DNA of 64,000 nucleotides from Antedon mediterranea (taxonomy: Eukaryota; Animalia; Echinodermata): assembly GCF_964355755.1 (NCBI RefSeq), contig NC_092678.1, positions 9,502,422 to 9,566,421 on the forward strand, given 5' to 3'. Made by a program: the position numbers and the translations under genes. Shown one piece after another: positions 1 through 64,000 of this stretch (its first letter is position 1; every line of letters begins with the position of its first letter). The notes beneath the pieces were generated by a model, which saw only the letters and a list, made by a program, of their open reading frames with translations, was not told where the DNA came from and ran no database searches.

Positions 1-103
1 CGTAAAGAGGTATACAAGATAATAATAATGATTACATAGAATTCAGTCCTGTAAATAAATGGACACTGGAAAAATATATATTTATGTGAAAATTGTATCT
101 TAC

Positions 104-3100
104 CAGCATTTCATCTATGGTGTCCTCCACACTTGAAAATGCAACCTAGAAAAGATATACCTTAAAGTGAAGTATGTATTGCATTTGGGATAATAAAAGC
201 TTAACATTAAAATGATTTAAGATGCGAAATTGTTTTCCTTTAATTGGTAGTTATACAGCATTTATAAAACACATAAATTATACAGTTTGCATTCTTTTGT
301 TTTTTATATGAAAGTAATGACCATCCTTACCTGGACATCAGCAGTTTCATTTATATTCTGAAAGAGTGTACATAGCACATTAAAAAAAGTAAAGTAAAAT
401 TTTAGTTAATAGATGCAATGTTTGTTTTCTTGTTGATTGCTAATTATTAAAGTGTTAGATATATTCTTTATATTATGTTATGTTTCAATACAAAATAAAC
501 ATCTTTCGGGATACAAACATTTTAGACAGAAATTAAATCTTACCCCACTTCTCCCGAGTTGACGGTTTGCAGCTATAAGATTGTGGGCTCTTACAGCCGT
601 CTCCCGGGACTGCGTGGCCTTATAGTACGCCTCTTGCGTTGATAATGTGTGGGCCATATGGTCAGCAACCACAACTCTTTCCCTTTCGTCGCAGTGACCC
701 CAGGACTGATGAAATTATTTAAAGAGAAGGTAATATGTAATGAATTATTCTACACTTACAAATTGTGTCCCACATAATTCCCAAAACATGGTTTATCACT
801 TGAAAATAATATTTCTCATCTATTGATAGGTTTAAAGCAATTTAAGTAACAATAATAATAATAATAATAATAAACAGTATTTATATAGCGCCTAATGGAT
901 CACTGACCCCTCTAGGTGCTTTACATAGGACCTTAAATAATGGTAATAAACTATCCCCCGCCGGACACCATTCCGGTATTTCTTAGTCGAGCTTTCGGGG
1001 ATGGAGACAATCAATAATGTGAGGAAAAAAAATGTAATAAAGCTTAACTATGTTTAACTAAGGTAAAACAATCACATACTAGAGTGGCTGCTGCCTTTCT
1101 TAAATTGGTGGGATTGATGGGCCTGGTGCTGTGTGTTACTTCCGCCCAGTGGCGGGTCATTTCCTGAGCGCATCTAATTGATGCCCCTGTGCAACTCAGG
1201 AACAGGTGGTCGGTTGCCGATTGTATTGGCCTACAGTACTTTATGTAAATCTCTATTAATTCAGCCAGCTCTTCAGTTATCACTAAATTTGCTGCACCAA
1301 ATTTACAAGATGTTTTATGCTTTGAAACCTGCAAAATCACTTAATGATTATTAACATATAACATATAGACAACATAACAAAATTGGTTGCTAATGATGTT
1401 TTATAATTCACAATACTCTTACTGTTCTGTAGCTTACTTCATCGACTTCATCATATTTCTGTAGCTGTTGATTTGTGTAATGATAGCCCACTGAACAACT
1501 TAAACTGTGTACAACAACCAAAACATGTAAACTGTTAATTCATATATTCAAGAATACATTAAAAAATGTATATTGTACTCACTTTCATAACTGACATGCC
1601 ATTTGTGGCTGCTGTTCTTTTATAATACTGCTCCAAAGTAGCATTCGCCAGAACACCAGTCCTACAACCATTATTCATGGCCAGAAGTAGCATAATATGA
1701 ATGCGGAGGAACCGCTTAGATGGGTTTTCCATATTCTCCCCGTTTTTTATCCTTTCTGAAAGTTTGATAAACAGTTTTTTTAATAAAAACTAAATTTGGT
1801 TGAGGAACCACTTTAGTACTAAAAATCTGTTGAATCAAACTTATACATCAGTAGATTTGTATAAGTGAAGGAGCAAGACCGAAAAAAACCCCATAAAATA
1901 TGGATTTCTTACCAATAGCATTTTCTAAAAGAAATACATTTTTATGATCAGCACAAATTAAAAATAAAATGAAATAAAAGAAATAACATGTGCATGTCAG
2001 GTGGATGTTAATATTCAGGATTTGATGACTAATTAGTATTGAAAAAAGCATTCTATAAACTACTAAAACAAAATAAAAATGAAAGTGTATGCCACATCAG
2101 GATTTGAACCGGAGACCTTCGACTAGAGTGCCGATGCTCTACCAGCTGAGCTATGTTAGCATTCTATACAAGAAATAGATTTTAGTGATTAGCATGGATT
2201 AACATATTCTATAAACTACTAAACAAAATAAAAGATGCATGCAGTTATCTGGTAGATGATGTTAATATGAAAGTGTATGCCACATCAGGATTTGAATCTG
2301 AAAAATTAGCATAGATCAAATTAAAATAAAAAAAAAACTCAAACACATTCTATAAACTACTAAATAAATAAACATGCATGCAGTTATCTGGTAGATGATG
2401 TTAATGAAAGTGTATGCCACATCAGGAATAAAATCTGAGTGATTAGCATAGATTAAATTAAAGTAAAATAAACACACAAACACATTCTATAAACTACTAA
2501 ACAAAAAAAAAACATGCATGCAGTTATCTGGTGGATGATGTTAATATGAAAGTGTATGCCACATCAGGATTTGAACTCGAGACCTTCGACAAGAGTGCCG
2601 ATGCTCTACCAGCTGAGCTATGATAGCATTCTATAAAAGAAATAGATTTTAGTGAATAGCATGGATTAACACATTCTATAAACTACTAAACAAAAAAAAC
2701 ATGCATGCAGTTATCTGGTGGATGATGTTAATATGAAAGTGTATGCCACATCAGGATTTGAATCTGAGTGATTAGCATAGATTAAATTAACAAAAATAAA
2801 CACACAAACACATTCTATAAACTACTAAACAAATAAACATGCATGCGGTTTTCTGGTGGATGATGTTAATATGAAAGTGTATGCCACATCAGGATTTAAT
2901 TGAACCCAAGACCCCTGACAAGAGTGCTGATGCTCTACCAGCTGAGCTATGATAGTATTCTATAAAAGAAATAGATTTTAGTGATTAGCATGGATTAACA
3001 CATTCTATAAATTATTAAACAAAAAACATGCATGCAGTAATCTGGTGGATGATGTTAATATGAAAGTGTATGCCACACCAGGATTTGAAACCGAGTGATT

Positions 3101-6100
3101 AGCATAGATTAAATTAAATAAAATAAACACACAAACACATTCTATAAACTACTAAACAAAAAAACAACATGCATGCAGTTATCTGGTGGATGACGTTAGA
3201 TATGAAAGTGTATGCCACATCAGGATTTGAATCTGAAAAATTAGCATAGATCAAATTAAAATTTAAAAAAAACTCAAACACATTCTATAAACTACTAAAT
3301 AAATAAACATGCATGCAGTTATCTGGTGGATGATGTTAATATGAAAGTATATGCCACATCAGGATTTGAATCTGAAAAATTAGCATAGATCAAATTAAAA
3401 TAAAAAAAAAACTCAAAAACATTCTATAAACTACTAAATAAATAAACATGCATGCAGTTATCTGGTAGATGATGTTAATGAAAGTGTATGCCACATCAGG
3501 AATAAAATCTGAGTGATTAGCATAGATTAAATTAAAGTAAAATAAACACACAAACACATTCTATAAACTACTAAACAAAATAAAAGATGCATGCAGTTAT
3601 CTGGTAGATGATGTTAATATGAAAGTGTATGCCACATCAGGATTTGAACCTGAGACTTTCGACAATAGTGCCGATGCTCTACCAGCTGAGCTATGTTAGC
3701 ATTCTATACAAGAAATAGATTTTAGTGATTAGCATGGATTAACATATTCTATAAACTACTAAACAAAATAAAAGATGCATGCAGTTATCTGGTAGATGAT
3801 GTTAATATGAAAGTGTATGCCACATCAGGATTTGAATCTGAAAAATTAGCATAGATCAAATTAAAATTTAAAAAAAACTCAAACACATTCTATAAACTAC
3901 TAAATAAATAAACATGCATGCAGTTATCTGGTAGATGATGTTAATGAAAGTGTATGCCACATCAGGAATAAAATCTGAGTGATTAGCATCGATTAAATTA
4001 AAGTAAAATAAACACACAAACACATTCTATAAACTACTAAACAAAAAAAAAACATGCATGCAGTTATCTGGTGGATGATGTTAGATATGAAAGTGTATGC
4101 CACATCAGGATTTGAACCCGAGACCTTCGACAAGAGTGCCGATGCTCTACCAGCTGAGCTATGATAGCATTCTATAAAAGAAATAGATTTTAGTGATTAG
4201 CATGGATTAACACATTCTATAAATTATTAAACAAAAAACATGCATGCAGTAATCTGGTGGATGATGTTAATATGAAAGTGTATGCCACATCAGGATTTGA
4301 ATCCGAGTGATTAGCATAGATTAAATTAAATAAAATAAACACACAAACACATTCTATAAACTACTAAACAAAAAAACAACATGCATGCAGTTATCTGGTG
4401 GATGACGTTAGATATGAAAGTGTATGCCACATCAGGATTTGAATCTGAAAAATTAGCATAGATTAAATTAAAATAAAATAAAAACACAAACACATTCTAT
4501 AAACTACTAAACAAATAAACATGCATAGTTATCTGGTGGATGATATTAAAAGTGTATGCCACATCAGGATTTGAATCTGAGTGATTAGCATTAAATTAAA
4601 ATAAATAAAAACACAAACACATTCTATAAACTACTAAACAAATAAACATGCATGCAGTTATCTGGTAGACGATATTAGATATGAAAGTGTATGCCACATC
4701 AGGATTTGAACCCAAGACCCCCGACAAGAGTGCCGATGCTCTACCAGCTGAACTATGATAGTATTCTATAAAAGAAATAGATTTTAGTGATTTGCATGGA
4801 TTAACACATTCTATAAACTACTATTAAACAAAATAACATGCAGTTATCTGGTGGATGATGTTAATATGAAAGTGTGGTTGATTTAAGCATAGATTAAATC
4901 AAATTTAAATAAAACAAACACACTCTATAAACTACTAAACAAAATAAAAGATGCATGCAGTTATCTGGTAGATGATGTTAATATGAAAGTGTATGCCACA
5001 TCAGGATTTGAACCTGAGACTTTCGACAATAGTGCCGATGCTCTACCAGCTGAGCTATGATAGTATTCTATAAAAGAAATAGATTTTAGTGATTAGCATG
5101 GATTAACACATCCTATAAACCACTAAAACAAAATATGAAAAATTAAATACACAGTTATTGAGTGGATGATGTATGACACATCAGGATTTGAACTAGATGT
5201 AAATGTTCAGAAATAGGGTTATTTATTTATTATAAAATTATGTGTGAATATTTTTGCCTTTAAAATAGTTTACTTTTCCCATTCTCCTAGTTTAATTTAA
5301 TAAAATTAAAATTGCCAATCATCCAATGCCTGAAATAAAAGATAACATACTACATTTTTATATATCAATAGTAAAAGTAAAAGGATAGCCGGCCAGACAA
5401 CCATAATAATATTGTGCAAGAATGCACCCAGATAGATTTAGGGTACTTGGAAATCAATTTAACTACTACTGTACTTAGTTTAGTAAAAGGATTTTGATCA
5501 TTTATATAGTGACCTTGTCCTGGTAAATACAGGTGAACCTTAGAATAATATCATAATCAACATTTTACCTATACCTAATTACCTTTACTAACACAATGAA
5601 AAAATAAGCTAGGATTAAGGTTAGTTTTAGTTATTTCTCCTAGTTTCTCCTAGTCTTTACCTAATAACATACAATATGATAAATCTTATGATTATGAATA
5701 CATTTTATGGATAAAGAAATAATATATAAAAAAACATACCAACTATGCTTTTAATTGTTTTCTCAGATTTTCTGAGATAATGGGATTGTTCGTCCGCCGA
5801 AACTAGATCACCTTAAAAGAAAATTAAAACATATTATTATTATTATTTCAATTTAAATAATATGACTTTCAAACATTTGATGAAAAGAAAAACTTTAATT
5901 CAGTAGATGTTACCTTCAATTTCTTCATGCTTTTTGGCCTTTTCTTCAGAAATGCGTTTTCTGAGAGCCTTGCTCAGGCCTTTGCATGCATCTTTGCACT
6001 TGTATATTTCGGCAAGCGAAACAGATTTAGATTCGTATATTGAAATGTATTCCAATATTTTCACAAAGGAGCACAGGTAGTGTCTTAACGTGGAGCCAGC

Positions 6101-9100
6101 AAGCTTCAATTGTAAATGGCTAACAGCACTAAACAATTATTTTTAAAAAAATGAAAAGAAGAGTACAATACACAAAAATCAAATATTCAAATATGTAATA
6201 TCTTCATTATAGTAATTAGGATCGAGTGATTCATGGTAACTTCACATGGTTTCAAATTCAACTTAACATTTATTTGTTCCTTCAAGAAAATTAAGGTAGC
6301 AGGCTTAATAACACAATAATACATTAGACTCACAATCTATAGCTGACATTTAAGAAAACTTTTATTTTAATGCTAAATGAAATTTAAATTGTTTGGCTTC
6401 TTCCTTTTTCTATTAATATAATTGTAATAAAAAAATGTTACGTCTTTATTATCTTTGGAGAATATCCCTTCTCCCCTGCTTCACTCCAAATTCCCTCTAT
6501 CTCCTTTATGACCTGTGCTGCATGCTTTGCCGGTATTTTTAAAGTTTCTAACATGTAGGCCTTGAACCGGCTCATTGTTGTAGATGGCTCTATAGAAGTT
6601 AAAAAGGCTTTAATGACATTAAAAATAAGTCCATTCTTGGAAAACAAAGTTCAGGATCCGAAAGTTGACCCATGACATAATTATTATTATATTACAATTG
6701 TTATTATTACAGTAATTTTATTTATTAGTGTCTGGGATTGGTTATCTAAATTAATATTAACTATTTGGGATAAAGAGAACATTGTATTTGACCTAAAAGT
6801 AGTAGTTAGTAGTAGAAATTAGGTACTTATAATTCTCCAGCATAGATAAAATGAATAAGAATTGTTTTTGTCAATAAAAGGTACACATTTATTTTTAAAT
6901 TGAAACTATTAATTATCTATCAAAAAATGAAACTTTATAATAATTTTATAAATAAAAGGTTACCTGCAAATTTACAGACTTTTTGTTGTCTGAACTTAAT
7001 ATATTCAGGACTGCCAACCTAAAAAAAATGTAAATGTATAACTTACCTATATAACTTTGATTTGCATCACAATTAAGCTAAGAAATTAGCATGGATTAAG
7101 ACATACAGCGAAAATTAAAGTATTTAAAAACAATTACAAAGTAAATAAAAAATAAACATGCATGCAGTTATCTGATGGATGATGTTAATATGAAAGTGTA
7201 TGCCACATCAGGATTTGAATCTGAGTGATTAGCATAGATTAAATTAAAATAAAATAAACACACAAACTACTAAACAAAAAAACATGCATGCAGTTATCTG
7301 GTGGATGATGTTAGATATGAAAGAGACTTTCGACAAGAGTGCCGGTGCTCTACCAGCTGAGCTATGATAGCATTCTATAAAAGAAATAGATTTTAGTGAA
7401 TAGCATGGATTAACACATTCTATAAACTACTAAACAAAAAAAACGTGCATGCAGTTATCTGGTGGATGATGTTAATATAAAAGTGTATGCCACATCAGGA
7501 TTTGAATCTGAAAAATTAGCATAGATCAAATTAAAATAAAAAAAAACTCAAACACATTCTATAAACTACTAAACAAAAAACATGCATGCAGTTATCTGGT
7601 GGATGATGTTAATATGAAAGTGTATGCCACATCAGGATTTGAATCTTAGTGATTAGCATAGATTAAATTAAAATAAAATAAACACACAAACACATTCTAT
7701 AAACTACTAAATAAATAAACATGCATGCAGTTATCTGGTGGATGATGTTAGATATGAAAGTGTATGCCACATCAGGATTTGAATCTGAAAAATTAGCATA
7801 GATTAAATTTAAAAAAAACAAACACACAAACACATTCTATAAACTACTAAACAAATAAACATTCATGCAGTTATCTGGTGGATGATGTTAATATGAAAGT
7901 GTATGCCACATCAGGATTTGAATCTGAGTGATTAGCATAGATTAAATTAAAATAAAACAAACATACAAACACATTCTATAAACTACTAAACAAATAAACA
8001 TGCATGCAGTTATCTGGTGGATGATGTTAATATGAAAGTGTATGCCACATCAGGATTTGAATCTGAGTGATTAGCATAGATTAAATTAAAATAAAACAAA
8101 CATACAAACACATTCTATAAACTACTAAACAAATAAACATTCATGCAGTTATCTGGTGGATGATGTTAATATGAAAGTGTATGCCACATCAGGATTTGAA
8201 TCTGAGTGATTAGCATAGATTAAATTAAAATAAAACAAACACACAAACACATTCTATAAACTACTAAATAAATAAACATGCATGCAGTTATCTGGTGGAT
8301 GATGTTAATATGAAAGTGTATGCCACATCAGGATTTGAACCCGAGACCTTCGACAAGAGTGTCGATGCTCTACCAGCTGAGCTATGATAGCATTCTATAA
8401 AAGAAATAGATTTTAGTGATTAGCATGGATTAACACATTCTATAAACTACTAAACAAATAAACATGCATGCAGTTATCTGGTAGATGATGTTAATATGAA
8501 AGTGTATGCCACATCAGGATTTGAATCTGAGTGATTAGCATAGATTAAATTAAAGTAAAATAAACACACAAACACATTCTATAAACTACTAAACAAAAAC
8601 AAAAAACATGCATGCAGTTATCTGGTGGATGATGTTAATATGAAAGTGTATGCCACATCAGGATTTGAACCCGAGACCTTAGACAAGAGTGCCGATGCTC
8701 TACCAGCTGAGCTATGATAGCATTCTATAAAAGAAATAGATTTTAGTGATTAGCATGGATTAACACATTCTATAAACTATTAAACAAAAAACATTCATGC
8801 AGTTATCTGGTGGATGATGTTAATATGAAGGTGTATGCCACATCAGGATTTGAATCCGAGTGATTAGCATAGATTAAATTAAAGTAAAATAAACACACAA
8901 ACACATTCTAAACTACTAAACAAAAAAAAAACATGCATGCAGTTATCTGGTGGATGATGTTAATATGAAAGTGTATGTATGCCACATCAGGATTTGAACC
9001 TGAGACTTTCAACAAGAGTGCCGATGCTCTACCAGCTGAGCTATGATAGTATTCTATAAAAGAAATAGATTTTAGTGATTAGCATGGATTAACACATTCT

Positions 9101-12100
9101 ATAAACCACTAAAACAAAATATTAAAAATTAAATACACAGTTATTGAGTGGATGATGTATGACACATCAGGATTTGAACTAGATGTAAATGTTCAGAAAT
9201 AGGGTTATTTATTTATTATAAAATTATGTGTGAATATTTTTGCCTTTAAAATAGTTTACTTTTCCCATTCTCCTAGTTTAATTTAATAAAATTAAAATTG
9301 CCAATCATCCAATGCCTGAAATAAAAGATAACATACTACATTTTTATATATCAATAGTAAAAGTAAAAGGATAGCCAGCCAGACAACCATAATAATATTG
9401 TGCAAGAATGCACCCAGATAGATTAAGGGTACTTGGAAATCAATTAACTACTACTGTACTTAGTTTAGTAAAAGGATTTTGATCATTTACATAGTGACCT
9501 TGTCCTGGTAAATACAGGTGAACCTTAGAACAATATCATAATCAACATTTTACCTATACCTAATTACCTTTACTAACACAATGACTAAATAAGCTAGGAT
9601 TAAGGTTAGTTTTAGTTATTTCTCCTAGTTTCTCCTAGTCTTTACCTAATAACATACAATATGATAAATCTTATGATTATCAATACATTTAATGGATAAA
9701 GAAATAATATAAAAAACATACCAACTATGCTTTTAATTGTTTTCTCTGATTTTCTGAGATAATGGGATTGTTCGTCCGCCGAAACTAGATCACCTTAAAA
9801 GAAAATTAAAACATATTATTATTATTATTTCAATTTAAATAATATGACTTTCAAACATTTGATGAAAAGAAAAACTTTAATTCAGTAGATGTTACCTTCA
9901 ATTTCTTCGTGCTTTTTGGCCTTCTCTTCAGAAATGCGTTTTCTGAGAGCTTTGCTCAGGCCTTTGCATGCATCTTTGCACTTGTATATTTCGGCAAGCG
10001 AAACAGATTTAGATTCGTATATTGAAATGTAGTCCAATATTTTCACAAAGGAGCTCAGGTAGTGTCTTAACGTGGAGCCAGCAAGCTTCAATTGTAAATG
10101 GCTAACAGCACTAAACAATTATTTTTTAAAAAATGAAAAGAAGAGTACAATACACAAAAATCAAATATTAAAATATGTAATGTCTTCATTATAGTAATTA
10201 GGATCGAGTGATTCATGGTAACTTCACATGGTTTAAAATTCAATTCAAATTCAACTTAACATTTATTTCTTCCTTCAAGAAAATGAAGGTAGCAGGCAAT
10301 AATACATTATACTCACAATCTATAGCTGACATTTAAAAAAACTTTTTATTTTAATGCTAAATGAAATTTAAATTGTTTGGCTTCTTCCTTTTTCTATTAA
10401 TATAATTGTAATAAAAAAATGTTACGTCTTTATTATCTTTGGAGAATATCCCTTCTCCCCTGCTTCACTCCAAATTCCCTCTATCTCCTTTATGACCTGT
10501 GCTGCATGCTTTGCCGGTATTTTTAAAGTTTCTAACATGTAGGCCTTGAACCGGCTCATTGTTGTAGATGGCTCTATAGAAGTTAAAAAGACTTTAATGA
10601 CATTAAAAATAAGTCCATTCTTGGAAAACAAAGTTCAGGATCCGAAAGTTGACCCATGACATAATTATTATTATATTACAATTGTTATTACAGTAATTTT
10701 ATTTATTAGTGTCTGGGATTGGTTATCTAAATTAATATTAATTATTTAGGATAAAGAGAACTTTGTATTTGACCTAAATGTAGTAGTTAGTAGTAGAAAT
10801 TAGGTAATTATAATTCTCCAGCATAGATAAAATGAATTGTTTTTGTCAATAAAAGGTACACATTTATTTTTAAATTGAAACTATTAATTATCTATCAAAA
10901 AATGAAACTTTATAATAATTTTATAAATAAAAGGTTACCTGCAAATTTACAGACTTTTTGTTGTCTGAACTTAATATATTCAGGACTGCCAACCAAAAAA
11001 AAAATGTAAATGTATAACTTACCTATATAACTTTGATTTGCATCACAATTAAGCTAAGAAATTAGCATGGATTAAGACATACAGCGAAAATTAAAGTATT
11101 TAAAAACAATTACAAAGTAAATAAAAAATAAACATGCATGCAGTAATCTGGTGGATGATGTTAATATGAAAGTGTATGCCACATCAGGAATTGAATCTGA
11201 GTGATTACCATAGATTAAATTAAAATAAAATAAACACACAAACACATTCTATAAACTACTAAACAAAAAAACATGCATGCAGTTATCTGGTGGATGATGT
11301 TAATATGACAGTTTATGCCACATCAGGATTCGAACCCGAGACCTTCAACAAGAGTGCCGATGCTCTACCAGCTGAGCTATGATAGCATTCTATAAAAGAA
11401 ATAGATTTTAGTGATTAGCATGGATTAACATATTCTATAAACTACTAAACAAAAAAACGTGCATGCAGTTATCTGGTGGATGATGTTAATATGAAGGTGT
11501 ATGACACATCAGGATTTGAATCTGAAAAATTAGCATAGATTAAACTAAAATAAAACAAAACACAAACACATTCTATAAACTACTAAACAAATAAACATGC
11601 ATGCAGTTATCTGGTGGATGATGTTAATATGAAAGTGTATGCCACATCAGGATTTGAACCCGAGATCTTCGACAAGAGTGCCGATGCTCTACCAGCTGAG
11701 CTATGATAGCATTCTATAAAAGAAATAGATTTTAGTGATTAGCATAGATTAACACATTCTATAAACTACTAAACAAAAAAAACATGCATGCAGTTATCTG
11801 GTGGATGATGTTAATATGAAAGTGTATGCCACATCAGGATTTGAATCTGAGTGATTAGCATAGATTAAATTAACAAAAATAAACACACAAACACATTCTA
11901 TAAACTACTAAACAAATAAACATGCATGCAGTTATCTGGTGGATGATGTTAATATGAAAGTGTATGCCACATCAGGATTTTAATCCGAGTGATTAGCATA
12001 GATTAAATTAAAGTAAAATAAACACACAAACACATTCTATAAACTACTAAACAAAAAAACATGCATGCAGTTATCTGGTAGATGATGTTAATATGAAAGT

Positions 12101-15026
12101 GTATGCCACATCAGGATTTGAATCTGAAAAATTAGCATAGATTAAATTAAAATAAAACAAACACACAAACACATTCTATAAACTACTAAACAAATAAACA
12201 TGCATGCAGTTATCTGGTGGATGATGTTAATATGAAAGTGTATGCCACATCAGGATTTGAACCCGAGACCTTCGACAAGAGTGCCGATGCTCTACCAGCT
12301 GAGCTATGATAGCATTCTATAAAAGAAATAGATTTTAGTGATTAGCATGGATTAACACATTCTATAAACTACTAAACAAAAAAAACATGCATGCAGTTAT
12401 CTGGTGGATGATGTGAGATATGAAAGTGTATGCCACGTCCGAATTTGAATCTGAAAAATTAGTATAGATTAAATTAAAAAAAACAAAAACTGAAACACAT
12501 TCTATAAACTACTAAACAAATAAACATGCATGCAGTTATCTGGTGGATGATGTTAATATGAAAGTGTATGCCACATCAGGATTTGAATCTGAAAAATTAG
12601 CATAGATTAAATTTAAAAAAAACAAACACACAAACACATTCTATAAACTACTAAACAAATAAACATGCATGCAGTTATCTGGTGGATGATGTTAATATGA
12701 AAGTGTATGCCACATCAGGATTTGAATCTGAGTGATTAGCATAGATTAAATTAAAATAAAACAAACATACAAACACATTCTATAAACTACTAAACAAATA
12801 AACATTCATGCAGTTATCTGGTGGATGATGTTAATATGAAAGTGTATGCCACATCAGGATTTGAATCTGAGTGATTAGCATAGATTAAATTAAAATAAAA
12901 CAAACACACAAACACATTCTATAAACTACTAAATAAATAAACATGCATGCAGTTATCTGGTGGATGATGTTAATATGAAAGTGTATGCCACATCAGGATT
13001 TGAATCTGAAAAATTAGCATAGATTAAATAAAAAAAAAACAAACATACAAACACATTCTATAAACTACTAAACAAATAAACATGCATGCAGTTATCTGGT
13101 GGATGATGTTAATATGAAAGTGTATGCCACATCCGAATTTGAATGTGGTGGATTTAAGCATAGATTAAAATAAAACAAACACACATTCTATTAAATACTA
13201 ACAAAATAATAAATAATTTTAAAGTGTACTGCATGTACACCTCAAAATTTGGACCTGAGACAGAGTGGTGATACTCTACGAACTCTAAAAAATAGATTTT
13301 TGTAATTAACATACATATTTAAAAAAAAAATAAACAATAAACAAACAATTATAATAGTTGGAAATACATTACTACTCTACACACTATTTCTTGGTCTGAA
13401 ATAAAACAAAAAATTTAATTTAACATTTGATTGAACATATATCTGCTAAAGTTGAAAGAATTTTAACTTACAGGGAATTTATGCTTCCTTTGCAGATGCA
13501 TGTCATACCTTGCTAGGTTTTTAGCCAAACATCCAGGCACACTGCAGGAATGTCTGGCCTTTTTTTTCCCCCTTTATCATTAGTATCTAGAAAACTTTAA
13601 ATGATACACTCATGATAACTAGATAAAACATACAAAACTGTTTATCATTTTTCAATAATCCAATCACAGTATTCAATTCACCCAAAAATAGAAACCATTG
13701 AGAATGTTTGGTTTTCAATACATTACAAGTGCAGTTTTCGGTTTCCAGTATTGGTAGAGTTAACTAGTAAAATATTCTATAAAAAAGAAACTGCAAACAA
13801 AACTAAGATAAATAAAAATATGTAATTTATTATATTTAGCTGAAGAAACTCCATGTTATACTTAACAATATGTTATTTATAATTTAGCTGGTAACCACAT
13901 GAAAAAAATTGTTCATAATGAATGAAGTACTCACCTTTTTCTAGCATCAGCAACCATGTTTTTAATTATTTCTCTATTTATTATTTTGTGGGCCTTTTCC
14001 AGATGGCTGGCAAGGTACCTGCTTATGCGGCCACACAGAATGCATGTTAACAATTTTCTGTTCTGTAGGCAATAATAAACCATGACTATTTTGAATGAAT
14101 GCTTTAAGGTCTATTCATTATCAACAACCAATATCAAAATATAAAATTTTATATTATTTGTATTCAATAAAAAAAACTATTTTAATGAAGTTAAATAATT
14201 TAAGACTTCAGTAACCACAGATGTAAACTACAACTATCTACGGTAATTAGATTTTTGATGCTAATCTACAGGGAAAATTTAATCTAGCTAAATTGATAAT
14301 AAAAAAAATGAGGAAACAAAGTTTAAGTTAATATTTTACTTCAAATTAAGTACAAAAGTATATTCAATATGCTACTTTCCCTTACAGCTTTCTTCTTTTC
14401 TATGTCCTTCCTAATAAAAACAAAATACAACACATAGGTATTAAAGGAAAAGTACTGATAAAGTAATATAATATTTCATGTTAACTGTATATAACTACCG
14501 TATTTTTATTTTTACATTATTTAATAACATAGCATTTAGGGCCTAAGTGATCCATTGGCTGTTTATTTTAATTACAGTATTAGTCAAAAAATATTATATT
14601 TACTTTTTTCCCTTCTTTTCAAAATCACTATACCTAAACAAATTAAAAAAATATTGTTATGGTTATATAGTAATAACTAAAGTTAACACAAATAAGGATG
14701 CTCAATAGTATATGTTTTGCTACATAATAAGCTCAATCTAGAAAAATAATACTGGTAAATTTTAGAAAATGATAAACTATGTTCATTCTAGAATGTCTAA
14801 ATACAAAACAGTTCATAACTTACACTCAACTACCTCCTCTTCTTTTTCCTCGTCTTCTTTCTCGCTTTCTTCTTCTTCATCTTCTTCTTCTTCCTCCTCC
14901 TCCTCCTCCTCCTCCATGTTTTCCTCTTCCTCCATTTCTTCTTCCTCGTCTTCTTTCTCATTTTCTTCCTCCTCCATGTTTTCCTCTTCCTTATTTTCTT
15001 TCTTCTCAAATTCTCCATCCTCACTT
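104..15026 (-). CDS. Intron-containing tyrosine recombinase gene, copy 1 (Crypton-like). It runs off the window start; the 5' end probably extends to ~16-17.2 kb.
   Basis: Phase-compatible GT-AG exons 7018-6964, 6589-6442, 6128-5914, 5811-5740, 1755-1583, 1328-1080, 705-544, 357-331 and 145-104 join into one frame: VGSPEY...MNNGCRTGVLANAT...VSKHKTSCKFGAA...PTNLRKAAATL SWGHC...ADHMAHTLSTQEAYYK. Upstream exons encode C2H2-like fingers (14062-13935, 13586-13472) and a Glu-rich tract (15026-14824). The N-terminal joins are not fully resolved. Confidence 0.85.
544..705 (-). CDS. YR exon with catalytic His and Tyr (ADHMAHTLSTQEAYY)
   Basis: cag|TCCTGG...AGTGGG|gtaag, 162 nt, phase 0/0. Matches the tyrosine recombinase box II pattern (MxH...YY). 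Confidence 0.85.
854..1066 (-). mobile_element. 5'-truncated LINE/SINE 3' end (L2-like tail) inserted in an intron of copy 1 only
   Basis: Absent from the homologous intron at ~58985. Flanked by an AACAAT duplication (848-853, 1067-1072). On the minus strand it ends GGCGCTATATAAATACTGTT(TAT)n. Confidence 0.7.
1080..1328 (-). CDS. YR exon with catalytic Lys (HKT) and the HxxR-equivalent NLRK
   Basis: cag|GTTTCA...ACTCTA|gtatg, 249 nt. Translates VSKHKTSCKFGAANLVI...HLFLSCTG...PINPTNLRKAAATL. Confidence 0.85.
1583..1755 (-). CDS. YR exon with first catalytic Arg (NNGCRTGVLANAT), missed by the ORF track
   Basis: 173-nt exon bounded by cag and gtgag. Translates RIKNGENMENPSKRFLRIHIMLLLAMNNGCRTGVLANATLEQYYKRTAATNGMSVMK. 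Confidence 0.85.
2050..5195 (-). repeat. tRNA-derived intronic satellite, array 1 (~138-bp and ~187-bp units)
   Basis: Tandem units CATGCATGCAGTTATCTGG...GCCACATCAGGATTTGAA. Long units contain a full tRNA-like segment. Confidence 0.9.
4098..4168 (-). pseudogene. Example tRNA-like / SINE-head unit with Pol III A and B boxes
   Basis: Minus strand reads GCTATCA TA GCTC AGCTGGTA GAGC A TCGGC ACTCTT GTCGA AGGTC TCGGG TTCAAAT CCTGA TGTGGC A. It folds as a cloverleaf, but with a 6-nt anticodon loop and a bulged acceptor stem. Confidence 0.75.
5100..11140. repeat. Intragenic tandem duplication (~4.0-kb period) of four YR exons: 5100-7160 vs 9100-11140
   Basis: Near-identical blocks. ORFs 5900-6136 and 9882-10118 match, as do 6438-6647 and 10422-10631. 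Duplicate exons are 10993-10939, 10573-10426, 10110-9896 and 9793-9722. Confidence 0.95.
7085..9185 (-). repeat. tRNA-derived intronic satellite, array 2
   Basis: Same units as 2050-5195. Confidence 0.9.
11065..13300 (-). repeat. tRNA-derived intronic satellite, array 3
   Basis: Same units as 2050-5195, degenerate at the ends. Confidence 0.9.
13472..14062 (-). CDS. Two C2H2-like zinc-finger exons of the YR gene
   Basis: 14062-13935 gives NRKLLTCILCGRISRYLASHLEKAHKII. 13586-13472 gives ...ARHSCSVPGCLAKNLARYDMHLQRKHKFP, which splices in phase 0 to VGSPEY. The direct join of the two exons meets stop codons, so copy 1 may be damaged here or the join is mis-modelled. Confidence 0.7.
14824..15026 (-). 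CDS. Glu-rich (acidic) exon
   Basis: Bounded by tag and gtaag. Reads SEDGEFEKKENKEEENMEEEE...EEVVE. The poly-S, poly-P and K/R-rich ORFs in the track are alternative frames of this tract. Confidence 0.65.
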
Positions 15027-16494
15027 CTATTAATAGTTCACAAAGTACACACAAATATTGTAGGTGTATTAAAATAAAAGTCGAAAAAAAAAACTATTTA
15101 TAGACCTACTATGAAATAATATAGAAATTATATAAGCATGTATGTTTGCACAAATTAGAATAGATGTTTGGCTTTAGGTAAATAAACAACAGTATATATC
15201 CTATTCTTCGTTAACAAAATAATTTCAAGTATTTATTTTTTAACAAAAATAAGTTTGAATTGTATGGTGTGAATAATAAAGTATAAATAATTACGTCAAA
15301 ATAAAACAAAATTGTAAATTTATGGCAAAAATGGTTTATCACAGATAACAAATCACCCGACTTAACTAACTGGTTAATTATTGAACCGATTAATATTAAA
15401 ATTTGCAAGGTAGGCTCAAATTAAACCCTAGCCATCAGCGCAAGATCAGTAATCTGGATGTCGTGGTTCATACAAACACAACAGATTTATTCTCAAAATG
15501 GATACTTACACTTTGTCAGACATGTAGTCTTCTTTGCTACTAATAATAAAATTAAACAAATATTGTTAGTTAATTTTTACTTTGAAAAACAAATACAGGC
15601 TCTAATTATTAACCTCTTTTATTTCATTAAAGCAAATAATTAAAAAAAATCATTTCAAACCCTTACTTTTTTATCATTATGAATAAAAATGAATAAAGGT
15701 TTGTTTATAACATGTCATTTTTCAAGAAGGCTGTACCAACGAAGATACAATATTGGAATTAAAAATAAAATACTTACCATCTAAATTTGTCATGGATGTA
15801 AAAATGGAGTAATTTATCAATAAATTTCTAACTATACTTACCAGTCTTCATGATTAAAAAAATCGCTTTCAGTTAATTCATCAGGTTGCTATAAAAAAAT
15901 AATGTTATTATTATTGTATATTTGTTACAAATAATTAAACTAAAGTTATCCGTAACTATTATTACATAGTGCAGTATTATTATTACTTTTCTAAGGCTTA
16001 ACCTTACTTTTATATACTGTACTTGAAAAAGTTGAATTCCATGACTAAGATAAGCTCTAGATAAATGGATTATTACATTTGTGATTCAGCCAAGGAGCAT
16101 TATCAGTACGGGACATGTCAGCTCATTTAGGAGATTAGATTAGTAATGACGTACATTTTATAAAAAGTCTGCTTTAGCGATAACATTTTATAAACTTAAA
16201 ATACCAACAACTGACAACAACCATTTGGTCCAGCATAAAATCTGGATGTTTCAGTATACAAAGCGAGTTGAATCGCTCCACCAAACCTGGAATAAATCAT
16301 CCTGGATTCAGGTAAATTTAGGTAAATGAATTGTTTACTTACGGGTGAATTACAAAAACGGTCCATTTTGAAATAATCTGTGGAACAAATGATACATTTT
16401 TTGAAGAAAAAAAAAGCACTGAAGCCAGGGGTAGCATATACTTGCTAACGAGAAGGGCCTACTGTGGTCCAACTTTTAATACCCTCTCCTTTAT

Positions 16495-16972
16495 GCTAGG
16501 CCTAGGGGCCTACTCTAACCTAGCTAGTGTGGTATGATTGATAGGCCTAGCTAGAGACTAGGCCTATACATGACATAGGCCTACACCTAACCTCCAATCT
16601 AGGCTACAGACAGATTCAGCCAACTAGGCTAGGCCTAAACTATTATTAACCTAGCCTAGGCCTAGCTAGGTAGACCAGGCTAGTAGGCCCTATAGCCTGG
16701 CCCAAGGAGGTAGGTTTAGTTCCTACCCTATCTATAATAATACTTTAATACGCAGGCCTAGCTAGGTAGGCTATGCCTCCTAGCTAGGCTAGGCCTAGCT
16801 AAGCTAGCTAGGACCTAGCCTAGCTAGGAGGGCTTATTAATTATTGTTAGGCCTCTAGCTAGCTAGCTAGGCCTAGCCCAGCTAGGCCTAGGCCTAGCCC
16901 TCTAGGGCCTAGGCTAGTAGGCCTAAGCCTAACTAGGGGCCTAGGCTAGGCCTAGAGGCCTAGGCCTAGGCC
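16495..16972. repeat. Palindromic low-complexity (TAGGCCTA/CTAG)n cluster, probably in the first intron of the YR gene
   Basis: Dense AGGCCT and CTAG palindromes just downstream (minus strand) of a putative gtaag donor at ~17123. Confidence 0.75.
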
Positions 16973-17369
16973 ACAATCATTTTATGGTGGTATTTTTTTA
17001 TTTTGGCCATTTAAAACAAAAAATCTCTGTACTTTAGTACAGGGATTAAGGCACTTGGTTATGCAATAAAAATTTATGTTAGGATAATAAAAGGTAATAA
17101 AAGTACCTAGCCTATAGCCTTACCTTTCTACAAACAGTCTGTTTTAACGATCAGATCAATAGTTACAGATGAATTTAAAAATTTAAAAAAACACCGCGTC
17201 CGGATGGGTTTATTTATAAAATTAGTGAAAGAGGCTGAATGCCAGTGATTACCTAACTGCTGAAAATTCTTCAATCGACGCGAGTGCATCTGAAATCAGC
17301 ATAATTGCACCCAAAAAACAGGTTGCATCGCGATATGCTGATCGGCCGCCGCTGATTAGCATTGAAAAG

Positions 17370-17388
17370 TTGCATTGTGCGCTCCCTC
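17370..17388 (-). other. Putative element terminus / recombination half-site (TTGCATTGTGCGCTC + CCTC)
   Basis: Inverted match to 30430-30443. Directly abuts the first satellite unit. Confidence 0.65.
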
Positions 17389-20300
17389 GCTGATCTATCT
17401 ATCTCTCTCTCGCTGATCTCTCTCTCTCGCTGATCTAACTCTCTCTCTCTGATCTATCTCTCTCTCTCGCTGATCTATCTCTCTCTTGCTGATCTATCTC
17501 TCTCTCTCTCTCGCTGATCTATCTATCTCTCTCTCGCTGATCTATCTCTCTCTCGCTGATCTATCTCTCGCGCGCTGATCTATCTATCTCTCTCGCTGAT
17601 CTATCTCTCTCGCTGATCTATCTCTCTCTCGCTGATCTATCTATCTCTCTCGCTGATCTATCTATCTCTCTCTCGCTGATCTATCTGTGTCTCGCTGATC
17701 TGTCTCTCTCTCTCTCGCTGATCTATCTATCTCTCTCTCGCTGATCTATCTCTCTCTCGCTGATCTATCTATCTCTCTAACGCTGATCTATCTATCTCTC
17801 TCTCTCGCTGATCTATCTCTCTCTCGCTGATCGATCTATCTATCTCTCTCTCGCTGATCTATCTATCTCTCTCTCGCTGATCTATCTCTGTCTCGCTGAT
17901 CTATCTATCTCACTCACGCTGATCTATCTCTCTCCCGCTGATCTATCTATCTCTCTCTCGCTGATCGATCTATCTCTCGCTGATCTATCTATCTCTCTCG
18001 CTGATCTATCTATCTCTCACTGATCTATCTGTGTCTCTCTGATCTGTCTCTCCCTCGCTGATGTATCTCTCTCTCGCTGAACTATATATCTCTCACTGAT
18101 CTATCTCTCTCTCACTGATCTATCTCTCTCTCGCTGATCTATCTCTCTCTCGCTGATCTATCTCTCTCGCTGATCTATCTATCTCTCTCTCTCTCGCTGA
18201 TCTATCTCTCTCTCGCTGATCGATCTATCTATCTCTCTCTCTCGCTGATCTATCTCTCTCTCTCGCTGATCTATCTATCTCTCTCACGCTGATCTATCTC
18301 TCTCCCGCTGATCTATCTATCTCTCTCTCGCTGATCTATCTATCTCTCTCGCCGATCTATCTCTCTCTCGCTGATCTATCTATCTCTCTCGCTGATCTAT
18401 CTCTCTCTCGCTGATCTATCTATCTCTCTCTCGCTGATCTATCTCTTTCTCGCTGATCTATATCTCTCTCGCTGATCGATCTATCTATCTCTCTCTCGCT
18501 GATCTATATATCTCTCTCTCGCTGATCTATCTCTCTCGCTGATCTATCTCTCTCTCGCTGATCTATCTATCTCTCTCTCGATGATCTATCTCTCTCGCTG
18601 ATCTATCTATCTCTCTCTCGCTGATCTATCTCTCTCTCGCTGATCTATCTCTCTCTCGTTGATCTATCTCTCTCGCTGATCTATCTATCTCTCTCTTTCG
18701 CTGATCTATCTCTCTCTCGCTGATCTATATCTCTCTCACTGATCTATCTCTCTCTCACTGATCTATCTCTCTCTCGCTGATCTATCTCTCTCTCGCTGAT
18801 CTATCTCTCTAGCTGATCTATCTATCTCTCTATCTCGCTGATCTATCTTTCTCTCGCTGATCGATCTATCTATCTCTCTCTCGCTGATCTATCTCTCTCT
18901 CTAGCTGATCTATCTATCTCTCTCGCTGATCTATCTCTCTCTCGCTGATCTATCTATCTCTCACTGATCTATCTGTGTCTCGCTGATCTGTCTTTCTCTC
19001 GCTGATGTATCTCTCTCTCGCTGAACTATATCTCTCTCACTGATCTATCTCTCTCTCGCTGATCTATCTCTCTCTCGCTGATCTATCTCTCTCTCGCTGA
19101 TCTATCTCTCTCGCTGATCTATCTATCTCTCTCTCTCGCTGATCTATCTCTCTCTCGCTGATCGATCTATCTATCTCTCTCTCTCTGATCTATCTCTCTC
19201 TCTCTCGCTGATCTATCTATCTCTCTCACGCTGATCTATCTCTCTCCCGCTGATCTATCTATATCTCTCTCGCTGATCTATCTATCTCTCTCGCGGATCT
19301 ATCTCTCCCTCTCGCTGATCTATCTATCTCTCTTGCTGATCTATCTCTCTCTCGCGGATCTATCTATCTCTCTCTCGCTGATCTATCTCTCTCTCGCTGA
19401 TCGATCTATCTATCTCTCTCTCGCAGTCTCAGGAGTGCTCGTAGTGGAAGATTGCGATCCGCGGCTGCTGACACAAACCGATATCTTTTCTCCTTTCTGC
19501 CCACAGGTATCAGGAGACATCAGCGACATTCATCCAGATGAGCACCATGAAATAATATGTAATAATATGTTCTTGTTGTGAGTTTTTAATATTGGTATTG
19601 TTGTATTGTCATGTTATTTTATATATTGTAATTATGATGTATTTGAAGACGAGCAATGTAAATTTTCTCCTTGTGGGAACGAATAAAGATTATACTTGAT
19701 ACTTGATACTTGATCTATATATCTCTCTCTCGCTGATCTATCTCTCCCTCGCTGATCTATCTCTCTCTGGCTGATCTATCTATCTCTCTCTCGATGATCT
19801 ATCTCTCTCGCTGATCTATCTATCTCTTTCTCGCTGATCTATCTCTCTCTCGCTGATCTATCTGTTTCTCGCCGATCTATCTCTCTCGCTGATCTATCTA
19901 TCTCTCTCTTTCGCTGATCTATCTCTTTCTCTCGCTGATCTATCTCTCTCTCGCTGATCTATCTCTCTCTTGCTGATCTATCTCTCTCTCCTCGATATAT
20001 CTATCTCACTCTCGCTGATCGATCTATCTCTCTCTCGCTGATCTACCTATCTCTCTCTCGCTGATCTATCTCTCTCTCTAGCTGATCTATCTATCTCTCT
20101 CTCGCTGATCTATCTCTCTCTCGATGATCTATCTCTCTCTCGCTGATCTATCTATCTCTCTCGCTGATCTATCTATCTCTCACTGATCTATCTGTGTCTG
20201 GCTGATCTGTCTCTCTCTCGCTGATGTATCTCTCTCTCGCTGAACTATATCTCTCTCACTGATCTATCTCTCTCTCTCGCTGATCTATCTCCCTCTCGCT

Positions 20301-21105
20301 GATCTATCTCTCTCTCGCTGATCTATCTCTCTCGCTGATCTATCTATCTCTCTCTCTCGCTGATCTATCTCTCTCTCGCTGATCGATCTATCTATCTCTC
20401 TCTCGCTGATCTATCTCTCTCTCTCTCGCTGATCTATCTATCTCTCTCACGCTGATCTATCTCTCTCCCGCTGATCTATCTATATCTCTCTCGCTGATCT
20501 ATCTATCTCTCTCGCGGATCTATCTCTCTCTCGGTGATCTATCTATCTCTCTCGCTGATCTATCTCTTTCTCGCTGGTCTATCTATCTCTCTCTCGCTGA
20601 TCTATCTCTCTCTCGCTGATCGATCTATCTATCTCTCTCTCGCTGATCTATATATCTCTCTCTTGCTGATCTATCTCTCTCTCTCGCTGATCTATCTCTC
20701 TCTGGCTGATCTATCTATCTCTCTCTCGATGATCTATCTCTCTCGCTGATCTATCTATCTCTCTCTCGCTGATCTATCTCTCTCTCGCTGATCTATCTCT
20801 CTCTCTCGCTGATCTATCTCTCTCGCTGATCTATCTATCTCTCTCTTTCGCTGATCTATCTCTTTCTCTCGCTGATCTATCTCTCTCGCTGATCTATCTC
20901 TCTCGCTGATCTATCTCTCTCTCGCTGATCTATCTCTCTCTCCTCGATCTATCTAATCTCACTCTCGCTGATCTATCTATCTCTCTCTCGCTGATCTACC
21001 TATCTCTCTCTCTCGCCGATCTATCTCTCTCTCGCTGATCTACCTCTCTCTCTCTCTATCTCTCGCTGATCTATCTCTCTCTCTCTCTCTCTCTCGCTGA
21101 TCTAA

Positions 21106-21136
<31 letters not shown>

Positions 21137-22069
21137 CTATCTCTCTCTCGCTGATCTATCTCTCTCTTGATGATCTATCTCTCTCTCTCTCTCGCTGATC
21201 TATCTATCTCTCTCTCGCTGATCTATCTCTCTCTCGCTGATCTATCTCTCTCTCGCTGATCTATCTATCTCTCTCACGCTGATCTATCTCTCTCTCGCTG
21301 ATCTTTCTATCTCTGTCTCGCTGATCTATCTATCTCTCTCTCGCTGATCTATCTATCTCTCTCTCGCTGATCTCTCTCTCTCTCTCGCTGATCTAACTCT
21401 CTCTCTCTGATCTATCTCTCTCTCTCGCTGATCTATCTATCTCTCTCACGCTGATCTATCTCTCTCCCGCTGATCTATCTATATCTCTCTCGCTGATCTA
21501 TCTATCTCTCTCGCGGATCTATCTCTCTCTCGCTGATCTATCTATCTCTCTCGCTGATCTATCTCTTTCTCGCTGGTCTATCTATCTCTCTCTCGCTGAT
21601 CTATCTCTCTTTCGCTGATCGATCTATCTATCTCTCTCTCGCTGATCTATATATCTCTCTCTCGCTGATCTATCTCTCTCTCTCGCTGATCTATCTCTCT
21701 CTGGCTGATCTATCTATCTCTCTCTCGATGATCTATCTCTCTCGCTGATCTATCTATCTCTCTCTCGCTGATCTATTTCTCTCTCGCTGATCTATCTCTC
21801 TCTCTCTCGCTGATCTATCTCTCTCGCTGATCTATCTATCTCTCTCTTTCGCTGATCTATCTCTTTCTCTCGCTGATCTATCTCTCTCGCTGATCTATCT
21901 CTCTCGCTGATCTATCTCTCTCTCGCTGATCTATCTCTCTCTCCTCGATCTATCTATCTCACTCTCGCTGATCTATCTATCTCTCTCTCGCTGATCTACC
22001 TATCTCTCTCTCTCGCCGATCTATCTCTCTCTCGCTGATCTACCTCTCTCTCTCTCTATCTCTTGCTGA

Positions 22070-22100
<31 letters not shown>

Positions 22101-25100
22101 GATCTATCTCTCTCTCGCTGATCTATCTCTCTCTTGATGATCTATCTCTCTCTCTCTCTCGCTGATCTATCTATCTCTCTCTCGCTGATCTGTCTCTCTC
22201 TCGCTGATCTATCTCTTTCTCGCTGATCTATCTATCTCTCTCACGCTGATCTATCTCTCTCTCGCTGATCTATCTATCTCTGTCTCGCTGATCTATCTAT
22301 CTCTCTCTCGCTGATCTATCTATCTCTCTCTCGCTGATCTCTCTCTCTCTCTCGCTGATCTAACTCTCTCTCTCTGATCTATCTCTCTCTCTCGCTGATC
22401 TATCTCTCTCTCTCTCTCTCTCTCTCGCTGATCTATCTATCTCTCTCTCGCTGATCTATCTCTCTCTCGCTGATCTATCTCTCTCGCGCTGATCTATCTA
22501 TCTCTCTCGCTGATCTATCTCTCTCTCTCGCTGATCTATCTCTCTCTCGCTGATCTATCTATCTCTCTCGCTGATCTATCTATCTCTCTCTCGCTGATCT
22601 ATCTGTGTCTCGCTGATCTGTCTCTCTCTCTTTCTCGCTGATCTATCTATCTCTCTCTCGCTGATCTATCTCTCTCTCGCTGATCTATCTATCTCTCTCA
22701 AGCTGATCTATCTCTCTCACGCTGATCTATCTATCTCTCTCTCACTAATCTATCTCTCTCTCGCTGATCTACCTATCTCTCTCTCGGTGATCTATCTCTC
22801 TCTCGCTGATCTATCTCTCTCTCTCTCTCTAGCTGATCTATCTCTCTCTCTCTAGCTGATCTATCTATCTCTCTCTCGCTGATCTATCTCTCTCTCCTCG
22901 ATCTATCTATCTCACTCTCGCTGATCTATCTATCTCTCTCTCGCTGATCTACCTATCTCTCTCTCTCGCCGATCTATCTCTCTCTCGCTGATCTACCTCT
23001 CTCTCTCTCTATCTCTTGCTGATCTATCTCTCTCTCTCTCTCTCTCTCGCTGATCTAACTCTCTCTCTCTCTCTCTCTGATCTATCTCTCTCTCGCTGAT
23101 CTATCTCTCTCTTGATGATCTATCTCTCTCTCTCTCTCGCTGATCTATCTATCTCTCTCTCGCTGATCTGTCTCTCTCTCGCTGATCTATCTCTTTCTCG
23201 CTGATCTATCTATCTCTCTCACGCTGATCTATCTCTCTCTCGCTGATCTATCTATCTCTGTCTCGCTGATCTATCTATCTCTCTCTCGCTGATCTATCTA
23301 TCTCTCTCTCGCTGATCTCTCTCTCTCTCTCGCTGATCTAACTCTCTCTCTCTGATCTATCTCTCTCTCTCGCTGATCTATCTCTCTCTCTCTCTCTCTC
23401 TCTCGCTGATCTATCTATCTCTCTCTCGCTGATCTATCTCTCTCTCGCTGATCTATCTCTCTCGCGCTGATCTATCTATCTCTCTCGCTGATCTATCTCT
23501 CTCTCTCGCTGATCTATCTCTCTCTCGCTGATCTATCTATCTCTCTCGCTGATCTATCTATCTCTCTCTCGCTGATCTATCTGTGTCTCGCTGATCTGTC
23601 TCTCTCTCTTTCTCGCTGATCTATCTATCTCTCTCTCGCTGATCTATCTCTCTCTCGCTGATCTATCTATCTCTCTCAAGCTGATCTATCTCTCTCACGC
23701 TGATCTATCTATCTCTCTCTCACTAATCTATCTCTCTCTCGCTGATCTACCTATCTCTCTCTCGGTGATCTATCTCTCTCTCGCTGATCTATCTCTCTCT
23801 CTCTCTCTAGCTGATCTATCTCTCTCTCTCTAGCTGATCTATCTATCTCTCTCACGCTGATCTATCTCTCTCCCGCTGATCTATCTATCTCTCTCTCGCT
23901 GATCTATCTATCTCTCTCGCCGATCTATCTCTCTCTCGCTGATCTATCTATCTCTCTCTCGCTGATCTATCTCTCTCTCGCTGATCGATCTATCTATCTT
24001 TCTCTCGCTGATCTATATATCTCTCTCGCTGATCTATCTCTCTCTTGATGATCTATCTCTCTCTCTCTCTCGCTGATCTATCTATCTCTCTCTCGCTGAT
24101 CTATCTCTCTCTCGCTGATCTATCTCTCTCTCGCTGATCTATCTATCTCTCTCACGCTGATCTATCTCTCTCTCGCTGATCTATCTATCTCTGTCTCGCT
24201 GATCTATCTATCTCTCTCTCGCTGATCTATCTATCTCTCTCTCGCTGATCTCTCTCTCTCTCGCTGATCTAACTCTCTCTCTCTGATCTATCTCTCTCTC
24301 TCGCTGATCTATCTCTCTTTTGCTGATCTCTCTCTCTCTCTCGCTGATCTAACTCTCTCTCTCGCTGATCTATCTTTCTCTTGATGATCTATCTCTCTCT
24401 CTCTCTCGCTGATCTATCTATCTCTCTCTCGCTGATCTATCTCTCTCTCGCTGATCTATCTCTCTCTCGCTGATCTATCTATCTCTCTCTCGCTGATCTA
24501 TCTATCTCTGTCTCGCTGATCTATCTATCTCTCTCGCTGATCTATCTATCTCTCTCTCGCTGATCTCTCTCTCTCTCTCTCTCGCTGATCTAACTCTCTC
24601 TCTGATCTATCTCTCTCTCTCGCTGATCTATCTCTCTCTTGCTGATCTATCTCTCTCTCTCTCTCTCTCGCTGATCTATCTATCTCTCTCTCGCTGATCT
24701 ATCTCTCTCTCGCTGATCTATCTCTCTCGCGCTGATCTATCTATCTCTCTCGCTGATCTATCTCTCTCTCGCTGATCTATCTCTCTCTCGCTGATCTATC
24801 TATCTCTCTCGCTGATCTATCTATCTCTCTCTCGCTGATCTATCTGTGTCTCGCTGATCTGTCTCTCTCTCTCCCGCTGATCTATCTATCTCTCTCTCGC
24901 TGATCTATCTCTCTCTCGCTGATCTATCTATCTCTCTCAAGCTGATCTATCTCTCTCACGCTGATCTATCTATCTCTCTCTCTCACTGATCTATCTCTCT
25001 CTCGCTGATCTACCTATCTCTCTCTCGGTGATCTATCTCTCTCTCGCTGATCTATCTCTCTCTCTAGCTGATCTATCTATCTCTCTCACGTTGATCTATC

Positions 25101-28100
25101 TCTCTCCCGCTGATCTATCTATCTCTCTCTCGCTGATCTATCTATCTCTCTCGCCGATCTATCTCTCTCTCGCTGATCTATCTATCTCTCTCTCGCTGAT
25201 CTATCTCTCTCTCGCTGATCGATCTATCTATCTTTCTCTAGCTGATCTATATATCTCTCTCGCTGATCTATCTCTCTCTTGATGATCTATCTCTCTCTCT
25301 CTCGCTGATCTATCTCTCTTTTGCTGATCTATCTCTCTCTCTCTCTCGCTGATCTATCTATCTCTCTCTCGCAGATCTATCTCTCTCTCGCTGATCAATC
25401 TCTCGCGCGCTGATCTATCTATCTCTCTCGCTGATCTATCTATCTCTCTCTCGCTGATCTATCTCTCTCTCGCTGATCTATCTATCTCTCTCGCTGATCT
25501 ATCTATCTATCTCTCTCTCGCTGATCTATCTGTGTCTCGCTGATCTGTCTCTCTCTCTCGCTGATCTATCTATCTCTCTCTCGCTGATCTATCTCTCTCT
25601 CGCTGATCTATCTATCTCTCTCAAGCTGATCTATCTCTCTCACGCTGATCTATCTATCTCTCTCTCTCGCTGATCTATCTCTCTCTCGCTGATCTATCTC
25701 TCTCTCGCTGATCTATCTATCTCTCTCACGCTGATCTATCTCTCTCTCGCTGATCTATCTATCTCTGTCTCGCTGATCTATCTATCTCTCTCTCGCTGAT
25801 CTATCTATCTCTCTCTCGCTGATCTCTCTCTCTCGCTGATCTAACTCTCTCTCTCTGATCTATCTCTCTCTCTCGCTGATCTATCTCTCTCTTGCTGATC
25901 TATCTCTCTCTCTCTCTCGCTGATCTATCTATCTCTCTCTCGCTGATCTATCTCTCTCTCGCTGATCTATCTCTCGCGCGCTGATCTATCTATCTCTCTC
26001 GCTGATCTATCTCTCTCTCGCTGATCTATCTCTCTCTCGCTGATCTATCTATCTCTCTCGCTGATCTATCTATCTCTCTCTCGCTGATCTATCTGTGTCT
26101 CGCTGATCTGTCTCTCTCTCTCCCGCTGATCTATCTATCTCTCTCTCGCTGATCTATCTCTCTCTCGCTGATCTATCTATCTCTCTCAAGCTGATCTATC
26201 TCTCTCACGCTGATCTATCTATCTCTCTCTCTCACTGATCTATCTCTCTCTCGCTGATCTACCTATCTCTCTCTCGGTGATCTATCTCTCTCTCGCTGAT
26301 CTATCTCTCTCTCTCTCTCTCTAGCTGATCTATATCTCTCTCTAGCTGATCTATCTATCTCTCTCACGTTGATCTATCTCTCTCCCGCTGATCTATCTAT
26401 CTCTCTCTCGCTGATCTATCTATCTCTCTCGCCGATCTATCTCTCTCTCGCTGATCTATCTATCTCTCTCTCGCTGATCTATCTCTCTCTCGCTGATCGA
26501 TCTATCTATCTTTCTCTCGCTGATCTATATATCTCTCTCGCTGATCTATCTCTCTCTTGATGATCTATCTCTCTCTCTCTCGCTGATCTATTTCTCTTTT
26601 GCTGATCTATCTCTCTCTCTCTCTCGCTGATCTATCTATCTCTCTCTCGCAGATCTATCTCTCTCTCGCTGATCTATCTCTCGCGCGCTGATCTATCTAT
26701 CTCTCTCGCTGATCTATCTATCTCTCTCTCGCTGATCTATCTCTCTCTCGCTGATCTATCTATCTCTCTCGCTGATCTATCTATCTATCTCTCTCTCGCT
26801 GATCTATCTGTGTCTCGCTGATCTGTCTCTCTCTCTCTCGCTGATCTATCTATCTCTCTCTCGCTGATCTATCTCTCTCTCGCTGATCTATCTATCTCTC
26901 TCAAGCTGATCTATCTCTCTCACGCTGATCTATCTATCTCTCTCTCTCGCTGATCTATCTCTTTCTCGCTGATCGATCTATCTATCTCTCTCTCGCTGAT
27001 CTATCTATCTCTCTCTCGCTGATCTATCTCTGTCTCGCTGATCTATCTATCTCTCTCACGCTGATCTATCTCTCTCCCGCTGATCTATCTATCTCTCTCT
27101 CGCTGATCGATCTATCTATCTCTGTCTCGCTGATCTATCTATCTCTCTCTTGCTGATCTATCTATCTCTCTCTGATCTATCTATCTCTCTCTCGCTGATC
27201 TATCTCTCTCTCGATGATCTATCTCTCTCTCGCTGATCTATCTATCTCTCTCGCTGATCTATCTATCTCTCACTGATCTATCTGTGTCTCGCTGATCTGT
27301 CTCTCCCTCGCTGATGTATCTCTCTCTCGCTGAACTATATCTCTCTCACTGATCTATCTCTCTCTCGCTGATCTATCTCTCTCTCGCTGATCTATCTCTC
27401 TCTTGCTGATCTATCTCTCTCTCTCTCTCTCTCTCGCTGATCTATCTCTCTCTCGCTAATCTATCTCTCTCTCGCTGATCTATCTCTCTCACGCTGATCT
27501 ATCTCTCTCTCGCTGATCTATCTCTCTGGCGCTGATATATCTATCTCTCTCTAGCTGATCTATCTCTCTCTCGCTGATCTATCTATCTCTCTCGCTGATC
27601 TATCTATCTCTCTCTCGCTGATCTATCTGTGTCTCGCTGATCTGTCTCTCTCTCGCTGATGTATCTCTCTCTCGCTGATCTATATCTCTCTCACTGATCT
27701 ATCTCTCTCTCGCTGATCTATCTCTCTCTCGCTGATCTATCTATCTCTCTCACGCTGATCTATCTCTCTCCCGCTGATCTATCTATCTCTCTCTTGCTGA
27801 TCTATCTATCTCTCTCGCCGATCTATCTCTCTCTCGCTGATCTATATATCTCTCTCGCTGATCTATCTCTCTCTCGCTGATCTATCTCTCTCTCGCTGAT
27901 CTATCTATCTATCTCTCTCTCGCTGATCTATCTCTCTCTCGCTGATCGATCTATCTATCTCTCTCTCGCTGATCTATGTATCTCTCTCTCGCTGATCTAT
28001 CTCTGTCTCGCTGATCTATCTTTCTCTCTCACGCTGATCTATCTCTCTCCCGCTGATCTATCTATCTCTCTCTCGCTGATCGATCTATCTATCTCTCTCT

Positions 28101-30368
28101 CGCTGATCTATCTCTGTCTCACTGATCTATCTATCTCTCTCTTGCTGATCTATCTATCTCTCTCTCGCTGATCTATCTCTCTCTCACTGATCTATCTATC
28201 TCTCTCTCGATGATCTATCTCTCTCTCGCTGATCTATCTCTCTCTCGCTGATCTATCTCTCTCTCGCTGATCTATCTATCTCTCTCTCGCTGATCTATCT
28301 CTTTCTCGCTGATCTATCTCTCTCTCGCTGATCTATCTATCTCTCTTGCTGATCTATCTATCTCTCACTGATCTATCTGTGTCTCGCTGATCTGTCTCTC
28401 TCTCGCTGATGTATCTCTCTCTCGCTGATCTATATCTCTCTCAGTGATCTATCTCTCTCTCGCTGATCTATCTCTCTCTCGCTGATCTATCTATCTATCT
28501 CTCTCTCGCTGATCTATCTCTCTCTCGCTGATCGATCTATCTATCTCTCTCTCGCTGATCTATCTATCTCTCTCTCGCTGATCTATCTCTGTCTCGCTGA
28601 TCTATCTTTCTCTCTCACGTTGATCTATCTCTCTCCCGCTGATCTATCTATCTCTCTCTCGCTGATCGATCTATCTATCTCTCTCTCGCTGATCTATCTC
28701 TGTCTCGCTGATCTATCTATCTCTCTCTTGCTGATCTATCTATCTCTCTCTCGCTGATCTATCTCTCTCTCGCTGATCTATCTATCTCTCTCGCTGATCT
28801 ATCTCTCTCTCGCTGATCTATCTATATCTCTCTCGCTGATCTATCTATCTCTCTCGCGGATCTATCTCTCCCTCTCGCTGATCTATCTATCTCTCTCGCT
28901 GATCTATCTCTCTCTCGCTGATCTATCTATCTCTCTCTCGCTGATCTATCTCTCTCTCGCTGATCGATCTATCTATCTCTCTCTCGCTGATCTATATATC
29001 TCTCTCGCTGATCTATCTCTCCCTCGCTGATCTATCTATCTCTCTCTGGCTGATCTATCTATCTCTCTCTCGATGATCTATCTCTCTCGCTGATCTATCT
29101 ATCTCTCTCTCGCTGATCTATCTCTCTCTCGCTGATCTATCTCTTTCTCGCTGATCTATCTCTCTCGCTGATCTATCTATCTCTCTCTTTCGCTGATCTA
29201 TCTCTTTCTCTCGCTGATCTATCTCTCTCGCTGATCTATCTCTCTCGCTGATCTATCTCTCTCTCTTGCTGATCTATCTCTCTCTCCTCGATCTATCTAT
29301 CTCACTCTCGCTGATCTATCTATCTCTCTCTCGTTGATCTACCTATCTCTCTCTCTCTGATCTATCTCTCTCTCTAGCTGATCTATCTATCTCTCTCTCG
29401 CTGATCTATCTCTCTCTCGATGATCTATCTCTCTCTCGCTGATCTATCTATCTCTCTCGCTGATCTATCTATCTCTCACTGATCTATCTGTGTCTCGCTG
29501 ATCTGTCTCTCTCTCGCTGATGTATCTCTCTCTCGCTGAACTATATCTCTCTCACTGATCTATCTCTCTCTCGCTGATCTATCTCCCTCTCGCTGATCTA
29601 TCTCTCTCTCGCTGATCTATCTCTCTCACTGATCTATCTATCTCTCTCTCTCGCTGATCTATCTCTCTCTCGCTGATCGATCTATCTATCTCTCTCTCGC
29701 TGATCTATCTCTCTCTCTCTCTCTCGCTGATCTATCTATCTCTCTCACGCTGATCTATCTCTCTCCCGCTGATCTATCTATATCTCTCTCGCTGATCTAT
29801 CTATCTCTCTCGCGGATCTATCTCTCTCTCGCTGATCTATCTATCTCTCTCGCTGATCTATCTCTCTCTCGCTGGTCTATCTATCTCTCTCTCGCTGATC
29901 TATCTCTCTCTCTCTCGCTGATCGATCTATCTATCTCTCTCTCGCTGATCTATATATCTCTCTCTCGCTGATCTATCTCTCTCTCGCTGATCTATCTCTC
30001 TCTGGCTGATCTATCTATCTCTCTCTCGATGATCTATCTCTCTCGCTGATCTATCTATCTCTCTCTCGCTGATCTATCTCTTTCTCGCTGATCTATCTCT
30101 CTCTCTCGCTGATCTATCTCTCTCGCTGATCTATCTATCTCTCTCTTTCGCTGATCTATCTCTTTCTCTCGCTGATCTATCTCTCTCGCTGATCTATCTC
30201 TCTCGCTGATCTATCTCTCTCTCGCTGATCTATCTCTCTCTCCTCGATCTATCTATCTCACTCTCGCTGATCTATCTATCTCTCTCTCGCTGATCTACCT
30301 ATCTCTCTCTCGGTGATCTATCTCTCTCTCGCTGATCTACCTCTCTCTCTCTCTCTATCTCTCGCTGA

Positions 30369-30405
<37 letters not shown>

Positions 30406-30429
30406 TCTAACTCTCTCTCTCTCTCCTCA
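17385..30429. repeat. ~13-kb compound satellite, unit (CT)n-C-GCTGATCTAT(CTAT), ~18-30 bp, with higher-order blocks
   Basis: Continuous strand-asymmetric pyrimidine-rich array. Variant strings recur in blocks, e.g. ~21940-22890 vs ~22895-23830. Confidence 0.97.
19425..19712 (+). mobile_element. 5'-truncated LINE (Rex1/Babar- or L2-like ORF2 C-terminus plus 3' UTR) inserted in the satellite
   Basis: Frame LRSARSGRLRSAAADTNRYLFSFLPTGIRRHQ...* resembles the SGRRxRS..TNR..SFFPxAIR C-terminal motif. Followed by AATAAA and an (ATACTTG)3 tail. Confidence 0.8.
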
Positions 30430-30443
30430 GAGCGCACATGCAA
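30425..30443 (+). other. Putative element terminus / recombination half-site (CCTCA + GAGCGCACATGCAA)
   Basis: Its reverse complement TTGCATGTGCGCTC matches 17370-17384 except for a 1-nt indel. Directly abuts the last CT tract. Confidence 0.65.
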
Positions 30444-31450
30444 AAATGCACATCGGCCACCTACAGTTTTCAGTGAGAAACATGCACATTTGATGATAAT
30501 CTAGGGGGACTTTCCACAGTAAGACATAGGCACAGGTGCATGTTTGCTCTCCGCGAGACTGTCACTATGAGAATTGCACATATGCTGATTTACATATAAT
30601 TATTACTCTTTCTCTACCTATTCAATAAAAAGTCTGTAAAATATCGTTTTTCTGAGAGATTATTTAAGTCTCTAATTAACATTCATGTCTCTAATGATTT
30701 ACACGTTATCTTCCTTGTTTTTTATGAAAAATATCGTTTTGGGGAAAAAATTGAGTAATGTTCTAAGAACGATAGGTCGTCATATTTTTTATTTCACACT
30801 CACCAACATCGTCCTTTAAACATTTACTTTACATTGGAAACATATAACGTTTATATTTTTCCTATGTAAAAAAACACCAAAAGATCGTTTTTCCAGAGTT
30901 TCAACCCGATTTGACATCGGGAAAATGGTTTCCGCGGCGATTTTTATGTGTGTACTTAAAGGTGCACATATGCTGATTTTACCAAAAACACGTTATTTTA
31001 CACAAAAATTCATCGTTTTGTAAAAATTTTGAGTTTCATACACAATACATTTATATACTCTCTTTTTTTAATGAAGAAAACTAAAAAAAATATCGTGTCT
31101 TTTTTGAAAAAAATGTAAAAAACGCGTAATTTCTCAAACTCGAATGCACTTTTGATGATTTTTGAATTTTTTCATGACTTATAACTTGGTATGTATTTGA
31201 TTAAATTGTATGAAGTATGCTTTTCTCTACTCACTTTTCAACAAAGAAAATATTCTCTTGGGTCAAAATCGATAATTTATCGTTTTTCGGCTATAATTAA
31301 TTACCTTTTATGTAAAGAGCGCACGTCTAAATTGAGGTCGCCCTTTCACTGGAGGCTCGTTCGTTATTATATTTTTTAAATAGTTTTATAACTGTAGTTT
31401 GGTTATTTTAATAAAGTAGATTTAATTAATAACTATGCTGATTTTTATTT
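30430..31450 (+). repeat. Subterminal region with dispersed short motifs
   Basis: GCACATATGCTGATTT at ~30577 and ~30964, with an inverted counterpart AAATCAGCATAATTGCAC at ~17293. ATCGTTTT recurs at ~30643, 30733, 30884, 31012 and 31279. A second AGAGCGCAC lies at ~31316. Confidence 0.55.
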
Positions 31451-32219
31451 ATTTTTAGGAGTTGTTTGATTAAAATTCGACAATTTTATGTTGCCTTAAT
31501 CGAATTTGTTAAAAATTAAACTAGTAAATAAATAAAATTAGCCGTTAGGGTTATGTCAACCCAATGTTTGTGAATGCTAAATTCCGTAATTTCTTCAAAA
31601 TTACTACTTTACTTTATATGAAGCAATGCTTTGATTATATTTCTATAACATATCAAAGGGATTTAATTGAAACTGTACAAAAAAGTGACAATTTATGCGA
31701 TTTTCTATACCATACAAAAAAATTTGGAACGCGAAATATCCTTTTTGTAACATACAGAACGAAATTGGAATTTGTTTGCGGTTCAACACACATTGAGGTT
31801 ATCGCGTCGGTCCGGAGACATGACGCTATATTGGCAATTAGGTTTAGCGTAATTTCGCTATCGTAAACAGATATTTTTTTCTTATTTTGCTTCGATTTTA
31901 TTTTAATTTGGCTGTTACACTTATTCTTTCCTTTTATTGGCGTCAGACACTGTGCATTTGTGAACCAAGGGAGATCAATTTAGTGACTTGGGAATGAGTA
32001 AATAGTGAATTATTGAGCATTATTCTGCGGACTTCAAATTCAAAAGTGGAACCCGGAGGTTCAGCGTGGATCAATTATCATAATATAAACAAACGGGACC
32101 AAACAAACATGTAGGATGGCTTTTTTCGGTAAACGATTAAACAAATGACTAGACTATAATATGTAGTACTTTTTATTGTCTTATAATAAACAAGGGAGAG
32201 GTAGGGATCATAGCTATGT

Positions 32220-32460
32220 CTACGCTAGGCCGAAGTTTAAGCCAAACTAGTTAGAGGGCCTCCAGTCGTATTGTAGTACTGCTGTAGTAGTAGGCCTACT
32301 ACTAGGCCTAGCCTATAGTTATATAGTTAATTGAAGTAGGTAGGCCTAGATAAAGTAGTCTAGGCCTAGTTTGAATGTTCAAGTACTTTAGTAATACTAT
32401 CAAAGTATTCACAGCATTTAATCTGTAAAAGGCTCTCTAGACTAGTTGCTAGCTAGGCGA
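32220..32460. repeat. Second TAGGCCTA/CTAG cluster
   Basis: Multiple TAGGCCTA palindromes downstream of a possible plus-strand donor (TTCG|gtaaac, ~32128). Confidence 0.6.
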
Positions 32461-33968
32461 AAATAACATTATTATTGTTATACTGCCCTTAACTTAATAA
32501 CACGTGGAGTAATAATAAGGATAAGGTCTTGTTGGATGAGGCCATCGATCAAGTTTACATTCCGTACAAGTTGTTCTGTTTTTCTGTTGTAAATTAGTAT
32601 TTTCTATCAATCATCAACATTTGGTGTTGCGGCTATCGGGACATCAACCTCATTGGCTAATAAACAGCTCAGTGAATTTCGGCCACTGATCATGTCTGTT
32701 GCCGCATCCCTACTTACCAACAAAAAACACATCTCTTATAGACAATCGTCAATAAAAACAATTTTCAGAAAAAAATTTACAAATTAGGTCAGCCGAAACC
32801 AAATCAAATTACTAGAAAAAACTAAAAAATATTCATTTGATGCCAGGTAAACTGTGCCGATAGAAATGGTCATGGTGTACCCTAATGTAAAGAACATACT
32901 GTAAAGAAAATAATAAATCTTCTGAAACACCATTTTAAAAGCATTACCTTCGATTTCATAAAAGGAAGACACTGTCTTATCTACCATAAATATCATTTGA
33001 GAGACAAAAAAAATTCAAGAGTGAAACAAAACACAATACAATATTTGAAATTTTATTGATTACATCACACAGAGAGTGTCAATATTCCATTACATGAAAT
33101 GCTTAAATTTGACTGGGAATTATGCAATGAACAATAAATATTTATTTAAAATAAGAAATAATAATTAATTTGATTTGAATTTATTAGGAAAATCATAAAA
33201 TATACATACAAAGTAATAACATAATGAGGAAACTGGACAATTGACCAATGAAGCTAGGAGGTTTTGAATACCGGCAGACTAAAAACTGTCCATTTTAGAG
33301 GATTATCAAATGATCAATGTATTAAATAAATAAAAATATTAAATAATATTAATATAAAATCCTTTTTTTTAATATGACGAGACATGTTTATCAAAAATAT
33401 TAGAATTCGTGGAAGGAAATATTTGATTCATATTAAAATGAATTATAGTGGAATTACTCTTGAAATATAAAATACTCATGACAAGAATATAGAAATCACA
33501 ATTTAATGTACACATTTCATTGCAAAAGTTTCCCCTCTGCTTTTTTGTAAGGGCTTGGGACCTTCAAATACAAAGTGCAATGAATGATTTAATGTAAATT
33601 ATAATGTAATTATATAAACTTATTGTAATAATATAAAAATTACAAAATAATTCACTACATTAACCATTGCTCTTTGGATTTGGCAGCATTAAAAACTTTT
33701 TTTTTATTATTATTTTTATTAACTTTATTGCACATTCAGAAAACCATTAGATATGGTGGCCCAATGGCCAAATTGCATAAAATATAAAATATTTTGTAAA
33801 AAGTGAAAATAAAATAACAGAACAAAACAAAAAATAGAAGATATATATATATATGAAACAGTATAAAAACTCTATCCATGGCTACAAAAATCATTTGGAA
33901 TCATTCTTGTTGCTGTTTTTTTTTCCACTCTTGACGATGGTGACGGGTGGCAACCAATAGCCGATTTT

Positions 33969-34979
33969 CATGCTTCATCAGATGTTGCAGCACAATACCA
34001 ATTTCCATAGTACTGAGTGTGGTTCTTATTTAACCTTGGTTGCTTACACTTTGAGCACACAATCACAGACATTCTTGGTTTGTACATTTTGATCGGTTTC
34101 CAATGTCTTTAGCCACTCGTTTTCTGTACAAGAGGGTAGTTCTAGGAATGCGAGTACTACTAGCCGCAGGGACTGATGGTGGTGGGTTTGCTATCTCGCC
34201 TGGAACTGGGATCGACAGTCTGTTTCCTAGAGTTGCTCGGCCGGAAGTGTTTTTTGGTTGGACAAATGTGAGAGATGGAGCGCTTGCAGGATCGTTTAGC
34301 ACCGCTGGATTGGTTAAAGGTTCAAGTAGGGTATTATCAGAGACAAGTTTGGGTATTGTTGCTGAGATGCCAGATTCCAAAACTTGCTGCTCTTGCTTCT
34401 TTGATGTTCTTTTGTACCTGTAATAACATCAATAACAAGTTAAAACTCACCGCTGGATGAGTGTCGTATGATTTATCTCCATCAACTGAAGCTTACCAAA
34501 CAACATCAGGTGTCCATTTGATAGCACTTTCCGACGAATGTTTTTGTAGCCTTTGCCGATTAGCGGCCAGCGCTGGAAATGTTTCCCTCCGATATATACG
34601 GTAGGCGGATACTCTTCACATAGTTTTGTAATAAGGCACTCCATATATCGATTGCAGTCCGGCCATTGGGCTGGTCCGGTGTTCTGACCTAAGAAGCATC
34701 TGTTAACCTACAAAGTGAAAAACGCAGGAAACTGCCTTACTGTCGAGTGCTTTCAACACCAGGTATTACAGCAGTCGTTTTACTTTTCTTGAACCTGCCT
34801 TTTGTGAGGTAATCGTGATGCCGTGCTTTGCGCTTAACGGTTTTGTCATACGCATCCAGGTTGTTCCACAACTTTGTGACATGTTCAGCATGACTTTGAC
34901 TTATGACTTCACTGTCTTCCTTAAACTGCATAAGGTAGCAGCCTGGAATGCTGTCCAGTCCAGTGGAATCCTCAAGTTC
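33969..34979 (-). pseudogene. Degenerate C-terminal part of a transposon-associated protein (resembles animal DUF6729-linked putative transposase genes)
   Basis: Exons 34979-34741, 34699-34451 and 34417-~33970 join in frame: ...LWNNLDAYDK...GRFKKSK..PGVESTRQ|CFLGQNTGPAQWPDCNRYME...LQLMEINHTTLIQR|YKR...PRTT. After a frameshift at ~34075 it continues CSKCKQPRLNKNHTQYYGNWYC. No upstream catalytic part is seen. The family call is from recalled motifs. Confidence 0.6.
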
Positions 34980-37803
34980 CTAAATTTTGTTAAGAAAATA
35001 TGAAAACAACATAAATTATAAGACTTTATGCATTGTATTGCAAAACAGAAACAAAATTTATGAGGTAAATAATAATAATATTTATTCGGTCATCAATGTA
35101 AAAACAAGCACGAATGTGGGGGTACAGCGAAAGAAGCTGTAATGACGTCATAAGACCATAAAGAGAAAATGTTTTATAAGGGAAATAAGAATAAAGGTGG
35201 GCGATACCCACAAAAGAGAAGAAAAACAAATGCTTTGAATCTCAACCAAAGTTACATTAAGCAAGTCTTCAATGTATCAATATTTGATTTGATCATCGGA
35301 TGAGTTTGTAATTAATTTAATCCTGAGAATTCCATATAATTTGTAATTCTAACATGAAGCTATAAAATTAGATGATTCTACCATAGCATAACATAAATGG
35401 AGCATGATTGAGAAGAGACAGCATTATGTTATTATATGACATTTTTTGCTTTAAAAGTGACAATTGCTAGTATACAACAGGGAAGACAGGCAGGCCCGAG
35501 GTGCTCTGAATCTCTGATGTAGAATTACATCTCTGTCGTAGAAAGTTCCAGGAAGACATATGACACTATACAAGGAAAACCAAAAATAAAATTGATTATA
35601 ACGTAATGTGCAGGTGGTAATTGTGTTGCCTTAATAACTTCTGTAGAAACTACCTTTCGATTGATCTGACCTTAGGTAGGTTGTCGGTGGTCATCTGAAA
35701 CTAGAATACATCAAAACTGCCAAGTTGAGGAGTGAGGGAGGACGTCCTAATATCTCTGCATGCACACAATGTTCTGAACACAACCTTATTTTAAGTATTA
35801 TGGAATAAAAATTTATTTGATTGATTAATGGATTACCTTGGGAATTACCTGAATACAGTAAATGCAACCAGTTACAATAGTTGTCATCATTAATGACCTC
35901 AACACCAACCCACATAGATGAAACTGAAAGTATAACAATGTAAATACAGTTGTTCTGAGTTCAGTAATGTGGGGGAAGTTAGTAATAACTAGCGTCAGAA
36001 TAAACAACACAGGTACCAATAATAAAGCAGGAGTTCTCAACAGTTTTCAATCGTACGCCACATTGTAATTTACTAATAATGTTGTGTGCCAGAGATAGAA
36101 TGTGAAGTCACAGGTGGGGGAACCAGCCGTGTAACAAGGGTGTTGTGTTGAATTGTGAACAAAGCATTATAGTCGACACTCCTACTAGTAAACAAAACAG
36201 AAACAAAATATTTCATCTCATATTTGATACAACACAGTTCGTTAAGTTGTGCAGTATTATTATTTAATTTGACATTTAATTAAATAAAACACATGCATAC
36301 AAAACATACGTATTGTAAACTCTTACTTTTAAACTGCAAAAGGATGTTATGATGAAGAATATCCAGAATGTTAACAGCAACTAACTGTTGGTGGAAAATT
36401 AATGGCATATTAAAATATTAGAGTTTTCAGTTTATATTTATTAGACAACTGATAGACAAACTATATATAGATAGATATTACCCAAGTACAAATAATAATT
36501 CACTGTCAATTAATAATTTATAACTTTTTTTTTTTCATTTATAACAATATTTGTAAAAATTATACTAAACCTTTTGTTTAGATCAGCTTTTTGAAATAAT
36601 GCCCTGCTATTTTAGGGTATTTAACATTAGCGTATACTCAGAGTATACATACAGAAGAGTTGGTGTTAAAAAGGAGAAAGCAGAAATAAAAATAACCTAT
36701 TACAAGTAAAATAGTTTTTGCAAACTAGCTACAGTGTGGTTATAACTTACCAGGTCTAAATGTGTTTGTTGTAATAATGACTGCTAAAAACCATGACTCT
36801 GAAAGAAACTCAAAGTAACTCAAACTACATGTTAATCAACATCAAAACATATGAAAATAATAAGGTAGCATGTTGTGGTGGCTTTATCATTAACTAAAAT
36901 ACTGCCATGTTAGGATATGCTTGGGATTGGCTTCACGTTCTATTTCTGCCAATTTTCTGAATAATCTATTAAGCTACAGAATGCTAGAATTATGTTTAAC
37001 CTGTCTGTGATTTGATGATCCATATATAACATCTTGAAAGGTCTTTCCTTGCATAGAAGACAAAACTACTGTTTTCATTAATTACTTTATAGAATTTTCT
37101 TTTTCTTTTTTTGTAACTTAAATTTACATTTCCTTTATTAAATCATTTAAAATAGTATAACATTTCAACAATTCATTATTAACACATGCTATGAATATAA
37201 TATAGTCGACTCTCCAAATACTGGACTCTGAACTGAAAAAACCGAACACTCTCCCAATACCAGAATTGTCTTGAGGACCAGAAGACCCCAAATTCCTAAG
37301 CTTTTAATATTAAGAGAATTTTCCAAAGAATGTAGGGAAAGTTTTGTGTACCTGAGCAGACAGGTCTATTTTCAATAAGGTGATGGGACCAGGATAGCTT
37401 TATTTGCCAAGTCATGCATAACATATCGTTTGAGGGGCTTCATAAGCAGCCGCACATGTGGTTTAATCTTTTGTTTTAATTTAGCTGACTGAGACAATCA
37501 CTACATAGTTGCACGCTTATCCACTTTAGCGGACTTCCTGCTATGCGGAACAGGATGTAAACTCGTTAAAAAACATTCCAAATACCAAACCGTTACGGAA
37601 TCCAACATATTCTGCCAGGTGTCCGGTATTAGGAAAGTTGACTGTACAATAATGAATAATTTATCAACTACATATGTTATTAAACCACCACACAAACAAT
37701 TAATGTTAAATATTAAACGATGAGACATGTTTTGTCTAAATCAACTAACAATTACTTATTAAGGGTATGTTCAGACTCTTGACGTAAAAGTACTACTTCT
37801 CCC

Positions 37804-38144
37804 TGTTACGGCTCATTTTTAGTTTAGCGCCCTCTATAATTAAAGGTTGTCTAATATGTCCGCTCACAAAGATAATGTGTTCTATGCGTAGGTCTATCTA
37901 GAAGAGACACAAACTTGAAACCATCATCATCATCATCATTATCATCATCAGTAAAGTCAGTCTTTATTCAATAGCTGATCATCATCAGCGTCATTATCGT
38001 GATCTTCATCACATCGGCAAGTTGCCATGGCCATCGCCATTGAGAGTTGAATAAAGTGTTTAAATTGATGCGTTACAAGTTGTCTGAGATTGTTTATTTG
38101 ATTGTTCAAGTGAAAACCTACGCCCAACAGTAGAGGCTGTTACA
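37804..38144 (+). repeat. 5' LTR
   Basis: TGTTACGG...GGCTGTTACA, with TATAA, (CAT)n and AATAAA inside. One mismatch seen against the 3' LTR. Confidence 0.95.
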
Positions 38145-38170
38145 GTTTCAAGTTTATATTCTAAAGTACG

Positions 38171-41100
38171 ATGGCGTTATCAGATGAACGAGAACGCAAG
38201 TCCACTATCAAGGGACAAGAATATGCAACCGAAATGAAGTATAAAGCTCTTGGTATAGCCTGGAAGAACCTACAGAGGAGTTCGGAGGAGCTGAGAAACT
38301 ATATGAATGAGAATCCGCCAGTGACGGAAGCAAGATTACGATACACAAAGTGGATGACTTCTTATGAAGCATTCATCCTGGCTAATGACCAATATTGCAA
38401 CACACTTAATGAAGATGCCCTGCAAGATCATGACAATGATTGGTTTTGTGAAAAAACTGTTTATGCAGAAAATAGAAAGTCTGAAGCAGAAAAGTGGTTC
38501 TTGAGTAAGGAAGTAGTACAGCCTGTGGCAGGGAAGGCAAAGACATCCAAGTCTCGTAGTAGTATGAGATCTGTGGCTAGAAGACAGGAAGAGTTGAAGC
38601 GGTTAGAAGAATTGAAGAAGCAGAGTCGGATTCTGAAAGAAAAACAGGAAAGTGAGAAGAAAGTCAAACTGTTGGAAATCGAACTAGAGCAAGAGAAAGA
38701 GAGAAATGCTCTAGATAAGGAAATGGCAAGGTCAGAGGCCAGACAAGAGATGCTAGAAGAACTGGAAGCTGAAGAAATTTCTCTTAGTCAAGATTTGGAG
38801 GAAGAAGAAGCAAGCAGCTTGAGTGGGCCATCGTCAGGCGATGACCAGTCCTCCGTGAAGCAAACTGCAAGGATACCTTCAGTTGCAGTGTCACCCAAGG
38901 TTAACAAGGTCAAGCAACCCGCTGCTGAAAAACCAGAGAAAAGAGTTAACGACGCCATAGTAGAAATGAGGAAGCCCAAATTAGAAATAAAGAAGTTTAA
39001 TGGAAATTGTATGGACTTTAACAAATTCATGCGACAATTCAAAACACGAATAGAAAGTGGCTGCACCAACGATGACAGAATGGCATATTTAGAACAATTC
39101 ACTACAGGAGAGGCTCAACAAATTGTTATTGGATACTCCTACTTGGAAGCGGAAGTTGGTTATCCAGCTGCAATGAAAGAGTTGAAAAGACGTTACGGGG
39201 ATCCAGAGGTGATCGCAAACTCATATGTAAAAAGGCTGCTATCTTGGGCACCCATCAAGGCAAATGATCCAAAGGCCCTAGATGAGTTTTCGGTGTTCCT
39301 TATGGAATGTAAGGCTGCTACACTCTGCGTTGGGAGTCTAGGTGTGTTAGAGTTCTCTGAAAACATAAGGATGACCATGGAGAAGCTTCCGCAATACTTG
39401 CATGATCGTTGGAGAAATGTGGTGGAGGTTCACCGAAATCAACAAAGGCCCATACGCTTCAGTGACATTGTAGACTTTACACAGAAAGAAGCCAAAAAGC
39501 TTAATGATCCGGTTTATGGCAAAACCCCGGTATCTCGTGAGACCACAGAGCTACAAAAGAACAAACGCTCGAATACCACATTTAGCGTTCAGTCATCCGA
39601 CACAGCCAAACCCAAGATGTCGTGTCATTATTGTCAAGAGCAACACTGGCTGTCGCGTTGCCCTGGTTTTAAGGCTAAGTCTGTGGATGGCAGAAGGAAA
39701 TTCGTACGAGAAAAGAAGCTTTGTTGGAATTGTTTTAATAAGGGACACTTTGCATCGTCTTGTCCGAAACCAAGTTTTTGTAAGATGTGTGCAGAAAAGC
39801 ATTCGTCCTTCTTACATCCAGTCTCTCCTCCAAAGGGTGAGCATACCACAACACAGCCTGCTGAAAATCAAAAGGCAGCACCTCCTGAGACGCAAGCACA
39901 TTCGTTACCAGCCACGTCCACGTCATTGGCAGTTGCAGGCAGCTACCAAAGAATTGGCTTGTCAGTTGTACCAGTCCAGGTTAAGGCTGAGGGAGGAAAA
40001 TCTATAATTTCAACTTATGCTTTTCTAGACAATGGCTCGAATATTACATTTTGTACAGAAGCACTTGCGCAGAAGTTAGGTGTCAAGGGCAAAGGCGTTG
40101 ACCTTAACCTTATGACAATGGATGGTCAATCTGTCACTAAATCGACAACAATATCTCTATCAGTGGCAAATCTAGATGGATCAAGTCAAGTAAAAATTCC
40201 AAGAGTATATACCAGACAATCCATACCAGTGTCAACAAACACTATTGCAAGTCAGGCAGAAGTTGATAGGTGGCCTCACCTGCAAGGAATATATATTCCG
40301 TCTATCACTGCAGAAATAGAGTTATTAATTGGTCAAGATGTACCGGAGGTACACCAACCTTATGAAGTGCGAGCCATGCAAAATGGCGGTCCATATGCCA
40401 CTCGAACTCTGTTTGGCTGGGTGGTAAATGGCCCTTTGAGTTCTTGGCAAGAAAACAAGATATGCGGCTTCGTTGGGAATCTAGACGAGCAGTTCAGAAA
40501 ATTCTGCAGCATCGAGTTCAATGACCTCGAATCAGATCAGGTGACAATGTCACAGAGTGACATACAGGCATTAACAAGTATGGAGGAATCTGTGACATAC
40601 AAGGATGGACATTACCATGTTGCTATGCCTTGGAAGGCTCCCCCATCAACATTACCAAACAATCGTGTATTGGCCGAACGCCGACTCAAAACGTTGCAGG
40701 CTCGCCTTGAAAGGAGTAATGACACCCACAGCAAGTACACAGAATTTATGGAAACGTTAGTGGACAAGGGATATTCCAGGAAGGTTTCGGAGGTCATCGA
40801 TGGATCAATTCCAAAATGGTATCTTCCGCACCACCCAGTTTTACACCCGCAGAAACCGGGAAAGCTAAGGGTTGTGTTCGACTGCTCTGCCAAGTTTCAC
40901 GGAGTATGCCTAAATGACAAGTTAAACCAGGGACCAGACCTTACCAATTCATTAGTTGGAGTTTTAATGAGATTCCGTAGCTCTCCAGTTGCCTTTTGTG
41001 CCGATATTGAGAAAATGTTTTACCAGGTCAAGGTAAAGGAACAGGACTCAGACTTTCTCCGCTACTTGTGGTGGGAAATGGGAGATCTGAAGAAGGCACC

Positions 41101-43828
41101 ACAGGAATACCAGATGCTAGTGCACCTGTTTGGTGGCCGATCATCTCCGAGTTGCGCCAACTTTGCGTTGAAGAAAACGATAAAGGACCATGGAAAGGAC
41201 TACGATCCAATAATCACGCAGATAGCAGATAGGCATTTTTATGTTGACGATCTTCTATATGCGACAGACGACGAACAGTGTGCTATTGATATAGCCATTC
41301 AAGTAAAACAGTTGCTGGCAAGAGGAGGCTTTAACCTCACGAAATGGGTTTCAAACTCGAGAAAACTAGTGAGCACGCTGAGAGATAAGGGAGATTCAAA
41401 CTCAGTTTCTTTATGTGGTGGAAACCAGCAACGTGCCTTGGGTGTTCGCTGGTTTGTCAGTGAAGATAGCTTGGGATATACCATATCTCCAACAACAAAG
41501 CCTGCGACTCGAAGGGGTATACTGTCAGTTGTTTCGTCTGTATTTGACCCGTTAGGGCTGGTATCACCGTTTATCCTCAAGGCAAAGTTATTAATGCAGG
41601 AGCTCTGTCGACTTGGTTATGATTGGGATTCAACAATCTCAATTGAATATGAGACTAGATGGCAACAGTGGCTTTTTGATCTGAAGAAGTTGGAGACTAT
41701 TCGAATTCGACGATGCTACAAATCTGCAGAGTTTGGGACCGTAGTGCGTCGTGAACTGCATAGCTTTGGAGATGCATCATCCACAAGTTACGGAGCAGCA
41801 TCATATCTCTACCAGAAGGATGAATCTGGAAACGTAAACCGCACCCTTGTTGCAGCAAAGTCCAGATTGGCTCCTCTTAAAGCTCAAACAATTCCCAGAC
41901 TGGAGTTGCAGGCTGCACTGTTAGCAGCACGCTTGGACACAATGATAAGAGAAGAGCTTAAGGAAATTAAAATTGACCAGTCCGTGTGTTGGACCGACAG
42001 CACGTGTGTGCTCAGATATCTGAGCAACGATGAAACCAGGTTCAAAACATACGTGGGAAATCGAGTTTCGGCAATCCTTAGTAGGACAAACAAGGACCAA
42101 TGGAGGTTTGTGAATTCAGCTGAAAATCCGGCCGACCTAGCTTCCCGTGGGATGACGGCAGAGGAAATGATGACGAGTGAAATGTGGTATTGCGGTCCAA
42201 AATTCCTCACACAAAATGATTCCAAGTGGCCAGAGATGCCAGACGATCTCGCCCTCAGAATGAATGACCCCGAAGTGAAGGGCGTAACAGCGTTAGTTGT
42301 GGCCGAAATCAACACCACTCTGGATGAAATAACTTCACAGTTTTCAAGTTGGAAGACACTGTCAAGAGTTACTGGCTGGGTGCTACGATTCACGAATAAC
42401 TTAAAGAATGTTAAACACAAGAAAACGACAGTACAGAAGAGGACAAGCAATCAAGTTGTGGAACCTCTCTCAGTGGATGAACTGAAGGAAGCAGAACTGG
42501 TACTCATCAGACGTGCCCAGAAGCGTTCGTATCCTGAGGAATTCAGAAGCTTAGAGACAGGCAAGACAATAAAGTCAACTAGTCCACTAATTAGGTTGGA
42601 CCCGAAATTAGAAAATGGTGTATTGAAGGTTGGAGGTCGACTGAGTATGGCCGATGTTAGTGGAGATCTGAAACATCAGATTATACTACCAAGGTCCAGT
42701 GATCTGACTATACTCATCTTAAGACACTACCACAACTGTACTGGGCACTCGGGCGTCAATCATGTCCTATCTGAGCTGAGGCAAATCTACTGGCCAGTAG
42801 GAGGACGAACAATGATCAAAGGGATCAGTAGGAAATGCGTTCAATGCAGAAGAAGAAATGCTCCAACAGCACATCAAAAAATGGCTGATCTGCCAGCCGA
42901 GAGAGTTACACCAGCGCACCCGCCTTTTACCTTTGTGGGGATTGATTGCTTTGGACCATTTAAGGTTAAAAATGCTAGATCAGTGCTGAAAAGATATGGA
43001 GTGATTTTTACCTGCTTATCAATCAGAGCAGTGCATCTGGAGGTCGCGTCATCATTGGACACAAACTCATTCTTAAATGCTTATCGACGTTTCGTTGCTA
43101 GGAGAGGCGTACCAAAGCATATCCGGTCTGACAATGGAGGAAATTTTATTATGGGGCAAAAGGAGCTTCGATCGGCCATTAATGATTGGAATCAAGGACA
43201 GATACACCAATACCTCTCGCAGAATCACGTGGAATGGAAATTCAATCCTCCGGCAGCTTCCCATCAAGGTGGGGTTTGGGAAAGATGCATTCGCACAGTA
43301 CGCAAGGTGCTCAGCTCGCTGATGGAAGAACAAACAATCAACGATGAAACATTGCAGATGCTGTTCTGTGAAGTCGAAACGATAGTGAATGGGAGACCAA
43401 TAACAAAGGTGTCAGATGATCCAAAAGACAATGAGGCATTAACACCGAATCATCTTTTACTATTGCGAGCAGGTCCCAGCCTTCCACCAGGACGATTTGT
43501 TGCAGACGATTGCTACGTGAGAAGGCGCTGGCGCCAAACTCAGTATCTCGCAGATGTTTTCTGGCGTCGCTGGCTCCGGGAATATTTGCCTGCACTTCAA
43601 GAGCGACAGAAATGGTGTAAAAAACAGCAGAATGTTGCGATTGGCGACATTGTTTTGGTTCATGACCCATCGGGTCCACGATGCTCGTGGCCGCTTGCTC
43701 AAGTGATAGAGGTGCTCCAGAATGATTCAGATGGAATGGTGCGTTCTGTGAGATTGAAAACGTCGGTTGGAACTCTAGTAAGACCAATCACTAAGATCAT
43801 ACTTCTAGAAGTCAACGGAAATGATTAG
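38171..43828 (+). CDS. BEL/Pao Gag-Pol polyprotein
   Basis: Gag with three Cys/His knuckles (CHYCQEQH..C, CWNCFNKGH..C, CKMCAEKH..LH), protease FLDNGS, RT (LRVVFDCS, DIEKMF, YVDD), Pao RNase H (FGDAS), integrase (HHCC; GIDCFG, SDNGGNF, WER) and C-terminal FWRRWLREY...RPITKI. Confidence 0.97.
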   Translation: MALSDERERKSTIKGQEYATEMKYKALGIAWKNLQRSSEELRNYMNENPPVTEARLRYTKWMTSYEAFILANDQYCNTLNEDALQDHDNDWFCEKTVYAENRKSEAEKWFLSKEVVQPVAGKAKTSKSRSSMRSVARRQEELKRLEELKKQSRILKEKQESEKKVKLLEIELEQEKERNALDKEMARSEARQEMLEELEAEEISLSQDLEEEEASSLSGPSSGDDQSSVKQTARIPSVAVSPKVNKVKQPAAEKPEKRVNDAIVEMRKPKLEIKKFNGNCMDFNKFMRQFKTRIESGCTNDDRMAYLEQFTTGEAQQIVIGYSYLEAEVGYPAAMKELKRRYGDPEVIANSYVKRLLSWAPIKANDPKALDEFSVFLMECKAATLCVGSLGVLEFSENIRMTMEKLPQYLHDRWRNVVEVHRNQQRPIRFSDIVDFTQKEAKKLNDPVYGKTPVSRETTELQKNKRSNTTFSVQSSDTAKPKMSCHYCQEQHWLSRCPGFKAKSVDGRRKFVREKKLCWNCFNKGHFASSCPKPSFCKMCAEKHSSFLHPVSPPKGEHTTTQPAENQKAAPPETQAHSLPATSTSLAVAGSYQRIGLSVVPVQVKAEGGKSIISTYAFLDNGSNITFCTEALAQKLGVKGKGVDLNLMTMDGQSVTKSTTISLSVANLDGSSQVKIPRVYTRQSIPVSTNTIASQAEVDRWPHLQGIYIPSITAEIELLIGQDVPEVHQPYEVRAMQNGGPYATRTLFGWVVNGPLSSWQENKICGFVGNLDEQFRKFCSIEFNDLESDQVTMSQSDIQALTSMEESVTYKDGHYHVAMPWKAPPSTLPNNRVLAERRLKTLQARLERSNDTHSKYTEFMETLVDKGYSRKVSEVIDGSIPKWYLPHHPVLHPQKPGKLRVVFDCSAKFHGVCLNDKLNQGPDLTNSLVGVLMRFRSSPVAFCADIEKMFYQVKVKEQDSDFLRYLWWEMGDLKKAPQEYQMLVHLFGGRSSPSCANFALKKTIKDHGKDYDPIITQIADRHFYVDDLLYATDDEQCAIDIAIQVKQLLARGGFNLTKWVSNSRKLVSTLRDKGDSNSVSLCGGNQQRALGVRWFVSEDSLGYTISPTTKPATRRGILSVVSSVFDPLGLVSPFILKAKLLMQELCRLGYDWDSTISIEYETRWQQWLFDLKKLETIRIRRCYKSAEFGTVVRRELHSFGDASSTSYGAASYLYQKDESGNVNRTLVAAKSRLAPLKAQTIPRLELQAALLAARLDTMIREELKEIKIDQSVCWTDSTCVLRYLSNDETRFKTYVGNRVSAILSRTNKDQWRFVNSAENPADLASRGMTAEEMMTSEMWYCGPKFLTQNDSKWPEMPDDLALRMNDPEVKGVTALVVAEINTTLDEITSQFSSWKTLSRVTGWVLRFTNNLKNVKHKKTTVQKRTSNQVVEPLSVDELKEAELVLIRRAQKRSYPEEFRSLETGKTIKSTSPLIRLDPKLENGVLKVGGRLSMADVSGDLKHQIILPRSSDLTILILRHYHNCTGHSGVNHVLSELRQIYWPVGGRTMIKGISRKCVQCRRRNAPTAHQKMADLPAERVTPAHPPFTFVGIDCFGPFKVKNARSVLKRYGVIFTCLSIRAVHLEVASSLDTNSFLNAYRRFVARRGVPKHIRSDNGGNFIMGQKELRSAINDWNQGQIHQYLSQNHVEWKFNPPAASHQGGVWERCIRTVRKVLSSLMEEQTINDETLQMLFCEVETIVNGRPITKVSDDPKDNEALTPNHLLLLRAGPSLPPGRFVADDCYVRRRWRQTQYLADVFWRRWLREYLPALQERQKWCKKQQNVAIGDIVLVHDPSGPRCSWPLAQVIEVLQNDSDGMVRSVRLKTSVGTLVRPITKIILLEVNGND

Positions 43829-43967
43829 ACATGCACATTGTGCGATGTTTGCCAGTGATATATTTGGATTTGGCTTATGTGAACTTTATAAGAGACTTAT
43901 TACCTTTATTGTTTGTCGTTACCCGTAACATATGTATATATAGTAAAGGCTCGATTTAATCGCCTTT

Positions 43968-43979
43968 AAGGGGCCGGGA
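43968..43979 (+). promoter_or_regulatory. Polypurine tract
   Basis: AAGGGGCCGGGA immediately 5' of the 3' LTR. Confidence 0.7.
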
Positions 43980-44320
43980 TGTTACGGCTCATTTTTAGTT
44001 TAGCGCCCTCTATAATTAAAGGTTGTCTAATATGTCCGCTCACAAAGATAATGTGTTCTATGCGTAGGTCTATCTAGAAGAGACACAAACTTGAAACCAT
44101 CATCATCATCATCATTATCATCGTCAGTAAAGTCAGTCTTTATTCAATAGCTGATCATCATCAGCGTCATTATCGTGATCTTCATCACATCGGCAAGTTG
44201 CCATGGCCATCGCCATTGAGAGTTGAATAAAGTGTTTAAATTGATGCGTTACAAGTTGTCTGAGATTGTTTATTTGATTGTTCAAGTGAAAACCTACGCC
44301 CAACAGTAGAGGCTGTTACA
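43980..44320 (+). repeat. 3' LTR
   Basis: Direct repeat of 37804-38144. Confidence 0.95.
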
Positions 44321-44480
44321 CTCCCTACCATCCACAAACCGAGGAATTAGTGGAAAGCTTTAATGGCACCCTTAAGTGTATGGTTTGTTCAGGATGATCC
44401 CCGGGAATGGAATAAATTGCTTCCGTACCTATTATTTGCTTATAGGTAGATACCGCAGGAGTCTACTGGGTTCTCCCCAC
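44321..44480 (+). pseudogene. Gypsy integrase fragment, split by the BEL insertion (begins ~37787)
   Basis: Joined across the TSD it reads STTSPYHPQTEELVESFNGTLK / FVQDDPREWNKLLPYLLFAYR*IPQESTGFSP. Confidence 0.85.
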
Positions 44481-45520
44481 ATGATACGTCCACCTAGGGA
44501 TAGTATGACTGATAACCACATCATGGAGGAAATAAAGTTCATCAGTTTTTATATGAGAAAACAAATTTGTTATCCTTACTCTGTAGAGATAGTCAACTGA
44601 AGGCAAACAGACACAAGTGATTCTGCTAACTTTTCTAATCAGACGATCTATTAATTCTTTATCTTTGTTAAAAGCAATTTCTCCCCATCCCGTTAAGCAA
44701 TAACTCCAAACCCCACAAACAACTGACGTATAAAAGATATTGATGGTTTTGTTACTCACATTAAAAGCATTTACATACGAGTATTTAATTTCTTACTAAT
44801 ATATTCTAAATATTCAGAAAAATTTAATCTATCTCTACATGATTACCATCAATAATGAATGAATAATATCAGTAGATGCCCTAAATTTATTACGAAAATC
44901 TATTACCATTTCTTTGGTCTTAGAATAGCAGTATTAAGTTTAAGATGGTTTTTATTACAAAAACCTTACAAACCGGTCAATTTCAGCTTTATAATAACCA
45001 TAGTTGTCATGTTTGACCCAGGATGGCTGTGTCATCAGCTAATTTGATAACAGGACAATCTGGGTGATCGGACTTAAAGTCTGAAGTGAACACAGTGAAT
45101 AGGAAAGGGGCTAAAACTGTGCCCTGTGGGGAACCTGTGTTACTAAACAATAATTTCATATTTAACTTCGCTGTTCAGTTTAATATATTGATATCTATGT
45201 GTCAACAAAATTAAGTACAAGGCCATTCAACTTATTAGGTACGTTGGCATTTATCAAATTATTTGTCAACAGATGAAGGCCGATGATAGATCAAAATACA
45301 TTATTCTGACACTGTGTTGGTGTTTGTACCCTCTAAATGAGAATAATGTATAACGTTCGTGTAATATTGATCCATTGCGATTGATTATTGCGATTAAAAT
45401 CATCATTTATTATAATATAAGCATCAGCGTATTTGGCTTCAATATCTAAGATAACATCATTTATTTCACAAAGGACCTCTTTTCCAAGATTAGTGTGCGG
45501 AATGTAGATGGAAATGTTCA
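44481..45520 (-). pseudogene. Degenerate LINE (Rex1/Babar/L2-like) endonuclease-RT remnant
   Basis: IYIPH...INDDFN (APE endonuclease-like), NTGSPQGTVLAPFLFTVFTSD, ADDTAILG and FYTSVVCGVWSYCLTGWG. Many frameshifts and deletions. Confidence 0.8.
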
Positions 45521-45524
45521 TAAT

Positions 45525-45840
45525 AACTGAAAATTCGCATGGAAAAACTACTGTAATAAAGCATGACGTACACCCAGTTAGACAAAAAGCTTATCCAATT
45601 CATCAGGCTAAGTTAGGCAAAGTAAAAGAAGAGTCTCACTGTCCAAAACGGGACGGTACAGCTCGCTTTAACATGAATTACAAAAAAATGCATATCCAAT
45701 GCCACGGATAAATGAAATAATAGGCAGGGTTGGTACTACTAAATTTATAACGAAATTAGATTGATGTAGAAGGTTCCTAACTGAACGGTCAAAACCATAT
45801 ACAGCTTTTTCAACACCAATGGTTTTGTAACAATTTAAGT
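45525..45840 (+). pseudogene. Gypsy reverse transcriptase fragment
   Basis: GKTTVIKHD..PVRQKAYPI..PKRDGTARF..YKKM, YPMPRINEIIGRVGTTKFITKLD and SKPYTAFSTP, with stops and frameshifts. Confidence 0.8.
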
Positions 45841-45869
45841 GTTAGGCCAAGAGTCTGGACATACCCTAA

Positions 45870-47020
45870 ATAACCACAGTACATATGTTGTTTAAATCAG
45901 TTCAACAATTCTGATTAAACCATGACACATGTTTTGTTTAAATCAGGTCAGCAATTACTGATTAAACTATGACACATGTTTTGTTTAAATCAACTAAGCA
46001 ACTAATGTCTAAAAAACCACACATGATTTGTTTAAACATGGAGTAAATATAACTCTATGGTTTAAATCAGTTCAACAATTACTGATTAAACCAGGACACA
46101 TGTTTTGTTTAAATCAACTAAGCAAACTGATTAAACCACCACACATGTTTTGTTTAAATCAGGTCAACAATTACTGATTAAACCATGACATATGTTTTGT
46201 TTAAATCAGGTCAACAATTACTTATCCATGACACATGTTTTGTTTAAATCAACTAAGCAACTAATGTCTAAAAAACCACACATGTTTTGTTTAAACATGG
46301 AGTAAATATAACTCTATGGTTTAAATCAGTTCAACAATTACTGATTAAACCAGGACACATGTTTTGTTTAAATCAACTAAGCAAACTGATTAAACCACCA
46401 CACATGTTTTGTTTAAATCAGGTCAACAATTACTGATTAAACCATGACATATGTTTTGTTTAAATCAGGTCAACAATTACTTATCCATGACACATGTTTT
46501 GTTTAAATCAACTAAGCAACTAATGTCTAAAAAACCACACATGTTTTGTTTAAACATGGAGTAAATATAACTCCATGGTTTAAATCAGTTCAACAATTAC
46601 TGATTAAACCATGACACATGTTTTGTTTAAATCAACTAAGCAAACTGATTAAACCACAACACATGTTTTGTTTAAATCAGGTCAACAATTAATGATTAAA
46701 CCATGACATATGTTTTGTTTAAATCAGGTCAACAATTACTGATTAAACCATGACACATGTTTTGTTTAAATCAGTTCAACACTTACTTATTAAACCATGA
46801 CACATGTTTTGTTTAAATCAACTAAGCAACTAATGTCTAAAAAACCACACATGTTTTGTTTAAACATGGAGTAAATATAACTCCATGGTTTAAATCAGTT
46901 ATACAATTACTGATTAAATCATGACACATGTTTTGTTTAAATCAACTAAGCAACTAATATCTAAAAAACCACACACGTTTTGTTTAAACATGGAGTAAAT
47001 ATAACTCCATGGTTTAAATG
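45870..47020. repeat. ~44-bp satellite (ACATGTTTTGTTTAAATCA...) with ~259-bp higher-order repeat
   Basis: ACTAATGTCTAAAAAACC recurs at ~46001, 46260, 46519 and 46829. Related units lie at 37660-37760. Confidence 0.9.
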
Positions 47021-47029
47021 GTGATTTGT

Positions 47030-47540
47030 TTATGAAAAGTAAAAAACAAAAAGTAATACTACTAAAACATGGGGGAATTATAAATAGTATTCTTAAAGGC
47101 AAAAGTCAGACTGTTCATGAAATTATTCCAGATAAACTTAAAGAATCATTAAATGATGTTAATATTGAATGTAATTCCAATGAACAAAAAGCCGACTTGT
47201 TTAATGATTATTTTGTAAATATCGGCAGAAATTAGCAAGCAAGATTGATTGTTCTCAAAAAAGTTCCAATGATTATTTGAAAAATTCAATTAGTTCCTCT
47301 TTTATTTTGGAAACCTGTTTTAGAATTTAAAGAATTATTAAGAAATATAGATATAAAAAAGTCCACTTGACATGACCAGTTATCTGCTAGATTAATTAAG
47401 GATTCATCTATTGTTATTGCAAAGCCATTAAAATATATTATTAACTTATAACTTGTCACAGGTGTTTTTCATGATGACTTGAAGGTGGCACAAGTGACTC
47501 CAATTTTTAAAAAGGGTTATAAGGATATCCTTGGAAATTA
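47030..47540 (+). pseudogene. CR1/L2-group LINE ORF2 fragment
   Basis: TWGIINSIL..KADLFNDYFVNIG..KST*HDQLSARLIK..IAKPLKYIINL..GVFHDDLKVAQVTPIFKKG..GNY, truncated by the satellite. Confidence 0.85.
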
Positions 47541-50500
47541 TCTAAACTGTTACTGACTACATTTTGACTATACAGTCCATTGATTATTCTACTATGTATT
47601 TGCAGTTTAAATTCTCTAAACTGTTACTGAATAATCAACTGTCTTTTGACTAGACAATTCACTTATTATTCTACTATGTATTTGCAGTTTAAATTCTCTA
47701 AACTGTTACTGACTAATCAACTACTTTTGACTAGACAATTCACTGATTATTCTACTATGTATTTGCAGTTTAAATTATCTAAACTGTTACTGAATAATCA
47801 ACTGTCTTTTGACTAAACAATTCACTGATTATTCTACTATGTATTTACAGTTTAAATTCTCTAAACTGTTACTGAATAATCAACTGTCTTTTGACTAAAC
47901 AATTCACTGATTATTCTACTATGTATTTACAGTTTAAATTCTCTAAACTGTTACTGAATAATAAACGGTCTTTTGACTAAACAATTCACTGATTATTCTA
48001 CTATGTATTTACAGTTTAAATTCTCTAAACTGTTACTGATTAATCAACTACATTTTGACTAGACAATTCACTGATTATTCTACTATGTATTTGGATTTTA
48101 AATTCTCTAAACTGTTACTGACTAATCAACTGTCTTTTGACTAAACAATTCACTGATTATTCTACTATGTATTTGCAGTTTAAATTCTCTAAACTGTTAC
48201 TGAATAATCAACTGTCTTTTGACTAAACAATTCACTGATTATTCTACTATGTATTTGAAGTTTAAATTATCTAAACTGTTACTGACTAATCAACTACTTT
48301 TGACTAGACAATTCACTGATTATTCTACTATGTATTTGCAGTTTAAATTCTCTAAACTGTTACTGACTAATCAACTACATTTCGACTAGACAATTCACTG
48401 ATTATTCTACTATGTATTTGCAGTTTAAATTCTCTAAACTGTTACTGAATAATAAACGGTCTTTTGACTAAACAATTCACTGATTATTCTACTATGTATT
48501 TGCAGTTTAAATTATCTAAACTGTTACTGAATAATCAACTACATTTTGACTAGACAATTCACTGATTATTCTACTATGTATTTGCAGTTTAAATTCTCTA
48601 AACTGTTACTGACTAATCAACTACATTTTGACTAGACAATTCACTGATTATTCTACTATGTATTTGCAGTTTAAATTCTCTAAACTGTTACTGAATAATC
48701 AACTGTATTTTGACTAGACAATTCATTGATTATTCTACTATTTACACATAGTTTAAATTCTCTAAACTGTTACTGAATAATCAACTGTATTTTGACTAAA
48801 CAATTCATTGATTATTCTACTATTTACACACAGTTTAAATTCTCTAAACTGTTACTGACTAATCAACTGTCTTTTGACTAAACAATTCACTGATTATTCT
48901 ACTATGTATTTGCAGTTTAAATTATCTAAACTGTTACTGAATAATAAACGGTCTTTTGACTAGACAATTCACTGATTATTCTACTATTTACACACAGTTT
49001 AAATTCCCTAAACTGTTACTGACTAATAAACTGTCTTTTGACTAAACAATTCACTGATTATTCTACTATGTATTTGCAGTTTAAATTATCTAAACTGTTA
49101 CTGAATAATAAACGGTCTTTTGACTAGACAATTCACTGATTATTCTACTATTTACACACAGTTTAAATTCCCTAAACTGTTACTGACTAATCAACTGTCT
49201 TTTGACTAAACAATTCACTGATTATTCTACTATGTATTTGCAGTTTAAATTATCTAAACTGTTACTGAATAATAAACGGTCTTTTGACTAGACAATTCAC
49301 TGATTATTCTACTATTTACACACAGTTTAAATTCCCTAAACTGTTACTGACTAATCAACTGTCTTTTGACTAAACAATTCACTGATTATTCTACTATGTA
49401 TTTGCAGTTTAAATTATCTAAACTGTTACTGAATAATCAACTGTATTTTGACTAAACAATTCACTGATTATTCTACTATGTATTTGCAGTTTAAATTCTA
49501 TAAACTGTTACTGAATAATAAACGGTCTTTTGACTAAACAATTCACTGATTATTCTACTATGTATTTACAGTTTAAATTCTCTAAACTGTTACTGAATAA
49601 TCAACTGTCTTTTGACTAGACAATTCACTGATTATTCTACTATTTACACACAGTTTAAATTCCCTAAACTGTTACTGACTAATCAACTGTCTTTTGACTA
49701 GACAATTCACTGATTATTCTACTATGTATTTGCAGTTTAAATTATCTAAACTGTTACTGACTAATCAACTACATTTTGACCAGACAATTCACTGATTATT
49801 CTACTATGTATTTGCAGTTTAAATTATCTAAACTGTTACTGAATAATCAACTGTCTTTTGACTAGACAATTCACTGATTATTCTATGTGTTTGCAGTTTA
49901 AATTCTCTAAACTGTTACTGAATAATCAACTGTCTTTTGACTAAAAAATTCACTGATTATTCTACTATGTATTTGCAGTTTAAATTCTCTAAACTGTTAC
50001 TGAATAATCAACTGTCTTTTGACTAAAAAATTCACTGATTATTCTACTATGTATTTGCAGTTTAAATTCTCTAAACTGTTACTGAATAATCAACTGTCTT
50101 TTGACTAAAAAATTCACTGATTATTCTACTATGTATTTGCAGTTTAAATTCTCTAAACTGTTACTGAATAATCAACTGTATTTTGACTAGACAATTCATT
50201 GATTATTCTACTATTTACACATAGTTTAAATTCTCTAAACTGTTACTGAATAATCAACTGTATTTTGACTAAACAATTCATTGATTATTCTACTATTTAC
50301 ACACAGTTTAAATTCTCTAAACTGTTACTGACTAATCAACTGTCTTTTGACTAAACAATTCACTGATTATTCTACTATGTATTTGCAGTTTAAATTATCT
50401 AAACTGTTACTGAATAATAAACGGTCTTTTGACTAGACAATTCACTGATTATTCTACTATTTACACACAGTTTAAATTCCCTAAACTGTTACTGACTAAT

Positions 50501-53500
50501 CAACTGTCTTTTGACTAAACAATTCACTGATTATTCTACTATGTATTTGCAGTTTAAATTATCTAAACTGTTACTGAATAATAAACGGTCTTTTGACTAG
50601 ACAATTCACTGATTATTCTACTATTTACACACAGTTTAAATTCCCTAAACTGTTACTGACTAATCAACTGTCTTTTGACTAAACAATTCACTGATTATTC
50701 TACTATGTATTTGCAGTTTAAATTATCTAAACTGTTACTGAATAATAAACGGTCTTTTGACTAGACAATTCACTGATTATTCTACTATTTACACACAGTT
50801 TAAATTCCCTAAACTGTTACTGACTAATCAACTGTCTTTTGACTAAACAATTCACTGATTATTCTACTATGTATTTGCAGTTTAAATTATCTAAACTGTT
50901 ACTGAATAATCAACTGTATTTTGACTAAACAATTCACTGATTATTCTACTATGTATTTGCAGTTTAAATTCTATAAACTGTTACTGAATAATAAACAGTC
51001 TTTTGACTAAACAATTCACTGATTATTCTACTATGTATTTACAGTTTAAATTCTCTAAACTGTTACTGAATAATCAACTGTCTTTTGACTAGACAATTCA
51101 CTGATTATTCTACTATGTATTTGCAGTTTAAATTATCTAAACTGTTACTGACTAATCAACTACATTTTGACTAGACAATTCACTGATTATTCTACTATGT
51201 ATTTGCAGTTTAAATTATCTAAACTGTTACTGAATAATCAACTGTCTTTTGACTAGACAATTCACTGATTATTCTATGTGTTTGCAGTTTAAATTCTCTA
51301 AACTGTTACTGAATAATCAACTGTCTTTTGACTAAAAAATTCACTGATTATTCTACTATGTATTTGCAGTTTAAATTCTCTAAACTGTTACTGAATAATC
51401 AACTGTCTTTTGACTAAAAAATTCACTGATTATTCTACTATGTATTTGCAGTTTAAATTCTCTAAACTGTTACTGAATAATCAACTGTCTTTTGACTAAA
51501 AAATTCACTGATTATTCTACTATGTATTTGCAGTTTAAATTCTCTAAACTGTTACTGAATAATCAACTGTATTTTGACTAGACAATTCATTGATTATTGT
51601 ACTATTTACACACAGTTTAAATTATCTAAACTGTTACTGACTAATCAACTACTTTTGACTAGACAATTCACTGATTATTCTACTATGTATTTGCAGTTTA
51701 AATTATCTAAACTGTTACTGACTAATCAACTACTTTTGACTAGACAATTCACTTATTATTCTACTATGTATTTGCAGTTTAAATTATCTAAACTGTTACT
51801 GACTAATCAACTACTTTTGACTAGACAATTCACTGATTATTCTACTATGTATTTGCAGTTTAAATTATCTAAACTGTTACTGACTAATCAACTACATTTC
51901 GACTAGACAATTCACTGATTATTCTACTATGTATTTGCAGTTTAAATTATCTAAACTGTTACTGACTAATCAACTACATTTTGACTAGACAATTCACTGA
52001 TTATTCTACTATGTATTTGCAGTTTAAATTCTCTAAACTGTTACTGACTAATCAACTACATTTTGACTAAACAATTCACTGATTATTCTAATATGTATTT
52101 GCAGTTTAAATTCTCTAAACTGTTAAGTGTTACTGAATAATCAACTGTCTTTTGACTAAAAAATTCACTGATTATTCTACTATGTATTTGCAGTTTAAAT
52201 TCTCTAAACTGTTACTGAATAATAAACGGTCTTTTGACTAGACAATTCATTGATTATTGTACTATTTAGACACAGTTTAAATTCTCTAAACTGTTACTGA
52301 CTAATCAACTGCCTTTTGACTAGACAATTCACTGATTATTCTACTATGTATTTGCAGTTTAAATTATCTAAACTGTTACTGAATAATAAACGGTCTTTTG
52401 ACTAGACAATTCACTGATTATTCTACTATTTACACACAGTTTAAATTCCCTAAACTGTTACTGACTAATCAACTACATTTTGACTAGACAATTCACTGAT
52501 TATTCTACTATGTATTTGCAGTTTAAATTATCTAAACTGTTACTGACTAATCAACTACATTTTGACTAGACAATTCACTGATTATTCTACTATGTATTTG
52601 CAGTTTAAATTCTCTAAACTGTTACTGAATAATCAACTGTATTTTGACTAGACAATTCATTGATTATTGTACTATTTACACACAGTTTAAATTATCTAAA
52701 CTGTTACTGACTAATCAACTACTTTTGACTAGACAATTCACTGATTATTCTACTATGTATTTGCAGTTTAAATTCTCTAAACTGTTACTGAATAATCAAC
52801 TGTATTTTGACTAGACAATTCATTGATTATTGTACTATTTACACACAGTTTAAATTATCTAAACTGTTACTGACTAATCAACTACTTTTGACTAGACAAT
52901 TCACTGATTATTCTACTATGTATTTGCAGTTTAAATTATCTAAACTGTTACTGACTAATCAACTACTTTTGACTAGACAATTCACTGATTATTCTACTAT
53001 GTATTTGCAGTTTAAATTATCTAAACTGTTACTGACTAATCAACTACATTTCGACTAGACAATTCACTGATTATTCTACTATGTATTTGCAGTTTAAATT
53101 ATCTAAACTGTTACTGACTAATCAACTACTTTTGACTAAACAATTCACTGATTATTCTACTATGTATTTGCAGTTTAAATTCTCTAAACTGTTACTGACT
53201 AATCAACTACATTTCGACTAGACAATTCACTGATTATTCTACTATGTATTTGCAGTTTAAATTATCTAAACTGTTACTGATTAATCAACTACATTTCGAC
53301 TAGACAATTCACTGATTATTCTACTATGTATTTGCAGTTTAAATTATCTAAACTGTTACTGACTAATCAACTACATTTTGACTAGACAATTCACTGATTA
53401 TTCTACTATGTATTTGCAGTTTAAATTCTCTAAACTGTTACTGAATAATAAACGGTCTTTTGACTAAACAATTCACTGATTATTCTACTATGTATTTGCA

Positions 53501-56112
53501 GTTTAAATTCTCTAAACTGTTACTGACTAATCAACTGCCTTTTGACTAGACAATTCACTGATTATTCTACTATGTATTTACAGTTTAAATTCTCTAAACT
53601 GTTACTGACTAATCAACTACATTTTGACTAAACAATTCACTGATTATTCTACTATGTATTTGCAGTTTAAATTATCTAAACTGTTACTGACTAATCAACT
53701 ACTTTTGACTAGACAATTCACTGATTATTCTACTATGTATTTACAGTTTAAATTCCCTAAACTGTTACTGAATAATCAACTACATTTTGACTAAAAAATT
53801 CACTGATTATTATACTATGTATTTGCAGTTTAAATTCTCTAAACTGTTACTGAATAATCAACTGTATTTTGACTAGACAATTCATTGATTATTGTACTAT
53901 TTAGACACAGTTTAAATTATCTAAACTGTTACTGACTAATCAACTGCCTTTTGACTAAACAATTCACTGATTATTCTACTATGTATTTGCAGTTTAAATT
54001 CTCTAAACTGTTACTGAATAATCAACTGCCTTTTGACTAAACAATTCACTGATTATTCTACTATGTATTTGCAGTTTAAATTCTCCAAACTGTTACTGAC
54101 TAATCAACTACATTTCGACTAGACAATTCACTGATTATTCTACTATTTGCAGTTTAAATTATCTAAACTGTTACTGACTAATCAACTACTTTTGACTAGA
54201 CAATTCACTGATTATTCTACTATGTATTTGCAGTTTAAATTCTCTAAACTGTTACTGACTAATCAACTACTTTTGACTAGACAATTCACTGATTATTCTA
54301 CTATGTATTTGCAGTTTAAATTATCTAAACTGTTACTGACTAATCAACTACATTTCGACTAGACAATTCACTGATTATTCTAATATGTATTTGCAGTTTA
54401 AATTCTCTAAACTGTTACTGAATAATCAACTGTATTTCGACTAAACAATTCATTGATTATTGTACTATTTACCAACAGTTTAAATTATCTAAACTGTTAC
54501 TGAATAATCAACTGTCTTTTGACTAAAAAATTCACTTATTATTCTACTATGTATTTGCAGTTTAAATTCTCTAAACTGTTACTGAATAATCAACTGTATT
54601 TTGACTAGACAATTCATTGATTATTGTACTATTTACACACAGTTTAAATTATCTAAACTGTTACTGACTAATCAACTACTTTTGACTAGACAATTCACTG
54701 ATTATTCTACTATGTATTTGCAGTTTAAATTATCTAAACTGTTACTGATTAATCAACTACATTTCGACTAGACAATTCACTGATTATTCTACTATGTATT
54801 TGCAGTTTAAATTATCTAAACTGTTACTGATTAATCAACTACATTTCGACTAGACAATTCACTGATTATTCTACTATGTATTTGCAGTTTAAATTATCTA
54901 AACTGTTACTGATTAATCAACTACATTTCGACTAGACAATTCACTGATTATTCTACTATGTATTTGCAGTTTAAATTATCTAAACTGTTACTGACTAATC
55001 AACTACTTTTGACTAGACAATTCACTGATTATTCTACTATGTATTTGCAGTTTAAATTCTCTAAACTGTTACTGAATAATCAACTACTTTTGACTAGACA
55101 ATTCACTGATTATTCTACTATGTATTTGCAGTTTAAATTCTCTAAACTGTTACTGAATAATCAACTGTCTTTTGACTAGACAATTCACTTATTATTCTAC
55201 TATTTACACACAGTTTAAATTATCTAAACTGTTACTGACTAATCAACTACATTTTGATTAAACAATTTACTGATTATTCTACTATGTATTTGCAGTTTAA
55301 ATTATCTAAACTTTTACTGACTAATCAACTACTTTTGACTAGACAATTCACTGATTATTCTACTATGTATTTGCAGTTTAAATTATCTAAACTGTTACTG
55401 ACTAATCAACTACTTTTGACTAGACAATTAACTGATTATTCTACTATGTATTTGCAGTTTAAATTCTCTAAACTGTTACTCAATAATCAACTGTCTTTTG
55501 ACTAGACAATTCACTGATTATTCTACTATGTATTTGCAGTTTAAATTATCTAAACTGTTACTGATTAATCAACTACATTTCGACTAGACAATTCACTGAT
55601 TATTCTACTATTTACACACAGTTTAAATTCTCTAAACTGTTCCTGAATAATCAACTGTATTTTGACTAAACAATTCACTGATTATTCTACTATGTATTTG
55701 CAGTTTAAATTCTCTAAACTGTTACTGATTAATCAACTACATTTCGACTAGACAATTCACTGATTATTCTACTATGTATTTACAGTTTAAATTCTCTAAA
55801 CTGTTACTGACTAATCAACTACATTTTGAATAAACAATTCACTGATTATTCTAATATGTATTTGCAGTTTAAATTATCTAAACTGTTACTGATTAATCAA
55901 CTACATTTCGACTAGACAATTCACTGATTATTCTACTATGTATTTGCAGTTTAAATTATCTAAACTGTTACTGATTAATCAACTACATTTCGACTAGACA
56001 ATTCACTGATTATTCTACTATGTATTTGCAGTTTAAATTATCTAAACTGTTACTGACTAATCAACTACATTTTGACTAGACAATTCACTGATTATTCTAC
56101 TATGTATTTGCA
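47535..56112. repeat. 81/82-bp satellite (~105 units, 8.6 kb) at the 3' end of YR copy 2
   Basis: Unit CTAAACTGTTACTGACTAATCAACTACTTTTGACTAGACAATTCACTGATTATTCTACTATGTATTTGCAGTTTAAATTAT. The 27-aa periodic ORFs are artefacts of the 81-bp variant. Confidence 0.97.
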
Positions 56113-59100
56113 AATCTTCATAGTTCTATAGAAAACTTGCAATGCTTTTAAATAATTTCTTGCTACTGCATGCCACTGAAATTAAAAACATAAACCTACC
56201 TTTGGATGGATCCTCCTCATTTTGTCATATAACTGTTGAAATTCATAGTAATGGAGAACTGGATTTTTGTTATAGACTTCTCTTGCCTACAAAAAAAAAT
56301 AAAAATTGTATTTAATAATGTGATGGTGATTATTACAATTAAATAGATAATACATAAACATTAAACATACTGTTCTTTTTGGCACATGACCCTCTTCTAT
56401 TTGTCTGCCAAACAATTTAAATACAGCGTCCATAACGTCTTGGTTGTCGAATTTCGACTTTGGGCCATGTTTGCTTAGAGGATGGCTTACAGACTAGTTA
56501 TATTGAAAGTAGAAAAATAATAAAGTCAAATTAATAGGTGAAATAAGTTTTACAGAAAATGTACTTTAAGTATTTCAAATGAGAATTGTATTGATGTTTT
56601 AGATAACAATAATAATGACAATAATACCAGGAGTAATTAAAGTGCTTGTAAGATTATCTGGTGGATGATGTTAATATGAAATTGTATGCCACATATGGAT
56701 TTGATTATGGGTGATTAGCATAGATTAAATTAAAATAAAATAAACACATTCTATAAACTCAGTACTACACAAAACTAAAAATGCATGCAGTTATTTGGTG
56801 GTTGATGTTAAAATAAAAGTGTATGCCACATCAGGATTTGAACCCGAGACAAGAGTGTCGATGCTCTACCAGCTGAGCTATGATAGCATCCTATAAAAGA
56901 AATAGATTTTAGTGATTAGCATGGATTAACACATTCTATAAACCACTAAACAAACAAAAAACGTGCATGCAGTTATCTGGTGGATGATGTTAATATGAAA
57001 GTGTATGGCACATCAGGATTTGAACCCGAGACCAGAGTGCCGATGCTCTACAAGCTGAGCTATGATAGCATCCTATAAAAGAAATAGATTTTAGTGATTA
57101 GCATGGATCAACACATTCTATAAACCACTAAACAAACAAAAAACGTGCATGCAGTTATCTGGTGGATGATGTTAATATGAAGGTGTATGCCACATCAGGA
57201 TTTGAATCTGAAAAATTAGCATAGATTAAACTAAAATAAAACAAACACACAAACACATTCTATAAACTACTAAACAAATAAACATGCATGCAGTTATCTG
57301 GTGGATGATGTGAGATATGAAAGTGTATGCCATATCAGGATTTGAATCTGAAAAATTAGTATAGATTAAATAAAAAAAAAAGCACAAACACATTCTATAA
57401 ACTACTAAGCTACCAACTGAGCTATGATAGCATTCTATAACAGAAGAAGATGTTGATATTTAGTATGGAAAAATCATTCTGAAAACTACTACATTTAAAC
57501 AATATACAACTGCAAAGTGAGGATTTGAACAATTACTTTAGAAACTACAGAAGTTATCTTGGGGAGGCCTCAAATTAGTTTGTATAAATAAATTAACTAA
57601 GCATACAAACTAGAGAATACAAAGAGTAATGTGCAAATTTAAAAAGTAAACATTTTCCTGTTTTTTTGAGATACCAAGACCTGATAAAAACAGTTAAAGA
57701 ATGTCCATACAAGTACAAGGGACATTTTGCTGACCTGAAATAAAAACTAATTAAACAAGTACAGTAAAGCCAAATATACCAGGAAACTTTGCTGACCTGG
57801 TAAAAACATTAGTGCAATATATTGGGAGACTCAAAATCCTACCATCACCCAAGGAATCATACTGCAGTACTAAAACGATAATGTACAGTACTCATACAAA
57901 TTGTTTAAAAATACTACATCAACGTTGACCATATATTGCAGTACCAATTAAAAAGAGTGTGGACTGGAGTGTGGTCTGGCAATATTAGTTTGATGCTTTA
58001 CAAATGTGTCCTTATTAACAATTATTGAATACTTACAGATGATGGCGCTTCATTCGCATGTGCTTGAGAAATTTCCTGGTGAATGTAAAATAATATTGTA
58101 CATAATACCATTACTTGTTTCATTATTCGTAAAGAGGTATACAAGATAATAATAATGATTACATAGAATTCAGTCCTGTAAATAAATGGACACTGGAAAA
58201 ATATATATTTATGTGAAAATTGTATCTTACCAGCATTTCATCTATGGTGTCCTCCACACTTGAAAATGCAACCTAGAAAAGATATACCTTAAAGTGAAGT
58301 ATGTATTGCATTTGGGATAATAAAAGCTTAATATTAAAATGATTTAAGATGCGAAATTGTGTTCCTTTAATTGGTAGTTATACAGCATTTATAAAACACA
58401 TAAATTATACAGTTTGCATTCTTTTGTTTTTTATATGAAAGTAATGGCCATCCTTACCTGGACATCAGCAGTTTCATTTATATTCTGAAAAAGTGTACAT
58501 AGCACATTAAAAAAAGTAAAGTAAAATTTTAGTTAATAGATGCAATGTTTGTTTTCTTGTTGATTGCTAATTATTAAAGTGTTAGATATATTCTTTATAT
58601 TATGTTATGTTTCAATAAAAAATAAACATCTTTCGGGATACAAACATTTTAGACAGAAATTAAATCTTACCCCACTTCTCCCGAGTTGACGGTTTGCTGC
58701 TATAAGATTGTGGGCTCTTACAGCCGTCTCCCGGGATTGCGTGGCTTTATAGTATGCCTCTTGCGTTGATAATTTGTGGGCCATATGGTCAGCAACCACA
58801 ACTCTTTCCCTTTCGTCGCAGTGACCCCAGGACTGATGAAATTATTTAAAGAGAAGGTAATATGTAATGAATTATTCTACACTTACAAATTGTGTCCCAC
58901 ATAATTCCCAAAACAAAATATAACTGATGGTTTATCACTTGAAAATAATATTTCTCATCTATTGATAGGTTTAAAGCAATAAGTAACAATCACATACTAG
59001 AGTGGCTGCTGCCTTTCTTAAATTGGTGGGATTGATGGGCCTGGTGCTGTGTGTTACTTCCGCCCAGTGGCGGGTCATTTCCTGAGCGCATCTAATTGAT

Positions 59101-62100
59101 GCCCCTGTGCAACTCAGGAACAGGTGGTCGGTTGCCGATTGTATTGGCCTACAGTACTTTATGTAAATCTCTATTAATTCAGCCAGTTCTTCAGTTATCA
59201 CTAAATTTGCTGCACCAAATTTACAAGATGTTTTATGCTTTGAAACCTGCAAAATCACTTACAGTAATGATTATTAACATATAACATATAGACAACATAA
59301 CAAAATTGGTTGCTAAGGATGTTTTATAATTCACAATACTCTTACTGTTCTGTAGCTTACTTCATCGACTTCATCATATTTCTGTAGCTGTTGAACTTAA
59401 ACTGTGTACAACAACCAAAACATGTAAACTGTTAATTCATATATTCAAGAATACATTAAAAAATGTATATTTTACTCACTTTCATAACTGACATGCCATT
59501 TGTGGCTGCTGTTCTTTTATAGTACTGCTCCAATGTAGCATTTGCCAGAACACCAGTCCTACAGCCATTGTTCATGGCCAGAAGTAGCATAATATGAATG
59601 CGGAGGAACCGCTTAGATGGGTTTTCCAAACTCTCCCCGTTCTTTATCGTTTCTGAAAGTTTGATAAACAGTTTTTTTAATAAAAACTAAATTAGGTTGA
59701 GGAACCACTTTAGTACTAAAAATCTGTTGAATCAAACTTATACATCAGTAGATTTGTATATAAAGTGAAGGAGCAAGACCGAAAAAAAACCCCATAAAAT
59801 ATGGATTTCTTACCAATAGCATTTACTAAAAGAAATAGATTTTTATGATCAGCAAAAATTAAAAATAAAATGAAATAAAAGAAATAAACATGTGCATGTC
59901 AGGTGGATGTTAATATTCAGGATTTGATGACTAATTAGTATTGAAAAAAGCATTCTATAAACTACTAAAACAAAATAAAAATGAAAGTGTATGCCAGATC
60001 AGGATTTGAACCGGAGACCTTCGACTAGAGTGCCGATGCTCTACCAGCTGAGCTATGTTAGCATTCTATACAAGAAATAAATTTTAGTGATTAGCATGGA
60101 TTAACACATTCTATAAACTACTAAACAAAAACATGCATGCAGTTATCTGGTGGATGATGTTAATATGAAAGTGTATGCCACATCAGGATTTGAATCTGAG
60201 TGATTAGCATAGATTAAATTAAAATAAAACAAACATACAAACACATTATATAAACTACTAAATAAATAAACATGCATGCAGTTATCTGGTGGATGATGTG
60301 AGATATGAAAGTGTATGCCACATCATGAATTAAATCTGAGTGATTAGCATAGATTAAATTAAAGTAAAATAAACACACAAACACATTCTATAAACTACTA
60401 AACAAATAAACATGCATGCAGTAATCTGGTGGATGATGTGAGATATGAAAGTGTATGCCATATCAGGATTTGAATCTGAAAAATTAGCATAGATTAAACT
60501 AAAATAAAACAAACACACAAACACATTCTATAAACTACTAAACAAATAAACATGCATGCAGTTATCTGGTGGATGATGTGAGATATGAAAGTGTATGTCA
60601 CATCTGAATTTGAAAAATTAGTATAGATTAAATTAAAATAAACAAAAACTGAAACACATTCTATAAACTACTAAACAAATAAACATGCATGCAGTTATCT
60701 GGTGGATGATGTTAGATATGAAAGTGTATGCCACATCAGGATTTGAATCCGAGTGATTAGCATAGATTAAATTAACAAAAATAAACACACAAACACATTC
60801 TATAAAGTACTGAATAAATAAACATGCATGCAGTTATCTGGTGGATGATGTGAGATATGAAAGTGTATGCCACATCAGGATTTGAACCCGAGACCTTCGA
60901 CAAGAGTGCCGATGCTCTACCAGCTGAGCTATGATAGCATTCTATAAAAGAAATAGATTTTAGTGATTAGCATGGATTAACACATTCTATAAACTATTAA
61001 ACAAAAAACATGCATGCAGTTATCTGGTGGATGATGTTAATATGAAAGTGTATGCCACATCAGGATTTGAATCCGAAAAATTAGCATAGATTAAATTAAA
61101 AAAAAACAAACACACAAACACATTCTATAAACTACTAAACAAATAAACATTCATGCAGTTATCTGGTGGATGATGTTAATATGAAAGTGTATGCCACATC
61201 AGGATTTGAATCTGAGTGATTAGCATAGATTAAATTAAAATAAAACAAACATACAAACACATTCTATAAACTACTAAACAAATAAACATTCATGCAGTTA
61301 TCTGGTGGATGATGTTAATATGAAAGTGTATGCCACATCAGATTTGAATCTGAGTGATTAACATAGATTAAATTAAAATAAAACAAACACACAAACACAT
61401 TCTATAAACTACTAAATAAATAAACATGCATGCAGTTATCTGGTGGATGATGTTAGATATGAAAGTGTATGCCACATCAGGATTTGAATCTGAGTGATTA
61501 GCATAGATTAAATTAAAATAAAACAAACATACAAACACATTCTATAAACTACTAAACAAATAAACATGCATGCAGTTATCTGGTGGATGATGTTAATATG
61601 AAAGTGTATGCCACATCAGGATTTGAATCTGAGTGATTAGCATAGATTAAATTAAAATAAAACAAACATACAAACACATTCTATAAACTACTAAACAAAT
61701 AAACATGCATGCAGTTATCTGGTGGATGATGTTAATATGAAAGTGTATGCCACATCAGGATTTGAATCTGAGTGATTAGCATAGATTAAATTAAAATAAA
61801 ATAAACATACAAACACATTCTATAAACTACTAAACAAATAAACATTCATGCAGTTATCTGGTGGATGATGTTAATATGAAAGTGTATGCCACATCAGGAT
61901 TTGAATCTGAGTGATTAGCATAGATTAAATTAAAATAAAACAAACACACAAACACATTCTATAAACTACTAAATAAATAAACATGCATGCAGTTATCTGG
62001 TGGATGATGTTAATATGAAAGTGTATGCCACATCAGGATTTGAACCCGAGACCTTCGACAAGAGTGCCGATGCTCTACCAGCTGAGCTATGATAGCATTC

Positions 62101-63947
62101 TATAAAAGAAATAGATTTTAGTGATTAGCATGGATTAACACATTCTATAAACTACTAAACAAATAAACATGCATGCAGTTATCTGGTGGATGATGTTAAT
62201 ATGAAAGTGTATGCCACATCAGGATTTGAATCTGAGTGATTAGCATAGATTAAATTAAAGTAAAATAAACACACAAACACATTCTATAAACTACTAAACA
62301 AAAAAAAAACATGCATGCAGTTATCTGGTGGATGATGTTAATATGAAAGTGTATGCCACATCAGGATTTGAACCTGAGACTTTCAACAAGAGTGCCGATG
62401 CTCTACCAGCTGAGCTATGATAGTATTCTATAAAAGAAATAGATTTTAGTGATTAGCATGGATTAACACATTCTATAAACCACTAAAACAAAATATTAAA
62501 AATTAAATACACAGTTATTGAGTGGATGATGTATGACACATCAGGATTTGAACTAGATGTAAATGTTCAGAAATAAGGTTATTTATTTATTATAAAATTA
62601 TGTGTGAATATTTTTGCCTTTAAAATAGTTTACTTTTCCCATTCTCCTAGTTTAATTTAATAAAATTAAAATTGCCAATCATCCAATGCCTGAAATAAAA
62701 GGTAACATACTACATTTTTATATATCAATAGTAAAAGTAAAAGGATAGCCAGCCAGACAACCATAATAATATTGTGCAAGAATGCACCCAGATAGATTAA
62801 GGGTACTTGGAAATCAATTAACTACTACTGTACTTAGTTTAGTAAAAGGATTTTGATCATTTACATAGTGACCTTGTCCTGGTAAATACAGGTGAACCTT
62901 AGAACAATATCATAATTAACATTTTACCTATACCTAATTACCTTTACTAACACAATGACTAAATAAGCTAGGATTAAGGTTAGTTTTAGTTATTTCTCCT
63001 AGTTTCTCCTAGTCTTTACCTAATAACATACAATATGATAAATCTTATGATTATCAATACATTTTATGGATAAAGAAATAATATAAAAAACATACCAACT
63101 ATGCTTTTAATTGTTTTCTCAGATTTTCTGAGATAATGGGATTGTTCGTCCGCCGAAACTAGATCACCTTAAAAGAAAATTAAAACATATTATTATTATT
63201 ATTTCAATTTAAATAATATGACTTTCAAACATTTGATGAAAAGAAAAACTTTAATTCAGTAGATGTTACCTTCAATTTCTTCGTGCTTTTTGGCCTTCTC
63301 TTCAGAAATGCGTTTTCTGAGAGCTTTGCTCAGGCCTTTGCATGCATCTTTGCACTTGTATATTTCGGCAAGCGAAACAGATTTAGATTCGTATATTGAA
63401 ATGTAGTCCAATATTTTCACAAAGGAGCACAGGTAGTGTCTTAACGTGGAGCCAGCAAGCTTCAATTGTAAATGGCTAACAGCACTAAACAATTATTTTT
63501 AAAAAAATGAAAAGAAGAGTACAATACACAAAAATCAAATATTAAAATATGTAATATCTTCATTATAGTAATTAGGATCGAGTGATTCATGGTAACTTCA
63601 CATGGTTTAAAATTCAATTCAAATTCAACTTAACATTTATTTCTTCCTTCAAGAAAATGAAGGTAGCAGGCAATAATACATTATACTCACAATCTATAGC
63701 TGACATTTAAGAAAACTTTTTATTTTAATGCTAAATGAAATTTAAATTGTTTGGCTTCTTCCTTTTTCTATTAATATAATTGTAATAAAAAAATGTTACG
63801 TCTTTAATATCTTTGGAGAATATCCCTTCTCCCCTGCTTCACTCCAAATTCCCTCTATCCCCTTTATGACCTGTGCTGCATGCTTTGCCGGTATTTTTAA
63901 AGTTTCTAACATGTAGGCCTTGAACCGGCTCATTGTTGTAGATGGCT
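56092..63947 (-). CDS. Intron-containing tyrosine recombinase gene, copy 2 (includes the 3' exons; continues beyond the window end)
   Basis: Exons 63947-63800, 63484-63270, 63167-63096, 59652-59480, 59246-58998, 58832-58671, 58484-58458, 58272-58231 and 58075-58037, then uncertain micro-exons. Next come 56493-56371 (SKFDNQDVMDAVFKLFGRQIEEGHVPKRT) and 56286-56200 (AREVYNKNPVLHYYEFQQLYDKMRRIHPK). Stop at 56182 or 56092. Confidence 0.85.
56640..57480 (-). repeat. tRNA-derived intronic satellite, array 4
   Basis: Same family. The long units here carry a deletion in the variable loop/anticodon arm. Confidence 0.85.
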
Positions 63948-64000
63948 CTATAGAAGTTAAAAAGACTTTAATGACATTAAAAATAAGTCCATTCTTGGAA
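58128..64000 (+). repeat. Segmental direct repeat of window positions 1-~6640 (offset 58127)
   Basis: Position 1 CGTAAAGAGG recurs at 58128. Exons and introns are colinear and highly similar. Confidence 0.97.
59950..62560 (-). repeat. tRNA-derived intronic satellite, array 5 (orthologous to array 1)
   Basis: Same units, with a different number and order than in copy 1. Confidence 0.9.

Follow-up and report, generated by a model that had tools for sequence, protein, structure and literature searches.

A tyrosine recombinase gene in two co-oriented copies

The 64-kb stretch of DNA analysed here (the window) contains two copies of a tyrosine recombinase (YR) gene, predicted to be spliced from ~18 or more exons. 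Both copies lie on the minus strand, 53-58 kb apart, and both are truncated by the window edges.

104..16366 (minus): YR gene copy 1; 3' end beyond the window, exons predicted
357-331 and 145-104 (minus): last modelled exons of copy 1
705-544 (minus): copy 1 exon with MAH and AYY
1328-1080 (minus): copy 1 exon with KHKT and TNLRK
1755-1583 (minus): copy 1 exon with the R motif GCRTG
7018-6964, 6589-6442, 6128-5914 and 5811-5740 (minus): modelled core exons of copy 1
9179..11117 (minus): within copy 1, a second block of the four exons that encode the helical domain; 96.7% identical to 5193-7141 and 99.2% to copy 2 (over 9179-10626)
14062-13935 and 13571-13472 (minus): zinc-finger exons of copy 1
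15026-14824 (minus): acidic exon of copy 1
16366-14386 (minus): further candidate 5' exons of copy 1, forming no single in-frame chain by inspection
56200..63947 (minus): YR gene copy 2; 11 modelled exons, 445 stop-free codons, 5' part beyond the window
2049-5018, 7142-9178, 11118-13206, 56654-57408 and 59951-62552 (minus): 139-bp minisatellite blocks of tRNA-like units in YR introns

Comparison of the window with itself gave three blocks in the same orientation: 1-853 matches 58128-58990 at 97.2% (offset 58,127), 1067-2048 matches 58985-59950 at 94.8%, and 9179-10626 matches 62553-64000 at 99.2% (offset 53,374). These blocks confirm the two co-oriented copies of a spliced YR gene reported in the first-pass annotation. 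The copies have diverged by ~1% in substitutions, and eight modelled GT-AG exons (362 codons) are free of stops in both. Among the public samples, X5 was ruled out as an RNA sample; it covers introns and behaves as DNA, and the splicing of the YR gene given here is as modelled. Majority contigs differ from the window by one-base indels at 13559 and 15855.

When both helical-domain blocks of copy 1 are spliced whole in the model, a stop is reached 5 codons past the junction, and skipping a 55-nt exon keeps the frame; the acceptor at 10993 reads TG, not AG. The two halves of the block differ from copy 2 by 11 and 21 substitutions, respectively, in ~1,440 sites. Copy 1 is likely a damaged recombinant produced by unequal exchange between intronic minisatellite blocks.

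The recombinase and its relatives

The modelled protein comprises two C2H2 fingers, a helical domain, a YR domain with R-K-R-H-Y, and C-terminal helices. GCRTG, SKHKT, TNLRK, DHMAH and QEAYY follow one another at positions 174-313 of the modelled core and are kept in relatives, which places the catalytic R-K-(H)xxR-H/W-Y residues of tyrosine recombinases in order. The histidine of HxxR is Thr or Ser both in the window and in all four aligned relatives.

A HMMER search of 1.84 billion representatives returned six matches, four of which were kept as real relatives; the other two, P0001 and P0006, were repetitive fungal proteins matched spuriously and were dropped. A profile search returned P0002 only. 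The relatives are unnamed crinoid, brittle-star and scallop proteins, and the modelled core of copy 2 aligns with the crinoid protein over 436 aa (26%, E 2e-42). In Atlas, the crinoid relative has cnidarian and chordate clusters without a name as its neighbours (0.95-0.96). Exon 1328-1080 matched XerD at E 9e-4, well short of the curated threshold. Pfam searches with single exons and with the relatives gave no match to DUF3435, DUF3504 or GCR1_C, word-index protein searches with two single exons gave no match, and PDB sequence searches gave no YR match. Scans of metagenome and viral contigs for related loci were empty.

With a model of the brittle-star relative P0003 (mean pLDDT 61), all of the best 25 ranks shown by Foldseek against the PDB were YRs, headed by XerH, XerA, Tn1549 Int and Cre (best E 0.009, rmsd ~8). 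A single-sequence fold reached a pLDDT of 35. In a VIA structure search the C-terminal helices took up the hits (best Z 7.7), and its result bears on these helices and not on the YR part.

Inverted arms at the satellite borders

Upstream of copy 1, unique DNA gives way to a satellite and resumes on its far side.

17295..17356: end B subterminal motifs; TATGCTGAT at 17295 (minus) and 17334 (plus), GCTGAT at 17351
17370..17384: arm TTGCATTGTGCGCTC of end B, lying upstream of the YR gene, with CCTCG and the satellite directly after it
17385..30429 (plus): satellite of 17-25-bp monomers, the commonest being CTATCTCTCTCTCGCTGAT; 13,045 bases between the arms, likely target
~19424..19715 (plus): non-satellite insert of ~290 bp in the satellite, with a short tail of GATACTT repeats at its end
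30430..30443: end A arm GAGCGCACATGCAA, directly after CCTCA
30575..31444 (plus): end A subterminal repeats; TATGCTGAT at 30581, 30969 and 31434, ATCGTTTT five times (30643-31279)

A repeat scan placed a (CT)n-CGCTGATCTAT-type satellite at 17382-30423, and the earlier claim that unique DNA ends at the 17384 arm and resumes at a complementary arm at 30430 stands. The insert is likely the 3' end of a LINE, judged from its tail only. The arms are inverted with respect to each other, match in 14 of 15 aligned columns with one gap, and lie exactly at the satellite borders. In the 64 kb, GAGCGCACA is found a single time on each strand, in both cases at a satellite border, and the anchored arm score was equalled by one of 1500 random pairs of unique-DNA positions. 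A short direct repeat, CCTCA / CCTCG, flanks the arms, these two junctions belonging to different copies; CCTC occurs 20 times in the satellite, with two of these occurrences flush with the arms. The 9-mer TATGCTGAT shares GCTGAT with the satellite, and its five occurrences outside the satellite are all close to the arms, no more than 90 bp from end B or ~1 kb from end A, a pattern recognized post hoc. A 20-base terminus pattern had no matches in metagenome contigs.

Contig depth was used as a proxy for copy number, to be read with caution. In X1, depth was 1066-1401 up to 17376 and 1305-1817 from 30412, with a background of ~270-305 (one value of 166) in unrelated contigs caught by chance matches, placing both end regions at ~4-6x background in this one sample. 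The end A junction is carried by X1 (depth 1817) and X5 contigs. The end B junction is spanned by an X5 contig, and X1 and X9 contigs stop 8 and 4 bases short of it, respectively.

Size and contents of the predicted unit

The DNA between end A and copy 2 consists largely of nested repeats.

33140..35370 (minus): nested high-copy repeat fragment, different from the unit; three open frames (34063-34979) without Pfam match
37804..44320 (plus): BEL/Pao LTR retrotransposon with an open frame of 1887 aa, LTRs of 341 bp (99.7% alike) and a CTCCC target duplication
44321..47561: degraded retroelement-like pieces, best Pfam E 0.059
45881-47019: 47-bp/259-bp tandem array
47562..56112: 104.5 units of an 82-bp satellite, immediately downstream of the final YR exon in the model

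The motifs in the degraded pieces are ones that we take to be of retroelement origin. Assuming no indels, copy 2 is predicted to reach its far end near 70,760. The first-pass annotation had described a giant, cargo-laden unit of 40-45 kb that starts at 30430 and ends ~10 kb beyond the window. With the same start, the predicted end moves to ~7 kb beyond it, and the size holds at a predicted ~40 kb for this copy but falls to ~34 kb without the BEL element, which the majority contigs of X1 and X5 lack. The term cargo-laden is not supported: ~26 kb of the predicted 40 kb are nested transposons and tandem arrays, leaving a core element of about 14 kb, and the unit probably owes its large size to these repeats and not to cargo genes. 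ORF listing, Pfam and a splice-site scan of 30430-64000 turned up no gene for a cargo protein, the last 7 kb of the unit being inferred from copy 1, and ORFs in unique DNA had no Pfam match below E 0.1. The open frames at 34063-34979 were rejected as cargo, as they lie inside a repeat of far higher copy number (summed X1 depth of ~9,000-80,000 at 33140-35370 against 1,300-1,800 beside it).

YR locus DNA is present in three organisms at roughly 95-98% identity. For an intron-rich gene this conservation, together with the frequent domestication of Cryptons, would be consistent with a domesticated host gene having been copied by ordinary segmental duplication, the arms being incidental. We consider this highly improbable: the catalytic residues are kept, unlike in DUF3504 genes, the combination of arms, core repeat and common subterminal motif is improbable by chance, and the duplicated unit contains no ordinary host gene.

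Comparison with known YR elements

The YR is not accompanied by a reverse transcriptase of its own or another transposase, as is characteristic of Cryptons; reverse transcriptase and integrase genes occur only in the nested BEL element and degraded remnants. DIRS and Ngaro retrotransposons are marked by Gag, an RT/RNase H together with the YR, and ITR/ICR or split direct repeats; the locus does not fit them, with no RT linked to the YR and an intron-rich YR gene. As in CryptonF, S, A and I, going by the available text of the sources, the YR is the sole enzyme (PMC3212892, PMC9977147). CryptonF and S use direct repeats of 4-6 bp as recombination substrate (PMC3212892, in the part available), to which CCTC(A/G), seen here at junctions of two different copies, may correspond; an active CryptonF is described as recombining its 5-bp CACCG end with CAYCG targets, and CryptonF-1_cRei has a near-identical 5-bp core (excerpts of PMC3212892 and PMC9977147). 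These four groups are described in the accessible portion of PMC3212892 as lacking TIRs, and animal CryptonA and I as lacking terminal repeats or a C-terminal domain. In contrast, the locus has arms of 14 and 15 bp, N-terminal fingers and a C-terminal helical domain also present in relatives, and it departs from the pattern of a TIR-less element with GCR1_C, a DUF3504-type YR or no C-terminal domain.

Starships share with the locus a large unit, an intron-containing YR at one end, short direct repeats and short asymmetric TIRs; they are fungal and, in the text of PMC13465315 at hand, defined by DUF3435 and cargo genes, neither of which was found here by Pfam or cargo search. The telomere- and rDNA-targeting YRs of endogenous nimaviruses, as far as PMC10871703 is available, resemble ours by description in their C2H2 + SAM-like + YR layout, in being multi-exon in some cases and in inserting into host repeats. 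The unit could thus be imagined as a true cargo carrier, either a Starship-like element of animals or what is left of a large endogenous DNA virus whose integrase was this YR. The position of the YR gene at one end of a long unit and the reported microsatellite targets of nimaviral YRs fit this reading, candidate small exons lie at 35671-36798, and DUF3435 Starship captain clusters appear among the Atlas neighbours (0.86-0.87), which is a lead only. By inspection, however, the candidate exons form no in-frame chain, PHROGs gave nothing below E 0.07, and viral-contig and phage tblastn searches were empty. Nimaviral YRs are described, in the same portion of PMC10871703, as sitting in viral genomes of hundreds of kb (287-579 kb for the nimaviruses listed there) with viral core genes, none of which were found here. 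We regard a cargo carrier or viral remnant as very unlikely.

CryptonV is the closest match by description. According to the available part of PMC8869645, this group of YR transposons inserts in microsatellites, and like the unit here it consists of YR-only animal DNA elements in simple-sequence satellite. Both visible junctions of our unit adjoin satellite, and X1 and X5 contigs carry them. The unit here has a predicted size of 34-40 kb and ~18 or more exons, and its likely target is a compound satellite of 17-25-bp monomers. The proposal of a satellite-targeting YR transposon survives in part, as a YR element bounded by two arms and associated with a satellite, with multi-copy end regions, a subterminal motif shared by the ends and CCTC(A/G) beside the arms; satellite targeting by a YR transposon, already reported for CryptonV, would not be new. 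Our literature search, with Repbase Reports and most subscription journals outside its scope, found no report of a large animal Crypton.

Model and origin of the copies

The data suggest that the YR genes and arms belong to head-to-tail copies of one CryptonV-like ~40-kb transposon, predicted to run from 30430 to beyond the window and probably inserting site-specifically into the (CT)n-GCTGAT satellite; we hold this reading with moderate confidence. The YR would bind the arms and cut out a circle by recombination at the short CCTC(A/G) core; the circle would then recombine with a (T/C)CTCG site immediately ahead of GCTGAT in a monomer of the satellite. A fixed site in the monomer would impose a fixed orientation and thus head-to-tail copies. 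More speculatively, the C2H2 fingers or the C-terminal domain may read the GCTGAT present near the element ends and in each monomer. Because this chemistry would need only two ends, inserted transposons and tandem arrays could ride along.

The locus provides concrete ends, in the form of arms, a 5-bp core and a subterminal motif common to the target, and thereby makes testable the long-open question of how a eukaryotic YR picks a simple-repeat target. That whole 34-40 kb units move intact with satellites and transposons aboard, targeted by DNA-binding domains reading GCTGAT in ends and monomers, appears unlikely to us. If they do, animals would have YR elements that haul large payloads, in the way that fungi have Starships, and satellites could be moved between loci, with arrays seeded and spread. 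Within the 64-kb window there is no complete copy or independent insertion site, the second end of copy 2 and the other end of copy 1 lying outside it.

Spread by unequal crossing-over in the satellite is a serious rival. Here a former CryptonV-like transposon would have inserted once, and its present copies would stem from unequal exchange within the flanking satellite and the internal minisatellites, the YR playing no part; we consider this doubtful but possible, and the locus would then be a modest addition to a group that is little described. The copies in view lie next to each other in one orientation, which site-specific insertion also predicts, and copy 1 carries a minisatellite-bounded block duplication with unlike halves. 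The nested fragment at 33140-35370 seems to be common to the copies, which we counted against the transposon reading. In X6 (organism B), the finger exons and end A region are at about background depth, and 15050-16590 and 17150-17400 have little cover, at 82%; this pattern would fit a single immobile copy in that organism and speaks against transposition. As to selection, which we counted in favour of the transposon reading, 14 synonymous changes and 7 nonsynonymous ones separate copies 1 and 2 (omega 0.15, Fisher p 2e-5), and 10 of the 15 X6 differences listed in the finger exons are synonymous. On the other side, the copies diverge about as much in introns (11/1148 sites) as at nonsynonymous sites (dN 0.008), and the low omega thus reflects a raised dS and not a lowered dN.

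Against unequal crossing-over, the arms, the core and the residues of the catalytic site have all stayed intact. At end A, the X1 contig begins 19 bases outside the arm and the X5 contig disagrees with the window at that place, so the flanks vary among copies, which CT slippage would explain equally well. X5 also contains more diverged YR pieces, with 18-22 differences in ~190-240 bases.

Termini of the proposed element

Unique DNA ends at 17384 with TTGCATTGTGCGCTC (end B, upstream of copy 1 of the tyrosine-recombinase (YR) gene) and restarts at 30430 with GAGCGCACATGCAA (end A). The intervening satellite (17385-30429) is composed of 17-25-bp monomers, most frequently CTATCTCTCTCTCGCTGAT. Across the window each strand holds a single occurrence of the 9-mer GAGCGCACA, in both cases at a satellite border, and the same anchored arm score was reached by 1 of 1500 random position pairs, bearing out the inverted-repeat arms that the first-pass annotation had placed there. 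Near-identical pentamers lie flush with the arms on the side of the satellite: end A is preceded by CCTCA, and end B is followed by CCTCG. Of the 20 CCTC occurrences among the 13,045 bases of the satellite, two are the junction positions. Outside the satellite there are five occurrences of TATGCTGAT, which contains the satellite's GCTGAT: two lie no farther than 90 bp from end B, and the other three are found within ~1 kb of end A. The binomial p of 5e-6 for this motif overstates the case because the motif was picked after inspection; its placement nevertheless ties the two ends to one family. The satellite is interrupted at 19424-19715 by ~290 bp of non-satellite sequence ending in a GATACTT tail, likely a truncated LINE, which is a useful marker for co-duplication of the satellite flanks with the element.

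Typical YR sites are described as two 11-13-bp inverted arms with a 6-8-bp spacer between them, and Cryptons as having direct repeats of 4-6-bp (PMC3212892); an active algal Crypton is described as recombining CACCG with CAYCG (PMC9977147). By analogy, the junctions in the window appear to fit this pattern. We consider it probable that the unit, the predicted element running from end A through YR copy 2, is a CryptonV-like element with YR-driven excision and satellite integration, the steps and motif binding being what we infer. The YR would bind the end arms, a circle would be excised across a CCTC(R) core, and the circle would integrate at a (T/C)CTCG step preceding GCTGAT. Integration at this step would fix orientation and thus give head-to-tail copies. 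Insertion of CryptonV families in microsatellites has been reported (PMC8869645), and CryptonV is also named in PMC5753468 and PMC4455052; likened from description only, the element may work in the same way. CryptonA and I are described as having neither terminal repeats nor a C-terminal domain (PMC3212892).

Divergence of the two YR gene copies

Self-comparison with tandem arrays masked aligned 1-853 with 58128-58990 (97.2% match), 1067-2048 with 58985-59950 (94.8%) and 9179-10626 with 62553-64000 (99.2%), all co-oriented, in agreement with the earlier claim of two co-oriented YR gene copies. Plain duplication of a domesticated gene is a poor fit and very unlikely. When indels are disregarded, 26 of 1801 catalytic-region sites differ between the copies, as do 11 of 1448 sites of the upstream block. 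The omega value between them is 0.15 (14 synonymous and 7 nonsynonymous changes), a signal that is ambiguous because the introns are only ~1% different, equal to dN. Between 1-2048 and 58128-59950, exon differences (15 of 653 sites) exceed intron differences (11 of 1148); the exon differences are mostly synonymous, cluster in two exons and perhaps reflect patchy conversion from a diverged copy.

Copy 1 carries a four-exon helical-domain block twice, with minisatellites on its borders, and the 139-bp minisatellite seems to have mediated this duplication. If both blocks are spliced in full in the model, the reading frame soon runs into a stop. The upstream block is 11 substitutions from copy 2 and the downstream one 21, and this greater nearness points to unequal exchange between two copies as the likely source of the duplication, as judged from sequence. 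The main rival explanation, that the transposon origin is kept and the copies spread via unequal crossing-over, is possible but rather unlikely.

Size and composition of the unit

A 53,374-base offset places end B of copy 2 at a predicted ~70,760, giving a unit of 40.3 kb, of which 26.0 kb is inserted or repetitive DNA and ~14.3 kb is left. The main insertions and repeats are as follows.

33140-35370: high-copy repeat fragment, 2.2 kb, with three minus-strand open frames
37804-44320: BEL/Pao LTR retrotransposon, 6.5 kb, with an 1887-aa frame, LTRs 99.7% alike and a 5-bp target duplication (CTCCC)
47562-56112: 82-bp satellite, 104.5 units, 8.6 kb, starting 87 bases past the last modelled YR exon
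2049-13206, 56654-57469 and 59951-62552: intronic 139-bp minisatellite with tRNA-like units

The BEL/Pao element is young and intact; contigs from runs X1 and X5 diverge from the window at 37804, so the majority form is without it. The 82-bp satellite perhaps lies inside the last YR intron or the 3' region. The 139-bp minisatellites make up 5.4 kb of the predicted unit and are possibly SINE-derived, their tRNA-like units giving 15 Rfam tRNA matches (31-43 bits) and 2 ARAGORN calls. The open frames of 33140-35370 have no Pfam match, and this repeat is very high-copy, being abundant in organisms B and C too. A 47-bp array and retroelement-like remnants account for the remaining inserted DNA.

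No cargo protein gene emerged from the ORF listing, from Pfam or from a scan for splice sites with the YR introns as training set, so the proposal of a cargo-laden transposon is not supported. The proposed 40-45 kb length agrees with the predicted unit, but the "giant" size is bloat, given the nested and repetitive share and the lack of a cargo gene in these searches. A cargo carrier or viral remnant is a poor fit and very unlikely. Nimaviral YRs are described with a similar layout and with repeats as target (PMC10871703). Starships are described in PMC13465315; PMC6431247 sets a bar of 20 kb for large elements in a passage that leaves Cryptons unmentioned.

Several good-looking minus-strand splice-site pairs occur at 35671-36798; as a cargo gene, the few candidate exons there were rejected, since they formed no in-frame chain. 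A CTAGGC-rich, promoter-like stretch at 31900-32450 resembles that at the YR 5' end, and the two regions possibly represent a second, perhaps non-coding, transcript.

The YR protein and its relatives

In both copies, joining eight modelled GT-AG exons yields an open frame of 362 codons that contains the YR motifs GCRTG, SKHKT, TNLRK, DHMAH and QEAYY in order. Modelled with eleven exons, copy 2 comprises 445 codons, and 436 residues align to a crinoid protein (26%, E 2e-42) with a common layout of C2H2 fingers, helical domain, YR, acidic or low-complexity linker and C-terminal helices. HMMER with a one-exon query returned six proteins, of which four are real relatives (two from Anneissia, one each from Amphiura and Argopecten); the other two were dropped as repetitive fungal artefacts. 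Thr or Ser takes the place of the His of HxxR in all members aligned, indicating a family trait and not decay. Judged from these relatives, the host is likely a marine invertebrate, perhaps from the echinoderms.

Profile support for YR identity is weak but consistent: E 0.15 for Pfam phage integrase, E 9e-4 for XerD, and Atlas integrase clusters near the YR at 0.92. For a moderate structure model of the brittle-star relative, the best Foldseek ranks were XerH, XerA, Tn1549 Int and Cre (E of at least 0.009). The Atlas clusters nearest the crinoid protein are unnamed cnidarian and chordate ones (0.95-0.96), with DUF3435 at 0.87. The Anneissia gene model LOC117114584 (P0002/P0012) has a partial YR fused ahead of a full one, which suggests tandem or recombinant copies in that crinoid as well. 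One YR exon-sized unit is repeated in the scallop relative (P0004/P0013).

Copy number and occurrence in other samples

Contigs from four of the nine listed runs were mapped to two repeat-poor stretches. X1 contig depth was 1066-1401 over 13287-17376 and 1305-1817 over 30412-37804 (eight contigs each among those listed), and mostly 270-305 for unrelated X1 contigs caught by chance matches. With contig depth as a proxy only, this suggests that each of the two end regions is present in ~4-6 near-identical copies. The end A junction is present on an X1 contig (depth 1817), and end B is spanned by an X5 contig; depth and junction contigs support the unit, with the far end of copy 2 as a prediction. 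A contig from organism C (X9) stops 4 bases before the end B arm. Sequence matching 30467-32491, 35747-37428 and the finger exons is present in organism B (X6) at ~95-98% identity and roughly background depth, whereas the YR 5' region and end B are sparsely covered among matches listed. Its finger exons show 10 synonymous changes among the 15 differences from the window listed (best 40 of 137 contig rows). More diverged YR pieces of 13856-14177 also occur in organism A (X5 contigs) and have several letters in common with the organism B copy, suggesting that they may be older sublineages of the family.
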